Shown: piece after piece, positions 1-36,168 of the stretch
How the letters are laid out: every line of letters starts with the position of its first letter
Numbering within the stretch: position 1 is the first letter of the stretch
Assembly (NCBI GenBank): GCA_016765235.1
Contig: JAESQH010000240.1
Coordinates: forward strand, 1 to 36,168
Reading direction: 5' to 3'
DNA: 36,168 nt
Source: Paracoccaceae bacterium
Lineage (GTDB): Bacteria; Pseudomonadota; Alphaproteobacteria; Rhodobacterales; Rhodobacteraceae
Translations under genes and position numbers: made by a program
Notes under the pieces: generated by a model
Database searches by the model: none
Seen by the model: only the letters and a program-made list of their open reading frames with translations
Told to the model about the DNA's origin: nothing

Positions 1-143
1 TATTGCAAGAGGGAGAGCAAAGCCTGATGGTTCGGGTGGAAGTCGGCCTGCCGGCTGGAACTAGAGCGCGGTTTCACCTTTAGGTGAAAGGGGGCAAAAC
101 CTAAAATATTGATTGTGTGCATTTAGTTCTATCGAAGCGCGGC

Positions 144-1157
144 TCAGCTGTTTACTTCGGTTTCCAACGTTTCAATCTTGGATAAAATGTCATCAAAGTC
201 CGGCACTGGGCCGATGATCATTTCTTTCATGCCAGCGTAGTCATGACGCAATGCTACCGTTAATTCGGCACGTGGCATGAGCCGTAAGCTGCCCGGTTTT
301 GCCGTCTCATAACGCGCCCAAGCTGCTTTGAAAAAGACCGACTTGTGGTGTGCTACTTGCTCCAGAAGATCGAGATTCTCCAACGCACGTTCCTTCGCAG
401 GATGATCTATCAAAAGCGCCATATCGTAGTAGTGGCGGGACATCCTATCAGAAAGTGGTTTGGCTGGATCTTGATGGCTCAGCATGTGCAGAATTGTCGC
501 CTTCTCCCAGAAGGTGCGCTCAATTCCCAAGACCTGCGCCGAGGTTTCGGGCGAACCTAACAAGTCGGGAAATGCGTCGGACAGATACGGTTTGATGATC
601 AGATCTTCGGCAGGCAGCAGCACCCCCCGCGCGCCAAACTCAAATCAAATGACTGGTTTGACGTAACCTTGAGATGCATTGTTTTGCTGCTCAGACGGGT
701 AGGCAAACAGAAGTGTCTGTGCGTCATTAATATCAACCGAAAGCTGGAAGCCTTGCTCCAGATGTACATCAAAGGCGGCGTTCAGTGCTGACTGGAGAGA
801 CCCGCTTACAGTCTCCTCCGCGACCTTCTGCAGATCTTTTAAAAGCGCCTTATGTCTGACTCCAGACAGTTCAGGGTTTTCTGGATCATCGTCACCCGTA
901 AACCCGAGCCGTGCCCGATCAAGCGACAGATCCACATCTTCCGAAAATCGGTGAATGACATCGTAGGCTTTGGACAGCGAAGTGCCGCCTTTGAAGATCA
1001 GGTGATCGCCAAAGGATGGAAGCGCAAAGAGCTTATCAAGTGACCAACAAACCCAGAAATCTTTCTCGATTATGGCCTGAGAAAACCCTAACTGAGCTGC
1101 GGCTTCTTGGAATGCTTCAGCGCGCTGCTCGGGCGGTTCATTTGCAAAGCTGTCCAT
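144..1157 (-). pseudogene. abiEii: AbiEii/AbiGii-family nucleotidyltransferase toxin (type IV TA) interrupted by one in-frame TGA at 647-645
   Basis: Track ORFs 645..1250 and 144..623 are in the same frame. Reading through gives KPVI*FEFGARGVLLPAEDL. Motifs IEKDFWVCW, FKGGTSLSKAY, RFSEDVD, ERTFWEK and SRHYYD are present. True start ATG 1157 sits directly after the antitoxin stop. Confidence 0.9.
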
Positions 1158-1158
1158 A

Positions 1159-1755
1159 TCAGATACGCGCCGTGATCTGCTGCACGACCGGGAACATCCA
1201 AGCCGGCACTTGCCTGACCTGTTTCTGCAACTGATCTCTATCTTTGTCATTCAACGCGCGCGCCAAAGTGCTTATCACCTGATCAGTCACGCCGTCTTTG
1301 CCAACATAGCGCAGTGCCTGAAAAATAGCGCCAGACATATGACCGGCCCCAACAAGTGTTTTACGCGAAGCATTCCGGAAATGGATCACCTGTCGCCCCA
1401 CCGTTTTTGTTCGGGAAGGCCCGTCCGTCATATAGGTGCTCTTGGATGGCACTTGTGTTGAAAGCCCGAGTTGATTTGCAGCCGTTGCAGGCGAGACCTG
1501 AAGAACATAGTGATCTTTCCGGGCAATCGCTCGAGCCACATCATCAGCTGAAGGGTAGATCGTGCCAAACCGTACGCTGAGTTTTGGGTAATCATAGAGC
1601 CCACGGGTAAGCCGCCGGATCACACCTTGATCCGCCAGACGCGACAAAGCCTGATCAACGCTGGCGCGCGACCCCAAGTCCAACAGGTCCGTTGGCGCGA
1701 ATATAGCGCCGCGGCCCTTGCCTTTGATGCGTTGTAGAATCTTCGACATGATCAT
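1159..1755 (-). CDS. abiEi: AbiEi-like antitoxin / transcriptional regulator (DUF6088 family)
   Basis: N-terminal wHTH-like segment (DLLDLGSRASVDQALSRL..IRRLTRGLYDYP), GGAG SD upstream, and directly upstream of abiEii. Confidence 0.85.
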   Translation of the reverse strand: MIMSKILQRIKGKGRGAIFAPTDLLDLGSRASVDQALSRLADQGVIRRLTRGLYDYPKLSVRFGTIYPSADDVARAIARKDHYVLQVSPATAANQLGLSTQVPSKSTYMTDGPSRTKTVGRQVIHFRNASRKTLVGAGHMSGAIFQALRYVGKDGVTDQVISTLARALNDKDRDQLQKQVRQVPAWMFPVVQQITARI

Positions 1756-1771
1756 CTTCTATCTCCTGTTG

Positions 1772-1797
1772 TCAGAAAATAGGGTATGTTTTTCTGA
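1772..1797. promoter_or_regulatory. Inverted repeat TCAGAAAA-N10-TTTTCTGA, probable AbiEi autoregulatory operator
   Basis: Perfect 8-bp arms starting 17 bp upstream of the antitoxin start. AbiEi proteins are known to autorepress via promoter inverted repeats. Confidence 0.6.
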
Positions 1798-1972
1798 ATT
1801 ACAAGACTTTTTCTATACAGGCGATTTTATACGGAAATATTCACCCTGTAACAGAATGGACAGCCAGCCTTCAAAGCAGCCATTGTTACTAACTATTAGA
1901 GGGCAGATGAGTATTGCTTTATGCTCCGAGCAAAAATATGCATCGGTGCAAAGCATCGCCGTTTGGCATAGA

Positions 1973-2410
1973 TTAACCTGTAAAGTACTTGCGCGCCTTT
2001 TGGTGGTCCTTGAGCTGTTCAGGTCTGTATGGCTTCATTTCACCTAAATGCGATACGGCTTCGGCTTCCAAGCGCTCGATCACCGTAGGATGGAGTTGGA
2101 AGTTTTTACCGACCATCCTTGGCTTTGCGGGCCAGCGCTTCTCAATTAGCCCTAGCTTAAACATGAACGTTTCTTCATGTTGCATTCCTTTAGAATCTGG
2201 CGACGTCACCAACTCATTTTCACTAATTTGAATGCTGGGGACCCATTCGCGCAGTTCTTTAACCATCCACTCGATGGTGATGTCGCTTAATCGAGATTCC
2301 GGCTCAAGGTAGCTGCCGCCGATATCGCTATGACAGCCTGCAAACCAAACTTGTTTAAGCCATTGCGGGTCTGGTATGATCGGTGCGTCTGGATTAAAAG
2401 GACCGGGCAT
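1973..2410 (-). pseudogene. C-terminal fragment of a DUF2235 (Tle1-like alpha/beta hydrolase) protein
   Basis: Motif LKQVWFAGCHSDIGGSY is typical of the DUF2235 C-terminal half. The N-terminal catalytic part is absent and the upstream space is occupied by the LysR 3' end. Confidence 0.7.
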
Positions 2411-2480
2411 GTGCCCCGGCGAAAAAATTCGTTTTATTGAGTGCTAATTTATACTTATCGAAAATGTCGCGCTCAAGATA

Positions 2481-3398
2481 TTAACTGCCAGGCAACATCT
2501 CTGTAAGGCACAGCTGCAGCAACCAATCTTTGAACACTTCCGCGGAAGGTGTCAGAACTGCGCTCTTTGGTATGACAATATGGTATGCAGATGAACTGTC
2601 GAATGTCTGTTTAAGCGGGTTCACGACGGCGCCGCTCTTGAGTTCGCTTGCGATCAAGCTTTCTTCGATGAGAGAAACCCCTAGACCATTGATCGTCGAA
2701 CTCAGTAGAAAATGGCGGTCCTCATGAAAATGGCGGTCCTCACGCATCATCTGCGTCTGAGAAGATGATAGCTCCACGTGATTATTATTAAACCACTCTA
2801 ACCACATACGTTCGTCATCTACATGCAGTAAAGTACAATTTTTTACGTCTGTAACCTCGCGGATCGGGTTGGCCTCAAGATAATTTGGGCTGCAGACAAC
2901 CGCCATTTTTCCCGGCCAAAGCCGAGTCACGGAAAAACCCTTCCAGTCTCCGCGGCCCCAATGGACACCCAAATCAGCAAAACCTTCCGGACGCTCAAGT
3001 TTTACATAAGTGTTGTTGTGGTTCTGGAATGAGAGCTGGAGGTTTGGATGTGCCTCCCACAGGCTGCCTAGACGTGCAGACAACCAGCGGCTTGCGAACA
3101 TGGGTGGCACCGCAACGCGTACTGAGTCTGTTTTGTCTGTAACCTTATTTAGTCCCGCTTGGATCGTCCTAAGACCCTGTTCAACGTGAGAGGCAAGAAC
3201 TGCCCCTTGAGGTGTCAGCACCAGACCATTTGACTTTCTTTCAAATAAAAGAGTGCAAACCTCGGTCTCTAATTTTTTGATATGGTAGCTCACAGAACTT
3301 TGACTAATGTTCAATAATCGTGCGGCGCGTGTGGTATTTTTTAATCGAGAAACCACCTCAAATACTTGAATAGAATTAAGATTCTTAACTTTCAGCAT
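2481..3398 (-). CDS. LysR-family transcriptional regulator (GcvA-like)
   Basis: N-terminal HTH (FEVVSRLKNTTRAARLLNISQSSVSYHIKKLE..LFER) plus substrate-binding domain; divergent from the ABC operon. Confidence 0.93.
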   Translation of the reverse strand: MLKVKNLNSIQVFEVVSRLKNTTRAARLLNISQSSVSYHIKKLETEVCTLLFERKSNGLVLTPQGAVLASHVEQGLRTIQAGLNKVTDKTDSVRVAVPPMFASRWLSARLGSLWEAHPNLQLSFQNHNNTYVKLERPEGFADLGVHWGRGDWKGFSVTRLWPGKMAVVCSPNYLEANPIREVTDVKNCTLLHVDDERMWLEWFNNNHVELSSSQTQMMREDRHFHEDRHFLLSSTINGLGVSLIEESLIASELKSGAVVNPLKQTFDSSSAYHIVIPKSAVLTPSAEVFKDWLLQLCLTEMLPGS

Positions 3399-3442
3399 GT
3401 TGTACCCTCTGGATTGATAGCGCGCTGTTCAATCTGTATATC

Positions 3443-3457
3443 ATCTAATAATTAGAT
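3443..3457. promoter_or_regulatory. LysR recognition box ATCTAAT-A-ATTAGAT (T-N11-A)
   Basis: Perfect 15-bp dyad in the divergent intergenic region; T3444-N11-A3456 fits the LysR consensus. Confidence 0.65.
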
Positions 3458-3546
3458 AGTCTGTGAGAATCTTTGAATTTCTAAAAGAGTTTCACGCATT
3501 GTAGGGTTTTAAATATACGCCGCTTTGATGTGGTAGGGAGAGAAAT

Positions 3547-4314
3547 ATGACGAGTGCAGTTCTGCATATTCATAAACTTTGCAAATCCTTCGGGGGTGTG
3601 CACGCGATACGGGATCTCTCTTTTGAGGTTGGGCACGGCGAGATAGTCGGGCTGATAGGCCCAAACGGATCGGGAAAATCGACGACGGTGAACGCACTAG
3701 CAGGTGTATTTTCTGCATCGTCCGGAGAAATACTTCTCGCAGGTGCTCATATTCAGAAGTTACCCGAATATGAACGCGTGGTGCTTGGGCTTACCAGGAC
3801 GTTTCAAACTGCGAATGTTTTCCCCGATTTCACAGTCCGTCAACAGGTGGAGTTGGGTTGCAATTCGACATTAAAATCGCACCCTTTGTCTTCGGTCTTT
3901 GGGATTGGCATTCACGAAGGTGAAAACGAAAGTATTGCGGCCCGTGTAGAGGATATTCTCGAGATTACTGATCTTTTGGGTGTTGCCGAAGATCTGGTCA
4001 GCACTACATCAGCGGCGCAGCAACGGTTCCTAATGATAGCCACGGCGTTGGCGGCAGAACCCAAGATTATCCTGCTTGATGAACCTGCGGCAGGGATGGT
4101 TTCACATGAACGCAAAACGCTCGGCAATTTGATCAAACGCATTCGCGATCTTGGCACATCGGTGCTGGTGATCGAACATCACATGGCACTGATCATGGAG
4201 GTCTGTGACCGCATCGTCGTGCTGAACTTCGGCTCCAAAATCGCCGAAGGCACACCTTCAGAAATTCGGGACAATAAGGCAGTCATAGATGCCTATCTGG
4301 GCGAGGCTGTATAG
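3547..4314 (+). CDS. livG: Branched-chain amino acid-type ABC transporter ATP-binding protein (LivG-like)
   Basis: Walker A GPNGSGKS, RTFQ motif, Walker B ILLDEP, IEHHM, C-terminal AYLG. Confidence 0.9.
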   Translation: MTSAVLHIHKLCKSFGGVHAIRDLSFEVGHGEIVGLIGPNGSGKSTTVNALAGVFSASSGEILLAGAHIQKLPEYERVVLGLTRTFQTANVFPDFTVRQQVELGCNSTLKSHPLSSVFGIGIHEGENESIAARVEDILEITDLLGVAEDLVSTTSAAQQRFLMIATALAAEPKIILLDEPAAGMVSHERKTLGNLIKRIRDLGTSVLVIEHHMALIMEVCDRIVVLNFGSKIAEGTPSEIRDNKAVIDAYLGEAV

Positions 4315-5016
4315 ATGTTAGAAGTTAGAAACCTACATGTTGGTTATGGTCAGATTGAGGTCATTCACGGCATTGATCTGGATGTGAACGAGGGTGAATG
4401 CGTAGCCTTAATCGGAGCTAACGGGGCAGGAAAATCTTCTACGCTCAAAGCGATCTGCGGGCTGGTCCCGGCCAAACAGGGCACGATTAAGTTCAATGGC
4501 AAGGATATCACCAACCAAAGCGGCCATTCTATCGTACGTGCAGGCATCACCATGTGCCCTGAAGGTCGGCAAGTATTTCCGCAAATGAATGTTCTGCAGA
4601 ACTTACGTATGGGGGCTTATACCCGCAAAGACGCAGATCAGGCCCTTGATGTAGAAGAAATGATGAACATGTTCCCGATCTTGCGCGAACGCGCGTCACA
4701 GGCTGCGGGAACATTGTCTGGCGGGGAGCAGGAAATGCTGGCGATTGGTCGTGCGCTGATGGCTAGACCCAAGCTCTGTATCTTTGATGAACCGTCACTT
4801 GGTTTGGCACCCAAGATCGTCGCCGAAGTTGGCGAAACGATCGCCCGGATCAAGAGCATGGGTATGACCATTTTGTTGGTCGAACAGAATTCTTTGATGG
4901 CATTACGACTGGCCGACCGGGCTTATCTCTTCGAAGCTGGAGAGATCGTTCTGGAAGGTACGGGAGAAGAGCTTCAGTCACATCCAGAAGTCGTTAAAGC
5001 CTATCTGGGCCATTGA
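4315..5016 (+). CDS. livF: ABC transporter ATP-binding protein (LivF-like)
   Basis: GANGAGKS, PEGRQVF, LSGGEQEMLAIGRALM, FDEPSLGL, VEQN. Confidence 0.92.
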   Translation: MLEVRNLHVGYGQIEVIHGIDLDVNEGECVALIGANGAGKSSTLKAICGLVPAKQGTIKFNGKDITNQSGHSIVRAGITMCPEGRQVFPQMNVLQNLRMGAYTRKDADQALDVEEMMNMFPILRERASQAAGTLSGGEQEMLAIGRALMARPKLCIFDEPSLGLAPKIVAEVGETIARIKSMGMTILLVEQNSLMALRLADRAYLFEAGEIVLEGTGEELQSHPEVVKAYLGH

Positions 5017-5079
5017 AGAGTAAGCATTGTCGCTGTGGTTTTCAGCGCCAAAACAACGTAACATGGGAGAAGAAATATA

Positions 5080-6300
5080 ATGAAATTCACTACTGTAATG
5101 AAAACTAGCCTAGCCGCACTTGCTGCGGTCACGCTTAGTGGTACAGCAGGTTGGACGGCTGAAAAGACGCTGGACATTGGTGTTAGCGATGCGCTCACCG
5201 GCGGTGCCGCCGTATATGGCCTGCCACAGGCCAACGCAGTGAAGATGGCCGCTGAGGAAATCAATGCCGCAGGCGGTGTGCAAGTGGGTGAAGATACTTA
5301 CATGCTGAACGTCATTGCGTATGACGATAAGGCTAACCCGACCGAAGCTTCAAACTCAGTCCGCAAATTGCTGGACCGTGATGGTGTGAAATACATTCTT
5401 GGCTTCTGTTGCTCAGGAGCGACAGGCGCGGTTGCGTCATTTATCGAAAATGAAGACGCGGTGATGCTAGTAGGCAATGCTGCGGAACGTTCGATCACAA
5501 CGCGTGAAATTCCTAATCTCGTGAGAACTCGCCCGCCAGCAGATTACACGGGTGCCGCAGCAGGGACGTTTGTCGCACAACAAGGTCACAAACGGGTGGC
5601 TGTACTTGGCGCATTGGAAGTTTCGTTTTACGCAAGCTATGTCGACGCCTTTGAAGCAGAGTTTATCAAAGGTGGCGGTGAAATCATTACACGTGAAGTG
5701 TTTGCCTCCAAAGACCGGGATATGACACCGCAACTGACTAAAATCCGTGCGTTGAAACCTGATGCGATCCTTGTAGTAGGTTATGTTGAGCCAGCCGCCT
5801 TTATCTATCGTCAGTCGGTTGAACTGGGTATTGATGCGGCCCGCTATGGCTTCACCAGCGGCAGTGAAGAGCAATTCTTGCGGGTTGCAACTACGGAACA
5901 GATGGAAGGCGTTTGGGACCTTCGTCCGACTGAACTGACACTTCTATCTGCGAGCGCGAGTGGCATTGCCTATCACGCGAACTATTCTGAGAAGTTCGGA
6001 ATCTCTCCATCGCCTAGTTCGCCTTATGCTTACGATCAGACATATGCACTGAAAGATGCGCTGGAAGCAGCAGGCACTGTTGAGGACACGGCCGCCGTTG
6101 CCGCCGCTTTGCGAGAATTGCCGGTTCCGACTGAGGCAGTCATGCAATATTTGCCGATCGACAACAAAATGTTTGACGAAAACGGTCAAGCGTATACCTC
6201 GAATGGCGCATTCCAGTGGCGTGATGGCAACTGGGTCTTTGTTCAAGATTTGCCCTCTGATCCTGCCGCCTATTCAGCATTTCTGAGCACATTGGACTAA
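5080..6300 (+). CDS. ABC transporter substrate-binding protein (LivJ/K-like, periplasmic binding protein type 1)
   Basis: Signal-peptide-like N-terminus, IGV..ALTGGAAVYG, INAAGGV, YDD, DMTPQLTKIRALKPD. Confidence 0.9.
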   Translation: MKFTTVMKTSLAALAAVTLSGTAGWTAEKTLDIGVSDALTGGAAVYGLPQANAVKMAAEEINAAGGVQVGEDTYMLNVIAYDDKANPTEASNSVRKLLDRDGVKYILGFCCSGATGAVASFIENEDAVMLVGNAAERSITTREIPNLVRTRPPADYTGAAAGTFVAQQGHKRVAVLGALEVSFYASYVDAFEAEFIKGGGEIITREVFASKDRDMTPQLTKIRALKPDAILVVGYVEPAAFIYRQSVELGIDAARYGFTSGSEEQFLRVATTEQMEGVWDLRPTELTLLSASASGIAYHANYSEKFGISPSPSSPYAYDQTYALKDALEAAGTVEDTAAVAAALRELPVPTEAVMQYLPIDNKMFDENGQAYTSNGAFQWRDGNWVFVQDLPSDPAAYSAFLSTLD

Positions 6301-6429
6301 GACGAAAACTGCAGCGCCGCATTCCACCAAAACGGGCAGCGGCGTTGTATCACCTTAAAATCGCGAAATTTCCTTCCCGCACGCGGATCGAGCAGCGCGG
6401 AAAATAACCGGATAAGGGGCCGTAAAACG

Positions 6430-7290
6430 ATGATCGAGATAATACAGCAAATTGTAAACGGACTTGCGATCGGGGGTATTTATGTCCTCATCGCGCTTGG
6501 TCTAACAACGGTATTCGGAATTTTGGGGATCGCCCATTTTGCGCACGGATCAGTGTCCATGTTTGGGGGGTATCTCACTTTCTTCCTGGTGGTCCAGCAG
6601 GGTTTTCCATTGGTCGCAGCGATTTTGGTCGCGCTCTTGGTGGGAATGTTGCTTGGCGTCGTGATCGAGCTTTTGGCCTACAGGCCAGTGCGCAATGCCA
6701 ACCATATCAACGCCTTCATTGTCGCGCTTGGACTAACGATGATGGTCGAAGGTGCCAACCTTCACTTCTTTGGCGCTGAACAGATTGTTATCCCAACTGA
6801 TTTCAAGCGGGTTTTCAACATCGGTGGTGTTACGATCCCCGAACTGAGGCTGTATGTGATCGTTTCGGCCGCCGCTCTGGTTATTTGTATGACACTCTTT
6901 ATTGAGCGCACCAAAACAGGTCAGGCGATCCGCGCCGTGGCCGAAAATCGCGACGCTGCAATCCTGATGGGGGTAAACGTTAACACCATCCCACTAGTGG
7001 TTTTTGCAATATCGACAATGCTGGGCGTAGCGGCAGGGGTCATGGTCGGTTCGTTGTTCGCAATCGCTCCAGGTATTGGCGAAGGTCTGGTCATCAAAGG
7101 TTTTGCGGTTCTAATCTTGGGTGGTCTTGGATCGATCCCCGGTGCAATTGTCGGAGGCATCGTCCTAGGTGTGGCCGAGGCGCTAGCCGCCGGGTTCATA
7201 TCCTCTGCCTATAAAGATGTAATTGCCTTCGCAGTGATGATTATCGTGCTGCTGGTGCGCCCACAGGGATTGTTGGGAAAAGCAACATGA
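6430..7290 (+). CDS. livH: ABC transporter permease (LivH-like)
   Basis: NGLAIGGIYVLIALGLT..FAHG, GQAIRAVAEN, LGGLGSIPGA, VRPQGLLG. Confidence 0.92.
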   Translation: MIEIIQQIVNGLAIGGIYVLIALGLTTVFGILGIAHFAHGSVSMFGGYLTFFLVVQQGFPLVAAILVALLVGMLLGVVIELLAYRPVRNANHINAFIVALGLTMMVEGANLHFFGAEQIVIPTDFKRVFNIGGVTIPELRLYVIVSAAALVICMTLFIERTKTGQAIRAVAENRDAAILMGVNVNTIPLVVFAISTMLGVAAGVMVGSLFAIAPGIGEGLVIKGFAVLILGGLGSIPGAIVGGIVLGVAEALAAGFISSAYKDVIAFAVMIIVLLVRPQGLLGKAT

Positions 7291-8243
7291 ACATCTCAGC
7301 CAAACACATTTTTTACGCTACCGCTCTATTTCTGTTCATCGCACTGCCGCAACTGATCACTGTAAAGTACTATATACATCTCAGCATTCTGGCGCTTGTC
7401 TGGGTGATCGCGTCACAGGGACAGAACCTTATCCAAGGTTATACGGGCTATGTTTCCATCGTTCAGGCAGGTTTCATGGGCATTGGTGCATATAGCACAG
7501 CGCTGATGGGGATGCATTATGGCTTGCCAGTGTGGCTGACTATTATGCTTGCACCACTTGTGACGGCAGTCTTTGCAATTGCGACCGGTTATCCAAGCTT
7601 GCGGGTTAAGGGACATTATTTCGCGATTGTCACTCTAGCCTTCAACATGGTGATTTTTATCGTTCTTCTGAACTTTACAGATCTGACAAATGGCGAGGCT
7701 GGGTTGACCGGCATCCCGAAACCCGGCAATGGCAAAGATGGGTTAATTAACTTTGGCGACCGGGAAGTGTACTACTACTTTGTTTTGATTGTCGCTGTTC
7801 TGATGACAGTACTGGCGGCTCTCATTGCACGCTCTCGCATCGGTCAAATTCTAGTGGCGATCCGGCAGAATGAGGACCTTGTTGGCTCCATTGGCATCGC
7901 GGCATGGAAATACAAACTTTTTGCATTTGTCACCAGCGCGATGTTCGCGGGATTGGCAGGCGCGCTTTACGCTCACTACCAAAGCTTCATCAACCCCGAG
8001 ATATTCGGAGTGGCTCAGTCTCTTGACGCAATTCTCGCAGTGATCATTGGTGGCTCGGGTACAATTGCAGGCCCGGTCATCGGCTCCTTTATTGTGGTAT
8101 TCCTACCTGAGTACCTTCGTTTTGCCGACAGTTTCCGCCTGATCCTCTACGGGCTGATCCTTGTGCTGGCGACGATATTCATGCCGCGCGGTATCGCGGG
8201 TGTTGCCAGCGATCTCCACAAGAAATTGGTGCGACGCAAATGA
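7287..8243 (+). CDS. livM: ABC transporter permease (LivM-like)
   Basis: NLIQGYTGYVS, LRVKGHYFAIVTLAF, AIRQNE, IIGGSGT, PRGIAG; ATGA overlap with livH. Confidence 0.92.
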   Translation: MNISAKHIFYATALFLFIALPQLITVKYYIHLSILALVWVIASQGQNLIQGYTGYVSIVQAGFMGIGAYSTALMGMHYGLPVWLTIMLAPLVTAVFAIATGYPSLRVKGHYFAIVTLAFNMVIFIVLLNFTDLTNGEAGLTGIPKPGNGKDGLINFGDREVYYYFVLIVAVLMTVLAALIARSRIGQILVAIRQNEDLVGSIGIAAWKYKLFAFVTSAMFAGLAGALYAHYQSFINPEIFGVAQSLDAILAVIIGGSGTIAGPVIGSFIVVFLPEYLRFADSFRLILYGLILVLATIFMPRGIAGVASDLHKKLVRRK

Positions 8244-9394
8244 CAGCCCTGAGCAACGACGAAGCAGAGTGTGTGGTTGGGATTGAGGATTTTTCCAGAT
8301 CTACCGTTGCCCCTGTCGCGCCTGAATGGGCAAAGGGCAGAGCCCCTGATCCGAAATTATTGGTTCGGGCTGCTGAGCTGGGCCTAACGCGACTGGAGGT
8401 TCCGGTCGCAGACGGTGGGCTGGGATACAGCTTTGCCCTCAAGGCACGGGCGTGCGAGGTTCTCGCCGCAGCGGATTTCGGGTTCGCCATGTCGGTGGTG
8501 AATACCCACAATGCGGCGCTGAAACTGGCGCAATTTGGCTCTCACGAATTGAAGGCCTCCCATCTGCCCGCCTTGCTTTGGGGACAGGCCAGCGCTTGTA
8601 CCGCGCTGACCGAACGCACCACAGGGTCTGACTTTGCCGCCATCGAAATGCGCGCTGTCAAGGTCGCGGGTGGCTGGGTTCTGGACGGCGAAAAAACCTG
8701 GATAACAAATGCCCGCAATGCAGCACTTGCAATTGTTTATGCCCAATGTGGCGAAGTTGGAGACCGGAGCGGAATCGGTGCCTTTCTAGTCGACCTAACA
8801 GCACCAGGATGCCGCCGCTATGCGATCAGCTCTGCCTTTGCGCAGTCCAGCACCGGCACGGGCGGATTCACATTATCAGGTTACGAATTGACCGATGAAC
8901 ACCTATTGGTCGAACCGGGTCAGGCGTTTACCTCAATCATGTTAGAAATCAACGGCGCCCGCACCTATGTGGCCGCTATGTGCTGTGGCATGTTGGATTC
9001 CGCGCTGTCACTTTGTACCACATATGGGGCACAGCGACACTCCTTTGGACGACCTCTTGCAGCCCATCAAGCATGGCGTCTGCCACTGGCCCAGGCCGAA
9101 ACCGATCTGGCCGCTGCCCGTAGTCTGGTCCAATCCGCAACAAACTGCATAACCAGTGGCGAGGATGCCCAACTTCTTTCGGCTCAAGCCAAAATATATG
9201 CTGTTTCAACCTGCCAGAAACATCTGCCCGTGCTGCTTCATGCGATGGGTGCAGAGGGGCTGCGACAGGAATATCCCTATGCCCGACATCTGGGAGCGGC
9301 CCAGATCGCCGCCCTTGTAGATGGTTCAACCGAAATGCTTCTGGAGCGTGTCTCCAGATTGGCTCGGCCCGTGCCGACCCTGATAAAAAACTGA
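8240..9394 (+). CDS. Acyl-CoA dehydrogenase family protein
   Basis: ALTERTTGSD, W.LDGEKTWITNA, R.SFGRPL..HQ, AK.YA, GAEG..E.P, I..GSTEM; overlaps the livM stop. Confidence 0.88.
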   Translation: MTALSNDEAECVVGIEDFSRSTVAPVAPEWAKGRAPDPKLLVRAAELGLTRLEVPVADGGLGYSFALKARACEVLAAADFGFAMSVVNTHNAALKLAQFGSHELKASHLPALLWGQASACTALTERTTGSDFAAIEMRAVKVAGGWVLDGEKTWITNARNAALAIVYAQCGEVGDRSGIGAFLVDLTAPGCRRYAISSAFAQSSTGTGGFTLSGYELTDEHLLVEPGQAFTSIMLEINGARTYVAAMCCGMLDSALSLCTTYGAQRHSFGRPLAAHQAWRLPLAQAETDLAAARSLVQSATNCITSGEDAQLLSAQAKIYAVSTCQKHLPVLLHAMGAEGLRQEYPYARHLGAAQIAALVDGSTEMLLERVSRLARPVPTLIKN

Positions 9395-9405
9395 GAAGGT
9401 AAAAA

Positions 9406-10422
9406 ATGCGTGTTTTTCAAATTCAAGGCGACTGGAGCTTCGACAACCTCGAATTAGCCGAGCGTCAAGCCCCCAGTCCAGAACGCAACCAGGTTCTGAT
9501 TTCCATGCGGGTTGCGTCCCTGAATGCGCGCGATCTGATCGTGCCCGAACGAGGGTATGGCCGCGCAACTGGCAACCTCCCGCTGATCCCTGTCTCAGAT
9601 GGGGTGGGTGAAATCGTCGAAATCGGTGAAGACGTGACGCGCGTTGCTGTCGGGGATCGTGTCTGTCCGACTTACTTTCAGAATTGGACATCTGGTGCGC
9701 CGAGCCCTGCCCGATTTGCCTCGGCTCTTGGTGGTCCGCTGGATGGAGTTATGGCCGATCTGGTCTGTCTTTCCGAAGAAGGCGTCGTCAAAGTGCCCGA
9801 ATATCTCAGCGATTTAGAAGCTGCCACGTTGCCTTGCGCAGCCCTTACGGCTTGGAGTGCAATTTCGACGCATGGCCAGACACAGGCAAGCGACCGTATT
9901 TTGATTCAAGGCACCGGAGGTGTTGCACTGTTTGCGCTGGCTTTTGCCAAACTGCACGGCGCGCATGTGACGGTCATTTCCTCCAGCGATGACAAGTTGG
10001 AGCAAGTCCGCAAAATGGGCGCGGACGCCACGATTAACTATCGCGAGACCCCGGATTGGGCGCGGGCCAGCCGCGAGTTTACAGCTAGTAAAGGCGGATA
10101 CGACAACATTATTGAACTTGGCGGCGAGGCGACCCTTCCACTGTCGCTGCGCGCTGTTCGACCGGGTGGCACGCTGTCGATGATTGGTGTTCTATCGGGT
10201 CTGAATCTCAACGCCTCGCTCGGCCCGATTGTGGCTCGCCAATTGCGGTTGCAAGGGGTTACTGTTGGGCATCGCGACGGGTTTGAAGCGATGCTTGCTG
10301 CGATGGCTCAGCATCAAATACATCCGGTTCTGGGGAAGGAATTCGCGTTCGAAGACTTGAAACCGGCGATGAACCATATTCGCGCCGGTGGTGGCTTCGG
10401 CAAGACTACGATCCGGTTCTGA
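9406..10422 (+). CDS. MDR-superfamily NAD(P)-dependent oxidoreductase (zinc-type ADH-like / quinone reductase-like)
   Basis: SLNARD, PLIPVSDGVGE, EAATLPCAALTAW, Rossmann GTGGV, FGK; catalytic Zn ligands are not evident. Confidence 0.88.
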   Translation: MRVFQIQGDWSFDNLELAERQAPSPERNQVLISMRVASLNARDLIVPERGYGRATGNLPLIPVSDGVGEIVEIGEDVTRVAVGDRVCPTYFQNWTSGAPSPARFASALGGPLDGVMADLVCLSEEGVVKVPEYLSDLEAATLPCAALTAWSAISTHGQTQASDRILIQGTGGVALFALAFAKLHGAHVTVISSSDDKLEQVRKMGADATINYRETPDWARASREFTASKGGYDNIIELGGEATLPLSLRAVRPGGTLSMIGVLSGLNLNASLGPIVARQLRLQGVTVGHRDGFEAMLAAMAQHQIHPVLGKEFAFEDLKPAMNHIRAGGGFGKTTIRF

Positions 10423-10424
10423 AC

Positions 10425-11984
10425 ATGACCAACGACATATTTCATCCAAGACATTACGCAAAAAAATCGCCTGACGCACTAGCATACCGTATGTGTGCAA
10501 CGGGCGAGGACGTTACCTTTCTTCAACTTGAAACGCGCGCAAACCAGGGTGCACATCTATTTCGTGCAGCTGGCCTTCATGTTGGCGATCACATCGTTAT
10601 CATGATGGAGAATAGGCGTGAGTTCCTTGAGATCTGCTTTGCCGCGGATCGTGCGGGGCTGTACTACACCACTGTCAGCACGCACCTGACTTTCGATGAA
10701 ATCAGCTACATCATCGCCGATTGCGGGGCGCGGGTCGTTGTAACATCCGACCATTTCTCAGAGACCAACCGCAAGTTGCATGAGACGCCCGTTCCCGGAG
10801 CACGTCTATTTATAGTGGGCGAACCGACGCGTGGATTTGAAAGCTGGTCCGAAGCTGCACAATCCCAACCCAGAACGCCGATACCGGATGAGGTTCAGGG
10901 CCTCGACATGTTATATTCTTCGGGCACAACCGGGCGGCCCAAGGGGATCAAATGGCCTCTGACGGGCGAAAAACCAGGCGGGAGGACGATGCTAATTGAC
11001 CTTCTGACCTCGCTTTTCGGTTATGATAGCGATACGCGGTATCTATCCCCTGCACCACTTTATCACGCTGCCCCGCTAAGGCACACGATGGTCACGATCA
11101 AAATGGGTGGCACTGCCTTCATAATGACGAAGTTTGACGCCCAGAACGCGTTAGAGATCATTGAGAAAGAGAACATCACCCATAGCCAATGGGTGCCAAC
11201 AATGTTCGTCCGGCTTCTCAAACTTCCGCGGGAGCTGCGCGAATCCTTTAATATTTCCTCCATGAAAATGGCTGTGCACGCAGCCGCCCCGTGCCCGGTG
11301 AGCGTCAAACATCAGATGATCAACTGGTGGGGGCCGATCATCCATGAGTACTACGCGGGCACGGAAAACAACGGTTTCACATCGATCAACACCGAAGAGT
11401 GGCTGATCCACGAAGGGTCCGTTGGAACTGCGAAGTTAGGTGTTCTACATATCTGCGATGAAGCTGGCAACGAGTTGCAAAATGGCCACGAAGGTGAAAT
11501 CTTTTTCGAAAATGGCCACCAGTTTGAATACTATAACGACCCGGAAAAAACAGAGGCCTGCACCAATGAGTTCGGTTGGACCTCTTTGGGAGATATCGGG
11601 CGAAAGGATGCCGAAGGGTATCTCTTCCTAACGGATCGAAAATCTTTCGTGATCATCTCGGGCGGCGTGAATATTTACCCACAGGAAACCGAAAATGTGC
11701 TGCTTGGGCACCCTTTGGTGCTGGATGCTGCCGTCATCGGCGTGCCGAATGAAGATTTTGGCGAAGAGGTAAAAGCAGTGGTCCAGCTAGTCGAGAACCA
11801 TGAAAGGTCCCCAGATTTGGAGGCGGCGCTGATCGAGTACTGTCGTTCGCAGCTTTCTAGCATCAAATGTCCCAGAACCATTGAGTTTCGAAAGACGCTG
11901 CCGAGAGCGGCCACCGGCAAACTATACAAACGCAAATTGCGTGACGAATACTGGACACAATCATCGTCGATATCCGGCGGCTAA
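10425..11984 (+). CDS. Acyl-CoA synthetase (AMP-forming)
   Basis: MLYSSGTTGRPKG, YYAGTE, GD.G..D..GY..LTDR, ISGGVNIYPQE, catalytic TGKL. Confidence 0.93.
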   Translation: MTNDIFHPRHYAKKSPDALAYRMCATGEDVTFLQLETRANQGAHLFRAAGLHVGDHIVIMMENRREFLEICFAADRAGLYYTTVSTHLTFDEISYIIADCGARVVVTSDHFSETNRKLHETPVPGARLFIVGEPTRGFESWSEAAQSQPRTPIPDEVQGLDMLYSSGTTGRPKGIKWPLTGEKPGGRTMLIDLLTSLFGYDSDTRYLSPAPLYHAAPLRHTMVTIKMGGTAFIMTKFDAQNALEIIEKENITHSQWVPTMFVRLLKLPRELRESFNISSMKMAVHAAAPCPVSVKHQMINWWGPIIHEYYAGTENNGFTSINTEEWLIHEGSVGTAKLGVLHICDEAGNELQNGHEGEIFFENGHQFEYYNDPEKTEACTNEFGWTSLGDIGRKDAEGYLFLTDRKSFVIISGGVNIYPQETENVLLGHPLVLDAAVIGVPNEDFGEEVKAVVQLVENHERSPDLEAALIEYCRSQLSSIKCPRTIEFRKTLPRAATGKLYKRKLRDEYWTQSSSISGG

Positions 11985-12191
11985 ACGATGACAATCAAAA
12001 CCGAATTCACCGGCGTTCAGGTCGAAACCTCAATCCGAGAGGAAGGCTGCGCCATGAGAACTACGAACACGCGTCCATTAGCAATGAATACGCTGACCGT
12101 AATCCCACTTGCGGGGCTGGTCGACAAGCGACGTTAATGGGCTGCTTGCGCCTTCGGCGTCAGCAGGGTTTGAATTTCAGGAGTATTGACT

Positions 12192-13067
12192 ATGCAGATC
12201 GGCTTTATAGGCCTTGGGAATATGGGGGCACCGATGGCTGCAAATCTCGCGGCAGCCGGGCATTCGGTCAGCGGCTTTGATCCGGTCGGGGACTACCCCG
12301 ACGGAGTAACTCAAGTTGTCAGCGCACGGCTGGCTTGTGAAAATGCTGAAGTGGTATTCCTGATGTTGCCAAACGGCGCAATTGTTAGAAGTGTCTCGGA
12401 GGACATCCTGCCAGTGATGATAAAAGGCGCGATTCTTCTCGATTGTTCGACAATCGATGTCGCGACCAGCGAGTACGTCTACCAGACCGCGCGGGATGTG
12501 GGTGTTTCAGCCCTGGATGCGCCGGTTTCCGGCGGGATCAAAGGGGCAGCCGACGGCAAGCTTACATTCATGGTTGGAGGATCGGTAGAAGGTTTTGCAA
12601 AATCCCAACACCTCTTTGATATCATGGGGAACAAAACTGTACACTGCGGAAAAGCGGGTGCAGGCCAGGCTGCCAAGCTATGCAACAATATGATCCTCGG
12701 GATCACCATGTCTGGCACTTGCGAAGCTTTTGCTCTGGCCGACAAGTTGGGGCTTGACCGGCAAAAATTGTACGACGTTGTCAGCACATCCTCGGGGTAC
12801 AGTTGGTCCATGAATGCCTACTGTCCTGCTCCAGGTGTCGGTCCTGTGTCACCCGCGGACAACGACTATGCGCCAGGATTCGCTGCCGAACTAATGCTCA
12901 AGGATCTACGCCTCAGCCAGCAAGCGGCAACCTTGGTGGATGCTGATACGCCGATGGGTCAGGCTGTCTGTGAGCTCTATGAAAATTTTATCGAAAAGGG
13001 GGATGGCTTGGGTAAAGACTTCAGCGCCCTACTGCCTTTTTTCGCGGATCGAGGCAGGACAATTTGA
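12192..13067 (+). CDS. mmsB: 3-hydroxyisobutyrate dehydrogenase (beta-hydroxyacid dehydrogenase family)
   Basis: IGFIGLGNMGAPMA, LDAPVSGG, AAKLCNNM, WSMNAYCPAPGV, GFAAELMLKDL. CAGGAG SD precedes ATG 12192. Confidence 0.9.
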   Translation: MQIGFIGLGNMGAPMAANLAAAGHSVSGFDPVGDYPDGVTQVVSARLACENAEVVFLMLPNGAIVRSVSEDILPVMIKGAILLDCSTIDVATSEYVYQTARDVGVSALDAPVSGGIKGAADGKLTFMVGGSVEGFAKSQHLFDIMGNKTVHCGKAGAGQAAKLCNNMILGITMSGTCEAFALADKLGLDRQKLYDVVSTSSGYSWSMNAYCPAPGVGPVSPADNDYAPGFAAELMLKDLRLSQQAATLVDADTPMGQAVCELYENFIEKGDGLGKDFSALLPFFADRGRTI

Positions 13068-13139
13068 GGTCGACAGCAAGGGGTCTGGTTTTTTATCACA
13101 CAGCGGCGGTCGACGAATGTGCCAATAAAGGGAGTGGAA

Positions 13140-14885
13140 ATGGAAGTTTCGTCAGAAAATGACTATCTTGAATTCTGGAAGAACGTTGCGGAAAACAATC
13201 CGTTTTTCACGGTACTTGTCCAGAGCCAAGCCAAAGATCTGGCCGAGCAGCTGAGTATAACCAACGACACATTTTCCGCCATGTCTCCGGCAACAACAAC
13301 CGAGTGGATTCAAAACGTGCTTAAATATCAGAGCGAAATGGCACAGCTTTGGTTAGGTAGTCTTGCCAATACCAAAGAGGCGACGCCAGAGCCGTCCAGA
13401 GATCCCCGTTTCCGGGGGGATGCCTGGAATGAAGGGGTGTTCCCGTTCTTGCGCATGTCCTATGAAATTGCAGCCAATACCATGGTGGAAATGGCAGATA
13501 AAGCAGGACTGCCTGCGCATGAGCAGCGCAAATTCAGTTTTTACGCGCGTGTCGCAGCAGACGCGATGGCGCCTTCGAACTATCCATCGACTAACCCCGA
13601 GGTTCTCAAGCTGGCGCAGGAGACACAGGGGCAAAGCCTGGTGGATGGATTTCAGAATGTTCTCCGGGATTTGAAAAAAGGCTATATCACGACCAGTGAC
13701 GAATCCGCTTTCGAAGTTGGGAAGAACCTCGCAACGACGCCGGGTTCTGTGGTGTTCCGAAACGAACTGGTCGAGTTGATCCAGTACAAACCGATGACCG
13801 ACCAAGTGAACAGCACGCCAATCCTGATAGTGCCACCATGTGTGAACAAGTTTTACATATTCGATATCAACGAAAAAAAATCGATGGTGCGGTATTTGCT
13901 GGAGCATGGCAACAGCGTCTATATCGTCGCGTGGAGGAACCCTGGCGCAGAACTGGTGGACTACGGGTGGGACGAATACATACTGAAGGGCATTATCTCT
14001 GCCTTCGAAGCTTGTTCCGAAGTGGATAAGGCCGAGCAAATCCACATGATGTCTTGGTGCAATGGCGGAACGATGCAGTTGGCCGCTCTGTCGGTTTTTC
14101 CAGATGAGCTGAACAAGAAAGTCGCATCGGCCACATTCCTATCCTCGATGATTGACTTCTCCGATCCGGGCGGAATCGAAGTTTTTATCGATAAGCCGCA
14201 GTTCAAGGTATACAAGAATCGAATGAAAACAGCCAAAGTCGTGCCTGGTCGGGACATCGCGCAGGCCATGGCAATGCTGCATGTCAATGAATCGATCTGG
14301 AATTTCGTGGTGAACAATTACCTGATGGGCAAGGCGTCACGTCCGTTTGACATTCTGCATTGGAACGCTGACACCTCGAACCTGCCGGTGGCCTGGTTTA
14401 GCTATTACATCCAAGAGATGTATGTCGCAAACAAGCTGATGGAGGCCGGTGCGCTGACTCTGCTCGGGCGCCCAGTGGATACCCGAAATATCAAAGTCCC
14501 GTGCTATTTCGTGGCGGCAACAGATGACCATATCGTGCCCTGGAAGACTTCGTACGTCGCGACAGCGCTTGTAACGGGTGATACTGAATTCGTCCTGACG
14601 GATGGAGGACATGTTTCTGGCACTGTCATCAACCATCCCGTAAAAAGCCGCCGCAGCTTTCTGACCGATGGTCAAAATGATCAGGACGCGGATGGCTGGA
14701 AAGAGACCGCATCGAAGACCGACGGTAGCTGGTGGAACCATTGGCTCGAGTGGCTGGGTGAAAATAGTTCAGACAAAACACGCACGGCACCCAACAAACT
14801 GGGCAGCAAGGCCTATCCGCCCTTGGCTGACGCGCCGGGAACCTATGTTGTAGAGCAGGTACCGCAAGACGGAAGACTGTTTTGA
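13140..14885 (+). CDS. phaC: Polyhydroxyalkanoate synthase (class I/II size)
   Basis: DPRF..DAW, APSN...NPE, F.VG.NLATTPG.VV.RNEL.ELIQY, P.LIVPPCVNKFYIFD, HWNAD, DHIVPW, GHV. Lipase box reads SWCNGG. GGAG SD before ATG 13140. Confidence 0.92.
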   Translation: MEVSSENDYLEFWKNVAENNPFFTVLVQSQAKDLAEQLSITNDTFSAMSPATTTEWIQNVLKYQSEMAQLWLGSLANTKEATPEPSRDPRFRGDAWNEGVFPFLRMSYEIAANTMVEMADKAGLPAHEQRKFSFYARVAADAMAPSNYPSTNPEVLKLAQETQGQSLVDGFQNVLRDLKKGYITTSDESAFEVGKNLATTPGSVVFRNELVELIQYKPMTDQVNSTPILIVPPCVNKFYIFDINEKKSMVRYLLEHGNSVYIVAWRNPGAELVDYGWDEYILKGIISAFEACSEVDKAEQIHMMSWCNGGTMQLAALSVFPDELNKKVASATFLSSMIDFSDPGGIEVFIDKPQFKVYKNRMKTAKVVPGRDIAQAMAMLHVNESIWNFVVNNYLMGKASRPFDILHWNADTSNLPVAWFSYYIQEMYVANKLMEAGALTLLGRPVDTRNIKVPCYFVAATDDHIVPWKTSYVATALVTGDTEFVLTDGGHVSGTVINHPVKSRRSFLTDGQNDQDADGWKETASKTDGSWWNHWLEWLGENSSDKTRTAPNKLGSKAYPPLADAPGTYVVEQVPQDGRLF

Positions 14886-15742
14886 TGCAAACCGTAAAAA
14901 AGAAGGCCGCTGAACATGCTATCGCACTCTATGAGGGAGCGTTTCATACGCAACAGATTAATGGTTTAGGCATCCGCATCTATTCGCGTAGGGCTGATAG
15001 TGCGGCACCACCATTGCTAATATGCAATGGGTTGGGGCAATCCGTGGAAACCCTGTTTCCGCTGATTGAACAGTTCCGGGACCGTGAAATCGTTGCCTTC
15101 GACGTGCCAGGTGTCGGTCATTCGGATATCCCCGAAAACCGCCTGAGCATTCCGGAGTACGCACGCATCACTGCACAAATCATGGAGCAATTGGGACATG
15201 ACATCTATGATGTATTGGGTATTTCCTGGGGCGGTGCTCTTGCGCAGCAACTGGCCCATGACTATCCGGATCGGTGTCGAAAGCTAGTTCTTTCCATCTC
15301 GTCAGCCGGCGGTCCGGGCAGCTGGTGGGGTTCACCGATAGCTCAATTCGAGATATTTTTCCCATTGCGCTACACCAGCAAGACCTATGGCAACATGATT
15401 GGCCCATGGATGTATGGAGGTGAGGCAATTTTTCAGCCTGAAATGTTCAAGGAATACGCCAAACATGCCATCGCACCCTCGGCAGAAGGGTATTTTGGGC
15501 AGGTGCAGGCGATCTGTAGCTGGACCAGTCTGCCTTGGCTGCACAATCTTAAGCAACCTACCCAAGTCATTGCTGGGGCTTTTGACGCACTTATTCCAAT
15601 CGCCAATCAGTTACTGTTAGCGTCGCGTCTACCTAATGCGCGACTCAAAGTTTATCAGGATGGGCATCTGCTGATGTATTCGCTTCGTGAAGAAGTTGGA
15701 AACTTGATGGTCAGTTTTCTGGACGAAGTCGGCGCACGGTAG
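14885..15742 (+). CDS. phaZ: Intracellular PHA depolymerase (alpha/beta hydrolase, Pseudomonas PhaZ-like)
   Basis: PLLICNGLG, FDVPGVGHS, lipase box GISWGG.LAQQ.A, WTSLPWLH, D..IP..N, GHL; TGATG coupling to phaC. Confidence 0.82.
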   Translation: MQTVKKKAAEHAIALYEGAFHTQQINGLGIRIYSRRADSAAPPLLICNGLGQSVETLFPLIEQFRDREIVAFDVPGVGHSDIPENRLSIPEYARITAQIMEQLGHDIYDVLGISWGGALAQQLAHDYPDRCRKLVLSISSAGGPGSWWGSPIAQFEIFFPLRYTSKTYGNMIGPWMYGGEAIFQPEMFKEYAKHAIAPSAEGYFGQVQAICSWTSLPWLHNLKQPTQVIAGAFDALIPIANQLLLASRLPNARLKVYQDGHLLMYSLREEVGNLMVSFLDEVGAR

Positions 15743-15897
15743 TCATAGGTAGATTGGCTAAGTTTGTCTTGTTTGAAAGCCCGGTCTGGGAAACTACTAG
15801 AGAGTTTTCGCGTCCGCAGGGAAATCCCGTTTCCCACCCAAATTGGCAGTTTCATATGGTTACTCGAAGAGTGAGAAACGCCTGGTTTTTCTCTGTG

Positions 15898-16149
15898 TTA
15901 CGAACCGCAGGTGCTGACCTGCTCTCTGAGCAGACTGTAGTCAGCCAACCAGTCGACAATTACGGTATTCGCTGGCAAGGCTTCAATTTCAGTGGCCAAC
16001 AGAGATTGCTCTGCCCGACTATACTGCACAGCCGGCGGGCAAGCCCCGACAACGGGCTCAGAACTCACCGTCGCGCAAGCGGTCAACAAGCTCGCCACGG
16101 TTACGAGGGCGACGGGCCCCAGCCTCAAGCATTCGGCGTTCAATTTCAT
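15898..16149 (-). CDS. Putative o-spanin (Rz1-like lipoprotein), orphan phage lysis gene
   Basis: Lipobox LLTA-C, CPP.V.YS, WLADY..LREQ...C; overlaps the 3' end of the upstream gene by about 92 nt, as spanin pairs do. Confidence 0.6.
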   Translation of the reverse strand: MKLNAECLRLGPVALVTVASLLTACATVSSEPVVGACPPAVQYSRAEQSLLATEIEALPANTVIVDWLADYSLLREQVSTCGS

Positions 16150-16312
16150 TTGTTGTCTCCTGATTTTCAAGACGTTCTGCCAGCCGTCCGGCGCGCTCGC
16201 CGGAGCGGCGCAGGAACAGAAGGAACAGTGATATTGTCAGGGCGATTGCCGCCCACTTTCCGACGGCCAGCATTAACCGGCTGCCGGCGAACCATCCGAT
16301 GAGCGCTCCCAT
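16058..16312 (-). CDS. Putative i-spanin (Rz-like): N-terminal TM helix plus coiled-coil
   Basis: From ATG 16312: TM segment WAAIALTISLFLLFL, then ERAGRLAERLE..RRMLEAGARRPR.R.ELVDRLRDGEF. Confidence 0.6.
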   Translation of the reverse strand: MGALIGWFAGSRLMLAVGKWAAIALTISLFLLFLRRSGERAGRLAERLENQETTNEIERRMLEAGARRPRNRGELVDRLRDGEF

Positions 16313-16359
16313 CAACTCTGCCCCTTTCGCCAGTCGTCCCAGCGGGCATAGATGGCAAC
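16312..16359 (-). pseudogene. 3' remnant of a phage lysis (holin/endolysin-associated) gene
   Basis: VAIYARWDDWRKGQS* ends in a TGATG overlap with the i-spanin start. It resembles C-termini preceding such spanins in alphaproteobacterial prophages; the upstream frame is closed. Confidence 0.45.
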
Positions 16360-16425
16360 CCAGAAGCGTAACCTCGGGTGTGCCGGGATCGCCGTCGCGC
16401 AGGATCAACAGACCGCTGGACGGGT

Positions 16426-16821
16426 GTCGTTGTGCCTTTAATTATGAGTAAAAATATTGTTTTTTTCAACGAACGGGCTGTGCTGCTAATTGTGAAATTG
16501 TTCCCGTAATTTCGAAACTGTGCCCTAGTTATTGAAATGGCCTGCCGTGTAAACAGCATCTAAGTAAATTTAGATATTTTGATAGTATCCATAGGTGCGG
16601 AATCGACGGTGAAAGTATTTTACACTTCAATTTGAACTTCAACCGTTGGTCCAAAAGCGTGTTTTCCCTTTTGCGTACCGGTTAAATTTTAAATAAACAT
16701 TGACCTGTCTCTTGTGCTCTTAATTGTGAAATGAATCGGTGGATATTTCACAATTAAGAGCACAAAAATGATCGAAAACGGCGCGCATGCGTTTTATTGC
16801 CATAATTAGGGGCACAACGCC
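16426..16821. mobile_element. 396-bp non-autonomous element with 21-bp terminal inverted repeats (MITE-like, possibly decayed IS6 family)
   Basis: Left end GTCGTTGTGCCTTTAATTATG vs reverse complement of right end GGCGTTGTGCCCCTAATTATG (18/21). AT-rich interior; the flanking genes stop at or near its ends. Confidence 0.6.
16712..16765. repeat. Perfect 21-bp inverted repeat TTGTGCTCTTAATTGTGAAAT-N12-ATTTCACAATTAAGAGCACAA
   Basis: Read directly: arms 16712-16732 and 16745-16765; a third, 18/20 copy lies at 16479-16498. Confidence 0.9.
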
Positions 16822-16994
16822 AAACGGTTAATGGGGTAAGGTGTCCACTCCTCATCTAACGAGCGAATAGCGTCCAATATCCGATCCGGCAGCGCAGCAT
16901 TGAAGCTTCTTTCATAGTCCATCACGGCCAGAAATCCTTCTTTCGTGGCGTTTTCGAATTTGGTCCATGTCGGTTTGTTGCTTTTATCAAGCAT
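16822..16994 (-). pseudogene. 5' fragment of an HD-domain metal-dependent phosphohydrolase/oxygenase
   Basis: AGGA SD plus ATG 16994. TWTKFENATKEGF..LPDRILDAIRSL..YPINRL matches the N-terminus of small HD proteins (..LPDR.L..L..L...PVDRL.HSLQ), cut just before the HSLQ motif by the TIR element. Confidence 0.55.
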
Positions 16995-17089
16995 ATTGGG
17001 TTTCCTAATTTACGATGAGGACAATTACCATGGATCGGATGATCGAAAAATTAATTGATTTCATCACACCGATAAAATATTCGTCCGAT

Positions 17090-17211
17090 ATGAATATAGG
17101 TGCCATCGAAACATATCTGGTTATAGCGGAATTGGGCGGATTTCATATCGCAGCTCGACGGCTGAACATCACACAAACAGCGGTCAGCGCGCGCATTAAA
17201 TCCCTAGAAAA
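17090..17211 (+). pseudogene. LysR HTH fragment truncated by IS insertion
   Basis: MNIGAIETYLVIAELGGFHIAARRLNITQTAVSARIKSLEK, then the IS left end at 17212; no continuation on the far side of the IS. Confidence 0.85.
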
Positions 17212-18311
17212 GGCGTTGTTGCATGGATCAGTATCCAAGTGTTAACAAGCGCTTTTACCCCGCTCATGGAACCGCTTACTGCCGCATAAATTCAATGGCC
17301 GCCATCGCCATAAATTTGCAAAGAAGAAATACCGCGTAACGAACTGGCGTGCGCATAATGAAAGCCTGCGAAATCGCGGGAATTTGACGATCTGGATCAC
17401 GACTGATGCTCTAAAACACTGGGTTGCACCACAGCGCGGATCGCGCGGCGGGAAGCGTCAATATACGGATCTGGCGATCACCTTGTGCCTGACATTAAGC
17501 ATGGTTTACAAGCTGCCACTGCGCCAAACGCAAGGTTTGATGCGCAGCATATCAAAGCTCATGCAGCTGGAAGTTCTCGTTCCAGATTTCTCGACTCTAT
17601 CGCGCAGAGGGCGAAATCTTGTCCTTCCGGTAAGGCCTAAAACCAAGCGAACCGATCCGATTCATCTGGCGGTGGATAGCACCGGTCTGAAGATCTTCGG
17701 CGTGGGTGAATGGTTGCGAAAGAAACATACAACAGGAGCCAACCGCAAGAAGTGGCGTAAGTTGCACCTCGGGCTTGACCTTACAAGTGGAGAAATTATC
17801 TGTGCCGATTTGACAAAGGACAACGTGGGTGATCCATCTGCCTTGCCTTGTCTTTTGGATCAGGTTGAGGTGCCGGTTGCGCATTTCCTGGCGGATGGAG
17901 CTTACGATGGTGCGCCAACCAGCGGCCTGCTCCAAGAACGGTTTGGTGAGACCGTCGAGATCATCATCCCACCCCCCCGAAACGCGATACCAAGCCCACA
18001 ATCTGCATCTGAACTTTCAATTCGAGACCGACACATTGCTGAGATACAGAACCGTGGCCGCATGGCCTGGCAATCCAGCAGCGGCTATAATCAGCGCAGC
18101 AGAATTGAAACACAAATCGGGTGCTGGAAGACGGTTATCGGGCCCAAACTGAAGGCGCGGTATTTCGAAAATCAGCAAGTAGAGGTAAAGATTGGCGTCA
18201 CTATTCTCAATAAAATGACCGAACTCGGGCGACCCGTGTTCGAACAAATCGCATAACCTAAATTACGGGTAAGGGGTCGTTTCAGCAGTGTCTGATCCAT
18301 GCAACAACGTC
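17212..18311 (+). mobile_element. IS5-family (IS903 group) insertion sequence, 1100 bp
   Basis: TIRs GGCGTTGTTGCATGGATCAG (17212-17231) and CTGATCCATGCAACAACGTC (18292-18311), 19/20 match; no target-site duplication. Confidence 0.88.
17279..18256 (+). CDS. IS5-family DDE transposase
   Basis: The frame extends upstream of the track ORF to CTG 17279 (PHKFN..RHKF.K.KYRVTNW..HNESLRNRG.LTIW). Motifs VDSTGLK, WRKLHLG, ADGAYD, GYNQRSRIET. Confidence 0.85.
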   Translation: MPHKFNGRHRHKFAKKKYRVTNWRAHNESLRNRGNLTIWITTDALKHWVAPQRGSRGGKRQYTDLAITLCLTLSMVYKLPLRQTQGLMRSISKLMQLEVLVPDFSTLSRRGRNLVLPVRPKTKRTDPIHLAVDSTGLKIFGVGEWLRKKHTTGANRKKWRKLHLGLDLTSGEIICADLTKDNVGDPSALPCLLDQVEVPVAHFLADGAYDGAPTSGLLQERFGETVEIIIPPPRNAIPSPQSASELSIRDRHIAEIQNRGRMAWQSSSGYNQRSRIETQIGCWKTVIGPKLKARYFENQQVEVKIGVTILNKMTELGRPVFEQIA

Positions 18312-18631
18312 TCCTTGAAGTATATTTTTACGGACACCAATTGTTTTTCATCAAGGCCCGGTGCCCCAAGAAAATCTAAGTATCACGTTTGATAAACATC
18401 AACAGAATTAAAACGTGTAAAAATAAACACTGTGCTGCGAGTGCAGCTCCGCGCGAAGCGCCGGGCCTGTGTTTCTTGCCCCTTCTCCGGGGCGGGAAAT
18501 ACAGGGCATTTCACAGGCACCCGGACCTTTCCGACAATTCATAAGAATGATTACTGGCGATTCACTAATTTTGACAGTTTCGAGGAAAAAGCGCTCATAA
18601 AGCGTTTCGCAATAACTTTGATAAATGCCTT

Positions 18632-18839
18632 ACCTGCGCGTTGTGCTGGTCGGAGCGAAAGCACTACATCGTAATCTGGGAAACCTAAATCGGCATAGAC
18701 TGATGAAAGGAGCATTACGAATTGTTTGACCTCTTGCTCGACATGCCCCTCGCGGCAAATGACGTGCGCATCGTCCTGCTCAAATGTTCTGGTTCTCATT
18801 AAAACCGTGCATGGACCCGGACGGTTCGTCTCTATGGCA
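18632..18839 (-). pseudogene. thrS: Internal fragment of threonyl-tRNA synthetase (motif 2 region)
   Basis: CHRDEPSGSMHG, a 1-nt frameshift, then LMRTRTFEQDDAHVIC..EVKQFVMLLSSVYADLGF..LSLRP..RAG. Confidence 0.8.
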
Positions 18840-18929
18840 CATTTCAATTGGCAATGAGAGTTAGGATGGACGACGCGCGAAATGTCGTTAACGCGAAGGT
18901 GGCGGCTCCCTCACTAGGCACCACCCAAT

Positions 18930-19181
18930 TTACGCCGTCACCTCGATATAACCACGGCGACGTTTATGCTTTTCGAGTTTCTGGAGCGCCGCAACGGCTT
19001 GGTCTTCATCTTCATAGGTCACCATCATCCCTCGCCCTTTGGTACCAATGCGTCCCCAGTTGCGTAGCACCGACACTTCTCCAAAAAGTGTGGGCTGCAC
19101 TTCGATCCCATAGAACCGAGCCATATTTCGCTCAGGATCGACATGGATCAAATTGACTGGGATGACTTCTGGCGAATACAT
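18930..19181 (-). CDS. WGR domain-containing protein
   Basis: NMARFY.I...PTLFGEVSVLRNWGRIGTKG..LEKHKRRRGY. Confidence 0.88.
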   Translation of the reverse strand: MYSPEVIPVNLIHVDPERNMARFYGIEVQPTLFGEVSVLRNWGRIGTKGRGMMVTYEDEDQAVAALQKLEKHKRRRGYIEVTA

Positions 19182-19350
19182 AGTAAGATTATCGCTTCAC
19201 GTCGCCAATCTGTCCAATGACATTACTGAATCATTGCGCTTCAAATGATTCCTATCCATGATGTGAGGTTTAGTTTCGGTCTGCCACGTGAGTTGACAGG
19301 GTAGATAGCGGTTTTCGTGTGAGGATTGATATCTGGGACTTATTGCTACT

Positions 19351-20238
19351 CTAACGACCGCGTGCAAATTTGGGAGTCCAACTATCTACTAGTTGTTCCT
19401 GCTCGTCGTGCGCCTCATCATCAGGATCTTCAGCAAGCTCTTCACTCGACAAAACCGTCAATGTGAAACCGTAGCCCCCAAGCCCAATTATTTCTTCATC
19501 AAGTGCCAAACACCGCCGACACGAAAACCACTGAGACAAACTTGTCTCCCCACAAACCGTACGGGAATATTCAACATTTTTTGGATCGCGATTGAACTGC
19601 AATGTATGCGTATGAGGCAACAGAACCCCTTTCCGCAGAAAGGATAGCTTGTCCAGCGTTTTGAAACTTTCGGACATGAACGCATAGGCAACTTTATCGC
19701 CGGAGCTAACGACAACTGCCATTGGGTAGTCACTGCATTCTGCAGCGCGTATTGCCGACGCGGTTAGTGAGCATTCTGCGAGTTGGCTAAGTGCTACAAT
19801 ACCGTCGAGACCAATGCGGCTGCCCCCTATCACCTCACCGACAAGCCTCGTCGGCATTAACAATCCTGAAGCGAAGTGATCCGCCTCAAGTTCAATTGAG
19901 CTTGTTCCTTGTGAGAACCCGGCTTTGGAAATATGGATGGGTGCCGTTTTAAGAATTTCCTCCGGATGGCCTTCAAGAAAATAATGGCCCAGTTCATGTG
20001 CAACGGTAAACCGACGAAACCCTTCACTCTTGATGTTTGTCGCATAGAAAATTCCCACATTATCGTTGTGGAAAATGATACCACCGCTAACTCCAACTTG
20101 ATCCGGTGCCTTAGGCTCTACGACAATGTCTTCAGCTTCAGCGATCGCAAATGGGTCAATCGGGAAACAATCATAGCCCATCTCTTTGGCCTTTTGTTCG
20201 CCCTGCCGTCTGGCCATCTGAATACGAAACTTGCTCAC
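19351..20238 (-). CDS. capP: ImmA/IrrE-family metallopeptidase (CapP-like)
   Basis: RRFTVAHELGHY (HExxH), E.EADHFASGLLMP, acidic tail; overlaps the HTH gene stop by 4 nt. Confidence 0.8.
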   Translation of the reverse strand: MSKFRIQMARRQGEQKAKEMGYDCFPIDPFAIAEAEDIVVEPKAPDQVGVSGGIIFHNDNVGIFYATNIKSEGFRRFTVAHELGHYFLEGHPEEILKTAPIHISKAGFSQGTSSIELEADHFASGLLMPTRLVGEVIGGSRIGLDGIVALSQLAECSLTASAIRAAECSDYPMAVVVSSGDKVAYAFMSESFKTLDKLSFLRKGVLLPHTHTLQFNRDPKNVEYSRTVCGETSLSQWFSCRRCLALDEEIIGLGGYGFTLTVLSSEELAEDPDDEAHDEQEQLVDSWTPKFARGR

Positions 20239-20570
20239 TTTTCTGACTTTCGTTGGTTCATCAGATCAATCATCATTTGGATGTGATCACGATCACCGCC
20301 TGTGAGATTTTCTTCACCCCGAAAAACCGTTGTCGCACCTTCCATTTTATTTGTTCGCCCAAGCAAATAGTCGGATGTGACATTTAGTGCTTTGGCCAAC
20401 GCTCGAATGTTTGAAAACGATGGTTTACGTCTCTCTTTCTCAAAATGGCCAATCGCCGAGGGTTGCAAACCAGCTTTCGCAGCAAGTTCAGTTTGATTGA
20501 ACTCACGCGCATCTCTTGCTTGCTTCAACCTTTCACCGAATCCACCCGTAGACTCCGAAGAATTTGACAT
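20235..20570 (-). CDS. capH: XRE-family HTH repressor (CapH-like)
   Basis: FGERLKQARDARE.NQTELAAKAGLQPSAIGHFEKERRKPS..L.VTSDYLLGR; divergent from the CBASS operon. Confidence 0.8.
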   Translation of the reverse strand: MSNSSESTGGFGERLKQARDAREFNQTELAAKAGLQPSAIGHFEKERRKPSFSNIRALAKALNVTSDYLLGRTNKMEGATTVFRGEENLTGGDRDHIQMMIDLMNQRKSEK

Positions 20571-20590
20571 GACGCCCCTAACTGTGTTAC

Positions 20591-20664
20591 TATGACGAAT
20601 ACGTAGGATTCGGCCGCTTGCTCGCGGCTTCTTTTTTCACCATATATCCTACGGATACGTCATA
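20591..20664. promoter_or_regulatory. Imperfect 19-bp inverted repeat in the capH/CD-NTase divergent promoter
   Basis: TATGACGAATACGTAGGAT (20591-20609) vs ATCCTACGGATACGTCATA (20646-20664), 17/19 complementary. Confidence 0.6.
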
Positions 20665-20713
20665 AATTGTAAGACAGATAAGAGAATCCGTCAAGCCTGA
20701 GGGGCAGAAGAAT

Positions 20714-22072
20714 ATGAACATTACAACGAATTTCGAAGAATTCGCCCGACAACTTGATATTGACCCGATAGAAGCCGCGGTCATGGATGTGGCGCGGGCG
20801 CTGCAAATCACACAGACGATGCATCAGCAGGCCGAGTCACATTACCGGGGCTTGGCAAGCCATGTTGATCGACCTGGCAGCCCATTCGAGGACTTAGTTG
20901 ACGAGATTTACTCCTCTGGGAGTTTTGCCATTCATGCTGCAACACGGTCTCGTTTGAAACGAGATCAACACGATGTTGATGCAGTTTTGGAGTTGAGCTG
21001 TCCTGCTAGTAGTGACCCGGAATGGGTCATTCGTGATCTCTACACGGCCATCAGGGGTGAAAAGGGCAGCAAATACTTTGATTATCTCATTGAGAAAAAT
21101 AGCCGCTGCGTCACGGTTACATATCCAGATGGCGTCACAGTTGATCTGATGCCGGTGGTCCGTCTGATTGGCCAGCCAGAACGGGTTGCTGTCTTGTTCC
21201 ACTATAAGCGTGAGACTGGGGACAAGTATCATAAGGAAATTAATCCAAAGGGTTTCGCTGAATATTTCAACGGACAGATCGAAACCAGCAAAGCATTTCA
21301 GGATCGATTCGATGCCCGCCGCTTTCTTGTGGACGGTGAAACCTATGTTGAATTAGCAAACCGTATAGCTTCGAACTCAACTACAATTACCCTAGAAAAG
21401 GCCGACACACAGCCGATGCCAGTCCACGTCCCTCTGGATCAGAAATCAGCGCGCGTTGTCGCTCTCCAATTGATTAAGCGCTTCCGTGACAAGAGGTATC
21501 GCAAACATGATGATCATCGTGGCAAGCGCAAACCTCCATCAATTATTATTGCCGCGATTGCGCTGGACGCAGGCCCTGTAAACGACAACCTCGTTGATGA
21601 AGTGATTGCAATTGCCCACCACATGCGGAGGTTGATCCGCAATGCAGAAGGGAACTTGCACCTGCTAAAGGTCAGAAACCCTGCTCATTATCCCGACATT
21701 TTTACTGATCGTTGGCCAGAGGCCAGAAGTGAGCAGCGGCTTTGGTCTTCAGATCTGAAAACCCTTGTTGAACAATTGGAAACACTCAAGCGTGTTGGCT
21801 TTGATCCGGCAGTGGTTCAGTCCACACTGGCTAACCTCTTTGGAGAGAAAGCAGGCGATATCGCGCTGCATGCATATCATCAGGCGCAGACGACCAATCT
21901 TGAGCATGGTGCTTTGGGAATGACACCGAGCGGCAAATTAACTCCCGCCAAACCAACATCAGGGTTAACCACCCCTGTGCTCGGTGCTGGGGTCGCATCA
22001 ACAGGTCTCATTATGCCTGCACGCGCCAATACCAACATGGGGGGAACTATTCCCGATGATAACTGTTGGTGA
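20714..22072 (+). CDS. cGAS/DncV-like nucleotidyltransferase (CD-NTase, SMODS)
   Basis: GSF...DVD catalytic motif, SRCVTV.Y, VDLMP (third Asp), NPKGFAEYFN, K.PPSIII, V.NP...DIFTDRWP, low-complexity linker, C-terminal NTNMGG. Confidence 0.85.
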   Translation: MNITTNFEEFARQLDIDPIEAAVMDVARALQITQTMHQQAESHYRGLASHVDRPGSPFEDLVDEIYSSGSFAIHAATRSRLKRDQHDVDAVLELSCPASSDPEWVIRDLYTAIRGEKGSKYFDYLIEKNSRCVTVTYPDGVTVDLMPVVRLIGQPERVAVLFHYKRETGDKYHKEINPKGFAEYFNGQIETSKAFQDRFDARRFLVDGETYVELANRIASNSTTITLEKADTQPMPVHVPLDQKSARVVALQLIKRFRDKRYRKHDDHRGKRKPPSIIIAAIALDAGPVNDNLVDEVIAIAHHMRRLIRNAEGNLHLLKVRNPAHYPDIFTDRWPEARSEQRLWSSDLKTLVEQLETLKRVGFDPAVVQSTLANLFGEKAGDIALHAYHQAQTTNLEHGALGMTPSGKLTPAKPTSGLTTPVLGAGVASTGLIMPARANTNMGGTIPDDNCW

Positions 22073-22601
22073 ACAAGTGTCCAACATGGCGGATGTATTT
22101 CCTGGATGGTCTTGCGAAAGACCAACTAAGCGCACCGCCGTTTGGATAGGGCAATTACAGCCACATAAGACAATCTATACCCTGCGTGTTGAATACACAG
22201 AGCCGCTTTTGCCTGAAGGAAGGTCTGCACTATATGTGCAGCCGCTTGTAGAGATTCTCAACCCCAAACTCAAACGCCGCTTTGGCAATGCCGAAGGATC
22301 ATTACCACATGTTTATGTGGCACATCCCAGAACAAACCGGATTGGTCCATTCTTGTGTCTGTTCGACGACAAAAAATCCCAGTGGACGTCAGAAAATCTG
22401 ATCAGCAATACCACCATTCCTTGGGCCTCCAACTGGTTGAGCTGCTATGAAAGCTGGCTGGCGACGGGAACATGGTTTGGTACAGGAAAACATATTCAAA
22501 CGGAGTCGAACGGCCGCAGCGCCATTTCGGCATTGATGGAGCATTACTATGCAACAACCTCATACGCGGCGCTCACAGGGTATACTCTCTCAACGCCGTA
22601 A
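22056..22601 (+). CDS. Prokaryotic E2 ubiquitin-conjugating-like protein (short type II CBASS)
   Basis: LPHVY, LCLF (putative catalytic Cys at 22356-22358), W....IS.T.IPWA..WL..YE.WL.TG.W.G.G.H; the start overlaps the CD-NTase tail. Confidence 0.8.
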   Translation: MITVGEQVSNMADVFPGWSCERPTKRTAVWIGQLQPHKTIYTLRVEYTEPLLPEGRSALYVQPLVEILNPKLKRRFGNAEGSLPHVYVAHPRTNRIGPFLCLFDDKKSQWTSENLISNTTIPWASNWLSCYESWLATGTWFGTGKHIQTESNGRSAISALMEHYYATTSYAALTGYTLSTP

Positions 22602-23610
22602 ACAGCTTCCTTGGTCAGAGAATGATTTTCGGATTTTGTCGATAGATGGCGGCGGCATTAAAGGCATTCTGCCTGCTTCCATACTCGCCGAATGCGAAAG
22701 GCGTTTCCTGAAAGGGGGTTCAGCAGCCAATTATTTCGACATGATCGCAGGTACATCTACTGGTGGAATTGTAGCGCTTGGGCTTGGTGCTGGTATGCGT
22801 GCTGACGAGGTTTTACAGATTTACCTTGAGCACGGTGGAGATATTTTCCCAGCACTCTGGACACCGCCCATACCGTTCGGAAACACGTTCAGGTCAGTCT
22901 ATCAATTTGCACGAGACGTCGCTGTTTACCGATATAATCGAGACCCATTGGAACGAGCGCTCCGAGACCGGTTCGGAAACAAGCTTTATGGCGCTATAAA
23001 CAAGCGATTAAATATTCCAACATTTGACGGGTTCAATGAAGTCAATGTTATGAAGACCCCACACCACCCGGATTTTCGCCTTGATTGGCAGGAAGAAATC
23101 GTGACGGTTGCTCTTGCCACATCTGCCGCACCGACCTTCTTTTCCACGTACCGCAACGGCACTCGACATTTTGCTGATGGCGGCGTCTGGGCCAACAATC
23201 CGATTATGGTCGCCCTTGTTGATGTATTGTCGTGCTTTGATGTAAATCGCCACGATATCGACATTCTGTCACTTGGCTGTGGTGATCTCGACATGAAGAT
23301 GACGGATGGCCAGATCAAACGGGGTGGCTTGTTTCATTGGAAAACCATTATTGACAGCGCCATGCATCTGCAGAGCCAGAACGCTTTGGGACAGGCTGGC
23401 CTCCTCATCGGGCGTGAACGGTTACTGAGATTGTCGTCTGCACCGTCACTCACACCTATTGCACTTGATGACTTCAAACGGGCACGCGACGAATTACCGG
23501 CACAAGCCAAGAGATTGGTGGAAGAAAATGCTGAGCGTCTTGAAGCGTTCTTTGATGTACGTCGCCCCCCAGTCACTTTTTATCATGGGCCATTGGTTTG
23601 CCAAAGCTAG
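22549..23610 (+). CDS. Patatin-like phospholipase, CBASS effector (CapV-like)
   Basis: ILSIDGGGIKG, GTSTGG nucleophile, ATSAAPTFF, DGG.WANNP, ILSLG.G. Confidence 0.9.
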   Translation: MQQPHTRRSQGILSQRRKQLPWSENDFRILSIDGGGIKGILPASILAECERRFLKGGSAANYFDMIAGTSTGGIVALGLGAGMRADEVLQIYLEHGGDIFPALWTPPIPFGNTFRSVYQFARDVAVYRYNRDPLERALRDRFGNKLYGAINKRLNIPTFDGFNEVNVMKTPHHPDFRLDWQEEIVTVALATSAAPTFFSTYRNGTRHFADGGVWANNPIMVALVDVLSCFDVNRHDIDILSLGCGDLDMKMTDGQIKRGGLFHWKTIIDSAMHLQSQNALGQAGLLIGRERLLRLSSAPSLTPIALDDFKRARDELPAQAKRLVEENAERLEAFFDVRRPPVTFYHGPLVCQS

Positions 23611-23807
23611 CCCTAACCTCGGTCGCCAGATTATTGACATTGGCGTGATCTATTTCTCGGTGTGCAGATTACCGGGTCAACGCAGCCAAACGTACGCACT
23701 TAGAGAACGCTAGTAGACAAACGACGTATTTTCTAATAGTAGTTTCAACAGAACAATAATAGTAATCTCACAACACACCTACTCGGTTTCTGGTGGAAAG
23801 GGTGGTC

Positions 23808-25082
23808 ATGACAGACACTGCGGATGACTACATACCACGACACCTCTCGCAAGAGCTAACGGACGCACTTACCTCTTCGCGCATTGTCAACCTTGTCGGA
23901 TCTCGCCAAGTTGGCAAGACGACACTCGTACGCGACCTGTTCTATGAGGGAAAGTTCATCACATTGGACGATGAGGCCTTGCTCGCAGCTATCGAGGCTG
24001 ACCCCCAGGGACAGCTTGAAAGTTTAACAAGCGACTTGGGAAACGCGCCTCTGATCATAGATGAAGCGCAGCGCTCAAAATCCCTGTCCCTTTCGATCAA
24101 AAGGATTGTTGATGCAAACAGGCGCAAAGGCCAGTTTGTTCTCACCGGCTCGTCGAACGTTTTCACCAGCGCGGAAATCGCTGACTCTCTTGCTGGCCGT
24201 ATGCGCACTTTGCAACTCTGGCCCCTATCCGCCGCCGAAATCAATCGAAGCGAACCCCAGCACATCCTCGACTGGGCGATCCAAAAAGAACCGAAACTGG
24301 CGCAGCTAAAAACCCCCGATGCATTGTCCCGCAATGATTATATCAATCTCATCCTTATGGGTGGGTACCCAGAGATACGCCAGCTCCCGCTTCGTGCACG
24401 GCACCGCCAGTATCGCGATTACATAAACTCTGTTGTTGAGCGCGATGTCATTGATATTTTACCCATCCGGAAAACAGATGTTCTGCGACGTCTGATTGAT
24501 CAGATGGCGGCACGATCTGGGCAAGAGATAAATATCGCTGAACTCACGAAACTCCTTGGTGTTCGACGCGAAACGATCACCCAGTATCTTGATGTTTTGG
24601 TGCGCCTATCCCTGATCATCAAACATGGTGCGTGGACCTCAGGAGAAGGAAAGCGCGAAGTTAAAAATGCGAAATACCATTTTACCGACAGCGGCCTCGC
24701 GTCAGCTTTGCGCAGATTTAACGCGACAACTTTTAGTATTGAGGAAAACCCAACCGCACTCGGCGGCATTCTTGAAAGCTACATCTTCAATGAATTTCAA
24801 CGATCCCTGCCCCTTCAGGATGAGGACTTCCGCCTGTATCACTGGCGCAGTGCCGACAAAAAAGAAGTCGATATTTTGGCAGACGCAGGATCAAAGCTGG
24901 TCGGCATCGAGGTAAAATCCGCCGCAACAGTCAGCAACGATGATTTCAAACACTTACGGTGGTTTGCAAAAGATGGGCCGGGTAAAAATCGTATGTTCAC
25001 TGGTATTGTATTTTACATGGGCACCGAGAAACTCTCCTTTGGGGATCGGCAATTTGCTTTACCGATTAGCAGTCTGATGTGA
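23808..25082 (+). CDS. AAA_14 ATPase with C-terminal DUF4143 (PD-(D/E)xK-like) domain
   Basis: GSRQVGKTT, IIDEAQR, FVLTGSS, SLAGR, GGYPE, K.HF.DSGL, YHWR....EVD, IEVK. Confidence 0.88.
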   Translation: MTDTADDYIPRHLSQELTDALTSSRIVNLVGSRQVGKTTLVRDLFYEGKFITLDDEALLAAIEADPQGQLESLTSDLGNAPLIIDEAQRSKSLSLSIKRIVDANRRKGQFVLTGSSNVFTSAEIADSLAGRMRTLQLWPLSAAEINRSEPQHILDWAIQKEPKLAQLKTPDALSRNDYINLILMGGYPEIRQLPLRARHRQYRDYINSVVERDVIDILPIRKTDVLRRLIDQMAARSGQEINIAELTKLLGVRRETITQYLDVLVRLSLIIKHGAWTSGEGKREVKNAKYHFTDSGLASALRRFNATTFSIEENPTALGGILESYIFNEFQRSLPLQDEDFRLYHWRSADKKEVDILADAGSKLVGIEVKSAATVSNDDFKHLRWFAKDGPGKNRMFTGIVFYMGTEKLSFGDRQFALPISSLM

Positions 25083-25451
25083 AGTTTAGCCACACGTCAT
25101 AGGAGCCGTCTAATCGAACAGTAAATTCCCTCAAAGTAACGTCTCGCCAAGGGCGGATTGATCGTGGCGAGGAGACTGTTGTTGGCGTCAATATGTATCG
25201 CGTGGATGCGGTAGAAAACTCAAATTAAAGCTTGATTAAGACGGATACTATTCAGAGCGGTATTGCCATTGAGCCCTCCCAGAGGTGGCTTATTTCAATC
25301 AAAAGCCGTTTTTTCGGGCGGTTCACTACCTTAATCGAAGCTGGATCCAAAAGCGGAAAATATAACTTAAAAAAATTAAACCTCGTCGTTTTCGACAGCG
25401 TAAACTAGCCCATCTGTATGGTCTGATAGGCGGTATGGAGAATGCGTATAG

Positions 25452-26492
25452 TCATGAATCGTTAAGCACCTTTTCTATATAGCTCAGCGAGCTGATTATT
25501 TCTTCAAATTCAGGCGCATCGCCAAAAATCATTGCCTTTGTGTTTTCATAATCTTTCTTTAGGCGATCTTTCATTTCACCGTTTGGAAGCAGATTAAAAG
25601 TCCCGGGTTCTGCCGACGCCAAATTGAAGTCGGGCCTGTTAAAAAACGTCAGCGCGTGCGCAACGCAATCCCTGCCAAGTGCCAAATCTTTGACGGCCTT
25701 TTTGCCGGTATCTGTTTGCAAAAGGCAATGAAGATCATAGTAGTGGCGGGAAATCCGTTGCCCCTCCTGACGCACTTCACCCCGCCGCTCAAACCAGTTC
25801 TTCATACCGTGAGCGATTACTATCTTGTCCCAAAAGGTGCGCTCGGCATCAATGGTTGTAACATCTGGAATTTCCAGGTCGATCGAGCTAACTTCGTCTG
25901 CTATGTATGGCGTTATCATGCGCGGTTGGTTTGGGTCCAAGGCTGACTTAGCACCGGACTCAATCCGCACCGCGGCTTGGACATAACCGGACGCTGGTGC
26001 ATCAATTCTCGGATACCAAACCAAAAGTGTTTGGCCACTTGCATCAGTCTTATCAATCTCGACCCTCCCCTGCCCGTCCGTGTCTTCTGCCAAGATCGTT
26101 GAAACTGACATTAAAAGATCACCCGTGATGAAAGTTCGGCAGGAATCCGCTATCGCTGCAAGCATCGCTTTTCGTTTCTTATTGGAAAGCGATGCTATTT
26201 CTTCTGGCACTTCAGGATAACCAAGGTCATCGCGAAAGACAGTGACATCGATATCTTCAGAAAATCGATTAATAAGTCCATATGCTTTGGAAAGAGAGGT
26301 CCCGCCCTTGAACAGTAATCTTGGCCCGCCCGCGGGCAATCGATGATAAAGAACGTTCAGCGTCCAGCAGACCCAAAAGTCCTTTTCTATGTTGACGAGT
26401 GGCGCGCCGAGGCGTTTTGCCGTTGCCAAAAACAGACCTGTTCGGTCGTTCTCCGGCGCGCGAATGATATCGATAAATCCATCGGAAGTCAT
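25452..26492 (-). CDS. abiEii: AbiEii-family nucleotidyltransferase toxin (intact)
   Basis: IEKDFWVCW, FKGGTSLSKAY, RFSEDID, RIESGA, ERTFWDK, SRHYYD; ATGA overlap with the antitoxin stop gives start 26492. Confidence 0.9.
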   Translation of the reverse strand: MTSDGFIDIIRAPENDRTGLFLATAKRLGAPLVNIEKDFWVCWTLNVLYHRLPAGGPRLLFKGGTSLSKAYGLINRFSEDIDVTVFRDDLGYPEVPEEIASLSNKKRKAMLAAIADSCRTFITGDLLMSVSTILAEDTDGQGRVEIDKTDASGQTLLVWYPRIDAPASGYVQAAVRIESGAKSALDPNQPRMITPYIADEVSSIDLEIPDVTTIDAERTFWDKIVIAHGMKNWFERRGEVRQEGQRISRHYYDLHCLLQTDTGKKAVKDLALGRDCVAHALTFFNRPDFNLASAEPGTFNLLPNGEMKDRLKKDYENTKAMIFGDAPEFEEIISSLSYIEKVLNDS

Positions 26493-27154
26493 GGATCTAT
26501 ATCCTGTCTTGAAAGCTCCAACGGTTTTCGTAAAAATTCCTGCATCCAAATCGGCAGAGCTGAAAGACCTTCTCTTAGATCAACTGCAAGAGCATTTCCC
26601 TTGTCACCAGATGCCAAGAGCGCTTCGATTGCCCTTTTGACTTTTGCCCGTTCCTCTTTGTTGTTCATAACATCCTGCATCCAATGTAGGGCTTGAACTA
26701 TCGACATCGCAGGTCGGCCCGCCCAAAAAAGACGGCTTGGTGCCGCGTATTTAAAAACGATCTTCTGATTGCCAAAAGAGATCGTTTTGAGCCGTGCATC
26801 TACCAAGACCTCTATTTTTGCCGGAACAGCAGTTGTCAGCCCAAGCTCATTTGCTGCCGTCATACCATCTATGACAAATCGCGCTTTATCCCGTCTCGCA
26901 ACAGCCTCTATGACCGCACGATAATCAGGAACGGTTTCACTGTCGGTAAGGGAATTAAACGAAGGTTTATCATAAAGTCCTCGTTCGATGCGTCGCAGCT
27001 CACCACTTCTAGCAAGGCGCTGTAACGTTTTATCAACCGCATCACGCACAGCCAGATCGACAAAATCTCCGGGTGTCCAAACGCTCCTGGGATTTTGCGC
27101 TACGCGCTGCATCATTAGGTAGCGCAGTTTCGAGGTATTTTTTTTATTAGTCAT
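26489..27154 (-). CDS. abiEi: AbiEi-like antitoxin (DUF6088 family)
   Basis: VWTPGDF..RDAVDKTLQRL..GELRRIERGLYDKP, AANELGLTTAVP, QALHW. The start choice (27154) is uncertain. Confidence 0.85.
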   Translation of the reverse strand: MTNKKNTSKLRYLMMQRVAQNPRSVWTPGDFVDLAVRDAVDKTLQRLARSGELRRIERGLYDKPSFNSLTDSETVPDYRAVIEAVARRDKARFVIDGMTAANELGLTTAVPAKIEVLVDARLKTISFGNQKIVFKYAAPSRLFWAGRPAMSIVQALHWMQDVMNNKEERAKVKRAIEALLASGDKGNALAVDLREGLSALPIWMQEFLRKPLELSRQDIDP

Positions 27155-27222
27155 GTCCGAAATATGACACATACTTCGGACGAATCCAAGTATTGTCCGA
27201 AGTATGTGTCATATTTCGGACA
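27154..27222. promoter_or_regulatory. Perfect 28-bp inverted repeat with 13-bp spacer; each arm is itself GTCCGAA-N13-TTCGGAC; probable double AbiEi operator
   Basis: TGTCCGAAATATGACACATACTTCGGAC (27154-27181) is the exact reverse complement of 27195-27222. Confidence 0.8.
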
Positions 27223-27778
27223 AACTAGCTTGCGGAGACTGACTACTCAACTGAGAGTGCAATCGGCAAGACTCAAACAATTCTTCTGTCAATTCCTTTG
27301 CTATGGTGAGCTGCCCCAGCGCGTGGTTTGGTCCAAACAGCATGGTCTCTGACTTGTGCGTTGTGCTGTTGCGCAGATGCCGTGCTGCATCCCAACGTAT
27401 CGCTGTTTCAGGATCAATCAGGGCCTCATTTCTGGCCCAGTAGATGAGCTTCGCGTAAGTTTGCTTAAGAGTTGCTTCGGAAGCTCCCGTTTCGGCAATT
27501 GCCGCGCGCAGAGCGCTCTCCAAAAAGCGGAATAATTCTTCGATGCCTAGCGTGAACAAAGGATAGTGATAGCATCCGTAGACCATGCAAGATTGCGTGC
27601 GCTCGTAAATTTCTCGAAGGGCGACTGGCAATGTGGTGTGAATTCTAATCGATAATATCAAACGGACCCAATCCTCAGTCTTGTGAGAAGAAGGACCGAT
27701 TCCGTTAACAGTCCAGCCATCGAGGCGGAGATCGCGCTGCAAATGATTGGCCACAGTCAATTGGCGAGAATCCGTCAT
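27209..27778 (-). CDS. Hypothetical protein with HEPN-like R-x4-H motif
   Basis: 189 aa, helical-looking, LRNSTTH near the C-terminus (27373-27356); co-directional and immediately upstream of abiEi. Confidence 0.55.
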   Translation of the reverse strand: MTDSRQLTVANHLQRDLRLDGWTVNGIGPSSHKTEDWVRLILSIRIHTTLPVALREIYERTQSCMVYGCYHYPLFTLGIEELFRFLESALRAAIAETGASEATLKQTYAKLIYWARNEALIDPETAIRWDAARHLRNSTTHKSETMLFGPNHALGQLTIAKELTEELFESCRLHSQLSSQSPQASLSEI

Positions 27779-28212
27779 GAAGTAACCCTTTCATGTTTTC
27801 CTTAGTGTTGTTTGGTGAATTTGCCAATCTATTCGCCTAATAGTGATCGAGCAAGGGGATGCGCAGCCTTAAACCAAAATCTTAACAGTTTGCCTGCCCA
27901 TAAATTAACGCCCAACTTAGACAGATCAACGCTGAGGTTTTTTCAGCCCAGAGCACACATTGACGATCTACTCATACCTCACGGGAACTACGCTAAACTT
28001 TCATGTAATGAACCGCGGGTGCCGATTGCGGTTTTGGACGCCCGACGAACACCTCTAGCGTTACGCAAGCCATGCTTTGAAGTGACTTAATATTGTCAAA
28101 CACTTGTTGACTATATTGCAAACTTTCAAAGAGAGAGGTCGACCGAATAGTCTAATGACCCTCTTCCAAAAATTGGTCGGAAGATTTGCGCAATCCAAAG
28201 AAAAAAGATATG

Positions 28213-28506
28213 TCAACGAAAGTTCTCCGTTTTTAGAACCGAAACAGGCCCGTTAGCCCCCTGAATAACGATCCTGTCGCCAAAAAGAACAATCACAACC
28301 GACTTATCTGGATCGGTATCGTCTTCAATAGTAAGCACGGCTCGCCCGTGATCATTGTCCTTCGCTTCATCAAACCGCCCGCGGATATCAATTTCGGTTT
28401 CTTTAGGTGTCCAGAAGAAAGGCTTTTTCTTTGGGGTGCCATTACTGTTTTTGCCCATAAACACCGAGAGTCGTGCTTTATTCCACATCATAAATTCCTC
28501 AAACAA
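28213..28506 (-). CDS. Hypothetical protein, possibly with a frameshifted 5' end
   Basis: 97-aa frame. A strong AAGGAAAG SD and ATG at 28559 lie in a different frame. Confidence 0.4.
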   Translation of the reverse strand: MFEEFMMWNKARLSVFMGKNSNGTPKKKPFFWTPKETEIDIRGRFDEAKDNDHGRAVLTIEDDTDPDKSVVIVLFGDRIVIQGANGPVSVLKTENFR

Positions 28507-28656
28507 ATGCAGAGGGCTAGGTTAGACGGGGCGGCGATTGTTGTTAGTTCAGTGGTCATAGTTCTTTCCTTTGTGGTTTTATTGTCTTGTTTTCATTGGT
28601 TACTTATTGGGTGCCCTGCCCCGGGTTGGGGCAAATGCAGAAAAGCATCCGGTTGC

Positions 28657-29238
28657 TCACGCATACCAAGACCGGCTTTCGGGTTTTCCATCCCACAAAG
28701 ATGCACTTTGAAAGCTGGAAAGACTGATGCTTGGGGAACCCATGAACATCGAAACCTTGCGGCGCGTGGCTAGAGCAATAAATCTATCACCAGCAATCAC
28801 TTCGTCCGCAATACCGTGGGAAAGTGTTGAGCCCCCAACGTGGACACGGTTGATCTCACGCACTTCCACCATTGTTTTCCCGACGATCTTTGTGACTTTG
28901 TAGAAATCGACATTGGTCTGGTCATACCCCCATGACGAAACAAGAATATCGCCAAGTTTTAAGGTATGGGGTTGGTTAGCTTCCGCGCGGCGCTTGGCTT
29001 TTTCTTCGCTCAAAGTTTCAAGGTCTGCAAACCAGTTGTTCAACCATTTATCGCGCACCTCAACTGATCCGTAATAGTGGCGAAACGTTGGTTTTTTGGC
29101 ACGCCCCTTGAACCCGCACGCGGCAGGGTGTCCGTTTTTGTTGGTATAAATGTATACCTCGGCCTTTACCCCCTCACGGGTAACCAGCTTTGCCCCTACG
29201 GGGATGTAAAATTCTCGCTTGTGAACCTTTCCGGGCAT
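28657..29238 (-). CDS. Conserved hypothetical plasmid/phage protein (GDIL.SSWGYDQTNVDFY motif)
   Basis: AAGGAAG SD. The motif is familiar from mobile-element proteins; function unknown. Confidence 0.7.
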   Translation of the reverse strand: MPGKVHKREFYIPVGAKLVTREGVKAEVYIYTNKNGHPAACGFKGRAKKPTFRHYYGSVEVRDKWLNNWFADLETLSEEKAKRRAEANQPHTLKLGDILVSSWGYDQTNVDFYKVTKIVGKTMVEVREINRVHVGGSTLSHGIADEVIAGDRFIALATRRKVSMFMGSPSISLSSFQSASLWDGKPESRSWYA

Positions 29239-29303
29239 TTAAGACTTCCTTCATTTTGACTGGCGGTTTTTAGGTTTCTTGCCTTCTGTCCGCCTATGGG
29301 CAG

Positions 29304-29414
29304 CGCCTCGCCTGATCTGTTTGACGAATAAGCATGTATTCGGCCGGAACAGAGTGGGAGAGGGCGTAGCCCGACCCATGGTCACGCCTTGGCATGTCAA
29401 AGATCGCAGCGGCG
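29304..29414 (-). other. Extended imperfect hairpin containing TTGACA; candidate single-strand promoter / ssi-type signal
   Basis: Minus strand CGCC..GATCTTTGAC pairs with GTCAAA..AGATC..GGCG. Inner stems GGCGT/ACGCC, GACC/GGTC and GAATA/TATTC. Confidence 0.35.
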
Positions 29415-29686
29415 GAGATATCCGGCAATTTGCTTCGCGAGGAATGGCCCGTTTGGGACAGGGGAAATTACCGGATCTCGGGGGAGTGAAGACAAGACAC
29501 GGGCGGCGCCGTGGCGCAAGCAGCTCATAAAGCTGTGCCGTCAATTGACCTCCGAAGGCGGGACTGTTGGGCGGTTTTATCACTTCAAATGAAAATATCG
29601 TCGCGCTGTCTGGAATGAAATGGAAGGCAGTGCGTCCATACCTCATCTTGATCACCGCGCTGCAAGCGGGGATCTCAATATCTCTA

Positions 29687-29962
29687 CCCGCCTACGATAT
29701 TGCCTATTCCTACAACCCCCAGGGCTCGTGGACCCGCGATCACCAAATGAGTTTGGCGGGGAAACGCAATGAGTTCTCGCACGCAGACCTGCTGACCTTC
29801 GCATCCAACGTAGGCCTGAAGGAAGCAAAAGCCCGACAGGTAATAGACAATGTCTCGCGGTCGGTCGCAAAGTGGGAAACGCATGCCGAGAAGGCAGACG
29901 TTAACCCGGGGGACATCATCCGCATCGAGAAAACGTTTCGGCTGAAGCTACGAGGAAAATAG
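29687..29962 (+). pseudogene. hipA: 3' fragment of a HipA-family kinase toxin
   Basis: PAYDIAYSYNPQGSWTRDHQMSLAGKR..DLL.FA..GL..I..V...V..W; the upstream kinase core is missing. Confidence 0.8.
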
Positions 29963-30462
29963 ACTTTTGGTTCCAGTTGGTTACGAAGGAGTCAGAACCG
30001 GATGGTACTTGGTGGCGGCTCTTGTTCCACGCCAAACTTTTATACATTTACTAAAGCTTCCTGCACTCCGGGTCAGTGGCCCGATCACAATACATCGCGG
30101 CCACTGCCATAATTTGCCGCATGCTTTCGGAGGTGAAAATGCTTGCCAAGTCCACTGTCATGCCTATCTCCAAAATATCAGCATTAGGGCAGGTCGCAAA
30201 TAGAAGCGTCGCGCTAAGTATAGCATTCCACATGACTGTCGAAGGCGAACGTTCGCATGGAAAAACAATAACTGCTTGGATTCGTCGAGATATCAATTTT
30301 CATGCTGTCATTTCTGCGATGTAATCTGCCCAAAGGCTGAAGGCATCGGATATAATATGACGGTAGGATTGAGCGGTGGTCAGCGTCTAATGCAAAAAAT
30401 CCTGGTTAAGTAGTATGGATTTTTTTGGTTCACAAATACTCAAATATTACAACGGAACCCGC

Positions 30463-31749
30463 TCAAGCGTCTTCGAAAAATCCTTCATCAAGCCCTTCCC
30501 AGAACTCGAATATCGATCGGCCGTTCAAAGCTGAACGCCAGCCATGTCGCGAAAAATCCTCGCGATCCAGATCATTTTCAAGAGTCGCCAGAAATAGCCG
30601 CTTGTCCGCGTCCCGTTGGGTTGGCGTGCGATTAGCCACATGTGCCAGAACACGCTCCAGTCGCACCGCCCTGCCCCGCCGGTCGGCCGCTCGGTTTGCG
30701 TCGGCCAACTCCGCCGCATCCTCTTGTGCCGCCGCCTGGTTTACCCGCCTCGCCGCCGCGGCCTGTGCCTCAGGCGATGGCGCAGCAGGTTGTTTATCCA
30801 CATAATCATCGCGGATCGCGGCGCTCAGATACTGCGCAGCACTCCCCTTGATGGCCCCTGCCCTGCTTTTAGCTGCAACATAGGCAAGTTTTTGCACCAC
30901 ATAATCCTCGCCATGTTCCGCTATCCATTGGCGCGCCAATCGGTCCGAAACCCCCTGCCCCACAAGCTCGCCGTAAACACCCGACGTTCGTACCCCTTCG
31001 CTATCATCGATCTCGAACATCGCCAGTTGCGGGTTTTCCTTTATCAAAAACCGGATATGCGAAACCTTGCGGCCCTGTTTGCGAAACTCCGGGGTCACCA
31101 TAATATTCGAGGTTTTGTTAACCTCGACAACAGCAGGTTTGATAATCTTCGCATTCAAATGCTTGAAGCTTTCGTAATACGTGCTGTCACTCACCCCCAT
31201 CAGGCGGCGAAACAGGTCAATTTCCCACCATCCGGTCGATCCGGTGCGAACAAATCTAAAACAGTTCTCATACAGCGCCAAGCCGTGTCCGCTAGTAAAC
31301 CGTCGTTGGATATTAAGGTTAATCAGCGCAAAAATCTTGGGGTCAAACAGTTTTTCCGCCAACGCGGGGGAATAGGCGTATTCGCAAACTCCGGCCTTCA
31401 GCTTGGCATAGGAAAGCAGGCTGGATACCCCCCATTCCTGTTTTCCGTCCTTATCCAGCATGTCCCATTCCGCGACGGTTTCCGCCAGCGATCGCAAGGC
31501 CCCGCGCAACGTATCAATATCGTTGGAATTATACCCGATCATCAAACACAGTGTTTTGGCATCAATAGAATGCGACGGCTTGGTAATCAGTTCATCATAG
31601 GCATTCAGCAGTAAAACATTTGATAATTTCCGCTGCAACAACGACAGTTTGCCGCTTACATGAATTGCCGCTACATTCTTTTTCACGCTGTCACGCCGCA
31701 AAGCCCCTGACAGCTTTTCCCGCGGGATGGTATCTTCAACCTGATTCAT
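30463..31749 (-). CDS. repB: Plasmid replication initiator, Rep_3 family (RepB-type of Rhodobacterales)
   Basis: KLSLLQRKL.NVLL.NAY, LYENC.RF...GSTGW, LMGV....Y..FK.LNAK.IKPAV.EVN; adjacent iterons and divergent parAB. Confidence 0.85.
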   Translation of the reverse strand: MNQVEDTIPREKLSGALRRDSVKKNVAAIHVSGKLSLLQRKLSNVLLLNAYDELITKPSHSIDAKTLCLMIGYNSNDIDTLRGALRSLAETVAEWDMLDKDGKQEWGVSSLLSYAKLKAGVCEYAYSPALAEKLFDPKIFALINLNIQRRFTSGHGLALYENCFRFVRTGSTGWWEIDLFRRLMGVSDSTYYESFKHLNAKIIKPAVVEVNKTSNIMVTPEFRKQGRKVSHIRFLIKENPQLAMFEIDDSEGVRTSGVYGELVGQGVSDRLARQWIAEHGEDYVVQKLAYVAAKSRAGAIKGSAAQYLSAAIRDDYVDKQPAAPSPEAQAAAARRVNQAAAQEDAAELADANRAADRRGRAVRLERVLAHVANRTPTQRDADKRLFLATLENDLDREDFSRHGWRSALNGRSIFEFWEGLDEGFFEDA

Positions 31750-31960
31750 TCTGCTCGCCTGTTTTTTTCAAGACTGGCAGATAAGGAACCCACAATCAAC
31801 CCATATGAAGGTTCCTTTACCAGTTACCAGACTCCCGTATTTGGGTTCCTTTACCATGAAATTGGGGCTGTTGCGCAAATTTTGGCACTGGCGTACGTTC
31901 GAAATTCGTCTATTTAGGCCATTTTTGACTCATAATACGTGTTTTTAGGCCTCCTGACAG

Positions 31961-32048
31961 CGGGTTCCTTAGGTACCGGATTCGGGTTCCGCTCCACCTG
32001 TAAACGGGTTCCTTTCATCCTGTAAAATGGTGCCCTTCATACTGTATT
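31961..32048 (+). repeat. Four iteron-like repeats at exact 22-bp period (core GGGTTCC), plus three scattered copies at 31783, 31809 and 31843
   Basis: CGGGTTCCTTAGGTACCGGATT / CGGGTTCCGCTCCACCTGTAAA / CGGGTTCCTTTCATCCTGTAAA / ATGGTGCCCTTCATACTGTATT. Confidence 0.75.
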
Positions 32049-32073
32049 AGGGTCCGCAAACTAGGCTAACCTG

Positions 32074-32129
32074 TTGATATACTAATGTTTATTCTAAGTA
32101 AAGATTCTAAATATACATAAATACTTACA
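32074..32129. other. AT-rich DNA-unwinding element of the probable oriV
   Basis: Strongly A/T-biased tract with two ATTCTAA copies, following the iterons. Confidence 0.6.
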
Positions 32130-32190
32130 ACCTATAAGGCGCGATTCACGCCTGTGTGCCTTCTTTTTTTCTGATTTCAAGATAGATAAC

Positions 32191-32208
32191 GGTTTCGCAT
32201 GCGAAACC
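32191..32208. promoter_or_regulatory. 18-bp perfect palindrome GGTTTCGCATGCGAAACC, candidate parS
   Basis: An identical copy lies at 34748-34765; together they bracket parA-parB. Confidence 0.75.
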
Positions 32209-32292
32209 AAAGAACTGATTCCCTTCTACATACGGATATGCCATAGTTTTCCAGATAAGCAGCATAACACCTAACATAATAGGATACCTGCA

Positions 32293-33699
32293 ATGAGCAG
32301 AAAACCAGAACAGCCGTCCCCTCCGTACATGAATCTCGATCCAGAGAGTGCCGCCGCGAAACTAGGGGATCCTATCAACACCCACCGATTCGCCCAAGCC
32401 GCATCATTCTGCGCCAAAGGTCGCATTGATCTAGCCAAGCGCGGACACGCCCCGGATGGCAAAAAAAGGCTGCGGAAATTTTCGACTTGGGAGATCACAA
32501 AATACCTGATCCCTCTAGCCCCGGCCCACTTCCGTCGTGTCCTCAAGAACCACCCGGAGTTACCACAAGGCGAGACCGAAACCGGTACAGAAAACGGCGC
32601 CAAGTGGTTCAGCCTCGAAGAAATATTGATCCTGCGCGAACACTTCGCAGCCGAGGGGGTCGCGACCAAGGAATATAAGCCCTACAAACCCGAAGGCGCT
32701 CCTGCCAAGATCACCGCCATCGCCAATTTCAAAGGCGGTGTAGGCAAGACTTCGACAGCGGCTCATCTGGCAATGTCGGCAGCGTTGGACGGTTACAAAG
32801 TGCTGGTGATCGATCTTGATAGCCAAGGGTCTATGACCTCCATTATGGGAGGTCAGGTCGAGGATGAATGGTCCACGGTTTTCCCGCTGATAGCCAAGGA
32901 TTTTGCCAAATCGCTGGTGGCTGAAAATCAGATTCGCGAGGCTGCAAACGAGGCGCCTATTCCGCTCGATGAAACCTTGCAAGAGGCGTTGAATATAACG
33001 GCGGCGGATGTCATCCAAAGCACGCATTGGCCCAATATCGACCTTATCGGCGCACAGCTGAACCTCTATTGGGCGGAGTTTCAGATACCCGTATGGCGGA
33101 CAACGCTTAAGGGGTGGAAGTTATGGGACGGGCTGACAAATTTCCTTGAGGACGAGGGGATTTTGCAAAAGTACGATGTCATTATTCTGGATACCCCCCC
33201 TGCCCTCGGCTATCTGACGATCAACGCTTTGGCGGCAGCGGATATCCTGCTGGTTCCTCTTGGGGCGTCGTTTCTGGAATTCGATTCTACTGGCCGTTTC
33301 TTTGATATGCTTTACACCACATTCGCCTCGATCGAAGACGGGGAAAATGCGCTAAACCGTGCCGCCGGAATGCCGGAAGTTCGGTTTGAATGGGACGTGG
33401 TTCGCGCGATCATCACCCGCTTCGATGCCAGTCAACAAACAGAGCTGGCGAACGTCATCCAGGCGTATTTCGGGGATTTCATGAATGCCTACCGTCAAGA
33501 ATATACTGCGCTTGTCGGGCAAGCTGGTGAACAAGTGAACGGAATTTATGAGGCGGACTATCGGGATTTCAATCGGGAAACCTACGTACGCGGGCGAGAA
33601 ACTTTCGACAGAACTTACGCAGAATTTAAGGAATTGCTGATAGGTTGCTGGTGGCGCGATGCGCATATGGATGAAGGAGAGACCAATGGCGAGACGTAG
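32293..33699 (+). CDS. parA: ParA-family partition ATPase with N-terminal extension
   Basis: ANFKGGVGKT, DLDSQGS, ILDTPPALG, AAD.LLVP. Confidence 0.93.
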   Translation: MSRKPEQPSPPYMNLDPESAAAKLGDPINTHRFAQAASFCAKGRIDLAKRGHAPDGKKRLRKFSTWEITKYLIPLAPAHFRRVLKNHPELPQGETETGTENGAKWFSLEEILILREHFAAEGVATKEYKPYKPEGAPAKITAIANFKGGVGKTSTAAHLAMSAALDGYKVLVIDLDSQGSMTSIMGGQVEDEWSTVFPLIAKDFAKSLVAENQIREAANEAPIPLDETLQEALNITAADVIQSTHWPNIDLIGAQLNLYWAEFQIPVWRTTLKGWKLWDGLTNFLEDEGILQKYDVIILDTPPALGYLTINALAAADILLVPLGASFLEFDSTGRFFDMLYTTFASIEDGENALNRAAGMPEVRFEWDVVRAIITRFDASQQTELANVIQAYFGDFMNAYRQEYTALVGQAGEQVNGIYEADYRDFNRETYVRGRETFDRTYAEFKELLIGCWWRDAHMDEGETNGET

Positions 33700-34747
33700 A
33701 AGGTTAAACGCACCAAGCGCGGAGGATCTGGCGAAAATTGCGGAGGGTTTCGCTGCGGAACAGAACACGGGGAAACGCCCAGCAGGGCTTGGGCCATCGG
33801 CCCCGATTGCGCGGGTTGTTGGCGAAGCGGCAGGCATATCGACCGAAGAGCGGATCAAAGCGGCGAAATACGACACGGCCAAAGCAGATGGGCTGCTGGC
33901 GGTGAGTATTCCGCTGGATTCAATCATTGTGGACCACCTAAGCCGAGATCGTATGCGCGCTGACGATGACGAGTTGGCAGAGCTGCGCCACAGCATTCTT
34001 GCGCATGGTATGCGGATGCCAATCGAAGTTCTGGAGTTAGATACCGCGGATGATCCACAATACGGTCTTATATCCGGCTGGCGGCGGCTGGCGGCGCTTC
34101 GTGCGTTGGAGGTGGAAACCGGCAAGCCGGAATTCGGACAAATTGCAGCGCTGGTGCGCCGTCCCAAGGATGCGTCGGACGCGTATATCTCGATGGTTGA
34201 AGAAAACGAGATCAGATCGGATCTGAGCCAGTTTGAACGCGGCAGGATTGCTGTCGTTTCTTCGGGGCAGGGTGCATTCGATACGGTTGAAGACGCGGTG
34301 GACGCGCTGTTTGCGGCGGGATCAAAAGCGAAGCGTTCAAAAATTCGCAGCTTTGCTTTGATTTTCGAGGAGCTGGGCGATCTGCTGGTTTTCCCGACTT
34401 ATATGTCGGAGCGTGCGGGATTGCGATTGGCAGCGGCACTTAAGGCTGGCAAAGGGCATCATTTCCGTAAAGTGTTGGCCGACAGCACAGCCGAGACTTT
34501 CGAGGCGGAATGGAAGGTTCTGGAAGGGCCGCTCAAGGATCACGAAGCCGATCTAAAGGTTAAGGTGACCGAGCGGCGCGCCCCGAAACCCGTTAAACAC
34601 GGGGTCATTGAATTGGCGAATGGCATTACAATCGAGAAGATTAACTCCGACGGCTTTATCGATATACGGTTTCGCGGAAAACATGCGGATAATGTGCTGG
34701 TTGATACAGTGATGTTGGAAATTCAGAGATTACTGGAGCCGATCTAG
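33686..34747 (+). CDS. parB: ParB-family partition protein
   Basis: AAGGAG SD plus ATG 33686; RDR, G.RMPIEV, LISGWRRL.AL, MVEENEIR.DLS.FE.G. Confidence 0.92.
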   Translation: MARRRRLNAPSAEDLAKIAEGFAAEQNTGKRPAGLGPSAPIARVVGEAAGISTEERIKAAKYDTAKADGLLAVSIPLDSIIVDHLSRDRMRADDDELAELRHSILAHGMRMPIEVLELDTADDPQYGLISGWRRLAALRALEVETGKPEFGQIAALVRRPKDASDAYISMVEENEIRSDLSQFERGRIAVVSSGQGAFDTVEDAVDALFAAGSKAKRSKIRSFALIFEELGDLLVFPTYMSERAGLRLAAALKAGKGHHFRKVLADSTAETFEAEWKVLEGPLKDHEADLKVKVTERRAPKPVKHGVIELANGITIEKINSDGFIDIRFRGKHADNVLVDTVMLEIQRLLEPI

Positions 34748-34765
34748 GGTTTCGCATGCGAAACC
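34748..34765. promoter_or_regulatory. Second copy of the palindrome GGTTTCGCATGCGAAACC, candidate parS
   Basis: Begins at the base immediately after the parB stop codon. Confidence 0.75.
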
Positions 34766-34849
34766 ATAAGGAGGTATAACCTTGCATATCTTCTGATAGT
34801 GCGATATTAACTGTGCATATTATCCATCCCATGGAGTAAATACATAGTT

Positions 34850-36010
34850 ATGACTGAAAGACTTGCGAAACGCCGAATAGAAAAGGCGCTGAGTGTCCAG
34901 CCAGCGGTTGTGCTTCTTGGGCCACGGCAAGTTGGAAAAACCACGCTGGCGCTGGAAATAGCGGCCGGGCGCGATGCCATACATCTGGATATGGAGCGGC
35001 ATCAGGACCGGCAAATACTGCAAGAACCCGATCTGTATCTGGATGAGCAGGCCGGGCGATTGGTGGTGATTGACGAGGTGCAGCTGTTGCCGGACTTGTT
35101 CAGTTCCTTGCGGGGTCAAATTGACCAGAGGCGGCGCGACGGGTATCGCATCGGGCAGTTTCTGCTGCTGGGATCGGCCAGTAATACATTATTGCGCCAG
35201 TCGGCAGAATCCTTGGCCGGACGGGTGTCTTATCACGAGCTGGGTGGGTTGAATGTACAGGAGGTAGGGCAGGGCGCGTTGAATGCGCTGTGGCTGCGCG
35301 GCGGTTTTCCAGGTGCTTTTTTGGCTGAGGGGGGCGAAAACAGCCTTCAGTGGCGTGATGATTTCATCCGCACATATCTGGAGCGCGATATTCCGACGTT
35401 CGGCGCGCGGGTGCCGGCGGCGACGCTTAGGCGGTTCTGGACAATGTTGGCGCATAATCAGGGCGGGTTGCTGAACGCGGCGCGACTGGCGGCTGGCTTG
35501 GGGGTTTCGGGGCAATCTGTCGGGCGGTATCTGGATTTGATGGTCGATCTAATGTTGGTCAGGCGACTTGAGCCGTGGCACGCAAATGCGGGCAAACGGT
35601 TGGTGAAATCCCCCAAGATATATGTTCGTGACAGCGGTTTGGCGCATAGTTTGTTGAATATACTGACACCAGAGGCCCTGTTGGCGCATCCGGTGGTTGG
35701 TGGCAGTTGGGAGGGTTTCGTGATCGAAAACCTGCTTAGCGTTGCGCCAATTGGAACGGATGCGTGTTTTTACCGATCCTCGGGTGGGGCGGAGGTTGAT
35801 TTGGTGCTTACCTTACCGGACGGCGCGGTTTGGGCGATAGAAATCAAGCGAACCGGCACGCCAAAAGTTGCACGCGGGTTTCATACGGCCAGTGCCGATG
35901 TCGGGGCCACGGCGCGGTTTCTGGTTTATGCGGGGGATCGTGAGGTTCCGATGCTAAACGACATTCGCGCTTTGCCGTTGTTGGCGCTGATGGACCGGTT
36001 ATCCCAGTAA
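34850..36010 (+). CDS. AAA_14 ATPase with DUF4143 domain (second paralog)
   Basis: GPRQVGKTT, VIDEVQ, FLLLGS, ESLAGR, LWLRGGFP, KSPKIY.RDSGL, FYR..GGAEVDL, IEIK. Confidence 0.9.
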   Translation: MTERLAKRRIEKALSVQPAVVLLGPRQVGKTTLALEIAAGRDAIHLDMERHQDRQILQEPDLYLDEQAGRLVVIDEVQLLPDLFSSLRGQIDQRRRDGYRIGQFLLLGSASNTLLRQSAESLAGRVSYHELGGLNVQEVGQGALNALWLRGGFPGAFLAEGGENSLQWRDDFIRTYLERDIPTFGARVPAATLRRFWTMLAHNQGGLLNAARLAAGLGVSGQSVGRYLDLMVDLMLVRRLEPWHANAGKRLVKSPKIYVRDSGLAHSLLNILTPEALLAHPVVGGSWEGFVIENLLSVAPIGTDACFYRSSGGAEVDLVLTLPDGAVWAIEIKRTGTPKVARGFHTASADVGATARFLVYAGDREVPMLNDIRALPLLALMDRLSQ

Positions 36011-36168
36011 ATCCGTCGCCGGATTATCCTGTAAATCCACATCATCGTAATACTTCTGGGCCTGGGTGAGGGATTTATGCAGGCTAAGGCGCATGGCGGC
36101 CTGTATGGGCGTGCCACGCAACGCGGCCTCGGTCAGGAACCCCGAGCGCAGGCCGTGCGGGGAGGCGA
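35999..36168 (-). CDS. Tyrosine recombinase/integrase, 3' end (partial; runs off the window)
   Basis: Not in the track. Translation from 36166: ASPHGLRSGFLTEAALRGTPIQAAMRLSLHKSLTQAQKYYDDVDLQDNPATDLLG*, containing the H-x-L-R, H and catalytic Y pattern. Confidence 0.82.
   Translation of the reverse strand, partial: ASPHGLRSGFLTEAALRGTPIQAAMRLSLHKSLTQAQKYYDDVDLQDNPATDLLG

What the first reader, a model, noticed from the sequence alone, without database searches (positions are those of the whole stretch)
2481..15742. Plasmid-borne uptake, CoA-activation and polyester operon: transporter and catabolic genes run straight into phaC-phaZ
Seen: eleven co-directional genes downstream of one LysR box, many translationally coupled: Liv-type ABC, acyl-CoA dehydrogenase, MDR reductase, acyl-CoA ligase, MmsB-like dehydrogenase, PhaC, PhaZ. 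No phaA, phaB, phasin or phaR is in the block. Established: Rhodobacteraceae usually carry chromosomal pha genes fed by PhaA/PhaB, and a phaC-phaZ tandem is the Pseudomonas layout. Inference: this may be a dedicated, inducer-controlled route that imports one specific organic acid, makes its hydroxyacyl-CoA without PhaAB and stores it as an unusual polyester. Candidate monomers are branched 3-hydroxyacids, 3-hydroxypropionate, or a sulfur-containing acid from DMSP turnover. The substrate cannot be read from sequence. This is my best candidate for an undescribed system here.
Basis: partly seen in the sequence, partly recalled or inferred. Interest (0 to 1): 0.72.

Follow-up and report, generated by a model that had tools for sequence, protein, structure and literature searches.

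The report
Polyester synthase pair appended to catabolic operon
A small marine Rhodobacteraceae plasmid joins a common uptake and CoA-activation operon to a polyester synthase and esterase pair that elsewhere sits inside valine-breakdown operons, which makes this synthase clade a testable candidate for making poly(3-hydroxyisobutyrate), whose genes are not known.

Summary
The eleven co-directional genes, the single LysR box and the plasmid setting are all real.

The block is a composite of two units:
- **Module 1** (LysR | livGF-SBP-livHM-ACAD-MDR-ligase) is an autonomous operon with many roseobacter homologues. It ends after the ligase in four of six genomes examined.
- **Module 2** (mmsB-phaC-hydrolase) carries a separate cassette.

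The PhaC is neither Pseudomonas class II nor a canonical class I enzyme. It belongs to a distinct clade that scores below the class I cut-off. In Rhodobacteraceae this clade is always followed by a PhaZ-like hydrolase. It is repeatedly embedded in valine/isobutyrate catabolic operons in alpha-, beta- and gammaproteobacteria.

The fusion of module 1 to phaC-hydrolase recurs in Pseudorhodobacter turbinis, with a 31-nt junction.

Best reading (inferred, about 0.45):
1. PhaC polymerises a primary-alcohol 3-hydroxyacyl-CoA, either 3-hydroxyisobutyryl-CoA or 3-hydroxypropionyl-CoA.
2. The hydrolase releases the free acid.
3. MmsB oxidises it.

The substrate of module 1 is unresolved. No evidence was found for a DMSP-derived acid. 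No paper found in the held library describes this clade. Natural poly(3-hydroxyisobutyrate) was reported in 2022 without genes.

The parts
2481..3398 (-). LysR-family (GcvA-like) regulator, divergent from the operon
   Evidence: Pfam HTH_1 + LysR_substrate. Best NCBIfam hit is GcvA, below its cut-off. The orthologue sits in the same position in P. turbinis (55% identity) and in L118-L120.
3443..3457 (.). LTTR box ATCTAATAATTAGAT (T-N11-A, perfect 7-1-7 palindrome) in the divergent promoter region 3399-3546
   Evidence: Read. It is the only match in the window; 4 of 100 shuffles reach as many matches. The ATC-N9-GAT core is conserved in all six module-1 promoters aligned.
3547..8243 (+). Liv/HAAT-type ABC importer: livG 3547-4314, livF 4315-5016, SBP 5080-6300, livH 6430-7290, livM 7287-8243
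   Evidence: Pfam ABC_tran+BCA_ABC_TP_C, Peripla_BP_6 and BPD_transp_2. 67-88% identical, in the same order, in P. seriniphilus p420573 and P. turbinis. The SBP has no close liganded PDB relative.
8240..9394 (+). Atypical acyl-CoA dehydrogenase-family protein. It is not the isobutyryl-CoA dehydrogenase of valine operons.
   Evidence: Three ACAD Pfam domains. Only 28-30% identical to the IBDs of valine clusters. It has Asp (VDGSTEML) where the IBDs have the catalytic-base Glu (LEGTNEIM), and this is conserved in four orthologues.
9406..10422 (+). Zinc-free MDR (quinone-oxidoreductase / enoyl-reductase type), NAD(P)H-dependent
   Evidence: Pfam ADH_N + ADH_zinc_N. The sequence has SLNARD where Zn-ADHs carry the Cys/His ligands. 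The 120 best homologue clusters listed are 77-85% identical, and most of those that carry a name are roseobacters. The AcuI equivalog is not met (49 bits against a 440 cut-off).
10425..11984 (+). Acyl-CoA ligase (FadD4-like); last gene of module 1
   Evidence: AMP-binding + AMP-binding_C. FadD4 model 611 bits, below the 850 cut-off. Module 1 ends here in L087, L118, L119 and L120.
11985..12191 (+). 207-nt spacer between the two modules. It holds a hairpin at 12142-12166 followed by GGUUUGAAUUU, then the RBS GGAG at 12180-12183.
   Evidence: Sequence. The fold shows a 5+5-bp stem with two bulges. The consensus scan finds no sigma-70-like promoter and no terminator in the spacer on the + strand. 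The spacer has no similarity to any related locus.
12192..13067 (+). mmsB, 3-hydroxyisobutyrate dehydrogenase
   Evidence: TIGR01692 HIBADH, 339.8 bits, above the 291.6 cut-off. 67% identical to the mmsB that precedes phaC in Yoonia. 66-68% identical in L093 and L095.
13140..14885 (+). PhaC, member of a distinct class-I-like clade of PHA synthases
   Evidence: PhaC_N + Abhydrolase_1. TIGR01838 546.9 bits, below the 622.65 cut-off; TIGR01839 407.9, below 855.4. C314/D470/H498 are invariant. It aligns with 5XAV, 5HZ2 and 9KNJ at E about 1e-100. The lipase box is SWCNGG. The clade is shown in the NJ tree.
14885..15742 (+). PhaZ-like alpha/beta hydrolase, translationally coupled to phaC
   Evidence: Abhydrolase_1. 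Best family hit is TIGR02240 PHA depolymerase, 211 bits, below the 250.6 cut-off. GISWGG Ser115, Asp235 and His262 are invariant in the Rhodobacteraceae orthologues. It lies directly after phaC in every Rhodobacteraceae-clade locus that holds both genes.
15743..18256 (.). Decayed region and IS that end the block. There is no real gene at 15754-16302. It also holds a 21-nt perfect inverted repeat (16712-16765), a LysR N-terminal fragment (about 17030-17245) and a DDE transposase (17384-18256).
   Evidence: orf182 has no family, is Arg-rich and was not called by gene callers. Inverted repeat. HTH_1 fragment. DDE_Tnp_1.
30463..34747 (.). Plasmid backbone: Rep_3 initiator 30463-31749 (-), ParA 32293-33699 (+), ParB 33659-34747 (+)
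   Evidence: Pfam Rep3_N/Rep3_C, AAA_31/CbiA/ParA and ParB_N.

Best explanation
The block is a fusion of two units on a Rep_3/ParAB plasmid of a marine Rhodobacteraceae bacterium.

**Unit 1.** This is a LysR-controlled operon common in roseobacters. It imports an unidentified carboxylic acid through a Liv-type ABC system, activates it to the CoA thioester with the ligase, and modifies it with an atypical ACAD and a zinc-free MDR reductase.

**Unit 2 (mmsB-phaC-hydrolase).** This belongs to a PhaC clade whose usual genomic home is the valine/isobutyrate degradation operon.

**Proposed mechanism (inferred, not shown):**
1. The acyl-CoA is desaturated to a 2-enoyl-CoA of the methacrylyl/acrylyl type.
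2. A housekeeping crotonase hydrates it to a primary-alcohol 3-hydroxyacyl-CoA, either 3-hydroxyisobutyryl-CoA or 3-hydroxypropionyl-CoA.
3. PhaC polymerises this into a polyester, freeing CoA and pulling the reactive enoyl-CoA pool down.
4. The coupled PhaZ-like hydrolase releases the free 3-hydroxy acid from the polymer.
5. MmsB oxidises that acid to (methyl)malonate semialdehyde for central metabolism.

The pair would therefore act as a carbon and CoA buffer on a short branched-acid catabolic route. It would not be a PhaAB-fed PHB store.

**Shown:** gene identities, catalytic residues, the conserved LTTR box, the modular structure, the recurrence of both kinds of linkage, and the clade structure.

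**Inferred:** the monomer, polymer formation, the direction of flux and co-transcription.
For: PhaC clade:
- Rhodobacteraceae, Variovorax-group and Neptuniibacter-group PhaCs (47-75% identity) form one clade. It is separate from generic class I enzymes and from canonical alphaproteobacterial PhaC1.
- All five clade members scored fall below the class I cut-off (541-616 bits against 622.65). Canonical PhaC1 scores 733.

Valine-operon context in three classes:
- Yoonia and L093/L095: LysR | mmsA-IBD-mmsB-phaC-hyd-ECH.
- Ruegeria and Sedimentitalea: BCKDH E1a/E1b/E2/E3-IBD-phaC-hyd.
- Neptuniibacter: phaC-hydrolase-mmsA-IBD-ECH-HIBCH-mmsB.
- Variovorax brevis: CoA-transferase-IBD-ECH-HIBCH-phaC.
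- Betaproteobacterial MAG L121: LysR | mmsA-IBD-mmsB-ECH-HIBCH-phaC-hydrolase.
- By contrast, the other 78 class-I PhaC loci (36-44% identity) in the same scan lack the hydrolase. None shows a run of valine-catabolic genes; they show only scattered low-identity hits.

Hydrolase partners:
- The partners in the three lineages are not orthologous. This points to independent recruitment of an esterase.

Linkage to module 1:
- mmsB lies directly upstream of phaC both here and in Yoonia-type operons (67% identity).
- Module 1 fused to phaC-hyd recurs in P. turbinis.

Chemical feasibility:
- 3-hydroxy-2-methylpropionyl-CoA from valine degradation is polymerised by a class I PhaC in engineered C. necator (PMC11117859).
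- Natural poly(3-hydroxyisobutyrate) exists. It was found in a Comamonas-dominated, isobutyrate-fed enrichment, and its genes are unknown (PMC8763783).
- MmsA enzymes accept both malonate and methylmalonate semialdehyde (PMC6572756).
Against: - There is no biochemical or transcript evidence of any kind.
- The window has no hydratase, mmsA or HIBCH.
- The window ACAD is not an IBD orthologue and carries Asp at the catalytic-base position. It may not make methacrylyl-CoA at all.
- Module 1 stands alone in four of six genomes.
- The PhaC-hydrolase pair stands alone in four loci (L001, L091, L096, L097). In Profundibacter, the closest relative at 75% identity, it lies beside canonical phaC1-phasin-phaR-phaZ rather than valine genes.
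- The 207-nt spacer holds a hairpin followed by a weak U-tract, which could attenuate read-through.
- Gene neighbourhood does not fix the monomer. Valine operons also end in propionyl-CoA, a 3-hydroxyvalerate precursor.
Confidence: 0.45

Rival explanations
1. This is an ordinary second short-chain PHA synthase/depolymerase pair. PhaC makes P(3HB) or P(3HB-co-3HV) from (R)-3-hydroxyacyl-CoAs supplied by host PhaA/PhaB. Placing it behind catabolic operons only couples storage to carbon surplus, for example from propionyl-/acetyl-CoA produced by branched-chain acid breakdown. On this plasmid the junction is simply a recombination or IS mosaic.
For: - The catalytic core is fully class-I-like, matching solved class I enzymes at E about 1e-100.
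- In Profundibacter the pair lies directly beside the canonical pha cluster.
- Thiolase genes lie near phaC in Variovorax and Neptuniibacter.
- Module 1 and the pair each occur alone.
- The window is rich in IS and decayed genes.
- A 207-nt spacer with a hairpin separates the two modules.
Against: - The clade is consistently distinct from canonical PhaC1, which coexists with it in Profundibacter at 32% identity.
- The valine-operon embedding recurs in alpha-, beta- and gammaproteobacteria, with mmsB or HIBCH directly adjacent.
- No PhaB/PhaA accompanies it in most of these operons.
- Non-orthologous esterases were recruited repeatedly.
- The module-1 fusion arose or persisted in two genera.
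Confidence: 0.28
2. The pair acts as a non-orthologous bypass of 3-hydroxyisobutyryl-CoA hydrolase. In Rhodobacteraceae, PhaC plus the hydrolase together carry out the CoA-releasing step of valine/isobutyrate (or propionate via 3-HP) catabolism. They do so through enzyme-bound oligomers or a transient polymer, and no real storage occurs. The hydrolase may even act directly as a thioesterase.
For: - Every Rhodobacteraceae valine-type cluster seen with the pair lacks an HIBCH gene in the cluster (L083, L084, L085, L093, L095).
- The beta and gamma clusters have HIBCH, with a different hydrolase or none.
- L099 shows ECH-IBD-mmsB-hydrolase with no phaC in between.
- mmsB is directly adjacent.
Against: - HIBCH could be encoded elsewhere in those genomes; this was not testable here.
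- L099 ends 219 nt after the hydrolase, so phaC could follow it.
- A roughly 65-kDa synthase is a costly way to hydrolyse a thioester.
- Beta and gamma relatives keep HIBCH and PhaC side by side.
Confidence: 0.15
3. The whole eleven-gene block is one dedicated, inducer-controlled pathway for a particular exotic acid, for example a DMSP-derived sulfur acid, whose own hydroxyacyl-CoA is stored as an unusual polyester.
For: - There is one conserved LTTR box and no promoter-like site in the spacer.
- The same fusion occurs in P. turbinis.
- The ACAD is atypical and the MDR is of the enoyl-reductase type, both with unknown substrates.
Against: - Module 1 is autonomous in four of six genomes.
- The PhaC clade's dominant context is valine catabolism.
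- The AcuI equivalog is not met.
- PDB hits for the ligase and the ACAD give no link to DMSP enzymes.
- There is no hydratase in the block.
Confidence: 0.07

Closest known systems
Pseudomonas putida/oleovorans pha locus (phaC1-phaZ-phaC2-phaD) and its synthase/depolymerase 'PHA cycle'
   Same: A synthase gene is directly followed by a roughly 285-aa alpha/beta-hydrolase depolymerase-type gene. The hydrolase's best family match is the Pseudomonas PhaZ model TIGR02240, over its full length. Its Ser/Asp/His spacing (115/235/262) resembles that recalled for P. putida PhaZ; that comparison is from memory, not a test.
   Different: The synthase is not class II (408 bits against an 855 cut-off). There is only one synthase, with no phaD/F/I. 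The hydrolase is below the equivalog cut-off (211 against 250.6). The context is catabolic operons for short acids, not fatty-acid-derived medium-chain monomers.
Class I PHA synthases (Cupriavidus necator PhaC, PDB 5HZ2/5T6O; Chromobacterium PhaC, 5XAV; full-length 9KNJ)
   Same: The domain architecture, length and Cys-Asp-His triad match, with E about 1e-100 to these chains.
   Different: It scores below the curated class I cut-off, as does every clade member tested. It is 32% identical to the canonical Rhodobacteraceae PhaC1. The lipase box is [SG]-W-C-N-G-G, with a clade-specific Asn after the nucleophile, instead of G-[FY]-C-[VIL]-G-G. There are no phaA/phaB/phaR/phasin neighbours.
Valine/isobutyrate degradation operon (e.g. 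C. necator H16 acaD-mmsA3-hbdH-crt-hibH, H16_B1192-B1188; PMC6572756)
   Same: mmsB is a bona fide HIBADH. The PhaC clade's relatives sit inside exactly such operons.
   Different: The window has only mmsB from that pathway. Its ACAD is not the IBD orthologue. The classical operons have no PHA synthase.
Natural poly(3-hydroxyisobutyrate) from an isobutyrate-fed, Comamonas-dominated enrichment (Vermeer et al. 2022, PMC8763783), and engineered 3H2MP-containing PHA (PMC11117859)
   Same: The proposed monomer, and its proposed origin from valine-pathway 3-hydroxyisobutyryl-CoA, are the same. One sub-lineage of the clade is from Variovorax, which I recall to be in the same family as Comamonas.
   Different: Those studies identified a polymer, not a dedicated synthase gene. 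Here there are genes but no polymer data.
Autonomous roseobacter operon LysR | livGF-SBP-livHM-ACAD-MDR-ligase (Roseobacter litoralis Och 149, Roseovarius faecimaris, Aestuariivita boseongensis, P. seriniphilus p420573)
   Same: Module 1 of the window is an orthologue, with the same order, 67-85% identity to the P. seriniphilus copy (MDR 78-85% across these genomes), and the same LTTR box.
   Different: Those copies end after the ligase. Only the window and P. turbinis continue into phaC-hydrolase. No literature on its substrate was found.

Membership tests
Class I PHA synthase (NCBIfam TIGR01838) | PhaC_N domain plus alpha/beta-hydrolase domain in one ~60-65 kDa subunit | tested here: met
   PF07167 (E 1.2e-57) and PF00561, 581-588 aa.
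Class I PHA synthase (NCBIfam TIGR01838) | Catalytic Cys-Asp-His triad | tested here: met
   C314, D470 and H498 are invariant in 17 aligned sequences. Their columns align with identical C, D and H residues in the solved class I synthase 5XAV.
Class I PHA synthase (NCBIfam TIGR01838) | Canonical lipase box G-X-C-X-G-G | tested here: not met
   The window has S-W-C-N-G-G. The Rhodobacteraceae clade has [SG]WCNGG, whereas canonical enzymes have G[FY]C[VIL]GG.
Class I PHA synthase (NCBIfam TIGR01838) | Score at or above the curated family cut-off | tested here: not met
   546.9 bits against 622.65. Clade relatives score 541-616; canonical PhaC1 scores 733.
Class I PHA synthase (NCBIfam TIGR01838) | Polymerises (R)-3-hydroxybutyryl-CoA | not testable with these tools
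   Needs an enzyme assay or heterologous expression.
Class II (Pseudomonas) PHA synthase and locus | TIGR01839 score above the cut-off | tested here: not met
   407.9 bits against 855.4.
Class II (Pseudomonas) PHA synthase and locus | phaC1-phaZ-phaC2-phaD(-phaFI) gene order | tested here: not met
   There is a single synthase. No second phaC is found in the window, and the hydrolase is followed by decayed DNA and an IS.
Intracellular PHA depolymerase PhaZ (TIGR02240) | Score above the equivalog cut-off | tested here: not met
   211 bits against 250.6, although it is the best family hit and covers model positions 4-265 of 276. Orthologues score 165-190.
Intracellular PHA depolymerase PhaZ (TIGR02240) | Serine-hydrolase triad with a G-X-S-X-G nucleophile elbow | tested here: met
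   GISWGG Ser115, Asp235 and His262 are invariant in seven orthologues.
Intracellular PHA depolymerase PhaZ (TIGR02240) | Encoded next to a PHA synthase | tested here: met
   It overlaps the phaC stop codon here. It is adjacent to phaC in every Rhodobacteraceae-clade locus that holds both genes.
Intracellular PHA depolymerase PhaZ (TIGR02240) | Hydrolyses native polyester | not testable with these tools
   Needs an esterase versus thioesterase assay.
Valine/isobutyrate catabolic operon (mmsA, IBD, ECH, HIBCH, mmsB) | 3-hydroxyisobutyrate dehydrogenase present | tested here: met
   TIGR01692, 339.8 bits, above 291.6.
Valine/isobutyrate catabolic operon (mmsA, IBD, ECH, HIBCH, mmsB) | mmsA, enoyl-CoA hydratase and HIBCH present | tested here: not met
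   tblastn with Yoonia, Neptuniibacter and Variovorax references finds none in the window.
Valine/isobutyrate catabolic operon (mmsA, IBD, ECH, HIBCH, mmsB) | Isobutyryl-CoA-dehydrogenase-type ACAD | tested here: not met
   28-30% identity to the IBDs. Asp replaces the Glu of the LEGT motif.
LysR-type-regulated divergent operon | Divergent LTTR gene plus a T-N11-A box in the shared promoter | tested here: met
   The box lies at 3443-3457, is unique in the window, and is conserved in six orthologous promoters.
Single transcription unit (operon) over all eleven genes | Continuous transcript across 11985-12191 and 13068-13139 | not testable with these tools
   Only DNA metagenome runs hold the sequence. 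The consensus scan finds no promoter or terminator in the spacer, but a hairpin with a weak U-tract is present.
Plasmid | Replication initiator and partition genes on the same molecule | tested here: met
   Rep_3, ParA and ParB.
Plasmid | Circular closure | tested here: inconclusive
   The window shows no terminal overlap. The source scaffold is 36.7 kb.
Acrylate/DMSP catabolism (AcuI, DmdB/C) | MDR is an AcuI equivalog | tested here: not met
   NF051456, 49 bits, against a 440 cut-off.
Acrylate/DMSP catabolism (AcuI, DmdB/C) | Ligase and ACAD orthologous to DmdB and DmdC | not tested
   No DmdB/DmdC reference sequences were at hand. PDB searches returned only generic ligases and ACADs.

The most novel reading that the evidence does not exclude
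In marine Rhodobacteraceae the PhaC-hydrolase pair replaces 3-hydroxyisobutyryl-CoA hydrolase. Valine, isobutyrate and related short-acid catabolism would then pass obligatorily through a polyester, either poly(3-hydroxyisobutyrate) or poly(3-hydroxypropionate). This PhaC clade would be the natural dedicated synthase for alpha-methylated or primary-alcohol PHAs, and the clade-specific Asn next to the catalytic Cys would contribute to that specificity.
Probability: 0.15. Interest if true: 0.85.

Novelty: new variant of a known kind. Interest (0 to 1): 0.6.

Why it matters
**A missing gene.** Poly(3-hydroxyisobutyrate) was first seen in nature in 2022, and no gene has been assigned to it. Alpha-methylated PHAs are sought for their thermal and crystallisation properties, but engineered strains incorporate only 0.9-1.7 mol% 3H2MP. 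A PhaC clade that evolution has placed inside valine/isobutyrate operons in three proteobacterial classes is a concrete candidate. It is also present in cultured strains: P. turbinis S12M18, Sedimentitalea nanhaiensis and Variovorax brevis.

**Ecology.** If confirmed, abundant marine roseobacters would buffer branched-acid or 3-HP catabolism through a polyester. It would also show a plasmid moving this capacity together with an uptake operon.

**A second open problem.** Module 1 has many roseobacter homologues (the 120 best MDR clusters listed are 77-85% identical), yet it has no known substrate.

Tried and rejected
1. The genome-contig scan with a PhaC alignment was swamped by generic class I synthases. 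I recovered contexts through the look-up of encoding contigs, a hydrolase-based metagenome scan and PLSDB tblastn.
2. A megablast of the block against plasmids found only the P. seriniphilus ACAD-MDR stretch.
3. RNA evidence: the look-up of sequencing runs returned only DNA metagenomes, so co-transcription could not be tested.
4. PDB searches for the SBP, MDR, ACAD and ligase gave no liganded or named close relative. The substrate of module 1 stays unknown.
5. The Cupriavidus taiwanensis MDR homologue context is IS-shattered and uninformative.
6. I searched for remnants of ECH, mmsA, HIBCH or IBD in the spacer and downstream of the hydrolase. None was found; the only remnant is a LysR N-terminal fragment.
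7. orf182 (15754-16302) was rejected as a gene.
8. Literature searches for this clade, for phaC in valine operons and for module 1 found no description.
9. The 'Pseudomonas-type class II' reading was rejected on family scores.
10. The DMSP sulfur-acid reading found no support, but it is not formally excluded.
11. I did not predict structures. Sequence matches to solved class I synthases are already at E about 1e-100, and a fold would not reveal the monomer.

Full report
**1. Observation**

The ORF map and the Pfam and NCBIfam scans confirm eleven co-directional genes behind a divergent LysR gene:
- livG, livF, a Liv-type binding protein, livH and livM
- an acyl-CoA dehydrogenase-family protein
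- an MDR reductase
- an AMP-forming acyl-CoA ligase
- mmsB, which passes the HIBADH cut-off (339.8 bits against 291.6)
- a PhaC
- a 285-aa alpha/beta hydrolase

Several junctions overlap or abut: livG/livF, livH/livM, livM/ACAD, MDR/ligase and phaC/hydrolase. The larger gaps are 63, 129, 207 and 72 nt.

The divergent promoter carries one perfect LTTR box, ATCTAATAATTAGAT, at 3443-3457. It is unique in the window.

No thiolase, PhaB-like SDR, PhaR, phasin or PHB_depo_C depolymerase is present anywhere in the window.

The window also encodes a Rep_3 initiator, ParA and ParB, so 'plasmid-borne' is reasonable.

The sequence comes from a 36.7-kb metagenome scaffold. Overlapping 12-22-kb stretches recovered from three contigs differ from the window by 2-3 nt. 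Runs that hold it are labelled subsurface, marine and seawater metagenomes.

The 182-aa ORF after the hydrolase is not a gene. The block ends in decayed DNA, a LysR fragment and an IS.

**2. The block is two modules**

Module 1 is LysR | livGF-SBP-livHM-ACAD-MDR-ligase. It occurs in the same order, and ends after the ligase, in four places:
- a Paracoccus seriniphilus plasmid, at 67-85% amino-acid identity
- the chromosome of Roseobacter litoralis Och 149
- the chromosome of Roseovarius faecimaris
- a 41-kb genomic contig of Aestuariivita boseongensis

The 120 best MDR homologue clusters listed are 77-85% identical, and most of those that carry a name are roseobacters. The LTTR box is conserved in all six promoters aligned.

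Module 1 is therefore an autonomous unit common in roseobacters, and its substrate is unknown. Three features are worth recording:
- The MDR lacks zinc ligands, so it is of the quinone-oxidoreductase/enoyl-reductase type.
- The ACAD is only 28-30% identical to isobutyryl-CoA dehydrogenases.
- The ACAD carries Asp where those enzymes have the catalytic-base Glu, and this is conserved in four orthologues.

PDB searches gave no informative relatives.

**3. The PhaC-hydrolase pair**

The PhaC has the full class-I architecture and the Cys-Asp-His triad. It nevertheless scores below the class I cut-off (546.9 against 622.65) and far below class II (408 against 855).

Its relatives fall into three groups:
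- 87 clusters at 50-75% identity; those that carry a name are nearly all from Rhodobacteraceae genera
- a Neptuniibacter group at 48-51%
- a Variovorax group at 45-49%

In a rough NJ tree these three groups form one clade. It is separate from generic beta/gamma class I enzymes and from canonical alphaproteobacterial PhaC1.

Every clade member tested is below the class I cut-off, whereas the canonical Profundibacter PhaC1 scores 733.

The Rhodobacteraceae subgroup has a lipase box [SG]WCNGG. The Asn after the nucleophile is specific to that subgroup.

The hydrolase's best family match is the Pseudomonas PhaZ model, but it scores below the cut-off (211 against 250.6). It keeps a GISWGG Ser, an Asp and a His. 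It directly follows phaC in every Rhodobacteraceae-clade locus that holds both genes.

**4. Genomic context of the clade**

This is the key result.

| Organism or locus | Gene order |
|---|---|
| Yoonia; metagenome contigs L093 and L095 | LysR \| mmsA-IBD-mmsB-phaC-hyd-ECH (mmsA passes the MMSDH cut-off) |
| Ruegeria, Sedimentitalea | Leu/Val dehydrogenase, AsnC regulator, four BCKDH genes, IBD, then phaC-hyd |
| Neptuniibacter | phaC and a hydrolase lead into mmsA-IBD-ECH-HIBCH-mmsB |
| Variovorax brevis | CoA-transferase-IBD-ECH-HIBCH-phaC |
| Betaproteobacterial MAG L121 | LysR \| mmsA-IBD-mmsB-ECH-HIBCH-phaC-hydrolase |
| Profundibacter (closest relative, 75%) | beside canonical phaC1-phasin-phaR-phaZ |
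| L001, L091, L096, L097 | pair stands alone |

The other 78 class-I PhaC loci (36-44% identity) fetched in the same scan lack the hydrolase. None shows a run of valine-catabolic genes; they show only scattered low-identity hits.

The hydrolases that follow phaC in the three lineages are not orthologous. This suggests that an esterase partner was recruited independently more than once.

**5. Is the window's fusion a one-off?**

It is not. The 1.58-Mb replicon of Pseudorhodobacter turbinis S12M18 has LysR | livGF-SBP-livHM-ACAD-MDR-ligase at 55-88% identity. After the ligase come 31 nt, an AAGGAG ribosome-binding site, phaC (60%) and the hydrolase (57%). There is no mmsB between them.

The window's PhaC is closer to Profundibacter's (75%) than to P. 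turbinis's (60%), although the module-1 proteins of the two are 67-88% identical. The two modules therefore have different histories, and the junctions may have arisen separately.

However, the link is the minority state for both modules.

**6. Mechanism**

The following is inferred.

The common denominator of all contexts is a pathway that produces short acyl-CoAs and desaturates them. mmsB or HIBCH lies next to phaC.

The valine intermediate 3-hydroxyisobutyryl-CoA carries a primary alcohol, as 3-hydroxypropionyl-CoA does. Three published findings make the chemistry plausible:
- A class I PhaC polymerises it in engineered C. necator once the 3-hydroxyisobutyrate dehydrogenase is deleted (PMC11117859).
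- Natural poly(3-hydroxyisobutyrate) has been found in a Comamonas-dominated, isobutyrate-fed culture, with no gene assigned (PMC8763783).
- MmsA enzymes accept both malonate and methylmalonate semialdehyde (PMC6572756).

I therefore propose three steps:
1. The PhaC polymerises 3-hydroxyisobutyryl-CoA or 3-HP-CoA made by the upstream route plus a housekeeping hydratase.
2. The coupled hydrolase returns the free acid.
3. MmsB oxidises it.

This would be a carbon and CoA buffer that also drains reactive enoyl-CoA. Confidence is about 0.45.

**7. Rivals**

- **Ordinary PHB/PHBV pair placed under catabolic control, or simply hitch-hiking (0.28).** Support comes from the class-I-like core, the Profundibacter context, nearby thiolases and the mosaic, IS-rich plasmid.
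- **Non-orthologous bypass of 3-hydroxyisobutyryl-CoA hydrolase, without real storage (0.15).** The Rhodobacteraceae valine clusters that carry the pair lack HIBCH in the cluster, whereas the beta and gamma clusters keep it. L099 shows ECH-IBD-mmsB-hydrolase.

**8. What could not be settled**

- **Transcription.** Only DNA metagenomes hold the sequence. The 207-nt spacer has no consensus promoter or terminator. It does have a 5+5-bp hairpin followed by GGUUUGAAUUU just before the mmsB ribosome-binding site.
- **The substrate of module 1.**
- **The absence of a hydratase.** It means the block alone cannot make a 3-hydroxyacyl-CoA unless the imported acid is already hydroxylated.

**9. Novelty and verdict**

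Nine searches of the held library found no description of this PhaC clade, of phaC inside valine operons, or of module 1.

The parts are known kinds: a PHA synthase, an esterase, mmsB and a Liv-type importer. What appears to be undescribed is the clade, its systematic embedding in valine/isobutyrate catabolism, and its plasmid-borne fusion to an uptake operon. I rate it a new variant of a known kind, with interest 0.6.

It is right about an unusual, PhaAB-independent polyester route and about branched 3-hydroxy acids as candidate monomers. It is wrong about the Pseudomonas affinity and about the block being a single dedicated system.

Noticed in passing
window 19351-23610: A CBASS-type defence operon: a SMODS cyclase (20714-22072), an E2-like protein (21984-22601) and a patatin effector (22549-23610). 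It is preceded on the other strand by a Peptidase_M78/HTH pair (19351-20570), which resembles a CapP/CapH-type regulator pair. The annotation comes from precomputed Pfam hits only.
   Followed up: no
window 144-1755 and 25452-27172: Two AbiE-type toxin-antitoxin pairs (AbiEii + DUF6088/AbiEi). The first AbiEii is split into two ORFs (144-623 and 645-1250), so it is probably a pseudogene. A Tle1-like phospholipase fragment lies at 1973-2410.
   Followed up: no
window 23793-25082 and 34850-36010: Two AAA_14/DUF4143 ATPase genes lie on the same small plasmid. Short tRNA-synthetase and WGR domain fragments lie at about 18551-19181, next to the IS. Overall the replicon is rich in defence genes and gene debris.
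   Followed up: no
window 8240-9394 (and orthologues L116 8273-9406, L118 8873-9997, L087 5034-6179): The module-1 ACAD has Asp (VDGSTEML) at the position of the catalytic-base Glu of isobutyryl-CoA dehydrogenases (LEGTNEIM). This is conserved in all four orthologues. I recall that nitroalkane oxidase uses an Asp at this position. The enzyme may not be a conventional acyl-CoA dehydrogenase.
   Followed up: partly
window 3399-11984; L087, L116, L118, L119, L120: Module 1 (LysR | livGF-SBP-livHM-ACAD-MDR-ligase) is found in five other genomes examined, with a conserved LTTR box. The 120 best MDR homologue clusters listed are 77-85% identical. No substrate or paper could be found. It is an uncharacterised uptake and catabolic system in its own right.
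   Followed up: partly
window 14059-14076 (PhaC residues 312-317); A1 and the alignment: The Rhodobacteraceae subgroup of the PhaC clade has Asn directly after the catalytic Cys ([SG]WCNGG). All other groups, including the Variovorax and Neptuniibacter relatives, have Val, Ile or Leu there.
   Followed up: partly
L092 11821-12720; L121 10598-11683; window 14885-15742: The alpha/beta hydrolases that follow this PhaC clade in gamma-, beta- and alphaproteobacteria are mutually unrelated beyond the fold: 23% identity over the full-length alignment for window versus L092, and only short local matches of 28-33% for the other two pairs. This suggests repeated independent recruitment of an esterase partner.
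   Followed up: partly
L099 4587-8272: A metagenome contig shows ECH-IBD-mmsB-hydrolase (54% identical to the window hydrolase) with no phaC between mmsB and the hydrolase. The contig ends 219 nt later, so a downstream phaC cannot be excluded.
   Followed up: partly
L103-L114 (soil and sediment metagenome contigs): More distant hydrolase relatives (35-42%) again sit next to PhaC homologues, together with acyl-CoA ligase and ACAD genes. Examples are ligase-phaC-ACAD-hydrolase in L105 and ACAD-ligase-phaC-hydrolase in L108. The ligase/ACAD/synthase/esterase combination may be a broader theme.
   Followed up: no
window 16712-16765: A perfect 21-nt inverted repeat (TTGTGCTCTTAATTGTGAAAT ... ATTTCACAATTAAGAGCACAA, 12 nt apart) lies in the non-coding stretch between the hydrolase and the LysR fragment/IS. 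Its function is unknown.
   Followed up: no
whole window; L088-L090: Overlapping 12-22-kb stretches from three contigs (two ENA metagenome assemblies and one Logan run) differ from the window by 2-3 substitutions. Runs holding the sequence are labelled subsurface, marine and seawater metagenomes.
   Followed up: partly

Follow-up and report, generated by a model that had tools for sequence, protein, structure and literature searches.

An E2-CBASS cassette with a divergent CapH/CapP regulator pair on a plasmid-like Rhodobacteraceae contig

The 36,168-nt Paracoccaceae contig analysed here (the window) carries, on the evidence of its sequence, what is very probably a complete and apparently functional E2-CBASS (type II short CBASS) abortive-infection cassette, arranged as a discrete 4.25-kb module. 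capP (295 aa, 19351-20238) and capH (111 aa, 20235-20570) lie on the minus strand with a 4-nt overlap, divergent from three plus-strand genes: cdnG (452 aa, 20714-22072), a stand-alone UBC-like E2 gene that overlaps it by 17 nt (181 aa, 22056-22601), and a patatin gene that overlaps the E2 gene by 53 nt (353 aa, 22549-23610). A shared control region (20571-20713) separates capH from cdnG. All five ORFs, found where the original prediction had placed them (19351-23610), are full length, with frameshifts and stops absent from every gene. A PADLOC search, which had been proposed as a check, matched all five proteins to the corresponding CBASS models near full length (E from 1e-30 to 7e-149), and Pfam was concordant (Peptidase_M78, HTH_3, SMODS, Patatin). 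PADLOC, PDB and Foldseek also agree with the functional reading first put forward, that of an E2-only type II short CBASS that has a patatin as its effector and a divergent CapH/CapP pair. As predicted, no E1 or JAB gene was found among the window ORFs examined, and genome searches located these families on other contigs only. The catalytic motifs had likewise been described as intact, and the corresponding residues are present and conserved in the cyclase, E2, patatin and CapP. Which genes are present, that their motifs are intact, to which families they belong in sequence and fold, and that the cassette and its control elements are conserved were established directly; every biochemical step proposed below would follow by homology.

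By sequence and modelled fold, the cyclase is a clade G CD-NTase, which supplies the clade assignment that the original prediction had called for. It matched the PADLOC cyclase model PDLC00800 (6.9e-149), and its nearest solved relative by sequence was BdCdnG from Bradyrhizobium (PDB 7LJN, 1.8e-39), followed by SmCdnG from the Serratia CdnG-E2 complex (PDB 8HSB, 1.1e-9). Foldseek with an AF2 model (pLDDT 83) gave the same order, 7LJN first (TM 0.87 on the target) and then 8YJY/8HSB. Both BdCdnG and SmCdnG come from E2-CBASS operons (PMC12948482). The catalytic residues G69-S70, D87, D89 and D144 are present and invariant in the homologue alignment. The YSSGS motif singled out in the original prediction is real, but YPQGS, given there as the norm among relatives, occurs only in two solved distant relatives; near relatives have YASGS or YPSGS, the latter being the family majority. 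Serine or alanine at the proline position is common to at least 15 relatives that retain all other conserved residues. Read from the alignment, YSSGS is lineage drift at a non-catalytic position, beside an intact Gly-Ser.

The closest characterised cyclase, BdCdnG, makes 3'3'-cUMP-GMP (PMC10442399), and by analogy this is the likely signal here as well; the signal molecule had been thought probably uncharacterised, a view that the known product of BdCdnG does not favour. The extrapolation is weakened by the distance involved, BdCdnG family members being only ~45% identical to the window cyclase. This distance also leaves a considerable chance, if a smaller one than that of 3'3'-cUMP-GMP, that the same system signals with a different dinucleotide, such as the 3'2'-cGAMP made by SmCdnG, EcCdnG and AsCdnG. 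3'2'-cGAMP is the product of several characterised clade G enzymes, and the top entries matched by the lipase in the PDB and in NCBIfam carry the name cGAMP-activated phospholipase, although names in annotation libraries do not fix ligand specificity. Against 3'2'-cGAMP, BdCdnG is much closer than SmCdnG both by sequence and by fold, the donor-guanine (lid-3) motif D328xxxD332 fits the (D/E)xxxD guanine-donor motif of CdnG10, and the Serratia positions S167 and Y172 are lost, replaced by I and F.

Two further features of the cyclase may bear on its activation. A variable, partly disordered surface loop at about residues 208-245 (21335-21448, plus strand), seen as a length-variable block in the alignment, exceeds that of Bradyrhizobium-type relatives by ~18 residues, with pLDDT below 50 at residues 223-231 and means of 47-62 over 221-240. 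Hobbs and Kranzusch (2026) report activation loops in almost every clade G cyclase, and the window loop, presumably at the same three-dimensional position, is a candidate protease-sensing activation loop. The C-terminus (22040-22069, plus strand) consists of G443-G444 and an 8-residue tail, TIPDDNCW; ARANTNMGG and an acidic tail are kept across more than 60 cyclase homologues. The conserved Gly-Gly and short tail fit the behaviour of SmE2, which links itself to SmCdnG and in doing so removes C-terminal extensions after Gly (PMC12948482), and we infer from this analogy that G443-G444 and the tail are the site of E2 processing and conjugation. A point against the reading of the cassette as a whole is that the monomer model shows the C-terminal E2-binding helix and beta-sheet of the cyclase only weakly.

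The E2 protein matched PADLOC model PDLC00877 (2.7e-48) and SmE2 (PDB 8HSB_B, 2.1e-13) with the catalytic cysteine aligned. This residue, C101, lies in LCLF, and PHVY occupies positions 84-87; C101, H85, P84 and Y87 are each conserved at 90% or more among 74 homologues. Translation would start at the ATG at 22056 (MITVGEQ), a start conserved in relatives and preceded by a Shine-Dalgarno-like tract formed by the GGG GGA codons of the cyclase Gly-Gly. No obvious counterpart of K159, the isopeptide lysine of SmE2, was found in the window E2, where no Lys follows K145, another point against the reading as a whole. The patatin, which has GGAG 7 nt ahead of its ATG, is by its sequence matches a CapV-like phospholipase effector: it matched PADLOC phospholipase effector PDLC00757 (3.1e-108), the NCBIfam CBASS_lipase equivalog (230.4 bits; cut-off 200) and the CBASS phospholipases 9WN1, 9KH7 and 8ZR9 in the PDB, and the alignment shows GGG at 34-36, G-T-S70-T-G and D210-G-G to be conserved.

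The divergent HTH and HExxH peptidase pair noticed in the original prediction was identified as CapH/CapP by PADLOC, Pfam and PDB matches. CapP, an ImmA/IrrE-type zinc metallopeptidase, matched PADLOC (1.4e-61 over 3-241 of 242 profile positions), Pfam Peptidase_M78 and Thauera CapP (PDB 7T5T, 5e-10), with H81-E-L-G-H85 and E118 in the alignment. The cysteine-switch loop is absent, its Cys missing from the aligned loop; such a loop occurs in only 33% of CapPs (Lau et al. 2022). CapH, an XRE-type HTH repressor with a C-terminal oligomerisation region, matched PADLOC (1.5e-30), Pfam HTH_3 and, in the PDB, the CapH HTH (7T5U) and ImmR (7T8I). Its segment GATT[AV]FRGEENL does not vary among 22 Rhodobacteraceae relatives, and F83-R84 would be the conserved Phe-Arg at the position of the CapP cleavage site, mapped in E. 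coli CapH to F82|R83 (Lau et al. 2022). In E. coli MS115-1, capP was dispensable for defence against a lytic phage (Lau et al. 2022, section 7), so DNA-damage induction may or may not contribute to defence.

Within the control region, TGACGNNNNCGTAGGAT occurs as two inverted copies, at 20593-20609 (plus) and 20646-20662 (minus), its only two occurrences in the window, where 0.1 would be expected; a genome search found no exact copies elsewhere. The pair was detected as a 19-nt inverted repeat that is 89% complementary. Promoters were predicted at 20564-20593 (plus), where the first hexamer reaches into the capH start codon, and at 20694-20666 (minus), each matching at 10 of 12 positions, and the inverted 17-bp sites appear to be CapH operators at the starts of these two face-to-face promoters. 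The same scan placed a terminator-like hairpin with a T-run at 20612-20638, between the predicted plus-strand promoter and cdnG, which counts against this arrangement and points either to an incomplete promoter assignment or to an additional layer of control. All of these elements are conserved in 16 relatives. One could suppose that the cassette is intact in sequence yet silent or non-functional in its host, owing for example to the Pro-to-Ser change beside Gly-Ser, where YSSGS departs from the family majority, or to the hairpin in the predicted leader, and a second CBASS, of E1E2/JAB type, does exist elsewhere in the genome. We regard this as very improbable, given the relatives with S or A at the motif position, the five uninterrupted genes and the hairpin, whose conservation in 16/16 Rhodobacteraceae copies implies function rather than decay.

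The original prediction had considered the combination, on a Roseobacter-type plasmid, probably uncharacterised. The cassette is not rare: all five genes recur at unchanged spacing, with 73-83% protein identity, in at least 20 species of Rhodobacteraceae. A catalogue of 408 systems had already recorded CapH/CapP upstream of CBASS types I, II and III that carry phospholipase effectors (Lau et al. 2022), and E2-CBASS biochemistry was published in 2024-2026 (Yan et al. 2024; Xiao et al. 2026, PMC12948482). The window copy is thus another member of a cassette type already catalogued, and biochemically studied in other bacteria; what this analysis would add are the CapH operators and promoters, the CapH Phe-Arg, the cyclase tail and loop, and the likely signal. 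The proposed Roseobacter-type plasmid setting is borne out by a Rep_3 initiator and ParA/ParB, the closest Rep homologues (69-72%) being on plasmids of Rhodobacter, Leisingera, Phaeobacter and Sulfitobacter. No terminal overlap of the contig ends was found in a circularity check, and sequence supports a RepB-type (Rep_3) Rhodobacteraceae plasmid-like contig as the carrier. The cassette is flanked by defence neighbours, PDC-S01, which lies between the lipase and AbiE genes, and AbiEi/AbiEii. This plasmid-type setting, the adjoining AbiE-type toxin-antitoxin genes, the repetition of cassette and AbiE on Salipiger plasmid pTPRO5 and an inducer that is DNA damage rather than a phage-specific cue could suggest a module for stress-induced killing or addiction, mainly in the service of the plasmid, stabilising the replicon or excluding rival mobile elements, with phage defence secondary. 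Such a role is very improbable: copies occur not only on finished plasmids (Salipiger, Thioclava, Marinibacterium) but also on large chromosomal-looking contigs of other Rhodobacteraceae, a remnant lies on the Tateyamaria chromosome, the cassette has no antitoxin-like component, and every tested CBASS of the same design defends against phage. The cassette ends are sharp limits of DNA similarity between copies.

An anti-phage cassette of this kind may work as follows. In the unstressed cell, CapH dimers or tetramers would occupy the two inverted 17-bp sites, one at each promoter start point, and keep both capH-capP and cdnG-E2-patatin low. Single-stranded DNA, arising through damage or as phage replicate, would activate CapP, which would cut CapH at F83|R84, with loss of the oligomerisation helix and de-repression of the operon. 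E2, through C101, would trim the 8-residue tail after G443-G444 and conjugate the cyclase via that glycine without an E1, priming it. The final trigger would be infection, plausibly a phage prohead protease that cleaves the disordered cyclase loop. The cyclase would then use GTP as the donor for a cyclic dinucleotide, most likely 3'3'-cUMP-GMP as in BdCdnG, alternatively 3'2'-cGAMP, and this nucleotide would activate the patatin lipase to degrade membrane phospholipid, so that the cell dies before phage release.

Among known systems, the CdnG operon of Bradyrhizobium diazoefficiens (BdCdnG, clade CdnG10, E2-CBASS) offers the closest solved cyclase in sequence and fold. BdCdnG shares the guanine-donor motif with the window cyclase. 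Bradyrhizobium loci of this family likewise combine CdnG, E2 and patatin, and family members of Bradyrhizobium type have the C-terminal Gly motif with a short tail; they differ in the shorter loop, in YPQGS (BdCdnG) instead of YSSGS, and in the absence of CapH/CapP upstream in the loci examined. The Serratia marcescens E2-CBASS (SmCdnG-SmE2; 8HSB, 8YJY, 9KKB) resembles the window in its stand-alone E2 with the catalytic Cys in LCLF, in a clade G cyclase whose C-terminus has Gly-Gly and a short tail, E2-processed in Serratia, and in an operon without E1 or JAB genes. However, its cyclase is only distantly related (1e-9), its product is cGAMP according to its authors (Yan et al. 2024; Xiao et al. 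2026, PMC12948482), its E2 acceptor K159 has no clear counterpart in the window, and a CapH/CapP pair, present in the window, is not described in its cited papers. The closest regulator pair is that of the E. coli MS115-1 type III CBASS, together with CapP of Thauera sp. K11 (7T5T, 7T5U; Lau et al. 2022). The E. coli and window pairs are both divergent, have a promoter region in common with the CBASS genes, combine an HTH repressor bearing a C-terminal oligomerisation region with an HExxH peptidase, and have Phe-Arg at the CapH cleavage position. In the window, however, the pair accompanies a type II short CBASS, not a type III system, CapP has no cysteine-switch loop, and the predicted operators are an inverted 17-bp pair, 53 bp apart, at promoter starts, whereas E. 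coli has a single 22-bp site upstream of the -35. The same cassette is carried by Salipiger profundus plasmid pTPRO5 (NZ_CP014801.1), a different host plasmid (103 kb, conjugative, MOBP), with its genes in identical order and at identical spacing and with a cyclase of 75.7% identity; PGAP names the lipase 'CBASS cGAMP-activated phospholipase', and AbiEi/AbiEii again follow the cassette. The window differs further in having a PDC-S01 gene between lipase and AbiE.

Five genes at 19351-23610 very probably make up an E2-CBASS, the short type II class in which a cyclase is paired with a stand-alone E2, under the control of a CapH/CapP repressor and peptidase pair. In the six-frame ORF list, capP (19351-20238, 295 aa) and capH (20235-20570, 111 aa) lie on the minus strand and diverge from cdnG (20714-22072, 452 aa) and, further downstream on the plus strand, a patatin lipase gene (22549-23610, 353 aa). 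The E2 gene between these two occupies a long plus-strand ORF (21984-22601), with its real start at the ATG at 22056, from which 181 aa are counted and where the N-terminus, MITVGEQ, is kept among relatives. Neighboring genes overlap by 4 nt (capP/capH), 17 nt (cdnG/E2) and 53 nt (E2/patatin), and none of the five contains a frameshift or internal stop. The Shine-Dalgarno-like tracts of the E2 and lipase genes are located within the preceding genes: that of the E2, GGGGGGA, is formed by the cyclase codons for Gly-Gly and stops 10 nt short of the ATG, and for the lipase GGAG is found 7 nt 5' of the ATG.

Each of the five proteins matches the corresponding PADLOC CBASS model near full length (capP, 1.4e-61; capH, 1.5e-30; cyclase PDLC00800, 6.9e-149; E2 PDLC00877, 2.7e-48; phospholipase effector PDLC00757, 3.1e-108). 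The Pfam families Peptidase_M78, HTH_3, SMODS (above its cut-off) and Patatin are also represented. The lipase exceeds the NCBIfam CBASS_lipase equivalog cut-off (230.4 bits vs. 200) and matches solved CBASS phospholipases in the PDB; for the cyclase, E2, CapH and CapP, NCBIfam has no specific models and returned sub-threshold matches only. Residues expected of active enzymes are retained. Conservation among 74 lipase homologues is at least 95% for D-G-G-G (33-36), G-T-S70-T-G and D210-G-G. A 30-sequence alignment of the cyclase (43-92% identity) shows no variation at G69-S70, D87, D89 and D144, and the catalytic residues align with the active sites of the solved Serratia marcescens (SmCdnG) and Bradyrhizobium (BdCdnG) enzymes. 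In the E2, C101 in LCLF and the preceding PHVY (84-87) all reach at least 90% conservation across 74 homologues. The original prediction of a complete set of intact genes, read as a short type II CBASS with a patatin effector and a CapH/CapP-like switch, is thus borne out by ORFs, PADLOC, Pfam and conserved residues. We infer the mechanistic details (E2 processing, the cyclase loop, regulation and the signal) by homology.

The proposed lack of E1 and JAB genes also held: none was found among the window ORFs examined, the E2 has no ThiF region in its 181 aa, and genome-wide matches to E1-E2 and Prok-JAB fall only on six other contigs (C124, C184, C30, C47, C173 and C203). Some of these belong to a second, canonical type II CBASS (C124:1-1544 and C184:3264-5058; loci L082, L090, L091 and L095), which comprises a different cyclase (PADLOC PDLC00770, 5e-142), a Cap2 E1-E2 gene split over two contig ends, and a Prok-JAB gene (Cap3), in that order. 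Both classes of type II CBASS are thus present in this host. On C30 (501-1622; L093, L096), a 766-aa open frame with Prok-JAB and E1-like regions may encode another ubiquitin-like (6a-type) defense protein.

The closest references, in both sequence and fold, together with a lid-3 motif, place the cyclase in clade G, probably in subclade G10 (BdCdnG-like). The nearest solved chain by sequence is BdCdnG (7LJN, 1.8e-39), followed by SmCdnG from the CdnG-E2 complex (8HSB, 1.1e-9). An alignment-based AlphaFold2 model (mean pLDDT 83, pTM 0.82) gave the same order in Foldseek, with 7LJN first (TM 0.87 on target), then 8YJY/8HSB, then CdnB and CdnD enzymes. BdCdnG is itself a member of E2-CBASS, clade G accounts for 73.65% of E2-CBASS cyclases, and E2-CBASS cyclases exceed their E1E2/JAB counterparts in length (Xiao et al., 2026, PMC12948482). 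The cyclase is thus typical of its class.

This placement bears on the signal, which had been considered probably uncharacterized. That applies to the protein itself, but its closest characterized relative, BdCdnG (subclade G10), is given as a maker of 3'3'-cUMP-GMP (PMC10442399). In BdCdnG the guanine of the donor GTP is read by a lid-3 (D/E)xxxD motif, through E305 and D309 (PMC10442399). The equivalent in the window cyclase is D328-I-F-T-D332, with both Asp invariant within the family alignment, whereas the SmCdnG donor-pocket residues S167 and Y172 are replaced by I and F. The relative's product, the retained lid-3 motif and the replaced Serratia residues together favor 3'3'-cUMP-GMP, which would be the single most likely product, with a chance slightly short of even; 3'2'-cGAMP is the main alternative to it.

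A further feature flagged in this enzyme was YSSGS in place of a supposedly usual YPQGS. The motif is present, but YPQGS is not the norm among relatives: it is confined to the two solved structures, both distant, and near relatives have YASGS or YPSGS. Among 120 homologues the motif is CYPSGS in 55, VYPSGS in 22, IYPSGS in 14, IYASGS in 11 and IYSSGS in four, including the window protein. All Ala/Ser variants are confined to the nearest subclade (at least 68% identity), and Gly-Ser never varies. We therefore rejected YSSGS as a functional anomaly; by its distribution across the alignment, it is lineage drift.

The cyclase C-terminus suggests how the E2 may act. The sequence ARANTNMG-G is followed by TIPDDNCW, the Gly-Gly (443/444) is near-invariant in homologues, and most of these carry an acidic tail of about eight residues after it. 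SmCdnG likewise ends in G397-G398 and a short tail (PMC12948482). SmE2, its Serratia partner, becomes joined to the cyclase C-terminus by an SDS-stable link, removing a C-terminal GFP in the process (PMC12948482). The window E2 matches SmE2 (8HSB_B, 2.1e-13) with the catalytic Cys aligned, and by homology it would trim the cyclase tail and conjugate G444 with no need for an E1. The two E2s differ in the acceptor. In SmE2 the isopeptide acceptor is K159, in a disordered tail (PMC12948482), whereas the window E2 has no lysine after K145 (tail residues 146-181), and K145 itself is Arg in many relatives. The lysine-free tail (residues 146-181) is a subclade feature, and overlaps the lipase start by 53 nt. 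In the AlphaFold2 monomer of the cyclase there is a helix at 380-397 and short strands at 401-403 and 409-411, with confidence below 50 from residue 407; given this collapse, the model weakly supports an E2-binding motif of a helix plus a three-stranded sheet.

Another cyclase segment may serve as a sensor. Between RRFLVDG and EKADTQPMP, the family alignment varies in length by 0-19 residues, with the window subclade the longest, and the resulting surface loop is disordered in the model (pLDDT <50 at 223-231). EcCdnG is switched on by phage prohead proteases that cut such a loop, and almost every cyclase of clades A and G is reported to carry a loop of this kind (Hobbs and Kranzusch, bioRxiv 2026). 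By analogy, the window loop is a reasonable candidate for a similar protease tripwire.

The divergent HTH and HExxH peptidase genes were likewise recognized correctly in the original prediction, as coordinates, PADLOC and solved structures agree: CapP matches Thauera CapP (7T5T), and CapH matches the CapH HTH (7T5U) and ImmR. By alignment, the CapP active site consists of H81-E-L-G-H85 and E118. No Cys is aligned between HELGH and E118, where a cysteine-switch loop would lie. Such a loop is found in 33% of CapPs and missing from two thirds (Lau, 2022), and two distant relatives (L040, L044) have FTCSK at that place. In CapH, F83-R84 lies in the block GATT[AV]FRGEENL, which is invariant across 22 Rhodobacteraceae copies, and the site is [F/Y/H]-R in 25 homologues, distant copies included. 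E. coli CapH is cut at F82|R83 (Lau, 2022). F83-R84 occupies the same position, at the start of the C-terminal oligomerization helix, and is thus a candidate cleavage site.

The 143-bp capH-cdnG intergenic region holds two inverted copies of TGACGNNNNCGTAGGAT (20593-20609 and 20646-20662), each with an internal ACG-N4-CGT dyad, as candidate CapH operators. These are the sole exact copies in the 3.1-Mb genome. A consensus scan predicted a plus-strand promoter (TTGACA-18-TACTAT, 20564-20593) and a minus-strand promoter (TTGACG-17-TACAAT, 20694-20666), each matching 10 of 12 positions, against a chance expectation of 0.5 such sites. The predicted promoters face each other, and one operator copy is located at the start point of each. 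CapH forms dimers and tetramers (Lau, 2022), which makes it plausible that the protein bridges the two sites. One-mismatch operator copies elsewhere in the genome number five, vs. two for a reversed-pattern control, and we claim no wider CapH regulon. Midway between the operators, in the predicted cdnG leader, lies GCCGC-N6-GCGGC with a T-run (20612-20638), which may act as attenuator, insulator or protein site. Operators, promoters and hairpin are all kept in 16 Rhodobacteraceae copies. The hairpin stem is invariant in these and its loop shows four changes; with an invariant stem, covariation cannot separate an RNA hairpin from a DNA palindrome. Folded as RNA, the predicted 119-nt leader is unremarkable (z-score -1.8), and a riboswitch-like function is not claimed for it.

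A survey with one genome per species returned 187 loci with cyclase relatives, the best 80 of which were examined. Among these 80, the nearest relatives (73-75% identity) are all Rhodobacteraceae and include Donghicola, Limimaricola, Sedimentitalea, Litoreibacter, Jannaschia, Aliiroseovarius, Pseudooceanicola, Roseovarius, Thalassovita, Frigidibacter, Shimia, Primorskyibacter and a Marinibacterium plasmid. Nearly all of the best 80 have the CdnG-E2-patatin trio, and in Sphingomonadales, Xanthomonadales, a spirochaete and a deltaproteobacterium more distant CapP-like genes lie 5' of it. All five genes, identically spaced and with 63-83% protein identity, recur in at least 20 Rhodobacteraceae loci. 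DNA similarity with relatives extends from ~19345 to ~23590 and ends there, so the predicted limits, 19351-23610, delimit the cassette well, and such sharp boundaries mark it as a discrete mobile unit. Its occurrence is patchy: only one of 200 other family genomes (one per genus) has a homologue, a distant one. In a protein-level search the cassette was found on finished plasmids of Salipiger profundus, Thioclava nitratireducens and Marinibacterium anthonyi; megablast of the region against PLSDB plasmids gave no match. The PGAP annotation of Salipiger pTPRO5 already has the lipase as "CBASS cGAMP-activated phospholipase," and there, as in the window, AbiEi/AbiEii come after the cassette.

A Roseobacter-type plasmid setting had been proposed for the cassette, and is supported by a Rep_3 initiator (30463-31749), ParA/ParB (32293-34747) and the 69-72% identity of the Rep protein to Rep from plasmids of Rhodobacter, Leisingera and further Rhodobacteraceae. 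The window is an entire contig of an assembly of 257 contigs and 3.12 Mb, and a check for circularity showed no overlap between its ends. The cassette and its neighbors, an IS5-family transposase, a small WGR-domain gene, a PDC-S01 ATPase and an AbiEi/AbiEii pair, form a small defense island. Two paralogous AAA_14-DUF4143 ATPase genes (23793-25082 and 34850-36010) match PDC-S01, a candidate defense family (4e-139 and 6e-93); one of them is directly 3' of the lipase. An intact AbiEii (1e-98) and AbiEi (8e-94) pair occupies 25452-27172. At a second AbiE locus (144-1755), AbiEii is broken up between two ORFs (144-623 and 645-1250) and is therefore probably disrupted, with a DUF6088/AbiEi-like gene alongside (1159-1755). 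The IS5-family DDE transposase gene (17384-18256) directly follows a 76-aa LysR N-terminal HTH-like fragment (region 17015-18256), which suggests that the insertion cut a regulator gene. The stand-alone WGR-domain protein (18930-19181, 83 aa) adjoins capP outside the conserved boundary, and it was rejected as a cassette partner because DNA similarity in relatives ends at 19345. A 145-aa ORF (1973-2410) that matches just the last 40 positions of a T6SS Tle1-like phospholipase domain is probably a gene remnant.

The direct importance of the locus is small: the family to which it contributes a further intact E2-CBASS with CapH/CapP is already catalogued. The five-gene module moves as a unit among chromosomes and plasmids of the marine Roseobacter group, which is useful for annotation of their genomes and for roseophage ecology. 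A more ambitious reading, which we consider unlikely, is that the Rhodobacteraceae subclade combines three control layers in one 4.25-kb module. In the first, two CapH operators would overlie the start points of the facing promoters, and the conserved leader hairpin would act as an attenuator. In the second, the E2 would process the capped cyclase with no tail lysine, giving a thioester-only or K145-linked intermediate, unlike in Serratia. In the third, the enlarged surface loop would be a tripwire tuned to roseophage prohead proteases. With all three in place, this would offer a compact natural model that integrates DNA-damage induction and phage-protease sensing in CBASS. The operator pair, the Phe-Arg site, the capped Gly-Gly tail and the long loop are mutational targets for a marine model system.

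Comparison with known systems does not support the suggestion that the combination of parts is novel. The same cassette is found across Rhodobacteraceae, and neither the parts nor their combination at this locus are new in kind. E2-CBASS is a recognized class, present in 616 genomes, and its E2 chemistry and a cyclase-E2 structure are already published. CapH/CapP pairs adjoin 408 CBASS systems, which span types I, II and III and some of which have phospholipase effectors (Lau, 2022).
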